In this document: in pieces, positions 1-64,000 of the stretch
Numbering within the stretch: the first letter of the stretch is position 1
Layout: every line of letters begins with the position of its first letter
Assembly: GCA_008632985.1 (NCBI GenBank)
Contig: QPGO01000042.1
Location: 124,001 to 188,000 of the forward strand
DNA length: 64,000 nucleotides
Reading direction: 5' to 3'
Source: Psammoneis japonica
Taxonomy: Eukaryota
The notes under the pieces: model-generated
What the model saw: the letters and a program-made list of their open reading frames with translations, nothing else
The model's database searches: none
What the model was told of the DNA's origin: nothing
Made by a program: the position numbers and the translations under genes

Positions 1-519
1 TGCTTGAGCATCTCTCCTGCCAAAAGCACAACACTCGTGGTTCCGTCGCCCACTTCCGCGTCTTGACTCATGCTAATATCAACGAGTGTTTTGGCGGCAG
101 GATGGGCGATCTCCAAAAGCTTCATGATTGTCGCCCCGTCATTGCTAATCGTCACCTGTCGTCCGTCAAAAACAAGCTTATCCATCCCACGAGGTCCCAG
201 AGTGGTACGAACAGCATCAGCCACTGCTTGGCAGGCATTTATGTTGCTTACCAACTGCGCTTTACCCTGAGAAAGGAGTTTCAGAGCGACGCAAGAACAA
301 AAACACCGACATGAGTTGTGAGAATGATCCAGAAAGATTTCAGTACTAAGCGACGTAGAAATCTACGTAAGACACGGCGCACCCAAGCGACGAGGGACGT
401 GGGTGTAGTCTCCAACGATGACTTCATTTTCCTTTCTTGCAGCGAACGGATCTCACCTGAGAAGTATCGGTTCCTTCCCGAAGAAGGATGATACCGGGAC
501 GCATTCCAAATTGATTCAT
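1..519 (-). CDS. CCT7: T-complex protein 1 subunit eta (CCT chaperonin), 5' part; exons 519-457 and 266-<1
   Basis: Minus-strand translation gives [52 protein letters not shown]...[10 protein letters not shown]...[17 protein letters not shown] intron at 456-267. The gene runs off the window. Confidence 0.92.
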
Positions 520-989
520 CGTGATCTTCCTCCCTGGCTTGTGCTCGCAACCGGTCGAGTTGCGGTGTGTGTTGATCACGAAAGTGAGATGATGAAAACT
601 CAGTGAACTCTTCCGTCTGACAGACAGGCAGACAGACAGACGAGGAAATCTTTGCTTGTTTTGTCTCTCTGTCCGGATGAATCAGATTGGATATTCGGTG
701 AACCAGCGATTCTGCGTAACATCGCACGTCGGAAGTCGGAAAACACTCTGGACTCGTCTTCGCATTCTGTGTGGCAATGACCGACACCATCATCGTGGTT
801 GCGTCCACAGCTAGCACTGCAGCACCATATCTTGTTACTTAGTTCGAAAGTCCTGTTCCAGAGCGCCTACGAAAGGTTGTGTTGATAGGGATTGCTTTCA
901 AAGCGCTTTCTGAAATTAGTCTAAGAAAAAGCCCGTAATTGTCGCCCTCGTTAGTTTTGCGAGCATTCTTCCTGATTTCTGCCGATTCA

Positions 990-1010
990 ACACACACACA
1001 CACACACACA
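990..1010. repeat. (CA)n microsatellite just upstream of the ATG at 1015
   Basis: acacacacacacacacacaca seen directly. Confidence 0.9.
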
Positions 1011-1014
1011 AATC

Positions 1015-2987
1015 ATGGACCCGGGCGCACCAGTGTTACCCAAGAAAAAGACGAGAGTGAAGAGGACACGTGCAACGAATCGATCAGAAAAGATCCTTCC
1101 GACCAGTGTGGTAATTTCTGCCGGGTCGGGGAACCAGAATGCCGTCGAGTTGGGTCTGTTGCTTTCGATTGCGGTCGTTGCTCTGTACGTCTTTGGGTTT
1201 ACTCAAGCAATTCGATCCTTGCCAGACATCACGACTCCCATCAATTGGGCGAATCATATGGGCGCCAATCTCAACTTAGCAAAGGACGAATGGAATTCTC
1301 AAGGACGTTCGGCAGTTGCAACTACGCACAATGACAACATTCCAGAGTCCAAGTGGTTGGTGTCGATTCGGGACGAGAAGAACAATTATGAAACCATTAT
1401 TCATCCAGGAGATAACAAGACGCCCATGTCCGTCCCAAAATTCTGGTCTCGGCCTGTACACAACAACGGACTCATGAGTCGCGAAACTGCCATGAAGATT
1501 GGAAGCTGTATCCAACCTGACGAGAACGGAAGTCAATCTCGCGGAGACAAGTGCCCAAAGCACCAACGTACCATTTATGTTGGAATCGCATCGTATCGTG
1601 ATTTTCAGTGCAGACAAACGGTGGAAAGCATTTTTACTCGCGCCAAGTACCCTGAACGAGTTCGTGTGGGTGTAGTAGATCAGATTGTTTCTGGAGAGGA
1701 TCCAGTTTGTAACGAGCCCATTCAACCGTGCGATAAGAACCCCGAACAAGCCTTGTGCAAATACAAGGACCAGGTGGATGTGTATCAGATGGAAGCGCAG
1801 TTGTCAGTCGGACCAGTCTTTGCACGTCATATTGGCTACAGACTCTACCGCGGGGAGTATTATGCCACTCAGAGTGATGCTCATGTCACGTACACTACCG
1901 ATTGGGATGTTGACATTATCGATCAGTTGGAGCGAACTGGGAACGAAATGGCTGTCCTTACAACATATTTGAGGTAACTTTTTATCAGTGTTGGAGTTGC
2001 AGAGCAACTTACTCTTGTCGTTCCCACTCCTCACTTTCGTCAATGCTCTTAAATTGTTCCTTCGTGGCTGCGATGACAGTGATGTGCAGGGATCAATCAA
2101 CCAAAAGACGGGCAGGTCCCTTCGTAAAACCAGGCCGATCATGTGCAACACGGTATACGAGGGCGGAGTGCAGGGAATGCATCTCCGGCACGGCAGCCAA
2201 CCGGAGAGGCCGCCCTCAGTCCATGGCATGCCACAGCTAGAGCCATGGTGGGCAGCCGGATACTCGTTTTCTCGGGGACACTTCATTGTCAATGTGCCTT
2301 ATGACTATCTTTCCCAGATGATTTTTCAAGGCGAAGAAATGTCAATAGGAATTCGGGGTATGGTCACAATCGTTATGGGGTATAATGTATCACTACCCCA
2401 CTTGACCTTTCTGACTTTTACTCGTCTGTCTTGATCTTGCTTCTGTCAATAGGATTTAGTGTTGGCTACGACTATTACTCGCCCGAAAGGAGTGTTTGCT
2501 TTCATCATTACGCAATTGGTTCAAACGCGGGAGCAAGAAACAAGGTGAAACACTTTTGGGAGAACGGATCCAAGTATTCTGGGTAAGTTTTCCATCGAAA
2601 GTTCAGTGGCTGACTTTTCGGACTTGTCTTAATCGCTTCCATTGTTGCTCACGTGTATCCAGGACTGGAAAGAAGGCAATGGCACGGTTGCTCGGCATTG
2701 TGCATATGAATCCTGAGAAGGATCCTTCGACTTGGGATCATACAGACGAGGGCATTTACGGGATTGGTGGAGTTCGGACACCCGAACAGTTTTATGAAAT
2801 GTACGGTATTGACGTTGTCAACAAAAAAATAGAACCTCACCTTTGCAAATTCGTTGACAATGGTGGGAAAATGCATCACGCCTTCCAGCCGCACCTCCGA
2901 CCCGACGGTATGGGCATCGATTACAGCAAGATCAACTTCAAATTCAAAGATCCGGCACCGAATCAGGATAAGAGCGAAATATTCTAG
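1015..2987 (+). CDS. Gnt1/Skp1-hydroxyproline-type N-acetylglucosaminyltransferase (GlcNAc family, GT60-like), type II membrane protein; exons ~1015-1973, 2080-2357, 2453-2582, 2663-2987
   Basis: Motifs IYVGIASYRDFQC, GPVFAR, QSDAH, WWAAGYSFSRG, IFQGEE; N-terminal TM helix; GT-AG introns join the exons in frame. Confidence 0.85.
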
Positions 2988-3023
2988 AGATTAGCCAACT
3001 GAAAGTAAAACCTTGATTTATTC

Positions 3024-4600
3024 TTATTCAAAAGACTCCCAGTCATCAGAGTGATAGTATTCGGCAAGAAGGCGATAGATATAGCTAGGTTGAAATGCCC
3101 CAATGTTTGTAACGTACAAGCTGATTTGTTGCGGCGGAATGTAGTCGTGAACCGGGTTGACGAATTCCACGTCCGCCAATGAGGGATTACTCATCTCGGC
3201 GAGTTCAATCACAGAGCTCGGGCTGACCAAATCATTGAGGGTATCCTGTCCTTCATGCGGATACATTGGACAAAGCTTAAACATTCCCGTGATGCTCACG
3301 ACTGGGACAGAGTTGTACTTTGCAGCTGCAGCCACCATGTTGGAGCCGCTTGGACTAATGAGCCCACCGTTTGCCTGTCAAGAAGGAGAGCAACCCAGAT
3401 TCATGTTAGACTACTTTGGCATGTGAATTGGCTAACACTGCCTTTAGGATACAGCTCGGACACATTATTCATCGACTTACCAAGACGGCATGCGCCGGTA
3501 GCAACACTTTGTTTACCCTGGCCATAATGGCGAATGTGGCCGAGTCATTGATTACCATGGTATCGATACCAGCTTCTGCGAGAGATTTGGCCATAATATG
3601 ACCACCATAATGAGGGGCGCCTTCACAGACGACCACTTGAAACTGGCGTTTCTTGTCGGCAGCAGCCTTTAGGAACTGCGGATTCAAACCCAACACAAGG
3701 ATGAGATATGAAACGATGCATGGTCTAGGTGCTCGAGCAAGATATGATGAAACTTACCAGCTCGACCGTCTTGGAACGACCATATGTCAATATTATTTCT
3801 CCCGCATGAATATGGCTTGTCGATTGCTCATTGATGTTCTTGTGTAGGTCTTCCAGATCAGTCATAATTTCCTGAATGGCTTCCATCACAGACTGTTTCA
3901 AATCGGGACGATTAGCATAAAATACCGCAGGGAAGTCGCCACTTGACACGGTGTGCACTAGAGGCCCATCAGAGTCCATGGACGAAAATGAATCGGAGCG
4001 CCCATGTCCTCGTGAGGGTTTTGCAGAGGAATGCTGGGGATGAGCCCAGAGCATGTTTGTCAGCGACATCTTTCCTCGGTTCGTACCCCGCTTGAGAGAC
4101 ATCGTTCCTAACGACACCTCAAGTTCATCAATGCGATCCATATCTTTCTTCGTCTGCACTTCATTTTCGGGCCCCTCGTCTCCTCCCAGAGCAACCTCCT
4201 CACGTACCGCCGCCATTATGCGTCGAACCACGTTGCCGATTGCGGGTTCACGAAAGCCGCCTGCAGCGTGCAATTCCCGTCCCAAGCCACGAAGTAACGT
4301 CAAGAGCTGAGCCGCATTGCGCCATCTCGTATTTCCCACCAAGTGCTTAAGGAGCTCTACGGTTCGAGTTGTGACAAGTCTTCGATCTCTTGCGCCAAAC
4401 GTGCCCAAATCACTGGTCGAAGACTGAGAACGCGCCGCCGCTGTTGACGATGTGGATAGTCGACCTAACCGAAGCTCGATTTCAAATCTGTCTAGCAGTG
4501 AAAGTTGCTTTGGGTGGTGTGCAGCTAGCCATGCTCGAACACTTGTTGGGTCTGAGGTTGATAAACCTGCCTCCTCTCTCGAAGTTGCCGTCGCTGCCAT
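3024..4600 (-). CDS. EIF2B2: Translation initiation factor eIF2B beta subunit, 3 exons
   Basis: AIGNVVRR, IHAGEIILTYGRSKTVE, FAIMARVNKVLL, AVLANGGL, FKLCPMYP, DYIPP..ISLYVTNIG..PSYIYRLL. Confidence 0.88.
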
Positions 4601-4881
4601 GGTGTTGTGATGTATGTGTGCGCAGATTGTGTGTTGTGTGTGAGGCGTGAGGCTCGCTGGAGGCTGTGTGCGGTACAGTAGGCCCTATTTAGTGAAGGAC
4701 GATGGACGGACATCACGGGAACGTGGACATACATGGCATGCCATGCCATGGCGGCATGCCTCATCTCTACTCTAGACTCTAGAGAGTAGAAGTACCTATT
4801 GCACACCATATTTTGTACCTCACTCGTACTTCTACCTGTGTAGATTGCGGTGTGATTCAAGTTTACTTTAGAGTGTAAATA

Positions 4882-5997
4882 CTACACATTGTCTTCGGAG
4901 AAGAAAGATTTGAGCTCTCGTACCACACGAACCGCAGAACCCACGGCACCCTCCATTACGCCAGGTGACAAAGTATCCGCTTCGCTCCCAGCGAACATCA
5001 ATGTGCCGTCCCATTCCTTGGTAGAAAGAGCTCTGACTGGAGACGGGTGTGGATTAATTCTTTCAGGTTTCGCGTCTTCGCTTATGTATTTCTCATGTGG
5101 CCATCTCTGCACGTGAAAACCTTCGTAAGTCTTCGCTTGTCCAGCAAAATCCGGCAGCCTCATTGTAGACCAAACCTCTTGAATTTGACTAGCGCACTCT
5201 TCTGCCAGCGTCTCATCACTCTTTCCGGAAGGGCTCTGCCATGAGACCAAAGAGAAGAAAGTCAAGGCAAACACACGCTCATCCGCTGGGGAAGCGTCGT
5301 ATACCTGAAAGGCGGGACCAAAATTGTGTGGAACACCCATGTTTGATGCGTGGTTGGAGTCTTTCCAAAACCGCGTTGGGTATGTGAGTGCTACTTTTGT
5401 TACTCCCGCCATCCATGTCTGACTTTCTGACATGGCTTTCTGCTTTTCTCGTGATAAAGGTGGGTCAAAGCTCACGTTCTTGGAAAGAGGTTTTGGAGGC
5501 GCCGCAAACACTACTTTTCGTGCAAGATACACATCGTCGTTTTCGGTCTCCAAACGAACAAGCGGACTTCCTTCGCCAGTTTGTTCATCTAGGCTTTTCG
5601 CCATTTCTCTGGTCAATTTACAGGATTTAATGGCAGTATTGACAAGGATGTTTTCGGCGGGAACCTGGTCTTTGAGTCTGTGAATTAGCTGAACCGCTCC
5701 TCCGACGAACCGCATGGAACTTGGATCGTCAGGTTGCGCAAAGGTTGGAATGGACAAATCAGACACAAGTCGGGACAAATGAGGCTGATAACGCGGCCAA
5801 AACCATGCAGCTCCCAAGTCAATCTCGTTTCCTGCATCATCGTTGGTCAGTCGCCCTCCGACAACGGGTCTTGCCTCCACAAGTTTCCAAGATATGTTTC
5901 CTTTCATCTTGTGCATCTCATGCGCTATAAGCATTCCAGACAAGCCGCCGCCAACGATCACCACATCCAATACCCCTGTTGATGCATGAGACATCAT
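4882..5997 (-). CDS. Flavin-containing monoamine oxidase-like protein (ORF stays open upstream to 6246; likely start MMSHAST at 5997)
   Basis: Rossmann motif VVIVGGGLSG, EAR..VGGR, DLGAAWFWP, C-terminal FAGSE...GVMEGAV. Confidence 0.85.
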   Translation of the reverse strand: MMSHASTGVLDVVIVGGGLSGMLIAHEMHKMKGNISWKLVEARPVVGGRLTNDDAGNEIDLGAAWFWPRYQPHLSRLVSDLSIPTFAQPDDPSSMRFVGGAVQLIHRLKDQVPAENILVNTAIKSCKLTREMAKSLDEQTGEGSPLVRLETENDDVYLARKVVFAAPPKPLSKNVSFDPPLSREKQKAMSESQTWMAGVTKVALTYPTRFWKDSNHASNMGVPHNFGPAFQVYDASPADERVFALTFFSLVSWQSPSGKSDETLAEECASQIQEVWSTMRLPDFAGQAKTYEGFHVQRWPHEKYISEDAKPERINPHPSPVRALSTKEWDGTLMFAGSEADTLSPGVMEGAVGSAVRVVRELKSFFSEDNV

Positions 5998-6328
5998 TTG
6001 ATGGTGCTTCTTCTGCTTCGAATGCTTTAGCAGCCCCTCCCTCTCACACCGACGGTCGGTGATGAAGCTGATGTCTGATGTGAGCGGGATGGTTCTGTTT
6101 TTTGTGTCTTCTGTCTTTTCGCGCGGGGAAGAATCGCGCATGGCTTTTCCCATTCGATCTGGCTTGCGTTGCTTGTCACAATGTTGGATGTTCCGTTTTG
6201 TGTGGGTGCATCTACATACTTCTACTCTATTACTCTGCTTCTTCACCGGTAGATGTTGACGTTGTCGAGTTATCGTTTTGTGAGCTATTATTTTTTCTGT
6301 TTCGAGACACTTATACGAAAGATCAACT

Positions 6329-7540
6329 ATGCCTTCATGTACATGCGTCGATCCGCCTCATGTGGATCTTTGTACTGCTTGCTCCTTGAAAGATGTTTCC
6401 CATGACGACATTGACACGACGAGAAGAAAGCAAAAATTAAGAAGCGCACTGCAGAGACTCGGTTATTGTCATATCTCCGTAAAGAAATCTCAACTATCAG
6501 AAGACTCGCCGTTGCGTGATCTAAGCGGCAATCGAACGAAAGAGGAGGTTGAGCGTCTGTTTCATCCTGACTTCCTCCAGTCGCTTCGATCGTCAAATGG
6601 CGTTGACGTTTTTTCGCTTGAAGACGAAAGCATCACGTATCGAGGAAGAACCGCGGAAAGCGGGGATTCTTTAGCCTTGAAGTCAGAGCCCAAGCAATCA
6701 TGGGAAATCAAAAGATGCCGCCGCCGTCGTCGCGGTAAAGCTGTTGTGAACGATGATTGCGCGGAACTAGAATTTCTGAGTTGTTGTGTTGAAGCCCTTC
6801 ATTCGGTATCAGTGATGGTGACACGACTGCTGGATCTACCGCCCAATGTCCTCATCAAAGAAGATTCCTGTATCTGCGAAAGCGGTACTAGTCGTCAGTG
6901 CCAAGATTGCAATGCTGATTTGCTGAGAGTCTTTTACTATGACGCCGTCGAAAATCCCGAGACATTGGGATCAAGTGCTCATACAGACTGGGGAGGCCTG
7001 ACGGTTGTCTGGCAAGATGAAATTGGAGGGCTTGAAACCTTCTGTCCGCTTCACGAGCGGTGGATTGACGTAGCCGCACCGAAAGCAACAGAGGAGGGAA
7101 GCGACGACGATGAAACGCTACGTTTCGTAGTACATGTGGGAGACGTCACCAGCTTGTCAATGGGACATGCTGCTTCTGGAATAGCAAGTGCACGGAACGC
7201 TGAGTCCGGCAACTCACAATCAGTTTGGCCCTCACCACGACATAGAGTTGTGTGTCCCACGAACTTGATTCCTCGGGTGAGTTTGGTATACTTTGCTTAT
7301 CCACCGCCAGGGGTGACTCTACAGGATATGACGGAGTCACTACGGAAGTGGTGGGGCGAAAATACATCATCGTGTGAACAAGTCGGCGATATTGATATCA
7401 GTTATGAAAGCTATAGCTTGTTGCAGGATCAATCTGCGAATGGAACGCACTCGTCGGCACTGGAAACATTCGAAAGCATCAAGACACAACCTCTGCAAGA
7501 GGTTTTTTCCGCAAAGTGGCAGCAGGTCCAACGCAGTTGA
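6329..7540 (+). CDS. 2-oxoglutarate/Fe(II)-dependent oxygenase (IPNS-like)
   Basis: LLRVFYY, HTDWG (HxD), VVHVGD, HRV, RVS (RxS). Confidence 0.85.
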   Translation: MPSCTCVDPPHVDLCTACSLKDVSHDDIDTTRRKQKLRSALQRLGYCHISVKKSQLSEDSPLRDLSGNRTKEEVERLFHPDFLQSLRSSNGVDVFSLEDESITYRGRTAESGDSLALKSEPKQSWEIKRCRRRRRGKAVVNDDCAELEFLSCCVEALHSVSVMVTRLLDLPPNVLIKEDSCICESGTSRQCQDCNADLLRVFYYDAVENPETLGSSAHTDWGGLTVVWQDEIGGLETFCPLHERWIDVAAPKATEEGSDDDETLRFVVHVGDVTSLSMGHAASGIASARNAESGNSQSVWPSPRHRVVCPTNLIPRVSLVYFAYPPPGVTLQDMTESLRKWWGENTSSCEQVGDIDISYESYSLLQDQSANGTHSSALETFESIKTQPLQEVFSAKWQQVQRS

Positions 7541-7658
7541 AAGCTGGCACCCTATCGACATTGCCGGTCACTGGTAGATAGATCAAGGCTGGACGCGCAA
7601 GACAAAGGTCCGGGGATTGCGAAACCCCGAGGTAAAGGATCGGATCTTTCTCTTCAGA

Positions 7659-8860
7659 TTATAACTTATAAAACCTTTGAAATGCTTCAATCTGAGCAAC
7701 TATTGTTTCGAGATGGGGGCAGACACATTTAACTCGTTTGCGCGGTCCACGGGTTTTCTGAACAGGTATTTGACTTCCATAGGCCGCCGTTCTAGAAAAT
7801 CAAGCATTGTGGACGTCGAGTAGTCTCCCATTCCATCGCTGAGATCCATCATTGCTTTTTTCTGGCAAATGAACGAACGAGACGACATTTATTAGATTTA
7901 AATCGGCAATGTAGCGACCCACCTCGACAAGCTTACCTCGGTTTCACCCAGAAACGTTGATGGATCTTCCCCGTGAAAGGCAAGGTCCGCGTTCGCAGCC
8001 GCAATTGTTTCATCCATGATAATGTACGCCAAACGCCTTAGAGCTGGATCGCTCACAATACGATCTACCGTTATGCCACCCATAGACACGCTTATTCCGT
8101 TGAACGGTAGGTTCCAAACATTCTTCTTCCATCTTCCTCGCAATAGGGAAGATTCGTACGCTATTTCAACCTTGGTATTCTTCCAAAGGTCTTCAAAGGC
8201 TTTCTGATCTGTAGAAGTGCCAGGAGAATGAGAAATAGCGCAGCCACCTGTAAGAAGACCGGCGTAGGAGTGGTCCACAATCCCTGGTTGAAGACGATTG
8301 CAACAAATGAGAGCCATGCCCCCATAGAAAGCAGCGGCGCAGTCTATTGGTTGTTTCCCTCCAGAAACATGTGTCAGTTTTGTGAGAATATCATCCTCGA
8401 TTAACCCGTTCATTATGAACAAGACCCTCGTGGATCCTTTCTTCATAAGAGGTAATATTAATTCCGGGATGGCATCGAGGGACGAGCTCTTCAAGGCGAC
8501 AATCACCCAGTCGACCTTTCCGATTTGTTGTGTTGTTTGGAACGCTTGAAGAGAGTCTGGAGGGATGTACATGTCTCCATATATTGACGTCACATTCAAA
8601 CCATTTTCTACACTAACTTTGTAATGCAAGCCTCTCATGTGAAACTTGACGTTATAGTTGCCACCCTCCCACAATCTCGCTCCGTAATAGCAACCGATCG
8701 CGCCAGAACCAACAATTGCAACACATGGAATGTCGGTCGCGGCCGCGTCAAGAGACAGCGGATATCTGATGCTTCGTTTTCCCGGCGCTCTCCAATTTAC
8801 AAAGCAAGTTCCATAGTAAAGGCTCGAAAGAAACAAGAAAAAGAGCAACATGGACCGCAT
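7659..8860 (-). CDS. panE: 2-dehydropantoate 2-reductase (ketopantoate reductase, PanE/ApbA family); one intron ~7862-7937; apparent 1-nt frameshift at G5 run 7715-7719
   Basis: VAIVGSGAIGCYYG, VIVALKS, MNGL, WKKNVWNLPFNG, STMLDF...PMEV. The natural C-terminus PHLETIVAQIEAFQRFYKL* lies in the shifted frame. Confidence 0.85.
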
Positions 8861-9609
8861 TCTTTGTTAATGTTGCTGCTGTTGATGTGAGATGTGAAAC
8901 TTGGGTGAAATTCAAAGTTTTGGATTTGGATGACCTCCATCCAGAACGCGATCTTTCTGATCTGATATTTCGGATTTTTTAAGGATTTGGATTATTTGAT
9001 TTTCGCCGATTTTGCACAATTTTTATTAAAAATGGATACGGACAAAACCACGACTCCGTATGTACAGAACGTACCGTACGTAGGGCCCTACGTGTACCTA
9101 CTGTAGGCCGGTGGGTATGTACAGGAATTTCTATTTTATCCAATGACGAATATTGTTTCATTCATAATTCTCCAACAATGACCATGACCATTCAATGGCA
9201 TTGTCGAGTCAACGGATATTGTCAGTGAAAGATATTATCGAACTACTCATCTTTTGATATGAGTATTAGGTATCCCCTATTAAACTATCAGAAAGCTATA
9301 TCGTATTTAATAATTGAAGGTTGTATCTTTCTTTTTCGTGCTTCCATGCAGTACAAACGAAACGTAGAATAGATCATTCGATGACGTTCTGCGGTTTCGC
9401 GTGTCATTCCGCGCTTGCGAGCGATCCACGAGCAGTCATTCATGGTTTTTTTTTTGCGCGTTGCTCATTCGGGCAGGCAGTTGAGTATCCTGCCTCGGGC
9501 TTTGCATGGGAAGTCATCCATTCGCAACAGTTGTTAACACCATTGACTCTATCCCGAGTGCCGTAGGAGTCGTCTCTACCGTAGGCCGAACAGGACCGTA
9601 GCCCTGACG

Positions 9610-12600
9610 ATGAACCAGCAATCGATTTCAGGCAGCACGCCGATGGAGGGCGTGAGCCATGGGAACCTGGCCCAGAAGCGTATGAAGCGCGGCGAGTGCC
9701 CCACGTGCGGCACGAAGACGCACAAGGTCAACTTCTTCGGCAAAAAGACGGCGCTTACTGTGGAGGGCCAGGCGCTCTACGGAAGATGTTTGATATGCAA
9801 CCCTGTGGAGGGATACTCTCGCCGTCCACCAGACCAGCCGGTCGTCCCCCAGAGCCTCGAGATTATGGAGAGAGAGGAGGAGGATGACGCTGGGACAATG
9901 GTGTCCGGCATCACCCTCGACTACCGCCTCGTCCAGGGCGCGAGGCAGTGGGACAGCGGAGTACCGGAAGACGACGATGACGACAACGACACTTACCGGG
10001 ACATGGACAAGTTCCAGAACGCCCCGAAAAATCGCCCAACTCCGAGCATCTGCGAGGAAGAGGAGAGTGATGACTGGCGCCCAACGAACAGGCGGGGTCC
10101 TCCGCCCCCCAGAAGATCCGGCCCAGGTCACGGTGGTAGACCTAACCCATCCCGTGTTTCAAGAGCTCCTCAATTCGGGATGGGAGTCATCGAGGAAAAG
10201 GACACCGTGACTGAAACAAGCTCTGGTGCCAACAGAGATTCAGAAGGAAGCGGAGAGAGGAGCTCTTTGCGCGAACGCGAGAATCAAGCCCCTTCGTATG
10301 ACGTGGGTAGGGACAGCTACCGTGGTGACCGATTCAGGCCCGAGGAGGAAAAGAATGAGGTTCAGCCACCCGATGAATACGAGGAAGACCAGGTTGGATA
10401 TGATGATCATCATTACGCAAGCAATGAAGATGCCCGTAGCAAACCCAGCCAAGACATAACGTTCAATCCCAAGGAACCTGGAAGAAGAGGCAAGTCTTCA
10501 AGAAGCCTTAACGTCGAACCTAAGCGCGTCAACGAAAGCTACGATCCAGACGGGTCGTCCAAACGTTCCGGGAAGAAACAAGCAAGTCGAAACGACGACG
10601 TTGAGTTTAATCGCGAAAGAGAACCTCAAGATAGTTATGAAGACGAATATGACACACGAAGCTCGAGTCAACGTGGGTATTCTTCCAAGACGTTGCCAGC
10701 TCAACTCAAGAAGGAGCCTCGAGATGACCGCGGTTCTTCTCACCGTTCGAAGGACGAAAGTCGCGGTGGGGGGCGGTCCAAGGATGACGATGGAATCAGT
10801 CTACACTCGGGCCAAGGTCGAAGCGGTAGGAGCAAGAAAAGTAAATCGAAAGACGATGGGTCCAAGAGGCGCAAGGGTAGAGGCATGCCGGACGACGATA
10901 ACCTCGAAGGCCCAGTTGCACGCCCTACTGCTACTTCGAGCAAATCAGTTCGTACCCGCAAGAAGGAAGCAACGGGCTTGGTAAGCAAAGACCGAGTCAG
11001 GGCGATGTTTCGACAGCTCTCCCAGGTAGGAGACCGCGACGAAAAGCCGCGCGTGTCGCCTGACGAAATTCAGACGATCGTAGCTTGCTTGAATCTACCC
11101 GAATCTACATCGCTCGTTCGCGAGCGTGCGTTTGAAGCACTTGAGGAGGTGATTTGGGAGTCTGGACAGGACGCCAAGGACTTGTTGGTGGAACACAAGG
11201 GTATTGAAGCTCTGGTTCAGTCCATGTGGCAGGACATGGGCAATTCTGCTGTACAGGTCACGGCGGTTGGGCTAATGTTTGCCCTTTCAGCATCAACAGA
11301 CGGTGTCAACGATAATGACATTATGACCGACATGAAGGCGCAAGGCGCCGTGGATGCTCTTCTGATTTCTATGCAGACTCACGTTTATGTTGAGGGAGTC
11401 CAGCGGTCTGGTTGTCTCGCACTGTGCTGTCTTGCAGCGGCGTCTTCGGATAACCGCAACATCAATGACGGAACCTTGTCTGGAGCCGTTCTGAGCGTTG
11501 TGAATGCAATGAGTGGACAGCAAGACTCGCTTGCAATTCAGGAATGGGGCATCCGTGCCCTCTACAACCAATGTGTCTACTCAGTCAACGCCGAGAGTAA
11601 CAAAATAAGCCTTGGGAAAGGGAGCTACGATGGCGGAAACTGTGTTGAAGTGATCAACCGTGCGATGGACATCGCCAAGTCGGAGTTAGTTACTGTTGAA
11701 TGGGCATGTAGACTGTACTGGTGCATTTCTTCGAATGACGATATTGCCAAGGCGTTGGTTTCATCAAACCAGTCCCTTCAGGCGATAGTGAACGCGCTCC
11801 GATCTTTTGATAGAAATCCAGATGCTGGTTCCTTGGCAGAGGCAGCCTATGGAACGCTGTCAAACCTTGCTCGATTTGATCAGAGTCACGATGGTCTCCG
11901 AAATGCTGGAGTCATCACATTAGCCGTTGAATCGATGAAGTTCTTCAGTAATGAAGAGGGATTGAACATTGAAGCATGCTCACTTCTTGCCAACCTCGCT
12001 TGCAGTCCAATGGAAAAGGACGCCATTCTTCGCGCATCTGCCGTGAAACCAATTGTCAAGACTATGGATATCTTTCCCAACAACGAGTTTTTGCAAGAAG
12101 AAGCATTGAGGACGCTCCTTTGCCTGAGCATTGACTTTGAAGAAGGAAAAAAGGCTGTATCATGTGAAGAGGGCATCAAGGCGTTAGTTCAGGCACTTGA
12201 ATACCATCGAGATTCTTTGGCTGTCCTCGAGATGGCGTGCTCTCTTATGGCTTCGCTTAGCGCTCGCCAAGAGAATCTGAGGCAAATTGTATTGCAAGGT
12301 GGCATCCACGCTCTTGCGCAAGCAATGAATGCTCACGTTCAAGAGCAGCATCTCCAGGAGCTGGCGTGCGCCGCATTCCGCAATCTGTCTTATCTTGACG
12401 GAGATATTGAAGATCTCCTCGATGAAAATAACGTCGGCGCTCTTGTTCAGGCCATGGATGCTCATCCCAACTCCCAGGAGGTACAGCTGCATGCTTGTTG
12501 TGTGCTGTGGAATCTTTGTACCAAGTCGCAGAAAGATCCCGAAATTATTGTGGCCGTAGGTGGGATTAAAAGTATTGTGAAAGCTATGCAGTCGCATATG

Positions 12601-13185
12601 GAGTCGGCGCTTATTCAAGAAATGGCATGCGGTGCACTTTGGAGTATCTTGAACACCTCTCACGAGCGAAAGGCGGATGCCGTAGAATATGGAGGTATCG
12701 ACGCGGTGACATGTGCCCTTGTTATGCATCCTCGCGAACCTGGTTGTTTGACGAATGGCTTTGGTGTGCTTTCGAGCGTGAGCGTTGAAAGCGTTCATGC
12801 CGAAGCGATAGCGAATGCTCAAGGTATTAGTATTGTGGTCGAGGCAATGAGGAGTAATGGCGCCAACACTGCTGTGTTGGAATTTGGCTCTCTTGTTTTG
12901 AGAAATATTGTGCTGGTGAAGCCTGATTGTGCCGAGGAGGCGTCGAGTGCCATATCTACGATTGTAACGTGCATGAAAGAAAACCCAGATGCCTCCGGCT
13001 TACAGAAGGAGGCCTGTAATGCCCTCTGGGCTTTAGCAGCACAATCTGAATCATGCAAGGCGCGAATTCTAGCGTTGGACGGCGTGACTGTCATCATGAA
13101 CACTTTGGATCGAAGCTCGGAATACGACGTTCAAGAAGCAGCCAGGGGCGCCTTCAATCAACTTGCGATGGCCAGTTTTGGTTGA
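9610..13185 (+). CDS. Armadillo-repeat protein with N-terminal CxxC...CxxC zinc-ribbon-like motif and long disordered linker (1191 aa)
   Basis: Uninterrupted 1191-aa ORF; N-terminal CPTCG...GRCLIC; repeated GGI..IV.AM..H......QE.AC.AL.NL units. Confidence 0.85.
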   Translation: MNQQSISGSTPMEGVSHGNLAQKRMKRGECPTCGTKTHKVNFFGKKTALTVEGQALYGRCLICNPVEGYSRRPPDQPVVPQSLEIMEREEEDDAGTMVSGITLDYRLVQGARQWDSGVPEDDDDDNDTYRDMDKFQNAPKNRPTPSICEEEESDDWRPTNRRGPPPPRRSGPGHGGRPNPSRVSRAPQFGMGVIEEKDTVTETSSGANRDSEGSGERSSLRERENQAPSYDVGRDSYRGDRFRPEEEKNEVQPPDEYEEDQVGYDDHHYASNEDARSKPSQDITFNPKEPGRRGKSSRSLNVEPKRVNESYDPDGSSKRSGKKQASRNDDVEFNREREPQDSYEDEYDTRSSSQRGYSSKTLPAQLKKEPRDDRGSSHRSKDESRGGGRSKDDDGISLHSGQGRSGRSKKSKSKDDGSKRRKGRGMPDDDNLEGPVARPTATSSKSVRTRKKEATGLVSKDRVRAMFRQLSQVGDRDEKPRVSPDEIQTIVACLNLPESTSLVRERAFEALEEVIWESGQDAKDLLVEHKGIEALVQSMWQDMGNSAVQVTAVGLMFALSASTDGVNDNDIMTDMKAQGAVDALLISMQTHVYVEGVQRSGCLALCCLAAASSDNRNINDGTLSGAVLSVVNAMSGQQDSLAIQEWGIRALYNQCVYSVNAESNKISLGKGSYDGGNCVEVINRAMDIAKSELVTVEWACRLYWCISSNDDIAKALVSSNQSLQAIVNALRSFDRNPDAGSLAEAAYGTLSNLARFDQSHDGLRNAGVITLAVESMKFFSNEEGLNIEACSLLANLACSPMEKDAILRASAVKPIVKTMDIFPNNEFLQEEALRTLLCLSIDFEEGKKAVSCEEGIKALVQALEYHRDSLAVLEMACSLMASLSARQENLRQIVLQGGIHALAQAMNAHVQEQHLQELACAAFRNLSYLDGDIEDLLDENNVGALVQAMDAHPNSQEVQLHACCVLWNLCTKSQKDPEIIVAVGGIKSIVKAMQSHMESALIQEMACGALWSILNTSHERKADAVEYGGIDAVTCALVMHPREPGCLTNGFGVLSSVSVESVHAEAIANAQGISIVVEAMRSNGANTAVLEFGSLVLRNIVLVKPDCAEEASSAISTIVTCMKENPDASGLQKEACNALWALAAQSESCKARILALDGVTVIMNTLDRSSEYDVQEAARGAFNQLAMASFG

Positions 13186-13277
13186 AGCGAGCACCACAGC
13201 TTGAAAATTCTCGTTAAAAATTGAATTTAGTACAGATTTGTTACCGTACTCAATGCATCATGAGAGATCGTGAATGT

Positions 13278-15771
<2,494 letters not shown>

Positions 15772-16547
15772 TGGTTTGCCCAGTTTGAGAAGATCGAGGG
15801 AGAAAATAAGAAATACAGTAAGTGTACCGTATCGGAAGATCAGTGGTGGCGTGTGTCGGCCAGGCAGGCGATGACCGGCTGACTTACTGACCGCCCGCAC
15901 GACCGATTTATAATTTCATTCCTTCCAATGTTCATTCCCTGCGAATGTCACAATGAACTCCAGCTTCAATTTTTTTCCAAGCCAAAGGGTGAGTGCACAC
16001 AAAACTTTTACAAGCTTGTTTTTGTGGAGCTGTGCGCTCACCTTTCGATTTTCGAAACAATCAAAATTGAAGGAGTTTGTTGTGCCAAACATGTTTTTTG
16101 GCCGTTGTCCTTTTCTGTTGTGAAAATGGTCATGCACACCCGCTTTTTCATTTTTTGGAGCTCATGTTTTTGGTCTGCTTCAACTGAACTGATGTCTGAA
16201 CACACCCTGTTTCTGCAGACACCATGCAGTTAATTTTGCTGAGCGTGCCAAAAAAAAAAGTCCTCTCGACTTCTTCTCATCCATCTCATCCAGTGGCCCC
16301 CTCTTTTTGTTTGTTTTTGTGCACGTTTTTCACTCAAATCTCCAGTGCATCATGGTTGACAAAGAAAAGGAAGCAAACTGGAGTTGGCCATTGACACAAG
16401 TCAGGACCTGGAAACAGCAAAAACAAAAAGCACCATCTTGTGAAGGGCCATCCTTTCTGAGACAGCCACCCCCTCCCCAAGTCGATGCTTGAGGAGCGCA
16501 TGAGCCAGCCACTTCCTCCAATCTCACCTCTGCCAATGCTGCCATCA

Positions 16548-16860
16548 CTCCCTCCATTGCCCCCACTGACCAAACTCCTGTCAGCCTAAAACCAGCCACA
16601 GAGCACTTCACTTTCAACCCTTGTGCCTTTGATGAAACCCGCAAAGATCCCAACAACACTTGCCCCCTCCCAACTTGATGCCAAAGGAGCAACAGCCACT
16701 CCCTCCAACCTTGCATCTGCCAATGCCAACATGCCACCTTCATTCCTTCCATTGCTCCTGCCAACCAAACTCCTGTCAACCCAAGACTCTCTACAGAGTG
16801 CCCCACTTTCAATCCCCACACCTTTGATGAAACCCACAAAGATCCCCAACTGGCACTTTG
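16548..16860 (+). repeat. Degenerate direct repeat, two ~115-bp copies ~195 bp apart
   Basis: ccattgc..accaaactcctgtca...cactttcaa...cctttgatgaaaccc.caaagatccc occurs at ~16554-16651 and ~16748-16845. Confidence 0.85.
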
Positions 16861-17099
16861 TCTTGCAGCAGTCAAAATGAGAGATGGCATCTCATCTTGC
16901 ACTGCCACCCAGGAGCAACAGCCTGTTCCTTTGTGCACACATTGCAGTTTCCTAATTCAGCTTGCCACACTGAGGCTTGTAATTTGACGTTGCCAAAAAT
17001 GAGGGCTGATGCTGTGCAAATGACCAAGCAGTTCGGCAAAATGTGAGAACATGCCAACAACAAAAGCGGTGGTCAATGCTGCGCAGATGACAAAAAATG

Positions 17100-19795
17100 T
17101 TTTGTCTGTTCAGCGGCAATTGGAGTCTGCAGTTCTCCACAAAAAGCCTGCTGATGAGCCCAAATCATCTTCCAAAGACTGTGCCAATGCACTCAGCCCA
17201 AATCAAAAAACTGTTCATTGACAATTGAAGGAGGGAACCATTGCCAGAGCAGCCTTGATTGAGAGCAAAGAAGATGTCATGTGGTTGTCATCAAATCATC
17301 TTGACTTGGTGCAGTCTCCCAACTCAAGACAAATGACTCTAAAGATGAAGATGGAAACAAAAAATGAGTGAACAAATGGTTGCGCAATGTGTCATGCATG
17401 ACCTCCACAATGACATGTTGAAGCCTGTGGGTTCCAGTTGATTTGAACATGCCCACAATGCCAATGGCAAGACCCTCATCAGCAACACAATGTTTTGCTT
17501 TTTGATTCCCAAGCAATGTCAAAAAACAAACACCAGCCAAGAACGCAGCATGTGCAAATGCAGCGATTGTGTGAATGCACACTTTCTGCAAGATGCATTA
17601 AACAGGTTTCAAAGGAGGCTTTTAAAAAAAGATGCAGGTGGAGCAGAAGTGGTCAAGGTTGTGAATGATGACCCTGAAAACTCTGCAGCTGCAACAGTGC
17701 CATTGGCAAATTGGAGAACCAAATTGGCTGGTGTGAAGAGGGGGCATTTTGCCCCAACTCCAGTCACCTTCATCCCAGCAAAGCTCAAGATGCCAGTTGC
17801 GACCATCATTTGCAGCAATGTCAATGGTCAGGATCATCCCATTGGAAATGCATTTTGGCAAATGTGCACATTGCCCATCCTGTCCAACTCCATTGTTGGA
17901 ACAGAGTGAAAGTCCCAGTGAACCCCAAGTTTCGTTTCAGTGGAGTTTGACTGCAAAACATGTTCTGTTTGTGAGGCAGATTCAGATGGGAACAAGGATG
18001 CAAAGGTCAAGCAAAAGACCTTGTTGATAAGGTCTGTGAGCCAGCCAAGGTCTTTGCAAAAGAACACCACATTCCAAGTTTAAAGAAGCTGCGTCACCAC
18101 CTTCCCTGTGCAGCCATTCTTGGGGAAATCATTGCATGGAAATGCACTGCAAGGCATTTGAGTCAATGCATGTCCAACAGCATTTTCACATCCACTGGCT
18201 GCTCAGAGCATCTTCCATCTGAGTTTAACAACCAAATTCATGGGTTCATTGGGGCAGCAACCAAGCAATGTCCATTGAAGGCCAAGTTTGTGATGTGTGA
18301 TTGACATGAGGCTGAGAAAACATGTGTTGTGGGTTTCTCTCTGATTTTTCTAAGCAAGATGCTGCCACAACCAATGCTCACTTGGAAAAGTTTGTCACAT
18401 GGTTAAAAACCATGGAATGTGTCAGATGTGGCTTGTGATTTTCAGTCACACAGATGGTTGTGCCAAACACTGTCAATGCACTTTGGCACTGTGCTTTTGG
18501 TGCATGCCTGCAAATGCAAAGTTGTCTTTGACCATGCCATTGGAGCACACCTGGACATGGCAAAGAAGAGGTGATGGAATTGGAGCCTGCATTGGATCAC
18601 TCATTCATCCAAAAATGCAGCCCACAACTGTTGCAGGGAGTCAAAGATGAGGACTGGAAAATTGGGGCTAATGCTTTGGCAATGGATGACAACAATGTTG
18701 CAGCAGAGCACAGTTGCACACCAGAATGTTTGAAATTTCTTGAAAAGAAAGAGAGCGCCAATGGCACAGTTGGTGACAGGAAACATGCTGTGAGGGAATC
18801 CATTTGAAAGTTGAAAGAAAGGGTGCATCATCTGCAAGAAGCAGATGAAGTTCTTGGGCTCTTCAGTTGAAGTCAAGTTGCAAGGACAGGCACAACTGTG
18901 CAAGAAGTGCCATTGTGGCATTGGCGCCACTCACCATTTTTGTTTTGAACCCCTTTCCCATTGGTTTGGGTTGCCATGCAATGCATTCCTTGCACTTGTG
19001 ATGGCTGCCTGGATCAGCTCAAATGACATTGGGCAAACAATGTCAGCCCAACTGGCAGCCTTTGTGTGCAGCTGGCAACCAAGCTTGCAAACTGTGGCCC
19101 ATCTTTGGGGGGGGGGGGGGGGGGGGCTGAATGATTGGCAAGTTTGTCAGGTCAAACAACTGAGAGTGACAACAACAAGATTCAGCTGGTTCACAAATCT
19201 GTGTTGGACCTTTTGACTGAGGAAAAAGCAGAGGAAATTGTTGCAAACAGCCATGCCACATGTCCCGTGAGAATCTGACAAGGGCTTCTGTCTGCTGTGA
19301 TGGGATGAACTGCCCCACAAAGCACAGGAAGATGCAGTGTGGAATGAGTTTGATCCACCCACAACTGTTGAGGCTGGCAAATGGGTTTGCAAGGGAGTGC
19401 ATCTAAACTGTGCTCCAAGGGCCAGTGGATGGCGCACTCCTGGAGACACTGGGGGGTGTCAGACAAGAGGATTGTTGCTCAAGCACATTGTGGTTGCAAA
19501 CACCAAGCTTGATGAACCATCAGCCTCTCTGAAACTTCCAAGGACATGCAACAGGAATGAGGCTTTGCTTCTTAATCCACATCATTTGACTGAGGATGAG
19601 CATGAAGCCATTCTTGATGCAATCAACCAGTGTGTGAAGCCAATCACTGGATTGTTTTGAGGAATCTTTGGAGGAAGGGGGGGGGGGGGTGACAACAGCA
19701 AATGACCAGCCAGAGGAAAAAGAGTGATGATGAAGATGAGGAGGGGGAAAAGGACAGCATGGGAGTGGACAGTGAAAGTGATGAGTCAGAGGAAT
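17100..19795 (+). pseudogene. Degenerate DNA transposase (Sola-like DDE/D family)
   Basis: Frameshifted remnants MCKCSDC, DFSKQDAATTNAH, TDGCAKHCQC (18450-18479; cf. xDGCAxQYKC), PGHGKEE-DGIGA (~18550-18587; cf. HGKxxxDG), IPCTCDGC, acidic C-terminal tail. Confidence 0.6.
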
Positions 19796-19926
19796 GAAGC
19801 AGGAATGGGAAAACAACGAGTGCTGTTGTTGTCACTTTGCCTTGCATCCTGCACCAACTGGATGGACTGTCCAACACAAGCACATGTTTCCTGAGTCACA
19901 ACTCACAAGTCTTCCTTTCTTTGCCA

Positions 19927-20503
19927 TCACCAGTGCTTTGCCACCTGTGGAAGTTCAAAACAGTGCACCATGGCCACCAGTTTCTGGAGCTTGTTTGCCA
20001 TGAGCTTCATCTCATGTTTCTCATTTCCAAGACACCAATTGAAGCACTCAACATCACTTGCTGGCAATGCAAAACAGTGGTTGGAATCAAAGATCCACCC
20101 ATGGTGCAAGGCAATGCAGTGGTTGTTTACCAGATGGCACAAAGTCGTGCAGTCATCATGGCAGGTGGTCACATCAAATTCACCACCTGCTTCCAAGGAA
20201 ATGGCTCAATCTAAACTGCCACAAAACTTCATCTTTGAGTTCATTGGTGGAAAGTTTTCTCCTTCAAATGGCCACTCAGCATGTTTCTTGCAAACAACAT
20301 GTGATTGTTGTCAGCATTGATCTGGTGTTGGCCAATTTTTCAATGTGAGATGCAGTGCAATCTCTCATTTCCAGGTTGCCAACATGATGAAGAATGCTGC
20401 TGGCCAGGGATGAAAACACGCAAGTGTCTTTGCATGCTTGCAAGAATTTCACAGGCGGGCCAATCATTGGCAAGTTGCATCCATTGACATCAACACATTT
20501 CAA
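19927..20503 (-). pseudogene. Cargo ORF relic with putative papain-like Cys-His-Asp peptidase motifs
   Basis: QACKDTCVFSSLAS (Cys helix) followed by NHCIALHHGWIFDSN (His...Asp) and FALP...NWC. Confidence 0.4.
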
Positions 20504-23500
20504 ATCTTTTCAAACATCTGGAAACCACATCTTGAAATTGCACTCAGCCCAATCTGGGGTCACACACATTTTGCATGGTTGTTGTGCCCTCCAGGGTGCA
20601 ACCAACAAAACAAGCATCCCGCACAAGGCGTGGATCATGTTTGCCAATCTCCTTCTGACTCAGCCAATCTCTCAAGTTTTGCAACCTGTGGTGCACTGCA
20701 AATTGCATCCACCTTGTGCTTGATCTCATTCTTGCATTTTCAATTTAGTGCATGGACGCAGTTTGGTTTGTGTCAAGCATGTTCGATGAGGCCCACACAC
20801 ACTTGTCCATGGGATGGCCATTGGCATGGCCATTCCCAATGAGTGGCAGCAAGCAACCAAACAAGTGAGGAACAGCTCCTGTGGAATCACAGGCATGGTT
20901 TCTTCCTGTTTCATGAACTTGGATCAGTCCAAACAAATTTTGCAAACTTCAACATGCTTGAGCATTGATGTGTGTTCACTTGGTCATCTCCCCCTTTCTT
21001 TTGATGGTGCTTGTCTTTGCTCAAATGACAAAATGAAGGTGCACTTGGTTTCAGCTTTGAGCTGCAAAGGCCAATGAGATCCTCATCATTGCTCACTCCA
21101 GTGATGTCCTCTTTCATGAGCTTCATCTGGCATTTGTGACATGCACCTCCCACCCTCTCCTTCTCTGCCTTCATGTTCTGAGCACCAAGTTTTTGGCTGC
21201 CTCCGTGTCTCCCCCCAGCTCCTCCTCCTCCTCTTCCTCTTTGTCTCCCTTGTCTTTCTCTTCCTCTGCATCTCCTTGTCTGACTCAGTTGACTCATCCA
21301 TGCCTCCCCCTGCTCCTCTTCATTGTCATCTCACAGTCGCAACCTTTTTGTTCTCTTTTCTGCCTCTTTCATTTCATCCAAGCCTCTCTTGTGCATCTCA
21401 GCTGCAGTCATGCAATGGTGACAATGCATCCTTCTGCACAACAAACACCATTCATCGCAGTTGGGGAGCCACCTTGCCCAATTGGTGATGTGAGTCAGCA
21501 GCTCCTTGAGACAGCCCTTTTTTCTTGAGCCATCTGAGAAGTGCAGTTGCAACATTGGTTTGTTTGTGGTGACAGCCTCTGCCAACTTGGATCACCGCTG
21601 CAGCAAAAAGACTTGCGCAACTGATCCAGTGGGCACCAATGGCCAGAAAGAATCTGACTGCACCTGTCAGTTACAGGAACCCACAACACATGGTTGCACA
21701 GCCAACCAACAATGATGCCAAACAATGCCTGCAATGGCATTGTCTTTTTGTGGTTGCATGGACCAAGCAGGACAACATTTTGGCAACCATGACAGTCGGC
21801 ACAACATGTGAGGCAATTGGCATCATGCATCCGTGGGAAGTTTGGCATGCAGGGATCCTTCTCCATGTCATCACCTGGTTCTTCATGATCCTCCCTGTTG
21901 CAACACTCTTTGTGAAAACACAATCACTGCTGTTGTCCCCATTGGACTTCTTCAACTTGTCATGTTTGACACCTGGTTTGTGGTGCAATTTTTGTCCACC
22001 TGCTTCCTCTGAGCAATTTTTGATTTGACAGACTGACAGTTGTGTGTTTCACACCACAGCTGTTTGCAGATGAAATGGGATGATTTTTGTCACAACAAAA
22101 AAACAACTTGACATGCAACCCTTCAACGCCAACATTTCAATTTTGTTCTTCACTTCCCACTGGACTTAACTTGCCAGAAACTGTCAGACACGATCTTGCC
22201 AAAAGGTGGCTGCACAGTCTTCTTTGGATCCTCTCTGGTTGATGTTTGAGGGTCGTGCCTTTCACATCATCAATGTTGACCTGGCTGTCATTGCAAATTT
22301 TGTGCTTGGCAGCACTGAAATGTGCATTGCAGCAATGCAGCTTTCACTTTCAGCAAGTGGTTCCTCCCAAATGTCACCATCTTTGCTCAACTCAGTGCAT
22401 GGTTGAGATGCTCTGGGCTTAAATGAGGCAATTCCAAAACAATTGCAGAGCTCATTGGAGCAACCATCTCCTTTTCACACAATGCAACAGTGTTGTTTCC
22501 ATTGTTTGTCATGAGATTCTCTCACTCCCAGTGCTTGCAAACTTCCACCAAGTCTGGACATTGAGACATGGTGGTGTTCGTGCAGTTCTCAAAACCCATT
22601 GCTCCCATGCAACAAGGCACAGCAACTTCTGACAATGAAGACATGCCTCCAAGCTCCTGTGACAGCCAAACAAAATGGCTTGAACAAGTCTGACAAAAAA
22701 GGACAAACACCACAATTCAACAGCATGATTGTCTGTTTCTCATTGACCCCGTCACTGTCATCCTCAGAGTCTGCATGGATGCAATCAACAAGCATGCCAA
22801 TTCCTTTCTTTGCATGGCACAACAAAGCAGCAGCAATGTGCACCCCTTTTTGGCACTCCTGATTGACATTCCTGATGGCATTGCAACCAACATCAACATG
22901 TTGTTGTGCTTCATGCCAAGACAATTTCTTGTTTGCAATCAATTTTCTCAAGGTGAATTTCTTGAACAAACCAATCAGCAATGCAGCTGTGGAACAGGCC
23001 TCATGTTCTTTTGTTGCTGTTGAACCCATCAACACCATTCCTGTGATGAAACAGGTCAAAGAGAGAGCTGGTCTTCTGGGTTTTAGTGCAATCTTCCATG
23101 GTGAGTGGCTCAAATCCACCACAAAACCTTGTGGCACATGTGGGGATCAACTGAAGTGCAGAGAGGTGGCTGGCCCAAGTTTTGGAGCAACCCGCCTTTG
23201 AACAATGTCCCTTCATTGATTCAACGAAGCTCTTGATGCAAGGGTTGCATGCTTCTGTTTGTGCGACAAATGCAATCCAGAGAGGGGCCAATGTCAGTCA
23301 CTGTGAAAGTGATGCAGATGAACAGAGGCAGCCTCTGAGTCAGTTCCAGATGCCTGCTCAATGACACAAAAGAAGAAAGATCACAGCAAACAAACCAAAA
23401 CAAGTGCAAAATGGTGGCAACTGTCACTTGGAAACCGCTGGGGCGAATGTGTGAGTTTGGCAGAAATTCAGAACAAAGCCAAAAAAAGCACATGCACAGT

Positions 23501-24539
23501 GTCTCATGTGAACCACAGCACACAAAATTGACTTGCCAAACTCCAAACAAAAAAAAATGAAGAGATGGTGTCATCCACAATGACAGCAACTGTGCAGAGC
23601 TGCAGTCATGTTGCAATGACAATGACACAATGTTCAAATGAAAGGAACAGATGGTTCATGCAACTGCAAGGCAGGGCAAAGAGGGGCTGTGGAGTGGTGA
23701 CAGGGGTGTGCTGCATTGTGGCTGATGTTGTGTGTGGGGTGTTTTTGCATGTGGACCTCGCGTGCATGCAGAAGTCAGCATTGATCAACGCATTGCCAGA
23801 ACAACATTAGATGCCAACTGACACCACCTGTTCTTCCTGCAAAAAATGGCACATCAGTGGTTGGAGACATGTGCCTTTAACACAAATGTGTTTCATCATC
23901 AAAATGATTGAAGTTGGCCAAAAGCCAAAAAGTGCAAGCTCTGCCAGGTGGAGACAAAATTGTCTGGTGCTGAAAACTGCACAGAAAATCTCGCGTGATG
24001 GACTGTGAATCACCTGGGGCTGGAACAGGTCAGGACCGTGATTGCACTGGTCATGATGCCATGAAACTTCCCACCATGTGGTGTCCTTAGAAAGGAAGAA
24101 AAGTGCAGTGCAGGAGAGCACAACAAGGAGAAAAACAACAAGGCAGATTGAGCTGAGCATGCATGCAGAAAAACCACAAGGTGAGAAGTGGGTGTTCTCT
24201 GCCAGTGCTGTGCTTTCAAAATGTTGCTCTCTTTTGTCATTTGTTGTTTTTACAAAAAGCAAGAGGCCAAAAAAGACAGCTGACTGCAGCAAGTGTGGCG
24301 TGCTGTTGCTCAAAAAGCCCTCTCTTGTGTGAACAAGAGCTGAGCTTGAAAGGCTTGAAGAAGGATCCACCTGCATTGCCAAGTGTGCTCAAGAGCCAAG
24401 ACAGGCAGCAGCTCTCAAGAAGAAGACAGGGTTCTCACCATTGAAAAGATGAGGGGTGGTTGGAAGTCCAGACAGGTGCTGAACTCTGGGCAACAAATGG
24501 AGTGATTGCATGCTCTTTTCTTGGGGGGGGGGGGGGGGG

Positions 24540-24639
24540 NNNNNNNNNNNNNNNNNNNNNNNNNNNNNNNNNNNNNNNNNNNNNNNNNNNNNNNNNNNNN
24601 NNNNNNNNNNNNNNNNNNNNNNNNNNNNNNNNNNNNNNN
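24540..24639. other. Assembly gap (100 N), preceded by a G17 run
   Basis: N run. Confidence 0.99.
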
Positions 24640-26870
24640 CACCACAGATGTCAGCATCAAATTTTACATTGACAAAGTTGAGAGCACTCTCTCTCTCTCC
24701 ACCTCATGAGCAGCCAGTGGTGTGGAAAGAACCCACATGTGTCATTGTTCACCTGGCACAACCCTGACTTTGTTCTCCAAGAAGAGCAGGGGTCCTTTGG
24801 CAGGATTGTTGCTGTTCACAGAGCTGCCTTGGCAAGGAAACCAGCTGGGGGATCTGTGGGCACTTGCCTGCTGTGCAATCTCAGACTTTGGTGATGTGCA
24901 GCACTGCCCATGCCTTCCAAGACTGGAAAAAGACACAGGTCAGAAGTTGCTTCTCCCCCTGCTGCTGCTTAGGACAAGGAAGTTGCTTGGAGCTCATGCC
25001 AAGCTGCAAGCTGCTTTTTTCACACTCCTTCAAAAAACAAGCTTGAGATGGTGTGCCCCACATCTCAGCAAGCTCAGATGATGCTTGGCATTGTTGAAAT
25101 GATGCTCTCTTGCTGAAAACCTTCCTCCCACTGTGCTGTTCTTTTGTGCCATTGTGACTCTCCTCCATCCAATTGGGACAACAAGATTGCTTGTTCCACT
25201 GAAAAACGGCACCCAGTGATGCCTTCTTTGGCACTTCCAGCACCAAAGTCATTGTGAGAGACAATGCCAGGCACCACTCTCAGCACTCAAGCAGGGAGAG
25301 AGGGTGTGCAGGAGCAACTCTTTGTGAGCACTGTGCTCTGTCAAAAGCCCCAGTGAGCACCAGCAAGAGTTAAAATGCTCAAGCGAGCAAAGCTCTGACT
25401 GTTCCTGCAGTGCAGCCACTCCTTGATGCCAGATGCACAGACATTTCCAACACACTCTGTGCTCTCTCTTGACAATCTCTGCTTGTTTCATGCACAACAC
25501 TGCACCTGCATCATCACAAAGGATCTCCCAACCAGTGCTGCTGAAGAAGATCATTTTCAGCTGTTGTTGGCACTTTTGGCTGCACAAAATCTTGTCACAT
25601 GTTGTGGCTCAGACTCCACCCAACAATTTGCTGCAGCACAGGACATGCTGGTTGCAAGATGACTGATCTTGAAATGAGAGCAACAACACTGTGCTGCATG
25701 ACATGTCATCAGAAGATGTCAAGAGGTGTGCTCCCACTTGGCTTCTTGGCGGGGTCGGGAGGTTTCGGAGCACATCACTTTGTGGTCAATTCCAGCTGTT
25801 GGTGCTGACAAAACCATTTTACACCAGCCAGCATGTGAGCTGCCTTGTTGCCCCCCCCCCCCCCCCTGGTTGGATTGTGCAAACTGGCATGGGAGTAAAC
25901 TGGCCGGTTTGGTGAACATGATGTTGTGTGTCATGTGTCAAGTCCAGAGTTGTTGTGGCACAGCAATCTCTCCAAATGCTGGCACTTTTGAAACAGGCTG
26001 AAAACACATCCTGCTGGAAAGGGAGCAATGGAGCAGAGGGCACCCACAAGAGGAATGCAGTGAGAGGAGTGCAGCTGGGGTTGAGTCTGTGAGAATCTGC
26101 AAACTTCTCATGATGCACAGCTGCACACTCAAGCACCTTGTTTTGAAAGGAAAGGAGAAGGAGCCATCCTCATGTTCTTGCCTGGTGTTGCTGAAGTTGC
26201 CAAAGCCATTTAAAGAAACAATGTGCAAGACTGAGAAGGTGTTCAAGAAAACCTGCCAGAGTGGTGGTCTGCCCTTCTTTTGCACTCATCACTTGTCACA
26301 AAATGCACTCACCAGAGGCCTCCAACAGGAGTGCCAAACATTTGAATTGGTGCTGCAGTGCAACAATCAATTCTTTGGCAACACACACTGCAACTGATTC
26401 ACTCCCAAATAATGCAGCCAATTCCACAGCATTTTGTTGCTCGCTGAAAACCAAATGATTGTGATCGGTGCATTTTGTGTGTATAAACCAATGTCCCACT
26501 GTGCGATCTTCAGTGGCACGCCGATTCTTTGTGGGCGGATCAGGAATAAAAGGTGAGGGAGTGCAGCAAAGACTCAATCTATGTTTCGAGGCTCTATTTC
26601 CGGAGTAGCCATCCTCAAGAAAGGTGTCAATATTGTAGTTCTTCTGATGATTGACCAAAGCCATTCGATGCTGCTTGTAACCTTTATTCTAGAAAGCGTA
26701 GAGACCAAACCGATGGTCGATCTTCAAGCCATTTATTATTTGTAACATTGTCTATTGCTGTGTAGAAACCAAGAAGTGCGTAACCAACTTCAGTCAAGTG
26801 TACACACAACTTTTAATCTAGTAGGACATTTCTAATACCCATGCTGGTAGTATTTAGGCTATCCCTCAGC

Positions 26871-28234
26871 CTAGTCAAAGCCTTCGAACCACGCGCCTTT
26901 TGGTCGTTCATCTTCTTCCTGGCCGTCCGTAGATGATCTATCGTCTATAGGAGGCAGCGATTCTAGCCGGCTACGTTCTCTAGCAATGAGCCGCGAAAGA
27001 AACTTGAGACGTTTCAAAGAACCATTGACGCTAATCAATGCCTGAAAATCAAGACAAGGGTCCAATCGTAAATCAACGAATTCATTCTGTGCTTCGACCT
27101 CCATTTTATCAACTTTCTTGCGAACGTCTGGGGGTAGATCTCCCATGTGAATTGGTAACTTAAGGGGTCCACCTTTTTCACAAGCTGCAGCAACCATGAC
27201 CTCATTGACATCAGCAACCAGATTCATTTGGCGACCTTCTCTGACCGTATAGCAAAGTGTTTGCCATACTTGGGCTGAGGTCCAAAAGGAGTCTGTCACA
27301 TCCTTTTCACTCCACTGTGGAAGGGCAGTGGCCAAGTGATCTCTAGCAAAAGGAGGAAGCTCCGATGCACCAGCCCCCTCCAAATACATGGAGCGCACTG
27401 CTTCGTAGTCAGCCACTATCTTCCTTATTACTCCGGCCGCCCTCTCGTCATTTGCATCCACTTCTTGGTCGTGTTTTTTTCTTGAGCGGATGGTGCCTAT
27501 AAGATATTCAGATGATCGCTGTATACGGCTTTTGCTACTGGCTGCATCTGGGTTGTCAATTGCGACGATATCCACCAATTCTTCAGCGCGACAGGTAACA
27601 ACAATTCGAGAAACAGAGCCATCACGATTGACATGCTTTTCTATATTCTCGATACACATAACGGTTCCAACAGCACCGATTCTCCCTGAGTCCGCAGCAC
27701 AGAGCACAGCACAAAAGCATTTGTTCGTCCAGCGACCCCCATCCACTAAATCCTACAAGAAAGAAAGAAATGGAATTGGCGCGATGTGAGCTGAATAATA
27801 CCGTACAAATCTGGCAACTTGACGTCACCTGCTCTTCCTAAAGAGCTAGAAGATCCTACCTCTGCCATCTTTATATTTCTCGGTTCCACATTGTTGAGCG
27901 TGTGAATAGACTGTGAAGGCAAATAGCAGGCTCCTAGCGGATAGAGAGGCATGGTCCTTTCTTCGGAGGTGGGATCTTTCGTAGTTCCGCAGAAATTGAA
28001 ATTGTTTGGGTCTATCCATGCTATGCAAACTTCATCATTCAATGCGCGTTCGAGAGCTAGTCGTTCGTATGATGTATTCAGAAAATGGCCACCCCTTTTG
28101 GTTGCAAGTCGCCTACGATACGGTAACTCGCGGGGATTTGTTTGCGGCGGCATAAAACAGTATGTTGTTTGACAAATCGATGCCCCCAAAAGAGTAAACC
28201 AGCCAGCGGTCAGACGTGCGCAAAGACGAGACAT
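26871..28234 (-). CDS. LON peptidase N-terminal/substrate-binding-domain-like protein, probably organelle-targeted; one intron ~27751-27859
   Basis: MPLYPLGACYLP..HTLNNVEPRNIKMA.DL...IGAVGTVM resembles the LON_substr_bdg start; hydrophobic N-terminus. Confidence 0.6.
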
Positions 28235-28439
28235 TTCTGATTCTCTTCTCCGTTTGAGTGATCACCGCCACTTTGGAAGACGAGAGCTAAAAACTTCTGT
28301 ACCTACCTTTGTCTTCGTTTTGTTGTTTTGTTGTGTGGATGATGATTCTCTCGCCGCAACTCGCAGACTCGCAACGGTCACAAACGGTTGTTTTAAAATT
28401 CAAACTTCAAGATACCCGGATGTATCACTCGTTCTGTCT

Positions 28440-28760
28440 CTACTCTACTGTACGTAGACTACCGGTACGTACAGTAGTGCAGAGAGGTTTGTACTCTAGA
28501 GTCGTCTAGCTAGCTAGTAGAGCTCTATTAGCTATGACTACTACTCTAGCTAGGACTAGCTCTAGAGAGCTAGAAGAGAGTTAGTAGAGAGTAGCTACTA
28601 GCTGCCCACGCCTGCTCCATCCATCGTGAGTAGTGTAGCTAGCCAAGGGGTTAGGTCAACCTCTGTCCCTTGGTTCAGGGACTTAAATACCTTGGTCTAT
28701 CCATCCGGTTCGACCCGGGCATCACCCGCTCTCTCTCTAGCTAGTAGCGGGTAGAGAGCT
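28440..28760. repeat. CTAG/TAGAG/TACCGGTA low-complexity palindromic tract
   Basis: ctagctagctagtagagctct...ctagctctagagagctagaagagag. Confidence 0.8.
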
Positions 28761-28850
28761 GAAATTGAAAATAACGATGATCATGACTCCATGGTTCAGC
28801 AGACTATAGTACCGTACTGCCAGTATGACAGCCAAAAACATAACGTTACA

Positions 28851-30351
28851 CTAACTTCGTTCCGAGATGAATGACGTCGACGGCGCGGAATTCTGCGGCA
28901 GACCTCCATCTGTTGGGCGGTCTATGAAGTCCAAAAGAAACTCCGCCATTTTTCTGCCGCCTCTTGCCGACGGCTCTACTCGAGCAACGTAATCCTCGCT
29001 GCGTTTGCCATCCAAAGCATGGAAGAGCGGAACAGGGACTACGTCACTTCCTTGAATGCGAATGTTTCTTTGGGTCGTTTGACAGGAAGAGGAAGAGAAA
29101 GCTCATTAGTATCTAGTAGGCATTGATTTAGATGCCTTGTTTATAATCAAACACAAAACATACCTCGTAGCTTCTTCGAACCCACGGCGAATAAGAAGCT
29201 GAAGCTTGGCAGGATTTGAATTGTACTTTAAGGCACCAAGTGCTGCTCCTGCCCACGATGGAGTAAGATTCTCGTCTGGATAGTAGATCATGCAGACGAG
29301 GATCTTGCTGGGCTTTGTCTTCGAAGTTAGCTGTTGGATGTATTTCTCCACGCTTCAGAAAGTAGCGCGAGGGGATTGAGTAATGAAATGAGTGACTTCA
29401 GAAGGTTGACATCCTGGAAAGAAGAATTACTTTTGCCCTTACCGTGTACCAAACAGATGCCGAAAGTACCCCAGGCATGGTGGACAAGAACAAGCACATG
29501 ACAAAAACGAAGGTCCACATCCACAACAGCAGTCATCGAACTTGGAAAAGGAAGAATTGAGAATGCAATCAACCTGTAAGCTGAGGACCATATACAACAC
29601 GCAATGCCAGTAAAAACTAATCAAGGCGGCTCATACCGGGACAGACCCGCAGGAGAAAGCACTTTCTAGACAATATTGCGGGAGACACAATAGGCCAACG
29701 ACAGAGACAATGGTGCAGGGCGTGGGGAGGAGCGCAACATCGTTCCCTCCAACAGAAACAATCAAGATATCGTCGCTGGTGATATTGTCACGAATGAAGT
29801 GGTCCTGGGGTCGGAGTTTATACGAGCGTTCGTTCAATGTGTGGCTTCGACTTTTGTTGGTCATTGTTAGACAAAATTGAAAACGAAAAAGAAGCTTGGT
29901 GAGAAGAGGACCAACGTTGAATTCTTGCGAGAAACAATCCTGCTGGTCTAATCACCTGCAGTATTGATGGCAGCCATTCGTCGGCCATTGTTTCTGCCTC
30001 GTTCGTTTTCACAAATTTGATTGAGCCAATACGTTACGTCACACACCGACGTCGGGGGATCCAGCACATGACGGTAGGCTCCCACTGAAGGCGCACGGTC
30101 GGGGAACCTGTGAGACCCCAAGTAAGTATTGAATAGGTATCATTAGGACTTAAACGGAAGGAACGAAATTGAAGGTGCGGGAGGAAAGATTTCACGAACC
30201 AATACTTGTTGTCCAGTGACGAGTCACCGGCAGTCCAAATCAAGATGTCGGAAGAGCCCCGAAGGTGAGGCAGTAGTTTACGAAGGTGCTGCACTTTGTG
30301 GCCATTGTACTCGTCGTAGAAAGAGCTGCTGTCTATCTTCTCAGTAGACAT
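28851..30351 (-). CDS. Multi-exon SGNH/GDSL-hydrolase-like hypothetical protein
   Basis: AGDSSLDNKYW (block I-like), VSVGGNDVAL (block III-like), VCMIYYP, DYVARVEPSARGG; several GT-AG introns. Confidence 0.65.
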
Positions 30352-31110
30352 GTCCACTTTGTTCTACTTCCTGTTGCTTCTTGCTGATTTCCTTGGCTTG
30401 CTGAAAAAATATTCTACACGTAGGGCGGGCCCTACAAGCTTACTGCTTTTCGTACCGACCCCAGTAGCATTCTACGTTACATACCAGAATTTTTAATTAT
30501 TTATTTAGTCATTAATATATCATTACGAATTGACAACCACCGATTTTTCGCACGCGACACCACCACGATGACACGTTCCGTCGAACGAGTTCGGGCCCAC
30601 CCGGAATAGTTACCAAGCCATTTGGGTACAGCTATATCAATGAGGTACTTTCGGATCATATATATCTCATTGGCTTGGTAATTCTTCGTGGTTGACAAAT
30701 AAACGACGGCAAAGGATTCACGTGTTGTTTTGTCGTGCTTTGGCGTCAAGAGCCAGGTTAGTCGAGTTAATCCCAGTAGAAAACCTACGTAGGCCTACTC
30801 TGAGCCACAAGCGCGCGTAATAAGCTTGTACCGGTACCGGTATGTACACGGGGTAAGCGAGGGGAGAAGATCAAGATCCAAACCACCCCTGACCTGAAAA
30901 CTCCAACACTTCTTCAATACTTGTAACAACACACAACACACAACACGGTGTTCAACACACAACATCTCACCAAAAGAACACAAGTGACAAGTAGCAAACA
31001 AAAAGCGGCGAAAGGAAGCCGAGACAAAGAGTTGTTCATTATTGACACGCAAGAAGTTGTTCTGTAGTCCCGTTCTTTTCGACGTATTTTCAATATCCAT
31101 CCTCGGCAGA

Positions 31111-32472
31111 ATGACAGAATCAGAAAAGAGACAAGATGTACGAAGCGCCGGTCGAAAGCTGGTGAGCACTCCTGTTCTATTGCAAGATTGGGATGTTGAG
31201 GGCGAGGAACAGTCGGCCAAGTTTTGGGAACTGTTTGTCGACCTGCTTCTGGTTGCAACAGCAAGCGCTGTCGCCGACGGGTTGAAGGAAGATCCGACTC
31301 TGGACGGAATCTCTTCCTTCGCTTGTCTCTACTTTATTTTCTTTTTCGGTTGGTACATCTACGTTCACTTATCAACTCGCTTTGAAGATGCTTCGCTACT
31401 ACACTCCTTCAATTTGTTCTTTTACCTGCTTGGGATGGCTTCATGTGTCATGAACGCCGACGGATTCAACAATGTCCGAGGTTTCGCGTCTTCTGCCTGC
31501 CTCCAACAGATTGCTGGTCTCATGATGATGGTGCCTATTGCAGCCTGTATTCCTCGCGCACGTGCATATTGCTCAGTCTTTTCCGCTGTAACAGCAGCTG
31601 GACTGCTGGCGCTGATCGCTTCTGCGGTCATCAACACGGAGCTCGCAGCTCGGTATCTTTGGTGGCTAGCGGCAGTCATTGAATTCAACCTTGAAGTGAT
31701 TGCTCTGTTCTTTCTTAAAGGGCAAAGGCTAGTTCCAATCAACATTGAGCACAGTGTAGAGCGACATGGGTGTTTCGTTCTAGTTATGCTTGGCGAGACA
31801 GTTTTGTCGGTGACACTGCAGTACCGGGAACAGCGAGAACACATTCATGCATCCCGCAAACGTGACTTCTACGCTGTCATGGTGCTCTCGTTCTTGCTTA
31901 TTTTCATGTTTGCTTTGCTATTCTTTCACATGGAACCTTCGCGGCACGACCACGCCTTTCATCGATCTCGGTTTCATGGACTATCATACATCCAAGCATT
32001 CAAAATCCTTGGCCTAGCTCTTCTTGCCATTGGAGTCGCCGTAAAGCTGATTGTGGAATCTGTTGCGGAGAACGAATCTCTCACCAAGTTTGCTTCAGTC
32101 CTAACGGGTGTCAGCGTCGGTACAGCACTTTTGTGCCTGTACGTTATGAGGATATTGAATTATGGCGGAAAGCTACCAAGGCCATCAGATGCTCCTGATG
32201 TAAGACGACTCATGTGGGCCTGGTGGTGGGTTGTTGGCATTGCTGCGGCGCTTCCCTTCGTTGTTTGTATTGTTCTTGTGCAAGTTGGCCATAGCGATCC
32301 GATCTTCACGCTTGGCATTTACGCGGGAATCGTCACGTTGCTTTGCTTCGTGGAGACATGCTTTAGTCACGTACTGCAGCCGCATCTTGCAAAGCCGTTA
32401 AGTGACTCGGAATCAGAGCCATTGTTTGCCACGATTTCAAAAGACAAGACACACCAGACTTACACATCATGA
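31111..32472 (+). CDS. Low temperature requirement protein A (LtrA)-like multi-pass membrane protein
   Basis: WELFVDLLLV, TRFE, EHSVERHGCFVLVMLGETV; many TM helices. Confidence 0.8.
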   Translation: MTESEKRQDVRSAGRKLVSTPVLLQDWDVEGEEQSAKFWELFVDLLLVATASAVADGLKEDPTLDGISSFACLYFIFFFGWYIYVHLSTRFEDASLLHSFNLFFYLLGMASCVMNADGFNNVRGFASSACLQQIAGLMMMVPIAACIPRARAYCSVFSAVTAAGLLALIASAVINTELAARYLWWLAAVIEFNLEVIALFFLKGQRLVPINIEHSVERHGCFVLVMLGETVLSVTLQYREQREHIHASRKRDFYAVMVLSFLLIFMFALLFFHMEPSRHDHAFHRSRFHGLSYIQAFKILGLALLAIGVAVKLIVESVAENESLTKFASVLTGVSVGTALLCLYVMRILNYGGKLPRPSDAPDVRRLMWAWWWVVGIAAALPFVVCIVLVQVGHSDPIFTLGIYAGIVTLLCFVETCFSHVLQPHLAKPLSDSESEPLFATISKDKTHQTYTS

Positions 32473-32939
32473 TTCAAGACTGTGGCAGAGCATTTCCTTA
32501 AGAATCTGGCCGTCCTACTCTCTAGAGAGCAGCTAGGGCCCTGCCGTCCTCTACTTTTATCTTGCTCAAACATGACTCGATAAACACTGTTTGACAGAAT
32601 TGGTTGCCTCTCTTTGGCTGTGCTATGGCGAGATAGCTCAAACATCCTATGGCCAATGCGGCCGTACCACTTTACGTATAGACTAAGCATCAGTCAAACT
32701 GGAAAACCACGCCGAATGACACTACCGTTGCTAACGGGCATGCGCTACTTCTCTTGTAATCCCCTCTTTGAGATCTACATATGTCAATACGGTAAGTTAA
32801 GTAGTACTAGAAACGGCCGAACATTTGCTACAGTACTTAATTGGGTACCCTCGCTCTCTAATATCCGGAGAGAGCAGTTAGTAGAGCGAGCGCTCGAGAT
32901 CGACCATACCCCGATAGAACCTAACCATAAAATATAAAA

Positions 32940-33110
32940 CTAAACTAGAGGCCCTACTATACATGCTAGGAGAACAACCAAAAACCTACCTCTACTCTAG
33001 CGTACGGTACATAGTTCAGCACTCTCTACTACTAGAGCTCTCTAGCTATTAGAGTAGCTTCTCTAGTAGTAGAGAGAGTAGCTAGAGTAGAGAGTAGAGG
33101 TAGATAGAGT
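32940..33110. repeat. CTAG/TAGAG low-complexity tract upstream of RPS24
   Basis: actagagctctctagctattagagtagcttctctagtagtagagagagtagctagagtag. Confidence 0.8.
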
Positions 33111-33304
33111 GAATTAAGATTTCGATGTAGTACAGGTACCTGTGCTTTTGTAAGGCTCATCACCCGTTTGTTACCGCTTACTTGCTCTGAGACGAGCGGC
33201 TGGTCTAATTCGCAACGTAGATTTTGTACGGCAGTCTACGGTGTTGTGTTCATCGTCCAAGGTGATCGCACTGCACGAAGTCGCATCTGAAGACTTGATT
33301 CACC

Positions 33305-33983
33305 ATGAGCGACTCAGCCGTTGTCGTCCAGACTCGAAAGTTCAAGCGCAACCCGCTCCTTGCCCGAAAGCAGGTATGTACTCACTAGAAGATTAGAATG
33401 AGATGGCGATGGCAACGCAGGGTTTCTCAGTAGGGCATTTGCTGCCCGCAATTTACATGGTTTGTTCGCTTGTCCCATTCTTTTTCGTGATGAGATGCTG
33501 TTGGTCGATCCCGATGAGGATGGGATCACAATATGTCGCCAAATATCATTTTTAAATGCAGCGAGAGGAGCACATGTTTTGACATGTTCAGGAACTTGTT
33601 GCTAATTTTTAATTCTCTGATCTTCTTCCTGTTCCCAGTTCATCGTGGACGTTATCCACCCCGGACGCGCTAATGTTCCTCGATCGGAGCTGCAAGAAGT
33701 GGTAGGAGGTATGTACAAGGCGGACCCAAAAATGACGGTATTGTTTGGCTTCCGAACTAAGTTTGGTGGCGGCAAATCTACTGGCTTCTGCTTGATTTAC
33801 GACAACGAAGAGGCGATGCGTAAGTTTGAGCCAAAGTACCGACTTGTCCGTCAAGGAATGGTGGAGAAGAAGGAGCAGTCACGCAAAGCCATCAAGGAGG
33901 CCAAGAACAAGGGTCTCAAGATTAGGGGTACTGGTGCGTCCATCGCTAAGCACAAGGCGAAGCGTGCTGCCCAAAACGAGTAA
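33305..33983 (+). CDS. RPS24: 40S ribosomal protein S24 (eS24); exons 33305-33373 and 33639-33983
   Basis: MSDSAVVVQTRKFKRNPLLARKQ|FIVDVIHPGRANV...FGFRTKFGGGKSTGF..IYD...KFEPKYRL. Confidence 0.97.
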
Positions 33984-34429
33984 GCAGCTGAAACAGTAAA
34001 CAAATTCTTTCTTTTCAAGAATCATGCTATGCAATAGTCATTTTTTACTATCCACACTTCTCTGAGAATAATTGCACATTACCTAAAGCTCGGGCGTTTG
34101 AAACATCTTAGCAAGGAAAGGCAATTCCAACCTCGTACGGTAGCATTTCGCTTTTGCCCAAAAGACAGACTGCGCAGCACTCCCTGTTTTTGTCCTGTCT
34201 CCAGAGATTCGTTCCAGGCTAGAGTCCAGTGGAAGAAACCTCTCACTCTATCATTGTAGTTCACCTGCTGCCATGTACCGAGAGTCTTCTTATACTCGTG
34301 TTCCCCTATCGATAGACTCTCACTCTCTACTGAAGTAGTTGTAGCTACGGTACTCTCTAGTGGCCATTGGCATTTGTTAAAAATCAGAGGGTTGCACTCT
34401 GCTTCTTTTAATACCAATATTGAAATAGT

Positions 34430-34855
34430 TGATCTCTACTTCTACTTTACTCTAGCTAGCTTGAAGAGAGCGCTACGGTACGAGTACCATACCATAGCTA
34501 GTAGAGAGAGAGGTCTGCAGCTCTAGCTACCGACCATGCATGCATGCTAGTAGAGCTCTCTACATAGCTACCTCTAGCTCTAGAGAGAGTAGAGTAGAGT
34601 AACGCTTCGCTTCAAGTATCCTGGCTCTCTACTCCTAGCTCTCTCTATCTACCGGTATTCTCTACTCTAGAGTAGAGAGTACCGGTAGTAATGTTACTGC
34701 AGTAAGTAGAGTAGGGCCTATCGTACTACTAGCTAGAGGACAGACTCTACTCTAGTAGTAGAGCTAGCTACTCTCTATCTACTCTAGCTCTAGAGTACCG
34801 GTAGAGAGAGAGAGAGAGAGAGTACTATTCTATCTGGGAGTTAGTAGTAGTGTCT
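34430..34855. repeat. CTAG/TAGAG/TACCGGTA low-complexity tract including (GA)n
   Basis: Seen directly; lies next to the left end of the 1.77-kb element array. Confidence 0.85.
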
Positions 34856-34911
34856 GGCCTGCTTCGGCGCGAACTCAGCTCCAGCTCCAGACAAACTCAC
34901 GCGGGCTGACG

Positions 34912-37900
34912 GGCAGGTCGTCAAATGGTGTGGGTTAGCGTACATAACGACATTGCTGACGCAGACGGTCATCCTTTAAGTAAGTAGCCCTATGTACGCT
35001 ATAAAGTTTATAGCGTACATAAAGAGCTGCTGACGTTATAGGGTCATTCTGCTTCTATGTACGCTACAAATCTCCCCTATGTACGCTATAAAGTGACATC
35101 CACAATTATGAAGAAAGACAGAAAGGTAATGGGTCAATTTTCAGTTTGGATTACCGACATACATCGATGAACATGTGTGCTTCGCAGGCACCACGCAACA
35201 AACTGCAGCACCACAATGATGCGTGCCGCCGGTGTCTCACTTTACGGCATGATGTCTCAATGACGCTTTCGCCGATTTTCCTGTTTGTTTTTGATTTCTT
35301 AACAAAAATTGTGCAATTCATCCGAAAAGCTTGGCGCTGTGGCTTCTTGACTTTGCTCATGCCATCCTCACAAAAGCAAGCCTTTGTTTCCTTGCCCTGC
35401 TTCTGCTTTCTGCTGCTGCTCACCTTGGGCTTTGGCATGTGCTGGAGATCATTTCTGGCCACCTCAGATGCTGCATGCCTGTGAACTTGTCTGTGCTTTT
35501 TGTCTTTTCTTTTTGTTGTTGCTCTGGCTTCTTGCTTCTCCAACACACAGAGCACTGCTTTTTTGCTGCTGCTGCTGCTGCTGCTTTTGTTCATGATCAT
35601 CATGCTGGGGAGCTCCTTGCCAAAGCTGCAAAGAGATGATTTTCCAGATCTGCAACAAGCATCAAAGCAGCAGTTCTTTGTGAGGCAGCTCTCAACAACA
35701 ACTGGGCCAAACCCCAAAGTGGTGCTGAGAACACTTTGCAGTTTGCGGGTGTTGCTTGGTCATGGACAACATGCAGAGTTTCTCAGCTGGCTTGCTGTGG
35801 TGGCAATGAGCTCTTGTGCTGTGCAGAGCATCTCAGCTGCTTGTGCTTTTGGCACCCAAAGCTGTCTCACAAGTTTCTCTTTTGGCATCTTGTTCATCCC
35901 TTCCACCTGTTTCTTCAAGATGCAGCATGCAGCAGGGCTCTCTGTGAGAGCTGGCATGTGGTGCCATCCTGGCTTCTTTTGCTTTGCCTCTTGCAGCCAT
36001 CAGAGCTGCAGCTGGACACACTGGTTCTGCACAAACTCTCCTTGTCTGCACGCCGCACTTTGTTTCGCACCAAATTGCGAGGCAAATCTCAACTGGCGCA
36101 GCTGTCACACACCCCAAAATGGCATTGAAAACACTTTTTGGGTGATGCTTGGCTGCGGACAACCTTCGGCCTTCTTGGCTGGGGCCAGCTGGGGGCAGCA
36201 GCCAGCTCTCTTGCTGCTGGGTCACAGCACAACACGCTGCAGAGCATCTCTCAACTGCTGCTTGCTTTTGGTGCCCAAAACAGTCTCACAATTTTCCCTT
36301 TTTGGCATTTTGTTCACCCCTTCCACCCAGTTCTTCAGTGCACAGCACACACCACTCTCCTCTCTGCACCCCGGCTCTTGCCCCTCTTCCTCTGGCTCTC
36401 TGCGCATCTTTTTTGCTTCTTGCTGCTTTGCCTTTTGTTGCAGCCACTGGTGCTGTGGCCAGACACTCTGTTTTGGCACAAGCTCATTGTCTGCATGTTG
36501 CACTTTGCTTCAAATGTTGTTCCTTGTCCTTTTGAGAGGAGATGCCTTTGGTGATGGGTGCTTGTGCAGAGTTGTTTGTTCTCCCCACTTTAACATCCGG
36601 GTTACTTTTGCGAGTTGACTCTCGCTTCGCTCGAGTCGAGTTAATCAAAACCTGCTGCCCACACCAGGTAAAAAAATGCCNNNNNNNNNNNNNNNNNNNN
36701 NNNNNNNNNNNNNNNNNNNNNNNNNNNNNNNNNNNNNNNNNNNNNNNNNNNNNNNNNNNNNNNNNNNNNNNNNNNNNNNNNNNNNNNNNNNNNNNNNNNN
36801 NNNNNNNNNNNNNNNNNNNNNNNNNNNNNNNNNNNNNNNNNNNNNNNNNNNNNNNNNNNNNNNNNNNNNNNNNNNNNNNNNNNNNNNNNNNNNNNNNNNN
36901 NNNNNNNNNNNNNNNNNNNNNNNNNNNNNNNNNNNNNNNNNNNNNNNNNNNNNNNNNNNNNNNNNNNNNNNNNNNNNNNNNNNNNNNNNNNNNNNNNNTG
37001 CCGCCGGTGTCTCACTTTACGGCATGATGTCTCAATGACGCTTTCGCCGATTTTCCTGTTTGTTTTTGATTTCTTAACAAAAATTGTGCAATTCATCCGA
37101 AAAGCTTGGCGCTGTGGCTTCTTGACTTTGCTCATGCCATCCTCACAAAAGCAAGCCTTTGTTTCCTTGCCCTGCTTCTGCTTTCTGCTGCTGCTCACCT
37201 TGGGCTTTGGCATGTGCTGGAGATCATTTCTGGCCACCTCAGATGCTGCATGCCTGTGAACTTGTCTGTGCTTTTTGTCTTTTCTTTTTGTTGTTGCTCT
37301 GGCTTCTTGCTTCTCCAACACACAGAGCACTGCTTTTTTGCTGCTGCTGCTGCTGCTGCTTTTGTTCATGATCATCATGCTGGGGAGCTCCTTGCCAAAG
37401 CTGCAAAGAGATGATTTTCCAGATCTGCAACAAGCACCAAAGCAGCAGTTCTTTGTGAGGCAGCTCTCAACAACAACTGGGCCAAACCCCAAAGTGGTGC
37501 TGAGAACACTTTGCAGTTTGCGGGGTGTTGCTTGGTCATGGACAACATGCAGAGTTTCTCAGCTGGCTTGCTGTGGTGGCAATGAGCTCTTGTGCTGTGC
37601 AGAGCATCTCAGCTGCTTGTGCTTTTGGCACCCAAAGCTGTCTCACAAGTTTCTCTTTTGGCATCTTGTTCATCCCTTCCACCTGTTTCTTCAAGATGCA
37701 GCATGCAGCAGGGCTCTCTGTGAGAGCTGGCATGTGGTGCCATCCTGGCTTCTTTTGCTTTGCCTCTTGCAGCCATCAGAGCTGCAGCTGGACACACTGG
37801 TTCTGCACAAACTCTCCTTGTCTGCATGCCGCACTTTGTTTCGCACCAAATTGCGAGGCAAATCTCAACTGGCGCAGCTGTCACACACCCCAAAATGGCA

Positions 37901-40233
37901 TTGAAAACACTTTGTGGGGTGATGCTTGGCTGCGGACAACCTTCGGCCTTCTTGGCTGGGGCCAGCTGGGGGGCAGCAGCCAGCTCTCTTGCTGCTGGTC
38001 ACAGCACAACACGCTGCAGAGCATCTCTCAACTGCTGCTTGCTTTTGGTGCCCAAAACAGTCTCACAATTTTCCCTTTTTGGCATTTTGTTCACCCCTTC
38101 CACCCAGTTCTTCAGTGCACAGCACACACCACTCTCCTCTCTGCACCCCGGCTCTTGCCCCTCTTCCTCTGGCTCTCTGCGCATCTTTTTTGCTTCTTGC
38201 TGCTTTGCCTTTTGTTGCAGCCACTGGTGCTGTGGCCAGACACTCTGTTTTGGCACAAGCTCATTGTCTGCATGTTGCACTTTGCTTCAAATGTTGTTCC
38301 TTGTCCTTTTGAGAGGAGATGCCTTTGGTGATGGGTGCTTGTGCAGAGTTGTTTGTTCTCCCCACTTTAACATCCGGGNNNNNNNNNNNNNNNNNNNNNN
38401 NNNNNNNNNNNNNNNNNNNNNNNNNNNNNNNNNNNNNNNNNNNNNNNNNNNNNNNNNNNNNNNNNNNNNNNNNNNNNNNNNNNNNNNNNNNNNNNNNNNN
38501 NNNNNNNNNNNNNNNNNNNNNNNNNNNNNNNNNNNNNNNNNNNNNNNNNNNNNNNNNNNNNNNNNNNNNNNNNNNNNNNNNNNNNNNNNNNNNNNNNNNN
38601 NNNNNNNNNNNNNNNNNNNNNNNNNNNNNNNTGTACGCTATAAAGTGACATCCACAATTATGAAGAAAGACAGAAAGGTAATGGGTCAATTTTCAGTTTG
38701 GATTACCGACATACATCGATGAACATGTGTGCTTCGCAGGCACCACGCAACAAACTGCAGCACCACAATGATGCGTGCCGCCGGTGTCTCACTTTACGGC
38801 ATGATGTCTCAATGACGCTTTCGCCGATTTTCCTGTTTGTTTTTGATTTCTTAACAAAAATTGTGCAATTCATCCGAAAAGCTTGGCACTGTGGCTTCTT
38901 GACTTTGCTCATGCCATCCTCACAAAAGCAAGCCTTTGTTTCCTTGCCCTGCTTCTGCTTTCTGCTGCTGCTCACCTTGGGCTTTGGCATGTGCTGGAGA
39001 TCATTTCTGGCCACCTCAGATGCTGCATGCCTGTGAACTTGTCTGTGCTTTTTGTCTTTTCTTTTGTTGTTGCTCTGGCTTCTTGCTTCTCCAACACACA
39101 GAGCACTGCTTTTTTGCTGCTGCTGCTGCTGCTGCTTTTGTTCATGATCATCATGCTGGGGAGCTCCTTGCCAAAGCTGCAAAGAGATGATTTTCCAGAT
39201 CTGCAACAAGCATCAAAGCAGCAGTTCTTTGTGAGGCAGCTCTCAACAACAACTGGGCCAAACCCCAAAGTGGTGCTGAGAACACTTTGCAGTTTGCGGG
39301 GTGTTGCTTGGTCATGGACAACATGCAGAGTTTCTCAGCTGGCTTGCTGTGGTGGCAATGAGCTCTTGTGCTGTGCAGAGCATCTCAGCTGCTTGTGCTT
39401 TTGGCACCCAAAGCTGTCTCACAAGTTTCTCTTTTGGCATCTTGTTCATCCCTTCCACTGTTTCTTCAAGATGCAGCATGCAGCAGGGCTCTCTGTGAGA
39501 GCTGGCATGTGGTGCCATCCTGGCTTCTTTTGCTTTGCCTCTTGCAGCCATCAGAGCTGCAGCTGGACACACTGGTTCTGCACAAACTCTCCTTGTCTGC
39601 ACGCCGCACTTTGTTTCGCACCAAATTGCGAGGCAAATCTCAACTGGCGCAGCTGTCACACACCCCAAAATGGCATTGAAAACACTTTTTGGGGTGATGC
39701 TTGGCTGCGGACAACCTTCGGCCTTCTTGGCTGGGGCCAGCTGGGGGGCAGCAGCCAGCTCTCTTGCTGCTGGGTCACAGCACAACACGCTGCAGAGCAT
39801 CTCTCAACTGCTGCTTGCTTTTGGTGCCCAAAACAGTCTCACAATTTTCCCTTTTTGGCATTTTGTTCACCCCTTCCACCCAGTTCTTCAGTGCACAGCA
39901 CACACCACTCTCCTCTCTGCACCCCGGCTCTTGCCCCTCTTCCTCTGGCTCTCTGCGCATCTTTTTTGCTTCTTGCTGCTTTGCCTTTTGTTGCAGCCAC
40001 TGGTGCTGTGGCCAGACACTCTGTTTTGGCACAAGCTCATTGTCTGCATGTTGCACTTTGCTTCAAATGTTGTTCCTTGTCCTTTTGAGAGGAGATGCCT
40101 TTGGTGATGGGTGCTTGTGCAGAGTTGTTTGTTCTCCCCACTTTAACATCCGGGTTACTTTTGCGAGTTGACTCTCGCTTCGCTCGAGTCGAGTTAATCA
40201 AAACCTGCTGCCCACACCAGGTAAAAAAATGCC
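34912..40233. mobile_element. Head-to-tail array of three near-identical ~1.77-kb non-autonomous elements (34912-36680; 36999-38378; 38632-40233) with N gaps at the junctions
   Basis: Copy offsets 1775 and 3552 bp; ends GGCA-N10-TGGTGTGGG ... CCCACACCA-N10-TGCC; flanked by direct repeat GGCTGACG (34904-34911, 40234-40241). Confidence 0.85.
34991..35021. repeat. Perfect 15-bp inverted repeat (hairpin) TATGTACGCTATAAA-G-TTTATAGCGTACATA
   Basis: Seen directly. Confidence 0.97.
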
Positions 40234-40433
40234 GGCTGACGCACTATCAACTTTCCGCTCCTTCCTCCTTCAAAAAAATCACGTTACCGATGTTATTTTG
40301 ATCGCTCATCGCGTTGGTTTCGCGTTGTAAGGAATATTCATATCGGTTGGGATTTCTCGACGCAGTAACCACATCAGCTGTGTACTACAACGCGAAAACG
40401 CCGGTCGCTGGAAGAAAAGGGGAGAAACTCAAA

Positions 40434-41502
40434 ATGAGGTTTCTCCACACTACCTGTAGCTTATTCATTCTGTGCTGTTGTAGCACGGGATCAGCTTTCA
40501 CTTGTGTTTTTACCAAGCATGCTTCGCAATCACCAACCATGACAGAAATCCATGGCTCATGTGTTGCTCGCGATCGTGTTTCACCACTTTTTATGGGACG
40601 AGCTGCAGCCGTCCGAGCAGCCACAAAATCAAAAAACAGATGCTAGAAAGGCAAAAGTGAACGCAGTTTTTGGAAAGAAGATTATAATGGCTGTGAAGCA
40701 GGGTGGTTCTCCTGAACCGAGTGCCAACAGAGCACTGGGCGACATTATTAAGCAGGCCAAAGCAAACAATGTACCAGTTGATGTGAGTAGAGACGAATGA
40801 TATTTTATTCGATAGACACAAATCGTTGAATCCATCTAGCTTCTCACAAACTTGAAACTGATCTTGTCGCCGGTAAAAAATTCACAGAACATTAACCGAG
40901 CCATCAAGCGAGCCTCGGAGGCGAATGCGGGAGACTTCTCGGAATCAACTTTTGAGGCATACGGTTTTGGTGGAGCATCCTTTGTAATCAATGTTTTGTC
41001 AGATAATGCAAACCGCGCTAATGCAGATGTCAAGTCTACTGTTGGCAAGAGATTTGCCAAGATAGCCGAACAGGGATCGGTCCTCTTCATGTACGATCGA
41101 AGAGGAAAGGTAGAGGTTGATGCTAGTTTAGACGAAGAAGAACTAATGATGGCCGCTATCGAGGAGGGGTGTGATGATATGGAACTGCTGCCGGTAAGTG
41201 TATCCTCTTTTTCGATTCTCTGGTTAGGAGGACTGTATTCTAAGTTACAACAACGCGTCTCTTCTACTTATTAAGGGTGATGAGAGGGTACTAGCATTGT
41301 CTATACTGATCCAAAGGAAGCATCAATGATGGCGGATGCAGTGAAATCTCTCGGACATGAAAATGTGAAAGTGTCTCTAGCGTGGGTATCCAAAGCACCG
41401 GTAGAGTGCTCCGACGAAGATTTTGAGAAGAACATGCAGATTATTGATGCGTTGGAAGAGCTGGACGATGTGGACAGTGTGGAGCACAACATGTCGAATT
41501 AG
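40434..41502 (+). CDS. YebC/TACO1-family protein, probably plastid-targeted; 2 introns and apparent single-base frameshifts (~40631-40636, ~41285)
   Basis: Signal peptide + GSAF; MGRAAAVRAATK..TDARKAK, GGSPEPSANRAL, AKANNVP, FEAYGFGG, SDNANRA, GSVLFMYDRRG, LEELDDVDSVEHNM. Confidence 0.88.
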
Positions 41503-41683
41503 GAAAGATTGAAGGAGGTCAAATAAGCGACAAACTTGTGCTGTTTGAGTACCGTAGCAAGGCCTACACCGCAAGAAGTGTACTGGTACTATTGCGAGTC
41601 CCCTGCGGGTCGGTCGCTGTTGATCTCTTAACTAAAATGTATACGTTATTTCTCTCTTTGTCGTTCTCTCTTGGTCAGTTAGA

Positions 41684-42961
41684 TTACGCGTACTGCTGGT
41701 TCACTCCCTGCACTTTGGTAATCACGACTTCTCCTTCAGCTTCCGTGGGAGCCACCAGCGGCCCCTTGTGAGCAGGCTTGCCCGAGAAGCCGAGTTTCTC
41801 AAAAAGTGCTTGGTCCTCGTCAAATTCAGGATTGTCTGTAGTGAGAAGCTTGTCTCCATTAAAGATGGAGTTTGCTCCGGCCTGGAACATGAGGAACTGT
41901 TCTGCGTCCGAAAACGAGAGCCTTCCTGCCGATAGCCTCACCATGGTTCGTGGCATGACGATGCGCGCTGTGGCAATCATGCGAGCCATGTCAAAGGCAT
42001 CTACTTTATCAATGTCTTCGTTGTCACCAAGAGGCGTTCCTTCAACAGAGACGAGGGCGTTAATAGGAACAGATTCCGGATGCTCCGGAAGGGTTGCAAG
42101 TACATGGAGTAGACCAACGCGGTCTGTCTCCTTCTCGCCAAGTCCCAGGATCCCTCCGCAGCATACGCTAATACCCGCATCGCGAACGTTGGCGATGGTA
42201 TTCAATCGGTCCTCGTAAGAACGTGTGCTGATAACTTTGGGATAGTGTTCAGGGCTGGTGTCCAAGTTGTGATTGTACGCTGTGAGGCCAGCCTCCTTGA
42301 GCTGCTTAGCCTGATCGGCGTTGAGCATACCGAGAGTACAGCATACCTCAAGACCCATACCGTTGACACCTCTGACCATTTCGAGGATGTGATTGAAGGC
42401 ATTCTTCTTGTTTCCGAGTTCCCTCCACGCAGCTCCCATGCAGAACCGGGTTGACCCCGCCTCCTTTGCACGCTTCGCAGCTTCCAGAACCTCCTGCACC
42501 TTCATGGTCGGTGTTGGTTTGACAAAGGTCTTGTGCCGAGTGGACTGAGAGCAGTACGAGCAATCCTCCGTACAGCCACCGGTTTTGATCGAGAGAAGGG
42601 TGCACTGCTGCACTTCGGAGGGATCCCAATACATGCGATGAACCGTCGACGCCTGGTACATGAGTTCGTGAAATGGCATGCTGTAGATCTCTGCGATTTC
42701 CTCCTTGGTCCAGTTGTGGCGAACACTAGCTTCAACACCTCCCATAGTGCGACTTTCTTCATCGGCATACACCTCATTGCGTTCGTGCACGTCGTTTGGC
42801 AACCTTGCAAAGTCTCCTCCGTTGGGCGACGAAACAAAGCGATCCACCACAACTTCAGAGGCGAGGGAAAACGCACGGACGCCACTTTTCTTCGAGGTTT
42901 GCAACGCCACCCGACGCAGAAATGGTTTCGAAGCCTGTAGTGCTCTCGCGACGTTTACCAT
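41684..42961 (-). CDS. BIO2: Biotin synthase (radical SAM), mitochondrial
   Basis: LLSIKTGGCTEDCSYCSQS (CxxxCxxC), RFCMGAAWR, YNHNLDTS, VCCGGILGLGE, PESVPIN, RLSAGR, GANSIF.GDKLLTT. Confidence 0.97.
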   Translation of the reverse strand: MVNVARALQASKPFLRRVALQTSKKSGVRAFSLASEVVVDRFVSSPNGGDFARLPNDVHERNEVYADEESRTMGGVEASVRHNWTKEEIAEIYSMPFHELMYQASTVHRMYWDPSEVQQCTLLSIKTGGCTEDCSYCSQSTRHKTFVKPTPTMKVQEVLEAAKRAKEAGSTRFCMGAAWRELGNKKNAFNHILEMVRGVNGMGLEVCCTLGMLNADQAKQLKEAGLTAYNHNLDTSPEHYPKVISTRSYEDRLNTIANVRDAGISVCCGGILGLGEKETDRVGLLHVLATLPEHPESVPINALVSVEGTPLGDNEDIDKVDAFDMARMIATARIVMPRTMVRLSAGRLSFSDAEQFLMFQAGANSIFNGDKLLTTDNPEFDEDQALFEKLGFSGKPAHKGPLVAPTEAEGEVVITKVQGVNQQYA

Positions 42962-43422
42962 CTTGAACTTGTGCTAACCGGGCCCAACAAAGCTGTTTTT
43001 TGTAAAGCAACGTGTGCTGTGTGCTATGTGCTGTGTCTCGCACTGATGTTGTGATGTTTTTAGTGCGAGTGATGTCGTGGAAATTGGGGGTTGGCATGTC
43101 GATGTCGCTCGTCGATGATTCGCATCATCAGGATTCCTTCCCCGCGTAGTATCCTTTGAATATGTACGTACAAAATGGAACTTTCTTCTTCGGTATCTTT
43201 CGCGGCTTTGGATCGCCCATCGTTATTCAATCATTCAGACACGAAAACGACGAATGAAAATTCCAAAAATCATGCAAATCGGAAATCATAAATCATCGGC
43301 GACACTTTCACTTTTCTGAAGCTCATGAAAGTCTGTAGGACAGCGGGCCAAGAGCGAAAAAGAAAGCTTCCAACCCCCTCCAAGTATCTACTTTGTAGTT
43401 GCATTCGACATATCTTGTCGTG

Positions 43423-44565
43423 ATGGAGGACACTCCGACAGGGGACCAGGAACGGAGACAGCGAGCGAGAGCGCGATGGAGAATCCTTCGCTCTGCTCTT
43501 CTAGGAGAGGCTACTTCATCAATGACCAAGGAGGCTTCGATACACAGATTTGAAGGGTTTTGCATGCTTTCGAGGCAGCGACTCCCAAATGACGGGGAAA
43601 GCGACCTTTTCGTAGACAGAGAATTCGAACTTGTTGAGTATGAAGCTCCAATCAATGACAGTGAATGTGTTAAAATTCGAGTGAGGGAGCGTATAAAAGC
43701 TGAAACAAGAAAAATTGGTCTTGAGGCACTAACGAGCCATCGGCATTACGAAGGAGTGGACAACACAGGCAATATGTGTATTTGGGACAGCGAATCTATC
43801 TTGACTTACTTCTTGATGCACCACGGTTTGAGCCGACGACCAACTGAAACTCCTCGCTACTTCCCAAACTTGATGTCATTGGTGTCACAGCATCGAGAGA
43901 TTCATGTAGTGGAACTTGGTGCAGGGATGGCTGGTCTTGCTGGACTGGCCATGGGAGCCGTTGGTTTGAATGCTACTGGTGATGATTTAACCGTGAAAGT
44001 CGTTTTGACAGACGGGCATCCCGATTCAGTTCAGAACAATGTAATCAATGCCAATCTGACCAAGGCTGTATATCCCTCAGACAACCAAAAAAGCACCATC
44101 GATTCGTCCCTTCTAATATGGAAGGATAATGCGTTGGGCGAATCGGAATGCGCAGACTTGGTGCTGTCGAACAACAACCGCCAGTTTGATCTTTGTCTAG
44201 CTTCAGACTGTCTCCACTTCCAGGAGTTCCACGCGGCGTTAATGCTGACGATAGCTCGGTTGCTTAGAAAGGATGGTGTGGCGATATTATGCCAGCCACA
44301 CCGGGGTAATTCTCTAAGCCGGTTTGTTCGAATGTTGGAATCGTTGAATGAAACCACTTCTCCTCTTTGGCACATTCGTTTGTTGACAGACTATGATGAA
44401 TCTATGACTCGTCGTCGCAATGAATATCTTGAGAACAACGTCTCTTTTGATTCATCCATTCATTATCCAGTTATTCTCGTACTTTGCAAGCTTCGTGCGT
44501 TAGACGAAACGATAGATAGACCGGTGGCTTTGACTCATATGGAACTACGAGATACGACAAAATAG
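43423..44565 (+). CDS. CAMKMT: Calmodulin-lysine N-methyltransferase-like (METTL21/Methyltransf_16 family)
   Basis: ARARWRILRSAL, GVDNTGNMCIWDSE, VVELGAGMAGLAGL, LTDGHP, ASDCLHFQEFH. Confidence 0.82.
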   Translation: MEDTPTGDQERRQRARARWRILRSALLGEATSSMTKEASIHRFEGFCMLSRQRLPNDGESDLFVDREFELVEYEAPINDSECVKIRVRERIKAETRKIGLEALTSHRHYEGVDNTGNMCIWDSESILTYFLMHHGLSRRPTETPRYFPNLMSLVSQHREIHVVELGAGMAGLAGLAMGAVGLNATGDDLTVKVVLTDGHPDSVQNNVINANLTKAVYPSDNQKSTIDSSLLIWKDNALGESECADLVLSNNNRQFDLCLASDCLHFQEFHAALMLTIARLLRKDGVAILCQPHRGNSLSRFVRMLESLNETTSPLWHIRLLTDYDESMTRRRNEYLENNVSFDSSIHYPVILVLCKLRALDETIDRPVALTHMELRDTTK

Positions 44566-44584
44566 ATATAATGCATAGACCTCT

Positions 44585-46789
44585 TTACCCCTCATTCTCG
44601 CAATCAAGCACAAGGCGTTTGTTCCACATATCGACTGCGCTGTTCTGCCAATGAATCATTGTTGCAGTCTGAGCTGCAGATGCGTCGAATGAACGCCGGG
44701 TACACGCGAAACGTTGAAAGAAATCATTTATGCATCCCATTGACGTAGACTCGGAAGCTGGAGCACTTGTCGATGAAGGATCGTGGTCCATGTCTTCCTC
44801 CTGGAGTAAGAGGATATCCCGGACAAAAGCAGAAAGATCTTTTCGAAACAGTTGATGCGTAGTCATCTCACCACTTTCGCCGATGCCTTCGCCGGCTTCC
44901 GTGTCGACGAGATGACGAGCTCCGTTCATTACAAGGGCCGCGTGAAAACAAGCAACTTCGATGAGCTCGAGAACCTTCCATCTACGAAGGCTGTTTTCTG
45001 CTCCCGATATTTCTCCCTGATAAATTAGTCCCGGGGGAAGAGTCCCTACAAGTACGAGTACAAGGGCTACTTTTCTGTGAAGCATCAATGATGCAAGAAA
45101 TATCAGCGCCTTTTGTGACGTCAAAGGCTCTAGGACTTTCTCCTCAGAATGCGACGGTTGTCTTCCAAGGACGCAAAACAACACAAGCCTACTGAAGGAT
45201 GCTTCGTGAGTCTTTCCTATGATCGGAACAGAGACTTCCCTCTCCGTGAAACTCACTTCTGACTTTGTACCTACTCTTTGGAACTCAGAAACTTTTGGGG
45301 AACGAGAGTCCCATTCGGTATGATATTCTAGTGCCGGTGTTGATACGCTGCCCCCAGATTTGGCACAATCATGCAACAGAGAGTATAGACGCAATCGAAC
45401 TTGGCAGAAGCATGGGAGTTGCCACATGCTTCCCGAGTTCACCAATTGCCATGACAAAGGAGCTGAGGTAGCGCAATCCGGTTCCACCACATATTGATGA
45501 TCCTCCGAGTCCTCAGATGCAAGCTTCTCAGTATGCCGTTGCTTGTGTCTCTTCGCCTTCGTTTGCCAAGTGGCTGATCCGCGATCACCTTCCCAAGTTT
45601 CAATGATTGGTGGACAAAACAGTTTACGAGACACAACGAGCCGAGCAAAAGATGTCTGTAAAAGCGGTCTGGATACGTTGTATTCCATCAGAACATGCTG
45701 GAAAGGCATGTAGATAGCGGAAATCCGATTGAATGCGCTTAGAGTAGTCTTCATTCTCTGTCCTTGACCGTTTCCTTGATTGCAAACCGCACTGGCCAGC
45801 GAGACAAGCCATCTGGGCGACCCTTGATTACCCACACTTAAGGTGTCAATTGAGGTGTTTGAGGTGTAATAATGCGCCGCAAATCGCACTATCGCTGTTA
45901 ATGACGCCCATCTAGAGGGAGCGTTCCTTTGCCGCTGGCGCAAGCCTCCAATGTTGCTTTGGACGATACGAATTCGAGCTGTACGTAAAGCAGACTCTTC
46001 TTTAGGTGAAAGGGTATAATCGCACCCTGCCAACGAAGCAACGGTTGTCATTACAAGGCTGTCGCTCATTCCCTCTCCGCTTGGAAGGAAAGAAGAAATA
46101 AACCGTGACCGTAGATACATGAAACCTGTAAGGCACATCTCGCCAGATATCGTTTGGAACTGCAAAGTGCGAAAAGGAATGAAACCAGGACAAGATGGAT
46201 ATATCAGAAAATCCGTGTCATCCGACAGAATAACAACTTTTTGAGTAACAGGACGATGATGCTCCAGATATTGAGCAATGAAGGTTTCTGCCTCTCCACG
46301 GATTGGGTGATGAATGTGGAAGTCCTTGTGTTGAAGCTTGACATGAATCAACGCTTCGAGCATGGCTGTTTCGGCGAAAACATGCAAAGGTACTCTTTTT
46401 GGGTCATCAATGCTTCTGTGACAACGTGCTATTTGGTCACAAGTGACAGCCATCGAATTTAGCCGTTCGGCTTGTGTGAGGATCTTGGACTCTGGTGCGA
46501 GGCCATCCATGACTATGTGTACTTCCACGGGCTCTTCAAATGAAGAAATAAGCAACGAAAAGAATCTTATCGCGCGACGGTTGATAACGTCTGGTGACAC
46601 CATGTTCCCTGCATCTTGCTGTATCAATTCTGATGGATCGTATCTGCCTGTTGTGTACAAGTGGTAGAGCAAGGAGGGCCCATCAAAAAACAAGATGCTT
46701 CTCTCTTGCGTTTCATTCCTCGACACCCAGGGGCAACCGTATCGACGAGGATCTTTGGAAATAAGCGACCACGCCCCACGAATCCCCAT
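44585..46789 (-). CDS. XPG/Asteroid-like PIN-domain nuclease family protein (734 aa)
   Basis: MGIRG start, FFDG, VMDG, GEAE, LSDDTDF, LAGCDY acidic motifs of the FEN1/XPG superfamily. Confidence 0.7.
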   Translation of the reverse strand: MGIRGAWSLISKDPRRYGCPWVSRNETQERSILFFDGPSLLYHLYTTGRYDPSELIQQDAGNMVSPDVINRRAIRFFSLLISSFEEPVEVHIVMDGLAPESKILTQAERLNSMAVTCDQIARCHRSIDDPKRVPLHVFAETAMLEALIHVKLQHKDFHIHHPIRGEAETFIAQYLEHHRPVTQKVVILSDDTDFLIYPSCPGFIPFRTLQFQTISGEMCLTGFMYLRSRFISSFLPSGEGMSDSLVMTTVASLAGCDYTLSPKEESALRTARIRIVQSNIGGLRQRQRNAPSRWASLTAIVRFAAHYYTSNTSIDTLSVGNQGSPRWLVSLASAVCNQGNGQGQRMKTTLSAFNRISAIYMPFQHVLMEYNVSRPLLQTSFARLVVSRKLFCPPIIETWEGDRGSATWQTKAKRHKQRHTEKLASEDSEDHQYVVEPDCATSAPLSWQLVNSGSMWQLPCFCQVRLRLYSLLHDCAKSGGSVSTPALEYHTEWDSRSPKVSEFQRVGTKSEVSFTEREVSVPIIGKTHEASFSRLVLFCVLGRQPSHSEEKVLEPLTSQKALIFLASLMLHRKVALVLVLVGTLPPGLIYQGEISGAENSLRRWKVLELIEVACFHAALVMNGARHLVDTEAGEGIGESGEMTTHQLFRKDLSAFVRDILLLQEEDMDHDPSSTSAPASESTSMGCINDFFQRFACTRRSFDASAAQTATMIHWQNSAVDMWNKRLVLDCENEG

Positions 46790-46834
46790 TACTTCTTTCT
46801 TCTCGTCCGCGGTGTCGTCAGCAGAGTCATAGAC

Positions 46835-46908
46835 TACTCTCAGTCTCTAGCTCTAGCTAGAGCTCTAGCTCTAGCTAGCTAGAGCTCTAGCTCTAGCTAG
46901 AGAGAGAA
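46835..46908. repeat. (CTCTAG/CTAG)n tract
   Basis: ctctagctctagctagagctctagctctagctagctagagctctagctctagctagagagag. Confidence 0.9.
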
Positions 46909-47199
46909 TTCAGAATGAAAGCTTCGTGCTGAGAGGTGGATTTGATGCAACTAGAAGCATGATCATACCGGTCGGCTCTTCGCTGAACAGTGACAGCACT
47001 AAGGTGCGCGCAATAAATCCTCGTGGACGAAGTTCTGTGTGCTGGGTGCCCCCGCCCCGCGTTCTTGCAGACGAAGATTATCGAAGATGCTGTATCATAG
47101 ACACCGGCACGTGGTTGGATGGGAGTGACGCAGTCTCGCATTGTGGCCGTTGATCTGCTCCATGTCGACTCAAGAGACTGGACAAAATGAACGATGGAA

Positions 47200-50120
47200 A
47201 TGTCCAGCGACATTAGTGTGACCAGAGGGTTGATCATTGTTGACACATCATTTGCTTGCACACTCAGAGGAGGCTCAGTTTGACAACAAAGTTTGAAGCC
47301 ATTTGCCACGTCATTTTGTTTCAGCATTGGCGGGGAGAAAAAGCAGGAGTTGTGGGCGGGACAGACAATCACAACAGCACTGCTGCCATCTGCATCTTTG
47401 TCTTTGCACTCAGTTTTTGCCGTGAGCAGTGTGAGTGGGTCCTGCTGAAGCTGGTGGGCAGATGACAAAAAGTTGACAAGAGCCGGGGTTGCTGGTGCGG
47501 CAGTGTGCTTTTTTGCAAAAAGCAGGGCCAGGGCAGGATGACAGCTCTTGCCATGTGTTTTTTTTTTACCCACAACAGATGCCAGCAGCACCTCTTTGCA
47601 ACACGGGGCAGGGTTTGTGTCCTGCTGCAAAAAGAGGGAGGATTGGTGGCACAAAGCACTGTCCCAAAGGAGAGCAGGAAGCAGAGCTCATCAAAAAAAA
47701 GAAGCCAGCAAAATGAAAAGGTCAAGACCACCAAATGTCTGCTTTGAAGGTGTGTGAAGTTTTTGGGTTCTGTGATGAAGTTGTGCCCATTGCAATCTTT
47801 GGTTGAGGAGAGTTGTTGCAATCTAAAACGTTGTGAGAAAAATGGCTGGCATTGCGTTGTGCTCCATTTCTGACACATGTGCATGGCATTTCAGACTTCA
47901 TTCAACATGTTGCCTCCCTGAGCTCAACAAGCGTGCATTGCAAACACATGTGCCAGCGGCACAATTTTTGGGATCTGATCTCACAGCTCTTCTTTGCAAA
48001 GTGAGGAAGCACCACAATGTTCCCTCAATTTTGCAGTGGTGGAATCGGAAGGAGGTGAAGGAGTTGTCTTGGGTGAAAACAGTGCATTCACTCAGTTGGC
48101 TGTGTGGTGCAAAATTGCACAAACACCAGATTTTGACATTTTGTGCAGCTGCAAGAGCACACATTGACAGTGTGTGTGGCCACTCTGTTGTGGCTGTGCC
48201 AGCATTTTGTCACTTCTTGCCACTGGCAGCACACCCACTGTGGGATTGTCAAAGTCACACAGTGCACAGAGCTTCTGAGAAGAGAGTCACAGCTGGAAAA
48301 TGTGGCAGCTGTTGCAGCTGTTTTGCTCAACAATGCTGCAATTGTCAAAGTCACAGAGGCATGGAGTCTTTGAGGAATGGCTGCAGCTGTTTTGCTGGAT
48401 GTCAAGCATTCCAGAAAACAAGCAGCATCAGGAGCAGCACTCAAAAATGGCAACTTGATTTAACCAGGGATGTTGGTTGGTGCAAAGTGTCAGAAGTTGG
48501 TGCTGGCTGTTCCTTGTGGCCACCTGCTCCATTTTGCAGCTTTGGCTCATCCAGGGTTCACTTCAAACATGGCAATGCAAACCCAAGTCAAAAGCCATGG
48601 ATTTATGATGTCAGTTTGTGGCATCAGAGTTGGGCCCATGTTTTCAACCCCCAAGCTGCTGAATGTAGACCCACCCAAAGCTGAAAGCATGTGTCAAAAC
48701 ATTGGAGCCAACCACAAGTTGATGCCAGCAAAGAACTGGATTTTAGTCCAGGACACCAAGCCTTGCCTCCATTTTCGTGATTTCATGAAGACTTTTTGAT
48801 GAAGTCTTTTTGCATGCATGGCAAAACCATCAATGCAGGCAAGTTCAAAGTCAATGAAGAAAAGGTTTGTTGTGCTGGTTTGTTCTTCAACAGGTCCAAA
48901 GTTGGAAGCAAAGCTGCAAGCTGCAGAAAAAAGTGGGCACAAAATGAAAGCTTGTTTCACCTGCATTCCAAGTTTTGCTGTGGAGCTGAGTGATGTTCCT
49001 GAATGTCTTTGCAGGGGGGGCTTTGCCAACATGGAAATGCAATCATTTTGTACAGCCAAGCACTTCTTCACAGATTTTAACAGGTCTGTGGTTCACAGCT
49101 GGGGCAAGACATTGCTTGTTGGCTGAAGGTCTGAAATCCAAGGCAACGTCTGGAGCCTTGTTGCACAGGCAAATGTCGGCAATGGCTGGGCAGCCAGTTG
49201 TCAGCTGGTGCAGCCAAAAGAGGCAAACACAGGATGTCTCTTTTGCAGAAGAAGCCCAGGCAGCCAGGCAGAAGCAACTGAGGAAGAAACTCAACATTTG
49301 CCTTGTTTTTCTGACAAGGAATTTTTCAAAAAGCAAGTGAGATGTTGCTTTCATGGTTCTTAAAGTTGTGTCTGAAGTCTGCCCCTGCTGCAAACCCCAG
49401 TGGAAAAAACTGAAAAAGCCACTTTGTAAAATGACAGCAACTGAGCTGGTGTTGCATGAAAAAAACCTTGGAACAGAGCATTTCATTTTGGCAACAGGGG
49501 CGCTGTCTTGTCAACCAACTTGCCCAAACTGTGCACATGCCAGCGGGCTTTGTCTTGTCAACTAACTTGCTTGGTGTCATGCAAAACAAGTTTGCCACCA
49601 GGGAATGAAAAAAACAGACTGGCCAAAGTTTGGCTCTGCGCTGCGAGACATTTGGCCATGGGGCTGGGCATCATCATTGTCAAAGATTTTTGTCATGAAA
49701 CATTGGCATTCAAAGTTGGGCATCATGGGCATTTTGCTTGAGAAAACAAAACAGCTCAGACAATCAGCTTTGATTCCTGTGCTTTGGAACATTTCACAGT
49801 TGGCGCACAATGTTTTGATGCCTCAAGCAAAAAAACCATGACAAGACAACAGCAACCCTTTCTGCCACCTTTCCAAGGAGCTGCAATGCACAAGCAAGAC
49901 CATGTTTTGCAAACGCTGCATGGGACCTTCACAAACCCAGAGCAATTTGTGGCCCAATCAGATGGACAACGAGCAACCAAATTTTTTTTGCATTGAAGCT
50001 GCTTTGCTCTCAAAGTTGTGCATGAAGAATGTTTTGCACTTGAGGAACAAAACAATTCAGCCAATTAGGTTTGATCCCTGCACATTGGGACATTTCACAA
50101 TGAGACGCTGATTTGGTCAT
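47200..50120. mobile_element. Unclassified CpG/TpA-depleted decayed repeat or gene relic
   Basis: Same compositional signature as the other transposon domains; no family motif recognised. Confidence 0.55.
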
Positions 50121-50608
50121 GTGACAACCACATTTGTCAAATGCGGTACGAAAGAACTGGGGTGTGGGTTAGCTTGTTGCCGGAGTTGCAGGGTGGAAGC
50201 GTAGCAGCACTTTAAATGTAGAATTTTGGTTTTGTTTTGTTTTTCCGTTGTTGGAAGATCTCACACGCACTTGTTGGCACCATTTTTACGCGCGCAACAT
50301 GTCTGCATGCAACTGCACACAGAATCGTTGTAGCCAAGCCGAGGCGGTGGCAGGGAATCTGCGAGTCCAGAATAGCATAGAAAAGCTTTGTCTGCACAAA
50401 TCAAGACTGCATTGGATTGCTCGTTCTGCCCTTCATCACTTGCAAGTGCGAAAGAAGCCTTGACCGTCTACTCGGACGCTGAAAAGCAGGTTTCTTGCAT
50501 TCCTATAATGACGACCAAGCGATTACTTGCTATTTCGAACAGTATCTCCATCAAAGGGAACAGGAGTCCTTCAAACATCACTACACTTTGCCCTAAAGTG
50601 TTTAGCAC

Positions 50609-51852
50609 TTACAAGAGCCATTCACTAATAGCTTGTTTGCTCCACTGGTAAAGCGAGTCCTGCAGGACAATATCGTAGCTCTCTGGTGAAGATTCACTTT
50701 GCGACACATCCGCGTCAAACTTCTGTAGGAGCATTAACACCGATGCCAGAAAGAAACTCACAGCATCTCTCACCCGGCATGTAGCTGAAAATGGATGAAA
50801 AACGAATTTTGGTAACCGAGCGGTCAAGCGCGTAAAAATCCCAGAACTCGTGACGAAATCAGCATCGTCGTTTCGGAAAATGGCGTAAAGCGCTGCGGCA
50901 ATCCCCCAACTGTCAGCTGGAAATGCAAGCGTGTTCATAATGGTATGGGCAAGCGATCCCTGTTTACCACCGATATCAGTGGCGACCCAGCCAGGACAGA
51001 TGTTCACTATTCGCGCGTTTCCCTTGTGGAGTCTTGCGAGAGCCCTAGAATGAAGCAGCTGTGCAAGTTTCGCGTTGGCATAAGCGCGTTGATCCCCCCA
51101 AATAAGACCTGGAAAAGCGCCAGGAAGAGCTGCTGGTGGTGGTTCTCCATTAATCACCTGTAAGTCAGTGCCGTCGACTGCCCAGTGAAAAGAGGAGGAC
51201 ACCTGCAAAATAGTTGTCTTGTTTGACGCACCAAGTGGCGCCAGGAGCTTCTCCGTCAAGAGAAAATGTGACAGATAGTTAACTGTATGGAAGTGACAAA
51301 AAAGGCACTTGATGAGCAAGAGAGCTTCACAAAACATCCAAAGTAAAAGCAGAAACAATCTAAAAAAGGCTTCGTACCACCAAACGACAAATCATAGTTT
51401 TGAGCTGTTGTGGGGTGACCTCTCCCCCCATGGAAATGCGCATGATAATGCATGCCTGCGTTGTTAACAAGCACGTCTACACTTGGAAACCGACTTGATA
51501 CGACGCTTGCTGCGTTCGAGATCGAGGATAAATCGCTTAAATCCGCGACAACAGGAATGATTCCGGGCATTTCTTCTTCCATTTTCTGCAACTTGTGCTT
51601 TGCCCGCCCTATAACAACGACGGTTGCTCCCATTCGAAATAACGCAAGAGTCAGTGACTTGCCAATCCCTGATGTCGCACCAGTAATGACTACAACCAAT
51701 CCTTTCAACGGGGTTGGAGATGTTGAAGACTTGCCCATGAATTCATGAGCCAGCCGATCTATTTCGGACATGTCCAATTCGGGCTGCGGCCATCCTATCA
51801 ACACGCCCACAACACACACAAGTATGATTCCAAGCCACGTGCTGCTCTTCAT
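50609..51852 (-). CDS. Short-chain dehydrogenase/reductase (retinol dehydrogenase/WWOX-like), one intron ~51287-51377
   Basis: VVITGATSGIG, DLSDL, VLVNNAG, VNYLSHFLLT, VSSS, YANAK (YxxxK), CPGWVAT. Confidence 0.9.
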
Positions 51853-52029
51853 TATGGAGCAGGCTTTTTAAACTGAAAAGGGATAAAAGCAATCAGCGGC
51901 AAAGCGATTCACGGCACCGCATCCCGCATCTTCGACGATCGACTGACTCTCTCATCATCGCATCATCACTGTCGCATCGTCGCGTGTCGCGTCGTCGTCA
52001 TCTTTTTGTTAGTTGTCGCTGGCTAGCTG

Positions 52030-55000
52030 GCCTGGCCGTGGACCGTGGATGGTCGCTGTTGGAGCTTCAGTGGGGAAGGACAGATGCGTGCCCAGCCATC
52101 CTCATCCAGTTTCAAGTTGGCTGCTAGCCGGCCATGTTGTGCCGTCCTTCAACAGATTGGACAAGTTGTAATTTTGATTGAGAGCAACATGCACCATGCC
52201 CCATCCCTCCTGTTGCAGCTGCTGGTGGTGTTGGTGAACACCAACACCTTCTGGTGCACCCACCTCTCCTCCAAAAAAAGAACTTGCACCAAGGCAAGTG
52301 TGGATGGTGGAAAGGAAGGTGGCCATTTGGGTGGGGAGTGTGCCAACATTGGGTGATGGAAATGGCTGCACACACTGCTTTGGCAGCCATCCTAGAAGGG
52401 CACCTCCTTGCATCCAGCAATTTGGCTCTGAAGTTGTTCTTGGCCCCCTTGGCGTGCACTGTCTCACGTGCCTCAGAGAGCCCAAGTCAGCTGTCGAGTT
52501 GCCCACGCAGCCACGGTCACCACCCATCTGTCTGCACCCATGACCACATCACAACATCTCTCCAGGATGGACAAGTCTTTGGTTTCCAGGATGATGTCCT
52601 GCCAGAAAACTTTGTCAACATTGTGGTGCACTTGGATGGCCAGTTTGAGGCTCTGCAGGCTCCCAAGTTCTTTTGTGCCGCCACTGCAGCAAACATGGTG
52701 GCCTTCTTTTAGGGTGCACTCATTGATGAGGAGGATGTCATGCCTCCACAAATTGATGGCACATGGGACACAGAAGCCATTTCAGTGCACAGGATGCTCC
52801 AAATGCCCTGCTCATGTCTTTGCTTGGCCCTCCTCACCTGGGATCTGACCCCACTTTAGCCACTGAATGAACTGGGTGGCACCACACAAAATGATGGCCA
52901 GGTGGGGGACTGAGCGCCATCAATCAGTTGGCCACATGCCACCCCAACCATCCACACTGCCATAAATTCTGACCCTGTGCACTGTCTGGGTGTGAACAAG
53001 CTGCAGCCTTGCACCACCCTCAGCTGCGGACACTGGCCTTTAAGAGCACTGGTGAAAGGCATCACTCCAAGCCCTGCCTGCCTTGGACAATCATGCTGCC
53101 ATGGACAATGTGGACTGTGTGCTGGCCTTTGCCAACATTGTTCAAGCAGATGCAGTGCACAACAATGCCACTTGCGCTGCCACAGCTGCAGCTGCCACCA
53201 TGCCCAAGACACCATGCAAAGCACTCCCACAGACTGTGCGGGTTTGGCTGCTGCTGTCCAGAGTGCTGACTGCTGTGTTGCATTGCCAGAGCTGCACCAA
53301 AGAGCAGAGGTGCATCAGCTTCATGCAAGCCTCAGAAGTCTGCACTCTAGAGCCCAGTGCTGCTCCCAGGATGGCACCACCAGTTGTCTCCAGTCTCCAA
53401 AGGAACTCTGTGAGAAATGGCATTCCAAGGGAAGGTGGCTCAACACATGCACTGAGTCAATGACCTGACAGCATGGGGTGTGTCTCCACTCACCTTACCA
53501 ACTGTGACTTCTTCATGGGAGACAAGTGCTCCAGCATCCAAGTTGGTCATGAATGCTGTGACTTGTCCCTTGCTGCACTGAATCTGACACCCATGGCAGC
53601 CAAACAGGAGCAGTTCTGCACAGAGGACATGCCACCTGTCAGTGTGGTGGCATGCCACAAGGAGCAAGCAGGACAACCATCCCCCCCCCCAGATGACATC
53701 ATCCAAGAGGCATCAACCATCCCCATGCAGAAGCATTCCATGAGTTTTGTTGCCAAGACTGGTGGGAGATGGCGGATCTGCTGGAGCAATCAGGCACCTC
53801 AACAAGTGAGGGAAATGCATCACTGCTCAGTGAGATCCAGACTGCTTGACAGTGGCCAACAAGGCATTGCGCAGGAGCCAGCTCTCCCCACTGACCCATC
53901 TGCCTTGGCATGACTTGCTTGATGAAAATGACAAACCAGCTGACAACCCCCAAAGAAACAGTGCCAGGAGTGGAGAGAGCTCACACAGAGGAGAGCCAGC
54001 AGCAGAGCATGGCATGACCCAAGAGCCACCAGCATCAAGAGTCCAACAACCCGTGAGAGCTTGGACAAGTGTGTTGTTCCAGGCTCAGATTTGTTTGGCC
54101 ACTGGGCACATGCCTCAAAAATTGTGAGCACCGTGGCACCCACGGCTGCCTTGTGCCTCACAAATGCTCCATCATGAGCACCGTTGCATGCAAGCATGGC
54201 CCATCCAAACTACAGGAAGGAGCAGTGAGCACCCACAAAGCAGCAAATCAGGCAAGTTTGCAGATGAAGGCATCAACCTCTCTCACACTGTCTGGGTTGG
54301 ATCCAGTTCATTGAAAAACATCTGAACAGGGAACCCCCTGTCTTGCACACAATGGGATTGAGCTGCCACACCCAGTCACCAGGCTGTTGAGTGGAGTCTT
54401 TGTGGTCAACGGAGCCTGGCTCCAGCTCACCACCAAGGACTGGTCCACTGTGACCAAGATTTGGGAGGCAGCCACCAATTGTGGCATTCACACCTCCACC
54501 AAAAGCCACTTGGGGTTCTTGGAAGTGAACATGGCTGAAATGATCTGCAAATGCCACTGGGCAGTCCTCCAATGCTGCACTTCTAAGGAGCAAGAGCCTC
54601 ATTTTTGAGCATCACTCTGTGGGTGTGGTGTGCCCCAACAAGACTGGTGACCATTGTGTGCCGCAGTGGACCGCAGCTGCTGTGGCCTCAACAATGAGAC
54701 CTGCAAGCTGGCCCCACAAGAGGCCGTGCAATTTGGCCATGCACTGAGATGAGCTGGGTGCCACCTGCCATGTTCCAAGCAGATCTGGCCTTCAGACCAG
54801 CCCACACAATGAAGCTGGACCTCTCAAATGGGTCATGCAGAGTCAGCAAGCTGTGTCTGGAGAACATGCGGGGTGGCTTTCCCTGTTGGACCCTGAGTGG
54901 AGCCACCAGTGGTCTTGCCATTGGTGCTTTCCATGGGCCAGTCAGAGAGCCTGTCATGCTTCTGTGTGCTGAAGCCAAGCCCAGATCACAACCTTGCCAA

Positions 55001-56275
55001 TGCCCACTCCTCCACAGCACAGGACTCATCAATGCACCCACTGGAGCAAGCCATGTCAACACCCGCTCCTCTGACTTTGAACCTTTGCATCAATGTGCTG
55101 CTGCCGCCAAACCCTGACCACATGTGTGGACAATCTGCCCAAACCACAAGCCATGCACCAGAGCCACCATTGAAGTTCGTGCCCGACACATGTGTGATGC
55201 TGACTGTCACACCTCCACTGGCAGCAGCAACAAACCATTGTGCTGAAGAACAAGCCATTCCAAGGAAATGCCTCGTGGGTCCACCATCAAGACCATCTTG
55301 TGGTGGGTTGTCAGTTTCTCATCCGGCACAATCCAACTGCCACAGCATCACCAGGGCCAGCTCCTTGTTTCTGCACTTGGGACACTGTGCACAGGAGTCT
55401 CAAAGAATCTCAAAGAAGTGCTGCGGTCATCTCTTGGGCAAGGTTCACAGCATGCTGCTTGCCACAGCAGGAGGCACAGGGCTGTGACAATTGAACTTGC
55501 AGCACTGTCTCACCTCCACCTCTGACTCCTGCATCTCAGTTGATTGGCACACATGTCAACAACTCTGGGACCTCCACACTGGCAAACCAGACACCACTTT
55601 GCATCCCACATGGCTCACCAAGTTGCTCCCAGCTGCCCATGGACACTGCTGCAGTGCCTGCAATGAAGCCAGGGTTCCGAGGTGTCCTCCTCCTGAGCCC
55701 TGTCAACATCTTCCATCTCTTGGCAACCACACCACTGCCAGTGGACCTCAAATTCACCATGGTCTCTGACGAGTCCAATCCACAGGGCAGCATTGTCAAC
55801 TCCAACTTGCAGCTGGCAGGCACAGCATTGTGCAAAGCAGTCATTGGCAACAACGCAGACGTGCACAAAAAAGTGGCCTGCATGTGCTGCAACAACACCA
55901 TGTCCATGTCCCAATGTGGCAAAAGATCCATTGCTGCCACCACAGGCCCAGCCTCTGACACCCTTCAAACTGGAAGCCTCCAAAACAGCACCACCTTTGC
56001 CACAGTCATGTGCTGTGTGCCAGGTCTCGCCAACCTGCCAGCCGACACATGTTTCCTCCAACTCAGCACCAACACTGACCTCCTTTCCAAGCTTTCTCAT
56101 CTTGCCCCACAGATGAAACATTGGCAAATGCAACACCCATTGCATGCCACCATTGCTGTGTTGATCTCTGTCTTGTGATGGCAAAGACACACCAAACTGT
56201 CACTGAGGAGCAAGCCCATGGCACCAACATGGCATGGGCAAAGTGCTGGCTCCCACTCACCCCTGTCCACCGGTG
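52030..56275 (+). mobile_element. Decayed DIRS/Ngaro-like (tyrosine-recombinase class) retrotransposon: gag-like region plus RT and RNase H relics, truncated before the recombinase
   Basis: Frameshifted RT remnants GVVPQ (~54625), VDRSCCGLN, LAPQEAVQFGHAL, MKLDLSNGSCRV, PLVLSMG.SES..CFC; RNase H remnants NSNLQLAG, CNNT, TTGPA, CVPGLANLPAD. Confidence 0.75.
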
Positions 56276-56365
56276 TCGAAACTTACGTAGAGAGTAAACC
56301 AAGTACAATTAATCTCTAACACAGAGCTGCAACAATCCAAGCTGTAGTGTTATCATACAATCTAC

Positions 56366-59300
56366 CTATTCTTTCAATCGCCATTTCCCTCCTTCAATTC
56401 GGGCCACGGAGATAAGCAATCGTCTGAATATCGCAGCATCGCTGTGTGGAATTGAGTCGAACTTGCTTAAAATATCATAGGTGCTAGGTCCGCCTCCTTG
56501 TCGGCGGCCGCCACGGTCGGCAATAAACTTTCTCACAGATTTCATCAATTCTGCGTATTTCTGTGTATCCCCATTCGTAGACAACTGGGAGGAACCGGAG
56601 AATTTTGAAGCAGATGCAACGTCATCGCCTTGTTTCCGCAGACGGGACAAAAGGTCTCCGCTTGATGGAGGAATGGCGTTGCTTCGAACGTTTGAAGATA
56701 TGTCGATGCCTTTTCCACCAATGCCATTGTGAGCTGTGCCTGACAAAGTAGCAGCAACTGACGGAGAACTGCTGCCGAATCTTCCAGGTTTTGTCTCGGA
56801 AGAACCTGTCCACGTTGGCTGAAAACTGGTCGCGTCAGGCGCACTGAATTTAAGTGCCGAGGCTGCTTCTCGTGCAACGCGCTTGGCCTGTTCTTCCATT
56901 TCAACCGCTGACGCTGTTTTCTTCGAAGCTGGGTTGTCGATGAAATCGTGATCAAAGATGCCTGCCAATCCTCTGCTTTTCATCACGGTTTCAAGTGTGT
57001 CCTCGTTTTCTTCTTCCTTTGAATTCCTGTCGCTTTCGTCAGGGTCGACGACGCCTCCTCCCAGCGTTATCTGACCGGTCTCTGTGAGTCCGTGCCCCCC
57101 ATTCGTTACACTCCCAACGTCAGCCTTCAGGGTGAAAAGATCTCTTAGGTCTTTCTGTGAAAACAATCTGCGTTGTCGGGGATCTTGAAGAATTTTGTTG
57201 CTGAGAGCTGTCTTGAAAATCTGCCGATGGTAAATCTTTGGAATAAGTTGATCGGAGTCAAAAAAGTAAGCTTTGATTTTTCTGGATAAAAGCATTTCAT
57301 CATACAATGTTGGCTTACCTTCTCCTCCACGGTCCCTGCTGTGATGAGGCGATACACTGTAACAGGATTCTTTTGCCCAAAGCGCCAAGCCCGTTCTCGG
57401 GCTTGGGCATCTGTCTGCGGGTTCCAATCTGATCGAATTCTTTGAGGAATGTTTCAAGCCACACGATCAACAAAAAAATTCATTTCGCTTACCTGGATCG
57501 TAGAGTATGATCCGATCTGCTCCTGTAAGGTTCAGACCCACGCCACCAGTCCTAGTTGTAAGAATCATTCCAAAATAAGACTCATCTTCGTTGAATGAGT
57601 CAACAAGCTTCTGACGGCTCGCTACACTTGTGTTTCCGTCCATTCTACCAAATTTCCAGCCCTGCACTGACGTAAATCTCTCGATAATGTTTAGCATTTT
57701 CTTCCATTGACAAAAAATGAGGACTCGATGCCCCTGCTTCCGCCAAAGAGGAAGAATTTTCGCAAGTACTTCTAGCTTTCCAGATCGTTCAATCATTGAA
57801 TCTTCTTCCTCAATGCTATCGCTTTCATCCTCGTCAGAAGTAATCTCGTCTGTCTCTTTCACATAGCCGTTGCGAACAAACGACTGAAACGACGCGTCGT
57901 CTGCTCCGCACACAAGATCTGGATGGTTGCATATTTTTCGAAGCACTGTTATCGAACGAAGAAGTTGAGGGGATCCGCGCATTATGTTTCTTACTTCGTC
58001 GGACTTTAGGTAGGCTTCGTAAATCGCCCTTTGCCGCGAGCTTAGACGGCAGAAAAGAACTTGTTCTGTTTTCCCGGGCATTCTTGTTTGGGATAGTGCA
58101 GAAAGGACTTCATAAGAAACTGGAGGGATGCACAAACGTTGAAACACTAAGGATTCTCACCGATTGACTTCTTTGACATCTTTCTTCCGACGTCTTAAAA
58201 GGTAGGGATTTATCAGATCTCGCAGAACAAGCGAACATCTGTAGGCTAATTGTACCTGCATTGGCGATGCATTGCTGTACCCCCCTCGTTTAATGGGATC
58301 AGCAAACTCGGTTTCAAACGTAGGCAGTGTTCCAAGACGACCGGGAAAAACGAAATCAAACAAGCTCCAAAGTTCACGAAGGTCATTCTGTATCGGCGTT
58401 CCTGAAAGAAGCAGCCTATGGGGTGTCCGTAGCCTCTGAACAAAACGAAATGAAGCATAAGGATGAGAAGTAAATGCACGGTTAAGTTACACTGCTTATT
58501 CAGGGATGGCATACCTTACAGGCGAGGGTGACATCGGCGTCGGGATTTCTTATTCGTTGTCCCTCGTCTAGAACACAGTAAGACCAGGTGTGACTAGTCC
58601 ATATGTCGGGTGACATCCGGATGCTTTCGTACGTTGTCACCATGACGTATCCTGTTCCGCAAAATTTGTGATCGTCGTGGTCATCCAAGTCTTCCTCGTC
58701 TATTGGTTCATTGAGGTAGTCAGCCCTTGCCTTGACTAGCCATCTCTCTAGTTTTCGAATTAGTTTCGTCGAAATAGCTCTGGACAACCCATCACTTTCT
58801 CCAGACTTGTGTACAAGGACACGTCTTAGCCCTGGGGCCCACGTTCTTAGCTCAGATAGCCAATGTGAAAGCATGGTAGCCGGAGCCACAACCAGGACTG
58901 ACTTCAGTTTTCGACAAGAAGCCATGGCACCCAGATATGAGCAAACTTGCACTGTTTTTCGAAGAAGCGCAGGTAAAAATAAAGCACAAGAAACGAGTAT
59001 CACAAACACGCACGGAGATTCATGGCTTACCGGTCTTTCCTAAACCCATTTCGTCTCCAACTTTTCATCACAACAAAGAACTTCGTTAGTTGCGAAGCAG
59101 CTCTTGCAGGATAAGAGGAAACTGCGAAACTTACCAATACCGCCAGCACCTTGAGTGTGAAGCTCCCACATCCAGCGTAGTCCAGTGCGTTGGTACGCAA
59201 ATAGTCTGTCATTTATCCAGCTTGGGATGAAAAGTCCCCCATCGTACTCCTCCTCTCCAGGCGGAGTTTCGTTGTGATCTCTTTCGGACATGTCCCGCAT

Positions 59301-60434
59301 ATTCTCAAGACCAGATTCAATCCATTCATCGACTCTATCTTCGTATTCAAAATCATTCAAATCGTCCAATGCTGGCATGGGTACCCGTTGACGAACGACT
59401 CGTCGTTTCTTCTTGCGCGGTTTTGCTGCTGTCGCTGCCTTCCCTGTGGGTGACGGCGCAGAAGTAGAATGATCTTCTGAGCACTTGCGCATAGTACTAC
59501 TTCTTCTGCTGCGAGTTCGCCTTCCCTTCCGTTGGCATTCATCCATGTGTCGCGACAAAATCGCGTCGGCTTCTGATGTTTCTTCGGTCACCTGTACGGG
59601 TTGCTCACAAAGTGGACATTGGACAGTAGGGCCTGACTGCTCCAAAAGTGATTCTGCTGTGTCCTCTTTGTCTGTGTCAGAAGGTTGTTCGTTGTGTTCA
59701 GACCCAAACTCAACTTCTTCGTCACTGCTACTGACAGTATCCTCCTCTTTCTCCCATCGACTTCTTCGTAGCCGCTTTCTTTCATCTCGCTCTTTTCGTC
59801 TCTGTCGCAGCATGTCTCTTGTCGCCGGATCGGCCGTCTCGTCTCGTACCAACTCATCACATTGCCCCTTCTTCCGTTCCATCATAGTCTTACGCTTCCG
59901 TTTTCTAATGGGTTGTGTTGACGAGTCTTTCTCTATAGTGGAGGAAGATGCAAATCGAACGGATTTCGTTCCAGTTGAGGTTGCAACTGTGTTTTCCATT
60001 CGGTTCCCTCCTTCTTCGCCAGAACCCGGTGGTGATGCTGGAGATTTGAGCTTTTTGGACCACTTCTCTTCCAGAGCTACTTCCCTTGCCGCATGAATTG
60101 GTAACTCTTCAGGTGTTAATCGCTGCTTTAGAATTGTCAATAGCATTTGTTCCTTTATCCTTCCGATGTGGGACCCATCATCGTGCGTCTTCGAAAGTTC
60201 CGATCGCGTCTTTGACAGAACAGCTCGCATATGAGATACATCACTATCAGCCCACTTGTTTGTCTTTGAGTCGAAAGACGGCAGCACAGCTTCGATACCC
60301 TCCGGAAACCCAACGCCATTAAGCTGCGGTGCAGAATCGAGAGTAGCCTGCTGTAACACACCCTCTTCATATGCATCCATCGATGCCACAGCACCACCCA
60401 CCGAGGCCAACAAACTAGCTTCGTTGTCCGCCAT
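56366..60434 (-). CDS. ERCC6: ERCC6/CSB (Rad26) SNF2-family helicase, multi-exon
   Basis: [105 protein letters not shown]-terminal winged-helix-like region. Confidence 0.93.
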
Positions 60435-60906
60435 TGTATATCTAAAACGCTTTACGCTTTCACGATGATCCACACAACACGGGCGTAGGACTGAGACACC
60501 TCTGTTCTCCGTTGGTGTTTTGTGATTTCCTGTTACTGTTTCGTGTTATGGTTTCGTCGTGACTGCTGACTGCGCTGTTGAGTTGTTTTCAGTTTCGTTC
60601 CTGCCGCATGCCACCGTCGTGCGAGAATAGAAAAGAAGGCGAGCTCGAGCTCCTGAATCGGGGGGTTATGTAAGGGGGATTTACTCGAAGATATCTATGT
60701 AGAAGGTAGAAGTACGGTAGATTACTTATTTCAAATATGCCCAAGTACATGGAGGCAGGCAATATGCTTCTAATATCCCCCCCCCACTCAAACAACTTGT
60801 CACGAGCTCGAGATCTCATCTCACGCACCGCACACAACACACACCGGAAAGGGGTGTTGCATCACACGCATCACTCCGCTGCGAGTCTATCATACATCAT
60901 ACCTAC

Positions 60907-63087
60907 ATGTCCCCGACGATGAAAGATCTGACGACCTCTGAAGCAATCCAAAAAGAGCTGTCGAACCTTGAACAGTCGCTGGTAGCAAACAAACGCAGAC
61001 AGGAAAGGTTGTCAAAGGGAGGCAGTAACGCGACAAAAAATGATGAATCGAGGCCGCTACGGCTCATGAAATTGGAACTTCACGTCGAATGCATGGCATT
61101 ACAGCAGGATCTTTCAATATGGGGAAAGAGCTTCGTATCTATGAATTCTGGCGATGATCTTGTCAACGACATTACTCAGTGTCTTGGTCTTGGACAGCTA
61201 CTGTGTCGGCATCCACCAAATTTGTCGCATCCGTCAGACTACGGGGATCTCTACACGGCGGTTTTCCAGCGAGAGTATCAACCTCTTCGCCACTACACAC
61301 GTTCACGAGTCATAGGTCTACTCAGAAAGGCCCTTCAAGCAGAAGGTTATCCGTCAGAGGAAGGATGCCAAGCTCTTTTATATCAATTCCAAGCTTATCA
61401 AGAACATCCTACTAATGATGAGAAGACGGTAGCGTGGTGCTGTGATTTCCTGACACGTTTACAAGTTCAACATTTGCAGGTTGCGGCTCACTTGAACCCA
61501 AACAGTGCTCAAAACAACAGATCCGACGTTGTCGTAGAACTCTGTCGACCGTTGCTGGAAAGAATGCGATTTCACTTTGTGCAGGTGGCTCCCGATCGAA
61601 TTACGTCATCTCGCCTTGATCGCTTGCCGGAGTGGCTCTGTAACTATGTTCGAGAGCATGTCTTTGAGGGAGGTCCATGGGAACTGGTTGTTGATGGCGT
61701 TGCCTCCATTCTTGAGGGAGGACCGAATATGGAAAACACTGCCATGCAGTTTTTAAGCGAAGTTGTTCATTTGACACAATCATTGTTGACCGAGCGCAGC
61801 TTCTTTCGTCATGACGCTGTTGCTGGACCAGATTCGAGCCCTCGAATCTTGTGCAATGCTATCGAACAACTTTTGACCTTTGACAGCTATGTAAGAGAGT
61901 TAGTCCCTGAATCAGTTCTTCAATGTCCAGGGTTGACAGACATGAATGTTGGGGCAGATGATGAGTTGTGGAATTGGTGGCTTGGTAGAGAAAACGAATA
62001 CATCCTATCGGCATTATTTCAGGCTACCATGGGGCAAACTCGCACTACTCTTCTCTCACCACGCTCCGAGATCTTTTGTGCTCTTATGCAGTCAGCCGTG
62101 AGCAAGTCACGCGTATTGTCTCCTCCGTTGGCGTCTGCCTACATTGCTCGAGTGGCCGTTCCTGCATGCATGGAGTTCCTTGATGCCATACATACATCAT
62201 CGAAAGATTTAAAGTCTCTACTGTGTCAGCGTGGTGCAGACTTGGAGAGTAACACCACTTGCTGGATGGAAATTATAAATGGAACGCACTTGGCATCGCT
62301 CGTTTTGGTGTCGACGTCGTGGGCCGAGAGGCAGGAATCGAGAGAAGACTTGGCAAGAGTTGGTCGATCCATGGAGCGGCTTCGTGATGTGCTGGTGGAG
62401 GAGTTCGCAACAACCTTTGTCGAAATAGTTTTGATGGAAAGGGCGAAACTGGCTTCCTATCTCATGAGATGTCCGCATTTGCTCTCGACTTCCAATGTCG
62501 TGCTCGAGGACCCAAGTCTGTCGGAAGAGCTACACGATGTCATCGCTATGCTATCTAAAGTTGTTACTTGTTGCAACACCCATTTGCAGGCAATCAGTTC
62601 ATCCGACATTGAATCCTATCGAATTTCGGAAAAACACCCAGATGCGTTGATTTTTGCCCCCAACGCTGTCATGGACAGTCTCGCCAACATGGTGCCCGAC
62701 AAGTTCCTCGAGGTTGCCTTGGATGCTCATGGAATGACACCCGACATCGTACTCGGCGGCGCAACTCAGTTTCGTCGGGATGCGCTCCTCGTTGTCAAAA
62801 TTTTTGAATCAGAGAAAAAAGTATCCTGTCGTCGCCTCCTGGATGTGACGAAGTTCATGTCAATGACGTGTGAGTGGCTGCATTCGTTGCGCGAGGCCTT
62901 GTTGGGTTTGGTTCAATTCCAAGTCGGCTCCGCGGACAACCCAGGAATACTCTTGTATCAGCATTTTTCCTCGGACAGTACACTGTTCGAGGAAGCCAAG
63001 AGTATGATCGACGCAAAAGGCTTTACGAATCTAGAGTTGGAAGATGCTTTATCGATATTGAATCGTAGAAAAGATTCATTTCTCTAG
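60907..63087 (+). CDS. RINT1/Tip20-like tethering complex subunit (726 aa)
   Basis: RMRFHF...TSSRLDRLPEW resembles the RINT1/Tip20 RFxYHF...TNRxDKPEW motif; GATQFRRD near C-terminus; helical protein. Confidence 0.65.
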   Translation: MSPTMKDLTTSEAIQKELSNLEQSLVANKRRQERLSKGGSNATKNDESRPLRLMKLELHVECMALQQDLSIWGKSFVSMNSGDDLVNDITQCLGLGQLLCRHPPNLSHPSDYGDLYTAVFQREYQPLRHYTRSRVIGLLRKALQAEGYPSEEGCQALLYQFQAYQEHPTNDEKTVAWCCDFLTRLQVQHLQVAAHLNPNSAQNNRSDVVVELCRPLLERMRFHFVQVAPDRITSSRLDRLPEWLCNYVREHVFEGGPWELVVDGVASILEGGPNMENTAMQFLSEVVHLTQSLLTERSFFRHDAVAGPDSSPRILCNAIEQLLTFDSYVRELVPESVLQCPGLTDMNVGADDELWNWWLGRENEYILSALFQATMGQTRTTLLSPRSEIFCALMQSAVSKSRVLSPPLASAYIARVAVPACMEFLDAIHTSSKDLKSLLCQRGADLESNTTCWMEIINGTHLASLVLVSTSWAERQESREDLARVGRSMERLRDVLVEEFATTFVEIVLMERAKLASYLMRCPHLLSTSNVVLEDPSLSEELHDVIAMLSKVVTCCNTHLQAISSSDIESYRISEKHPDALIFAPNAVMDSLANMVPDKFLEVALDAHGMTPDIVLGGATQFRRDALLVVKIFESEKKVSCRRLLDVTKFMSMTCEWLHSLREALLGLVQFQVGSADNPGILLYQHFSSDSTLFEEAKSMIDAKGFTNLELEDALSILNRRKDSFL

Positions 63088-63302
63088 TTCAAGGATTGCT
63101 TCGATTGCTTTTGCTACGTATGATTAGCTATAAGGGATGAATCCGTAACCCTTTCGAAAAAGCGCTTGGGTGTTCGATGACGTCTGATATATGAGATGCC
63201 GTGAGAAAGTTGAAAACTTCCCTGAGTTCCTTCGCGAAGAACGCGTCACAATTCTCGATACACACAACGTCGTACTCGTACCTTCCCAAACATTAATGTA
63301 TC

Positions 63303-63988
63303 TTAAACCTCAAACTTGACTTCATTCTTAAATGAACTCCCACTCGCGTAAGCTGCGATATGAAGAAGGAGCAAGCGATTGATTAGAAAACATCTTGCCG
63401 ATGGTCTGCAGTAGGTTGGAAAGCTCTGGAGACGCATCATTACTTACCGTCCTTATGGGATTGATATTTAAGTGGAGTCTTGACAATATCAAGTGCACGC
63501 TTCCATCTTCCACCGACTTGAGTGCACGCCTCTTGATCACAGCTCTTCAGCCAGAGAGCAATTCGGTCCTGCGATTTTCGGATAGACACGACCGCTCCGC
63601 AGACTTGATCTCCGTTGAGATCTAACGTTTCTCCAATCACAGCCAAGACTGTGTATAACCACCACTCATCGCATCTCCCCGCCTTGGAATCTTTTTTAGG
63701 CATGGTCAAGACAAATTTTCCTCCATCCTTGTTGGCCGGGTCTTCCCACATGGGTTCCACACCCTCTCGAAACACGTGATAATTGGAATTGAGTGCCAAT
63801 TGTGACGCGGGTTTGACATTATTGAATACCCGCCAAAACGTCTCAACATCATCAAAAGTTCCGCAGTTCTTCAAATTGTCCTTCCAGTCACTGCCGGCAG
63901 GTGCTAATCGAGGGTTGTCGTACCATAATACCCATCTGCGATGCAGCGGAACAGCGGGGGGAACTTCGTCTTGTGATTCACTAGCCAT
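63303..63988 (-). CDS. eIF4E: Eukaryotic translation initiation factor 4E; intron near 63447, last exon ends SGSSFKNEVKFEV*
   Basis: PLHRRWVLWYD, VETFW, YHVFREGVEPMWEDPANKDGGK, GAVVSIRK..DRIALW. Confidence 0.95.
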
Positions 63989-64000
63989 TTTTTGCTAACG

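Follow-up and report, generated by a model that had tools for sequence, protein, structure and literature searches.

The window analysed here, a 64-kb stretch of a Psammoneis japonica contig (QPGO01000042.1), contains four domains, D1 to D4, in which CG and TA dinucleotides are nearly absent and whose limits were set by the spacing of successive CG and TA sites. D1 (15942–26410) covers 10.5 kb, with a gap of 100 N at 24540–24639 and a diverged internal duplication of 193 bp (16470–16651 and 16663–16846). D2 (35335–40144) is the depleted part of a tandem array on the forward strand (35080–40233), which consists of approximately 2.9 copies of a 1776-bp unit and includes N gaps at 36681–36998 and 38379–38631. 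Each unit of this array begins with approximately 255 bp of normal CG and TA density, located at 35080–35335 in the first copy, followed by approximately 1.5 kb of depleted DNA. The tandem copies are nearly identical, and the unit itself harbours an older duplication of approximately 420 bp (35711–36067 and 36111–36512). D3 (47214–50066) and D4 (52169–56271) span 2.9 and 4.1 kb, respectively, the GC content of D4 being 0.54. D1, D3 and D4 carry no strand assignment, as is also the case for a short high-copy element beside D3 (50159–50330), which showed normal CG and TA density and was present in about 55 copies of approximately 170 bp (bin depth 3459, 62 contigs). The flanks of this element at other loci, seen as loose ends and joint inserts, also appeared poor in CG and TA; by inspection, the joint inserts (25, 39 and 40 nt) contained one CG and no TA. 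The domain borders were abrupt, and most were resolved to approximately 30–70 bp.

Pooled counts for D1, one D2 unit, D3 and D4 (18,655 dinucleotide positions) gave 139 CG, 59 TA, 2187 CA and 2080 TG, corresponding to observed/expected (o/e) ratios of 0.13 for CG, 0.05 for TA and 1.83 for CA/TG. The background of the window (40,624 positions) contained 2302 CG (o/e 0.98), 1687 TA (0.62), 2808 CA and 2879 TG (1.12), frequencies that predict approximately 1,057 CG and 775 TA for the domains. TA was more strongly depleted than CG, and the GC content of the domains was 0.488 compared with 0.482 in the background. Among the other o/e values of the domains, AA/TT was 1.25, GA 0.90, AT 0.79 and GC 1.26. 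These counts confirm the erasure of both CG and TA and the convergence on TG/CA that had been proposed in a sequence-only reading of the window. The hand counts and coordinates of that reading also held: the segment 53101–53340 contained no TA and two CG, together with 33 CA and 34 TG, compared with 13 TA and 13 CG at 61201–61440. As it had likewise reported, Tyr was nearly absent from six-frame translations of the domains (0.05% versus 2.25% in the background), while Cys, His, Gln, Met and Trp were raised. The stop words in the domains were TAA (70), TAG (26) and TGA (875).

Under thresholds of CG o/e below 0.35 and TA o/e below 0.25, depletion was detected in 76 of the 247 windows of 500 bp within the 64 kb. 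Under the same thresholds, no depleted window was detected around relatives of the biotin synthase (2,057 windows, 80 loci; 642 windows from 43 diatom-like loci). Either the process does not operate generally, or regions of this kind fail to assemble in other diatom-like contigs. We found no description of this pattern of CG and TA loss in the literature. The biotin synthase was 84–85% identical to diatom proteins, supporting a pennate diatom.

No Pfam family was detected in the six frames of D1 or in 12 frame translations of D3 and D4, and nine ORFs from the domains gave no significant family, with a single weak match to MT-A70 (E=0.03). No real protein relatives were found for D3, no relatives were found for the D4 ORF at 55495–56175, and the search against Rfam yielded nothing at gathering score. 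The domains are apparently islands of non-coding DNA in the chromosome of a pennate diatom, and several of them are repeated, at least in part; the earlier assignment to transposons is left unproven by the absence of Pfam families from D1, D3 and D4. Suppression of CpG and UpA of the type found in RNA viruses and retroelements is disfavoured as a direct cause on the same ground, no coding element on which it could act having been found in D1, D3 and D4.

Contigs derived from the reads of one sequencing run (X1) were identical to D4, with zero differences and at gene-like depth (63–74 versus 59–64 in genes, single-copy at ≥80% likeness), and bridged both borders of D3 and D4 to the flanking genes. 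For D3, the summed contig depth at ≥80% likeness was 1.6–4.3 times that of the flanks (bins of 97–254 versus 59), which suggests a few additional copies elsewhere in the genome, although summed depth is no copy number. These observations bear on the possibility that the depletion is a product of sequencing, base-calling, polishing or assembly. Run X1 may represent the source sample of the assembly, its platform is not on record, and assembly may account in part for how nearly identical the D2 copies next to the N gaps are. Such an artefact is nevertheless very improbable given the contig evidence, the abrupt borders and the shared composition of diverged paralogues, and no type of error is known to us by which both CG and TA would be converted solely inside blocks of 3–10 kb.

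The purine/pyrimidine statistics of the domains were like those of normal DNA, with a YR o/e of 0.958 in the domains and 0.953 in the background. For a mass balance, CG and/or TA were converted in silico in the background DNA of the window, which is only a proxy for the ancestral sequence, or in its non-coding-like subset. Conversion of both CG and TA gave a CA/TG of 1.84 and a GC content of 0.470 (1.86 and 0.468 in the non-coding-like subset), compared with the observed 1.83 and 0.488. Conversion of CG alone gave a CA/TG of 1.56 (1.43) and a GC content of 0.431 (0.407), and left TA at 0.51–0.72 versus the observed 0.05. Methylation-driven CpG decay was therefore rejected as the whole cause, with 59 TA observed against approximately 775 expected and a CA/TG of 1.43–1.56 from CG alone. 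The simple conversion of both steps missed several other dinucleotides, namely, AT (0.79 versus 0.92–0.93 predicted), GC (1.26 versus 1.07–1.14), GA (0.90 versus 1.09–1.11) and AA (1.25 versus 1.12–1.13).

TA might instead have been absent from the outset. In this alternative, only CG decayed in place, while TA was never present or was lost earlier in a mobile or RNA-borne lineage, the poverty in CG and TA arising from selection against CpG and UpA or from editing of the RNA of that lineage. Since CG and TA are self-complementary, selection on a single RNA strand would appear symmetric in DNA; the abrupt borders are compatible with insertions, duplication of the D2 unit postdates the depletion, inserts specific to D3 paralogues are equally depleted, and no outgroup shows ancestral TA. 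On the other hand, the YR total equals that of normal DNA, with the missing TA present as surplus CA/TG, and neither a coding remnant (no Pfam family in D1, D3 and D4) nor an RNA-family remnant (Rfam, gathering score) was found on which selection could have acted. Values for viruses and retroelements typically lie at 0.2–0.7, a range far above the 0.05 of the domains.

We compared the internal duplicates of D1 and D2 in four blocks that aligned well and together contained 89 conserved YR steps, deriving the expectations from a non-YR transition level of 0.13. TG<->CA double differences occurred 16 times versus 1.5 expected (P=3e-12), and a looser alignment gave 20 doubles in 103 steps. TA-type single differences numbered two versus 10.1 expected (P=0.002), and CG-type singles seven versus 10.1 (P=0.20). 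The excess of doubles together with the deficit of singles indicates that TA is not maintained after it arises, as is also the case for CG; in DNA that was free of TA from its origin, duplicates with 13% non-YR divergence should have regained approximately ten TA-type differences. Among the 40 places of difference between contigs that were listed, of 247 in all, 38 lay in D3, and these 40 places included four adjacent TG<->CA doubles within the same contigs, five TA<->TG/CA singles and four CG<->TG/CA singles. Single TA or CG differences were not below the chance rate among these listed D3 paralogue places.

Residual TA was strongly context-dependent: TTAA was retained at 0.51, and none of approximately 238 expected ATAT, ATAC and ATAG remained. 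The context dependence of residual CG was mild. The survival of both steps fitted a first-order, strand-additive, neighbour-dependent decay from background tetranucleotide frequencies, with residual deviances of 6.6 for TA and 4.3 for CG at 6 df. Per-strand decay of TA, according to the base 3′ of A, was 3.6 for T, 2.0 for C, 1.4 for G and 0.24 for A, with decay at TAT/ATA 15-fold faster than at TAA/TTA; that of CG, according to the base 5′ of C, was 1.5 for T, 1.1 for A, 0.9 for C and 0.6 for G. On a very rough estimate, CG decayed approximately 10–15 times faster than ordinary transitions. TA was the sole NA dinucleotide lost (AA 1.25, GA 0.90 and CA 1.83), indicating that a 5′ T is required. 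The earlier suggestion of Pol eta acting at WA fits poorly with this pattern, as AA/TT was not depleted. Together, the mass balance, the identity of YR statistics, the old duplicates and the context-dependent decay favour the second A:T>G:C process at TpA, as first suggested from the sequence, over an origin free of TA, which we regard as unlikely. The direction from TA to TG/CA is that suggested by composition and the 89 YR steps, rather than by outgroup polarisation.

TG and CA were equally frequent in the domains, and their order along the sequence was uncorrelated. The autocorrelation of TG/CA labels at lags 1–8 ranged from −0.04 to 0.05 in D1, D3 and D4, matching that of background DNA after conversion, and reached up to 0.10 in the short D2 unit. 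Mutation by repeat-induced point mutation (RIP) characteristically leaves strand-coordinated tracts, and such runs of TG or CA were absent. This bears on a RIP-like defence, in which duplication would trigger a burst of mutation by, for example, a DNMT4/RID-like enzyme together with a second enzyme acting at TpA. The sharp-edged, transition-hypermutated blocks with destroyed coding capacity resemble those of RID/DNMT4-dependent fungal RIP, and TCG, the fastest CG context in the domains, is likewise favoured in the RIP-like mutation of basidiomycetes. According to PMC9998398, diatoms have a DNMT4 related to fungal RID, with a function that is not known. The claim that the process is restricted to repeats agrees with the tandem array of D2, the extra depth of D3 and the internal repeats of D1, but not with the single-copy D4, the undepleted element of about 55 copies or the 255-bp part left undepleted in every copy of the 1.78-kb D2 unit, and fungal RIP requires a duplication above a length threshold. 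At approximately 170 bp, the 55-copy element may itself fall below any such threshold. The near-identity of the D2 copies with an intact 255-bp part implies that the process is old, or is not triggered by duplication, or that assembly has in part created the array. Moreover, fungal RIP causes only C:G>T:A changes, lowers GC content and enriches TpA through CpA>TpA, whereas the domains require A:T>G:C changes as well, retain their GC content and have lost TA while gaining CA/TG. The ratio of CG decay to ordinary transitions, roughly estimated, also lies within the range of spontaneous 5mC deamination. Overall, a RIP-like defence appears improbable.

As a whole, the best explanation, and in our judgement a probable one, is near-saturating transition at self-complementary YR steps, with both CG and TA converted to TG or CA. 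These changes would have arisen in the DNA itself, in both strands and one site at a time, within sharply bounded domains, and the process would preserve purine/pyrimidine order and overall GC content. The CG arm behaves like ordinary 5-methylcytosine decay, fastest at TCG, in DNA that is presumed to be constitutively methylated. As in the methylated repeats of vertebrates and plants and the DNMT5-methylated repeats of diatoms, the loss of CG was mirrored by a gain of TG/CA, divided equally between the strands (2080 TG and 2187 CA, the expectation for CpG decay), in silent or repeated DNA, independently of site and strand and at about an order of magnitude above other transitions. Methylated-CpG decay spares TA, in contrast to the domains, which lost TA more than CG with no lowering of GC content. 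The TA arm would thus be an additional A:T>G:C process, at least as fast as the CG arm.

The leading candidate for the TA arm, proposed tentatively, is targeted hydrolytic adenine deamination at TpA in silent chromatin by a DNA deaminase, either ADAT/TadA-like or derived from a toxin, for which C in (T)CG may be a further substrate. To our knowledge, no natural double-strand DNA adenine deaminase has been described, nor any ADAT/TadA-type enzyme that remodels chromosomal domains. ADAT/TadA enzymes share with the domains A>G conversion and a strict 5′ T or U, as in tRNA A34 after U33, fungal Tad2–Tad3 mRNA editing and amphioxus ADAT2/3. According to PMC4817773, U occupies position −1 in 85.7% of fungal editing sites; the review PMC11802342 describes amphioxus ADAT2/3 as deaminating A as well as C in DNA, with TCG as a target, and some members of the family act on C too (PMC4817773, PMC11802342). 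The +1 preference given for fungal editing in PMC4817773 (A similar to G) is opposite to that of the domains (T > C > G > A, with TAA slowest). Known ADAT-type enzymes prefer RNA, loops or single strands.

TET/JBP-type oxidation of 5-methylpyrimidines at TpA and mCpG steps is a more doubtful candidate. Both steps bear two 5-methyl groups, and TET-family enzymes can oxidize both 5mC and T (to 5hmU), T oxidation being enhanced by mC (PMC11804724); in dinoflagellates, 5hmU serves to mark repeats and silence them (PMC11572971). What such oxidation leaves is an epigenetic mark or a lesion, rather than a proven cause of T>C change up to saturation. Regional repair bias is, at best, improbable as the cause of the TA arm. 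In Escherichia coli, the bias of very-short-patch repair depletes CTAG: the repair of deaminated 5mC also turns T:A to C:G at look-alike sites and erodes a TA-containing word, but this bacterial system is limited to particular words and has a modest effect. A comparable T:G glycosylase bias in the domains is disfavoured, as it should regenerate CG from TG, which was not seen.

The loss of CG in these islands resembles ordinary decay of methylated DNA, while the loss of TA points to an apparently undescribed mutation process. If true, domain-restricted A:T>G:C mutation at TpA would join CpG decay, RIP and APOBEC-type editing among the context-specific processes of eukaryotes, as the first known to erase TpA instead of creating it. 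Because TGA is the only stop that remains, long spurious ORFs arise, and neither repeat finders nor gene callers can cope with such islands; any analysis of diatom genomes that relies on composition would be skewed as well. It is conceivable, although we lean against it, that diatoms, or at least P. japonica, combine a chromatin-targeted TpA mutator with 5mC decay in a two-armed inactivation that erases palindromic YR steps. Such a system would clear silenced DNA of TAA and TAG stops, codons for Tyr, TATA-like signals and CG sites at constant GC content, and its mutator could be a natural DNA adenine deaminase or an oxidase of paired 5-methylpyrimidine steps that treats TpA like methylated CpG. 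Domain-restricted mutation at TpA, if real, would also inform the question of how unwanted DNA is silenced and discarded in diatoms; it would suggest a function to seek among those of their DNMT4, deaminase and dioxygenase genes that lack an explanation, and it might lead to a natural enzyme acting on DNA to turn A:T into G:C.

The 1-kb dinucleotide table of the window and the spacing of successive CG and TA sites identified four blocks in which both dinucleotides are nearly absent. Based on the site spacing, these domains extend over 15942–26410 (D1), 35335–40144 (D2), 47214–50066 (D3) and 52169–56271 (D4), about 22 kb in sum out of 64 kb; a 500-bp segment was classed as depleted when the observed/expected ratio (o/e) was below 0.35 for CG and below 0.25 for TA. 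The pooled domains (D1, one D2 unit, D3 and D4; 18,655 dinucleotide positions) contained 139 CG (o/e 0.13), 59 TA (0.05), 2187 CA (1.83) and 2080 TG (1.83), compared with 2302 CG (0.98), 1687 TA (0.62), 2808 CA (1.12) and 2879 TG (1.12) in the background, that is, the remainder of the window (40,624 positions). The dual depletion described in the sequence-only reading is thus confirmed and very strong. Its hand counts were exact (0 TA and 2 CG in 53101–53340, 13 of each in 61201–61440), and its remark on amino acids also held: six-frame translations contained 0.05% Tyr in the domains versus 2.25% outside, with Cys, His, Gln, Met and Trp raised. Among the stop words in the domains, 875 of 971 were TGA.

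Most borders were sharp with respect to CG/TA spacing. The last isolated TA of D1 lies at 26410 and normal density begins from 26442, the start of D2 at 35335 is followed directly by 411 bp without CG or TA, and D4 breaks off on the right at 56271. By our own count, depletion of both dinucleotides was weaker at the left ends of D1 (15942–16700), D3 (47214–47620) and D4 (52169–52720), where CG retention was about 20–30% and TA retention about 10–13%, compared with about 10% and 3% in the interior; the right ends of the domains were abrupt, unlike these left ends. Neither a target-site duplication nor a terminal repeat was detected when the borders were inspected by eye.

To assess whether the domains are real DNA, the window was compared with contigs of two public sequencing runs, X1 and X2. 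X1 contained 0.99 of the words sampled from 47000–56900. Its contigs, which were built independently of the assembly record from what may be the assembly's own source sample (platform not on record), showed no difference from D4, at a depth of 63–74 compared with 59–64 over the flanking genes. Single X1 contigs led from gene to D3 (42105–48032), from gene to D4 (50335–53690) and from D4 to gene (53681–58000). Since these contigs match and bridge the domains, an assembly or polishing artefact is excluded, leaving a hypothetical artefact at the read level; we know of no sequencing error mode that gives such a pattern. The X2 contigs skipped three pieces, 51283–51377 (95 nt), 57236–57318 (83 nt) and 57429–57492 (64 nt), with CT..AC ends, corresponding to GT..AG on the minus strand. 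These pieces are probably introns of the flanking minus-strand genes, and X2 is therefore probably RNA. X2 contigs did not cover D3 or D4, which was not counted as evidence on expression.

Next, we considered whether TA was converted in the domains or had never been present. The ancestor was approximated by the background of the window, and the direction of change was inferred from composition and from duplicates internal to the domains. Transitions leave the purine/pyrimidine alphabet unchanged. In this two-letter alphabet the domains were not distinguishable from normal DNA: the o/e of pyrimidine–purine (YR) steps was 0.958 in the domains and 0.953 in the background, and the RR, YY and RY steps were equal as well. 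For a mass balance, CG and TA of the background were converted in silico to TG/CA. Conversion of both gave a CA/TG o/e of 1.84 and a GC content of 0.470 for the whole background, and 1.86 and 0.468 for its 8.2 kb of non-coding-like sequence, while conversion of CG alone gave 1.56 and 0.431, and 1.43 and 0.407, respectively. The values observed in the domains were 1.83 and 0.488. Because the observed o/e matches the models of joint conversion, the missing TA is accounted for by the extra CA/TG. Simple conversion did not fit the o/e of AT (0.79 observed, 0.92–0.93 predicted), GC (1.26, 1.07–1.14), GA (0.90, 1.09–1.11) and AA (1.25, 1.12–1.13), a misfit that may reflect another ancestral composition or further unrecognised biases. 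Taken together, TA was probably converted in the domains.

The residual TA sites showed a marked dependence on context. Of the 57 that had domain sequence on either side, 51 were in TTA/TAA contexts. Retention relative to the background was 0.51 for TTAA, 0.28 for CTAA/TTAG, 0.13 for GTAA/TTAC and at most 0.04 for the remaining contexts; ATAT, ATAC/GTAT and ATAG/CTAT together were not found at all, with about 238 expected. A model of first-order decay per strand, with the rate set by one neighbouring base, fitted both dinucleotides. Per-strand decay of TA (rate × time) was 3.6, 2.0, 1.4 and 0.24 with T, C, G and A, respectively, 3′ of the A (residual deviance 6.6, 6 df, P=0.36), and that of CG was 1.5, 1.1, 0.9 and 0.6 with T, A, C and G, respectively, 5′ of the C (residual deviance 4.3, 6 df, P=0.64). 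Such a pronounced neighbour effect indicates a mutational footprint rather than a generally TA-poor composition. TG and CA were equally common in every 500-bp bin, and the autocorrelation of their order was −0.04 to 0.05 in D1, D3 and D4, reaching 0.10 in the short D2 unit. The events strike single sites, independently on the two strands. This balance and uncorrelated order argue against editing of an RNA intermediate, as in retroelements, and against processive single-strand bursts.

On the assumption that duplicates internal to the domains are older than most of the decay, ordinary transitions between these duplicates were estimated at about 0.065 for each site in each lineage. Per-strand decay calculated from the retentions of 0.13 and 0.05 was about 1.0 for CG and 1.5 for TA, which gives a rough estimate of 15 times the ordinary transition rate for CG and 20 times for TA. 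Spontaneous deamination of 5-methylcytosine elsewhere gives a rate like that of CG, and loss of CG needs no special machinery; the anomaly is the loss of TA.

The internal duplications, one of 193 bp in D1 and an older one of about 420 bp in D2, had a nucleotide identity of 73–82% and a purine/pyrimidine identity of 88–92%; a third such unit suspected in D1 failed to align. Four well-aligned blocks provided 89 conserved YR steps, and the expectation was independent change of sites at the level of non-YR transitions (28/215 sites, 0.13). Both copies had CA at 37 steps and TG at 27. Adjacent double differences, TG versus CA, were found at 16 steps with 1.5 expected (P=3e-12), single differences of CG type at 7 (10.1 expected, P=0.20) and those of TA type at only 2 (10.1 expected, P=0.002). 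When the alignment was relaxed, 20 of 103 steps were doubles. The doubles could have arisen in two ways: one copy lost an ancestral CG or TA by change on one strand and the other copy by change on the opposite strand, or a new CG or TA, formed from CA/TG, was quickly pushed to the other product. The scarcity of TA-type singles shows that TA does not last once present. The X1 contigs differed from the window at 164 transition and 83 transversion places. Among the 40 of these 247 places listed, 38 of them in D3, where the differences are between paralogues, there were four adjacent TG↔CA doubles, each in the same contigs, together with five TA↔TG/CA and four CG↔TG/CA singles. Since CA/TG make up about one-quarter of all dinucleotides, these singles are by our own estimate not above chance, and the doubles alone count as evidence.

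These results show that TA is lost to TG/CA at the DNA level, strand-symmetrically and site by site, within bounded domains. A T is required 5′ of the affected A, since AA, GA and CA are not lost, and the identity of the 3′ base gives a 15-fold range of rates. The domains would be CG-methylated silent chromatin, in which CG would be lost by deamination of 5-methylcytosine; diatom repeats are CG-methylated through DNMT5 (PMC9998398, PMC5124317). The likelihoods expressed here for the sources of TA loss are shares of our total belief. The leading candidate, though a tentative one, is a DNA-acting deaminase that converts adenine at TpA. Its chemistry would parallel the loss of CG, in that an amino base becomes a keto base and TG results on the struck strand in both. 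ADAT-type enzymes share the requirement for T/U at −1, with U at this position in 85.7% of fungal editing sites (PMC4817773), and amphioxus ADAT2/3 deaminates A and C in DNA, targeting TCG (review PMC11802342). Against a deaminase, fungal editing prefers A about equally to G at +1 (PMC4817773), the reverse of the TA loss observed here, and ADAT-type enzymes favour loops. The error-prone Pol eta patches proposed in the sequence-only reading, of the WA type, should erode AA too, as should ADAR-like editing; AA/TT is not eroded (AA o/e 1.25), and both were rejected. Adenine methylation (6mA) affects ApT rather than TpA and was set aside.

Oxidation by a TET/JBP-type enzyme is a rather unlikely source of TA loss. 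Members of this family oxidize both 5-methylcytosine and T, with T oxidation enhanced by nearby methylcytosine, and breaks have been discussed as a consequence of hmU in the two strands of TpA (PMC11804724); dinoflagellate repeats are enriched in 5hmU and silenced by it (PMC11572971). TpA contains two 5-methylpyrimidines, as does methylated CpG, and the stable end product TG/CA contains one, but a saturating T-to-C outcome of this oxidation is not documented. A 2OG-Fe(II) oxygenase superfamily protein is encoded at 6329–7540 (+), and its match (PF03171, E=4e-9) does not place it in the TET/JBP family. A bias of very-short-patch-type T:G repair should regenerate CG from TG, and this bias, or a regional lack of mismatch repair, is very improbable. 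GC-biased conversion would likewise restore CG and was discarded.

Restriction to repeats, also claimed in the sequence-only reading, was not shown, and copy number was mixed among D2, D3 and D4. In its favour, D2 belongs to an array of 1776-bp units repeated in tandem, with no more than four real differences between the copies (uninformative on TA among the three D2 copies), and contig depth over D3 was 1.6–4.3 times that of the flanks at a likeness of at least 80%, a summed depth that is no copy number and suggests a few extra copies elsewhere in the genome. Against it, D4 had single-copy depth in the X1 contigs at the same likeness. Moreover, an element of about 170 bp (50159–50330), separated by 90 bp from D3 at its right edge, was about 55-fold in X1 (depth 3459 versus about 60; 62 contigs) and had normal CG and TA, and in each D2 unit about 255 bp of normal density precede about 1.5 kb that is depleted; the normal stretch of the first unit (35080–35335) has 14 CG and 9 TA. 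These undepleted sequences speak against simple repeat targeting, and the composite D2 unit indicates that depletion came before the tandem amplification and did not extend further afterwards. Loose ends of other copies of the 55-fold element continue into sequence rich in CA/TG, and the element may therefore flag where similar islands end at other loci. The four domains were unrelated: BLAST between them gave internal duplications only, and purine/pyrimidine-recoded BLAST within the window gave nothing further above a reversed-sequence control (top 148 bits).

The interpretation of the domains as transposons was likewise unproven; as a whole, the earlier interpretation is partly supported, with conversion of TA likely. 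No significant Pfam family was detected in nine long domain ORFs (one match to MT-A70, at E=0.03, was attributed to chance) or in the six-frame read-throughs of D1, D3 and D4 (twelve translations for the latter two). Word-based protein searches with one D3 and one D4 ORF gave no relatives, and the single match of the D3 ORF in an exhaustive HMMER search (P0121) was a tandem-repeat junk ORF matched via Cys-rich composition. No tRNA gene was found in the domains, and no Rfam family reached the gathering score, with two chance-level matches at E up to 1. The period-3 signal in purine/pyrimidine code exceeded 4 in 14% of 64 domain windows versus 37% of 123 outside; the slight rise in a few domain windows was too weak to mark former genes. 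Had CG and TA reached saturation and nothing else changed, the domains would depart from their ancestor at about 10% of bases, and transposon proteins should therefore still be recognizable. As no coding remnant was, the domains either originated as non-coding DNA or have a considerably greater age.

The genes in the flanks are eukaryotic, compact and for the most part uninterrupted; among their products are an organellar-type gyrase B, a biotin synthase, a ketopantoate reductase and an ARM-repeat protein. The biotin synthase shared 84% identity with proteins from diatom transcriptomes and 85% with that of Phaeodactylum; as assumed at the outset, the DNA is that of a pennate diatom. The gyrase B gene (minus strand, 13278–15900), whose 5′ end adjoins the left edge of D1, comprises two overlapping ORFs (13278–14240 and 14143–15900), a split that could reflect either a frameshift or an intron. 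At 31042–32472 (+) lies a gene for a bacterial-type protein of the LtrA family (PF06772, E=7e-30). Degenerate, very TA-rich patches of palindromic CTCTAG/CTAGAG repeats were observed at 28400–28700, 32900–33200, 34200–34900 (TA o/e 1.36 in 34001–35000) and 46845–46904, two of them a few hundred bases left of D2 and D3. A 15–20-nt motif, TATGTACGCTATAAA, and its reverse complement occur at least four times, in both orientations, in 34936–35094, directly preceding the first D2 unit.

In the 80 loci analysed around relatives of the biotin synthase, mostly short gene-centred contigs, none of 2,057 windows (642 from 43 diatom-like loci) was depleted; this weak comparison gave no sign that depletion is general. 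Full-text literature searches yielded no account of joint erasure of CG and TA in diatom or other repeats, nor did passages of the diatom papers PMC2806351, PMC4504042, PMC9998398 and PMC5124317. The pattern resembles RIP in the block-wise scrambling of particular DNA by transitions, but departs from the features that define RIP: the direction of change and what becomes of TpA, the loss of GC, the need for duplication and the coordination of strands. The loss of CG belongs to ordinary methylation-driven CpG decay, and no counterpart to the loss of TA was found in the literature. The pattern as a whole falls under context-specific decay or hypermutation of silent DNA, and the underlying activity may well be categorically new, although this is less likely than not.

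Follow-up and report, generated by a model that had tools for sequence, protein, structure and literature searches.

The closest precedent for the pattern considered here is the hypermutation of the chlorarachniophyte Bigelowiella natans (Rhizaria), which consists of A>G and T>C changes at TpA only. According to the main text of the report on that system (Mettrop et al., 2026, bioRxiv 10.64898/2026.01.13.699255), 230 of the 231 mutations in two viral insertions of mutation-accumulation lines were of these two kinds, all at TpA; the targets are integrated NCLDV and virophage DNA, the long-term footprint takes the form of TpA-poor clusters rich in CpA and TpG, many of them unannotated, and the authors suggest a DNA deaminase resembling ADAT2 as the agent. 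RIP, in the account given with RIPCAL, is mainly a C>T change at CpA, which creates TpA and AT-rich DNA. Below we compare with these systems a set of TA-poor blocks in a diatom-like nuclear genome, where adjacent bases influence how readily TA is lost.

The window, by which we mean the whole stretch of 64,000 bases analysed, contains four blocks that begin and end abruptly, over ~100 bases at most, set among genes of normal composition (CG o/e near 1); no strand is assigned to any block. The leftmost begins with a high-copy non-coding repeat (B1a, 16031..24539; TA 3.2/kb, CG 6.8/kb, TG+CA 227/kb), whose left edge at 16031 is marked by 14 loose contig ends and which on the right runs into an assembly gap (N, 24540-24639). 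Over 15000-26700, 980 X1 contigs align at a likeness of at least 80%, and depth is 98-1780 over 16173-24383 vs ~55-58 in unique DNA; neither scanning metagenomes for its pattern nor searching proteins turned up other copies of the repeat, and six read-through frames of B1a gave no Pfam family at E<=0.01. The N-terminal part of a DNA gyrase B gene (14143..15771, minus strand; Pfam DNA_gyraseB 5e-39, HATPase_c 6e-14), itself of normal composition, ends ~240 bases short of the left edge of B1a, so that the boundary is a sharp one. Beyond the gap lies B1b (24640..26400; TA 3.4/kb, CG 3.4/kb) at single-copy depth (42-71), past which TA and CG return from 26410. In B2 (35300..40140), which has two N gaps inside, a 1776-base unit is repeated three times in tandem; the copies are 99.5% alike, each comprising ~1.3 kb of TA-free DNA and ~0.45 kb of normal composition. 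B3 (47215..50065; TA 3.9/kb, CG 7.7/kb, TG+CA 224/kb) is unrelated in sequence to B1, and B4 (52170..56283; TA 2.2/kb, CG 8.3/kb, TG+CA 241/kb) to all other blocks. No Pfam domain was found in six read-through frames of B4; among 150 six-frame pieces 14 had Pfam matches, all sub-threshold (E 0.0055-0.046).

Within the 8399 bases of 16141-24539, TA occurs 27 times where base composition predicts 595 (o/e 0.05), a purge that is ~95% complete. TA alone is low among the NA dinucleotides (AA o/e 1.29, CA 1.78, GA 0.92), and an excess of AA/TT is seen inside the block. CG loss, absent from the original prediction, is equally strong (54 CG, o/e 0.12, vs ~1.0 in genic kilobases) and has the same products, TG (o/e 1.88) and CA, which are nearly equal in number in B1a (942 vs 988), indicating that both strands are hit equally. 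With flank densities standing in for the ancestor, 88.4 TA+CG per kb were lost in the region and 87.3 TG+CA per kb gained, and the corresponding figures for the four other blocks are 91.2/88.4, 88.7/82.8, 86.4/84.4 and 87.6/101.1. The two losses coincide exactly in all blocks and, because they offset each other, GC stays flat (0.47 in the region vs 0.48 in the flanks; 0.46-0.54 over the blocks). TAY, counted on both strands, is down to six occurrences in the region (0.7/kb vs 45/kb in the flanks). The original prediction had explained the disappearance of Tyr by a preference for TAY; the shortage of Tyr codons follows instead from the loss of all TA.

The distribution of the surviving TA is far from uniform. 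The original prediction, from a count by eye, gave about 26 TA, of which about 21 were YTAR and about 5 were not; we count 27, 21 and 6 (TTAA 10, CTAA 7, TTAG 4, TTAC 3, CTAC 1, GTAA 1, ATAA 1), and all seven YTAR positions it had cited are borne out (16231, 16587, 17599, 18404, 20746, 23084, 24088). This YTAR share of 78% exceeds chance under each of three nulls: 19.3% among 1666 flanking TA in 40,096 bases (p=9e-11), 23.4% among the new TA contexts that could arise from the block's own CA and TG (p=4e-9), and 31.8% by a first-order Markov model built on the region itself and so allowing for its surplus of AA/TT (p=1.2e-6). Pooled over all TA-poor blocks of the window, with B2 counted once, YTAR makes up 37 of 55 TA. 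Uniform depletion across NTAN, which would have counted against the original prediction, is therefore not what is seen, and the earlier claim that the loss is context-dependent holds.

YTAR as such, however, is not spared. CTAG is absent from the 21 YTAR sites of the region, where 34% would be expected (p=1.7e-4), and over all blocks it occurs twice vs 50.4 expected. Relative to flank density, which serves as the stand-in for ancestral sequence here as in the model below, and with all three near-identical B2 copies counted, survival is 0.51 for TTAA, 0.25 for CTAA/TTAG, 0.15 for GTAA/TTAC and at most 0.05 for all others; YTAR contexts are thus themselves reduced 2- to 30-fold, while the non-YTAR pair GTAA/TTAC is partly spared and outlives CTAG. 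A better rule for the survivors is an A after TA or a T before it, which fits 26 of 27 in the region and 49 of 55 in the pooled blocks (B2 once). The protection extends one base further, TAAA surviving at 0.41 vs 0.08-0.16 for TAAB (p=1.6e-5). What is truly asymmetric is the protection that an A gives at +1 and once more at +2. The contexts of the surviving TA offer a sequence fingerprint for whatever activity rewrites these blocks.

Dependence of the loss on the neighbouring base is supported, and is best described per strand. An additive per-strand model of the +1 base, with relative rates of TA loss of 0.25 for A, 1.3 for G, 2.1 for C and 3.6 for T, has an AIC of -144.6 vs -48.6 for uniform loss, and setting YTAR against the rest instead costs 38 AIC units; a per-strand dependence is what one would expect if the activity recognised a short motif about a single A. 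Of the TAY motif proposed earlier, the pyrimidine stands, as T and C at +1 are lost fastest judging by the survivors, but TAG is also destroyed efficiently. A strict form of that proposal, in which TAY (equivalently RTA) alone is mutable and YTAR untouched, could draw on the predominance of YTAR among survivors and on these top rates; given the fate of CTAG, the reduction of TTAA and of CTAA/TTAG, the persistence of GTAA/TTAC and the poorer fit, we regard it as very unlikely. The protection by A at +1 and +2 means that TTAA, TTAAA and CTAAA, which are junctions of T-runs and A-runs, should persist longest, and this would create the impression of a YTAR rule.

The products offer a further view of the same preference. 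When the split of the lost TA and CG between XTGZ and XCAZ was predicted from the survivor rates and compared with the observed excess in 16 product classes, r was 0.64 vs 0.10 for an even split, a comparison confounded by CG loss (TCG favoured), which yields the same products. The least excess is in XTGA/TCAX and the greatest in TGC/GCA, the latter figure again being confounded by CG decay. The order of +1 bases differs by method, T>C>G>>A from the survivors and C>G~T>>A from the product excess.

Differences among copies or alleles, taken as those between the window and the contigs, are mostly transitions, in equal numbers (A>G 180, C>T 175, G>A 162, T>C 175, and 39-57 for each transversion), CG>TG and CG>CA being present among them. 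Their context was checked for 32 of the 40 differences listed, out of 1051, leaving aside 8 rows at 20888-20903 that come from one contig near its end with a messy alignment. Twenty-four of the 32 lie inside blocks and amount to 14 transition events, of which 10 are switches within the set TA, CG, TG and CA (four TA<->TG/CA, four CG<->TG/CA and two adjacent TG<->CA double changes); since chance alone would already place ~47% of a block's transitions on a YR step, this proportion is only suggestive. All four variable TA among these listed differences are in TAA/TTA-type contexts (ATAA, TTAC, GTAA, TTAG). One of them, the ATAA at 18028, reads CA in all 10 other contigs, so this TA may be a private new mutation. 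Among the B2 copies, two of four differences are CG>TG/CA, and the part of the unit with normal composition retains TA in all three copies; either repetition by itself has set off no loss since the unit was triplicated, or the process at present runs slowly or not at all.

How does this compare with the described systems? As in B. natans, TpA gives way to TpG/CpA on both strands, and does so in discrete blocks of the nuclear genome, although we see a footprint where in that system the events were observed de novo. The host here is diatom-like rather than a chlorarachniophyte; the targets are a high-copy repeat and other blocks in which Pfam showed no viral or transposon domain; and the purge of ~95% differs from the active viral regions of B. 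natans, which keep TpA at 3.3% and 9.2% of dinucleotides. CG, moreover, is lost in the same blocks here, whereas the main text of that report makes no mention of CpG, nor of diatoms, trinucleotide or flanking context (Mettrop et al., 2026). The likeness to RIP of ascomycete fungi lies in hypermutation by transitions that is confined to selfish or repeated DNA, follows a dinucleotide context, has sharp edges and destroys coding capacity. Here, however, TpA is destroyed, CA gained and GC left flat, and a single-copy block is also affected; fungal RIP was rejected as a candidate on its signature. Decay of methylated CpG resembles the CG half of the pattern, with CG going to TG/CA in repeats only and genes keeping their CG, but it explains that half only and cannot remove TA.

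On the side of enzymes, TadA and ADAT2-ADAT3 target A34 after U33 of tRNA, TadA prefers C at +1 (UACG of tRNA-Arg), and base editors have been derived from TadA. These enzymes absolutely need a T/U 5' of the edited A, and in our blocks TA is the only NA dinucleotide to be depleted; they also work on each strand separately, in keeping with the additive per-strand model. Their natural substrate is RNA, and the +1 order found here (T at least equal to C, then G, then A far behind by survivors, C at the top by products) does not clearly match their set of tRNA substrates. A TadA-like activity would be compatible with our data in its requirement for a 5' T.

An exact coincidence of TA and CG loss is what one would expect if the two were coupled by error-prone repair. 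In such a scenario, frequent repair of T:G mismatches left by deaminated 5mC in methylated repeats would engage a Pol eta-like polymerase, whose misinsertion of G against the T of a TA step would resemble phase II of antibody hypermutation; A>G at T-A on both strands also fits. The A>G hotspot of Pol eta is WA, that is, A after W, so AA as well as TA. The parallel with Pol eta drawn in the original prediction fails at this point, as the rule predicts loss of AA, yet AA+TT stands at 179/kb vs 150/kb in the flanks, and AG+CT shows no rise (121 vs 128). In B. natans, too, the events were all at TpA without accompanying C>T (Mettrop et al., 2026), and altogether we consider this coupling unlikely. 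One may instead place the lesion on thymine: TET/JBP-type oxidation of T at TpA to 5hmU or 5fU, pairing with G, would give T>C, which is A>G on the other strand, and the two are indistinguishable from sequence, the palindromic TA and the equality of TG and CA fitting either. 5hmU in dinoflagellates favours TpA, whereas we know of no 5hmU/5fU-type modification in diatoms. The context would then become a -1 rule, with T at -1 protecting, that is equally unexplained, and the window's one 2OG-Fe(II) oxygenase gene (6329-7540), matching the general family only, provides no link; we think a thymine target improbable. If transcripts of the element were instead subject to A-to-I editing by an ADAR- or ADAT-like enzyme and the changes fixed by reverse transcription into new copies, the high copy number of B1a and the 5' U preference typical of RNA adenine deaminases (Mettrop et al., 2026) would both fall into place. 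Action on one strand would, however, give TG far in excess of CA, against the near equality seen; the single-copy block at 24640-26400 bears the same signature; the read-through frames of B1a hold no reverse transcriptase remnant by Pfam; ADAR-type enzymes tolerate a 5' A as well as U, yet AA is not depleted; and the integrated DNA in which the B. natans events arise is single-copy (Mettrop et al., 2026). We thus give this route very little credence.

Two further alternatives concern the history of the TA sites rather than the chemistry. The survivors might be no survivors at all, being TA newly made after the purge by C>T or G>A at CA or TG, or homopolymer-related assembly errors; the CA read at 18028 in every other contig and the enrichment of AA/TT in the block lend themselves to this reading. 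The block's own CA and TG contexts would then yield 23% YTAR and 46-50% TAA/TTA, against 78% and 96% observed (p=4e-9 and 3e-7), and even an equilibrium between forward and reverse changes would still need a context-dependent forward rate, so that we see little chance of this being the main explanation. Lastly, there might have been no mutation process, the blocks being DNA of foreign origin or under selection in which TA and CG are avoided, escape from a nuclease being one conceivable reason, in the way that phages and viruses are generally known to avoid certain short words. That five mutually unrelated blocks share both the depletion and a one-for-one gain of TG/CA, have no coding capacity and, among copies, differ mainly by transitions makes this highly improbable.

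We propose that the best explanation overall, which we hold to be probable though by no means assured, is a degenerate copy of a high-copy repeat altered by two near-saturated, block-confined transition processes, with a context-dependent loss of TA. The region would be one such copy in a diatom-like nuclear genome, and both processes, limited to blocks of this kind, would have run almost to saturation. One would turn CpG into TpG/CpA, the usual fate of methylated CpG; the other would turn TpA into TpG/CpA by A>G on either strand, the two A's of each TA step being hit independently at a rate set by the base 3' of that A, with T perhaps matching or exceeding C, C ahead of G, and A far behind, further still with another A at +2. 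Composition, context dependence, mass balance and repeat status are shown directly by the data above; the direction of change we infer from that balance, from how the copies differ and from the precedent of B. natans. The agent would most likely be a DNA-acting adenine deaminase of TadA/ADAT2-like logic, needing a 5' T and disfavouring a 3' A, and perhaps drawn to the very chromatin, silenced or methylated, in which CpG is lost.

Going further, it is possible, and we offer it only tentatively, that diatoms, and with them a broad range of SAR eukaryotes, possess a chromatin-targeted defence by DNA adenine deamination that erases TpA from selfish DNA within domains of CpG methylation, through an enzyme that needs a 5' T and refuses a 3' A or A-runs. 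If so, the flat GC would let such damage escape ordinary isochore or RIP scans, and the specificity of the enzyme, readable from the surviving TA, could help to identify the enzyme itself.

The window is eukaryotic DNA with dense genes, most of them uninterrupted, among them gyrase B, biotin synthase and an LtrA-like protein. Its biotin synthase has 78–90% identity to raphid pennate diatoms (Seminavis, Phaeodactylum, Nitzschia, Cylindrotheca) and to many marine sequences, for which reason we regard the source as a diatom. Gyrase B lies on the minus strand in two open frames separated by about 70 bases, 13278–14069 (Toprim and C-terminal domains) and 14143–15771 (ATPase and DNA_gyraseB), a split likely due to a short intron. 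A gyrase of organelle type is in keeping with a host that bears plastids. Genes around the blocks considered here have an observed/expected ratio (o/e) of ~1 for CG and ~0.5 for TA. Dinucleotide counts across the window set off four sharp-edged blocks in which TA and CG are nearly absent and TG and CA almost doubled: a first block at ~16031–26400, split by an N gap at 24540–24639 into B1a (16031–24539) and B1b (24640–26400), followed by B2 (~35300–40140), B3 (~47215–50065) and B4 (~52170–56283). In the focal region, 16141–24539 within B1a, 27 TA are observed against 595 expected (o/e 0.05); 54 CG are left (o/e 0.12), a loss that the original prediction had missed, and TG and CA stand at o/e 1.88 and 1.78. 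TA is the sole depleted NA dinucleotide there, AA being enriched (o/e 1.29; AA+TT 179/kb vs 150/kb in the flanks, the normal-composition DNA of the window). The GC fraction of the blocks stays at 0.46–0.54 because TA>TG/CA gains one G:C pair and CG>TG/CA loses one; such blocks are therefore invisible as isochores and would be overlooked by GC-based or RIP-index scans.

The pattern of TA survival is real and highly non-random. The surviving contexts in the focal region are TTAA (10), CTAA (7), TTAG (4), TTAC (3) and one each of CTAC, GTAA and ATAA, so that YTAR (TTAA, CTAA, TTAG, CTAG) makes up 21 of 27, matching the earlier count by which most surviving TA had been assigned to YTAR. This share exceeds expectation under all three null models considered: 19.3% from the 1666 TA in 40,096 flanking bases (p=9e-11), 23.4% if TA were re-created from the block's own CA/TG (p=4e-9), and 31.8% under a first-order Markov model inside the region, which absorbs the AA/TT excess (p=1.2e-6). 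Pooled over the blocks, with the near-identical B2 unit entered once, YTAR accounts for 37 of 55 TA in 18,531 bases. Depletion is therefore non-uniform across NTAN contexts, opposite to the uniform loss that had been named beforehand as the contrary outcome.

YTAR is, however, not the best description of the survivors. Going by the flanks, CTAG should make up 34% of YTAR sites, yet it is missing from all 21 in the focal region (p=1.7e-4), and the pooled blocks contain only 2 where 50.4 are expected, while GTAA/TTAC, which lies outside YTAR, outlasts it; the claim that YTAR as such is spared thus does not hold. When survival is expressed as block density relative to flank density, with all three B2 copies included, it falls from 0.51 for TTAA through 0.25 for CTAA/TTAG and 0.15 for GTAA/TTAC to 0.05 for ATAA/TTAT, and is 0.035 or less in the remaining NTAN contexts. 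The simple description ‘contains TAA/TTA’ fits 26 of 27 TA in the focal region and 49 of 55 in the pooled set. Among Poisson loss models fitted with flank density as the ancestral density, uniform loss (AIC –48.6) is followed by YTAR versus rest (–106.5), the number of TAA half-sites (–126.3) and an additive per-strand model (–144.6), in which the 3′ base of each A in a TA step, that is, the +1 base on its own strand, sets how fast that A is lost. The rates in this last model are 0.25 for A, 1.34 for G, 2.08 for C and 3.58 for T. TAAA survives at 0.41, compared to 0.08–0.16 for TAAC, TAAG and TAAT (Fisher p=1.6e-5); protection thus reaches the +2 base and leaves survivors at T-run/A-run junctions.

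The order at +1 reads T>C>G>>A from the survivors and C>G~T>>A from the products, and the robust part of the rule is only that A protects. Of the original reading, in which TAY/RTA was the motif destroyed, the preference for a short motif and the fast loss with a pyrimidine at +1 stand; TAG is destroyed too, CTAG is unspared, and protection comes from A at +1 and +2. Nor is the disappearance of tyrosine codons borne out as a result of TAY preference: TAY falls to 6 occurrences over both strands of the focal region (0.7/kb vs 45/kb in the flanks), which follows from the loss of all TA. The surviving CG are biased as well, GCGC and CCGC/GCGG being kept at ~0.3 of flank density and TCGA and ACGA/TCGT at 0.05–0.07 in all four blocks, so TCG and ACG vanish fastest.

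For the direction of change we take flank densities as a proxy for the ancestor. The loss of TA+CG and the gain of TG+CA then amount to 88.4/kb and 87.3/kb in the focal region, 91.2/kb and 88.4/kb in B1b, 88.7/kb and 82.8/kb in the TA-free part of the B2 unit, 86.4/kb and 84.4/kb in B3, and 87.6/kb and 101.1/kb in B4. TA loss and CG loss yield the same products, TG/CA, and self-BLAST of the window found the blocks mutually unrelated in sequence, only the tandem copies of B2 matching each other. Such a near one-for-one balance in unrelated blocks is hard to obtain unless TA and CG became TG/CA. The products themselves agree to some extent: over 16 product classes, rates derived from the survivors predict the XTGZ/XCAZ split with r=0.64, compared to r=0.10 for an even split, the smallest excess being that of XTGA/TCAX, although this check is only partly independent and is confounded by CG decay, which favours TCG and also disfavours XTGA.

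Contigs of three runs (one sample, one study), aligned to 15000–26700 at ≥80% likeness, show ~15800–24383 to be a high-copy repeat. In one run, 980 contigs fall on the repeat, 111 at ≥99%, 163 at 95–99%, 282 at 90–95% and 424 at <90%; depth is 98–1780 across 16173–24383 against ~55–58 in unique DNA, and 14 loose contig ends at 16031 define the left edge. The depth bin at 15782–16172 reaches ~4200, several-fold above the rest of the repeat; the left end of the element, beside the gene's upstream region, seems to carry a short segment of very high abundance. A direct repeat of ~190 bases (73–76% alike) at 16469–16846, near this end, is the sole internal repeat found in B1a, in which neither terminal inverted repeats nor long terminal repeats were detected. 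Transitions, in equal numbers, make up most of the differences between copies (A>G 180, C>T 175, G>A 162, T>C 175, with 39–57 for every kind of transversion), as expected if old TA/CG sites had been resolved independently into TG or CA. Sequence context was checked for 32 of 40 differences listed (of 1051), the eight at 20888–20903, from one contig near its end with a messy alignment, being excluded. Inside the blocks lie 24 of the 32, representing 14 transition events; among these listed differences, 10 of the 14 events are TA/CG/TG/CA switches (four between TA and TG/CA, four between CG and TG/CA, and two TG<->CA double changes at neighbouring bases), and all four variable TA sit in TAA/TTA-type contexts (ATAA, TTAC, GTAA, TTAG). 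We regard the 10 of 14 as suggestive support for TA/CG resolution, because ~47% of transitions hit a YR step by chance. In the unique flank, 15000–16030, there are 8 differences in ~1 kb; at 15604–15605, in gyrase B coding DNA of normal composition, the window has CA where contigs of two runs have TG, an adjacent double transition that is a difference between alleles or strains.

Present-day high copy number is not required for the signature, since B1b has single-copy depth (42–71) and the full TA/CG-free, TG/CA-rich composition. B2 is built from three 1776-base units in tandem (35080–40233) that are 99.5% alike and show four differences, two of them CG>TG/CA. Every unit combines ~1.3 kb without TA and ~0.45 kb of normal composition. 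In the first and third units, the two that are fully assembled, the normal part retains its 13 TA, so the purge is older than the triplication, which itself triggered no new loss. Given two internal N gaps, the structure of B2 may in part be scaffolding.

As for the identity of the blocks, six read-through frames (stops as X) of B1a and B4, the two stretches scanned in this way, gave no Pfam family at E≤0.01; of 150 of the 151 six-frame pieces of ≥70 aa (the piece at 16000–16230 was excluded), 14 had sub-threshold Pfam matches only. Rfam at gathering thresholds gave no match in the window, a 144-aa frame of B1a had no protein match at E≤0.001, and a degenerate Y/R pattern made from B1a matched no stretch in metagenome contigs. 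What we observe is a degenerate, non-coding, high-copy repeat, and ‘TE’ for these blocks is therefore a class assumption. In the focal region TAA drops to 4.3/kb (17 in the flanks) and TAG to 1.4/kb (21), TGA, at 53/kb (37), being nearly the only stop left. Because TAA and TAG are almost lost, open frames of 100–413 aa without a family match run on both strands and in all six frames of the blocks (e.g., 38847–40085 on the plus strand, 413 aa), and in such blocks gene callers would predict long but false ORFs in each of the six frames.

With regard to mechanism, TG and CA are nearly equal in B1a (942 vs 988), so both strands are affected alike, and we reject editing of one transcript strand. 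Processive one-strand events would leave same-strand runs of TG or CA; none were seen (runs z –1.4 to +2.4, no overdispersion), in a test of low power because only about one-sixth (~17%) of block TG/CA would stem from TA. The focal region, where AA is enriched and only TA depleted, speaks against a WA rule of the Pol eta type as well as a U/A rule of the ADAR type. RIP, which makes TpA and AT-rich DNA, works in the opposite direction and is rejected, as is avoidance of or selection against TA/CG.

An activity reading a few bases around one adenine fits the strict requirement for a 5′ T, the additivity of loss per strand and the short reach of the 3′ context. Most simply, the agent would be an adenine deaminase acting on DNA, with a logic like that of TadA/ADAT; the pairing of hypoxanthine with C gives A>G. 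A thymine modification at TpA, with T>C instead of A>G, would leave the same sequence as such a deaminase. The loss of CG would most simply be decay of methylated CpG, and the exact coincidence of the two losses suggests that one silenced-chromatin state may direct both.

The case is best filed with the TpA-specific hypermutation recently described in the chlorarachniophyte Bigelowiella natans (Mettrop et al., bioRxiv 10.64898/2026.01.13.699255, a 2026 preprint), adding another major lineage and a usable sequence fingerprint. According to the preprint's main text, two integrated viral regions in mutation-accumulation lines mutate ~1000x faster than the remaining genome, 230 of 231 changes there are A>G/T>C, all at TpA, 124 scattered TpA-poor, CpA+TpG-rich clusters occur in the genome, and an ADAT2-like DNA deaminase is proposed (bioRxiv 10.64898/2026.01.13.699255). 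That main text gives no flanking rule, the terms CpG, diatom, trinucleotide and flanking being absent from it. The TpA signature and block-wise targeting are shared with the present blocks, which differ in their diatom-like lineage, a purge ~95% complete, repeats without viral hallmarks, coupled CG loss and the +1/+2 rule revealed here. This preprint was the sole close precedent in the literature searched, and none of the papers found there describes TpA hypermutation in diatoms. The +1/+2 rule (A protects; TAT/TAC/TAG lost) offers a concrete fingerprint for comparison with B. natans de novo mutations and with candidate deaminases. If the process is the same, a near-saturated footprint in a diatom-like genome would mean that it is not a quirk of one alga, and TpA hypermutation may be an ancient and widely distributed means by which major marine primary producers defend their genomes.
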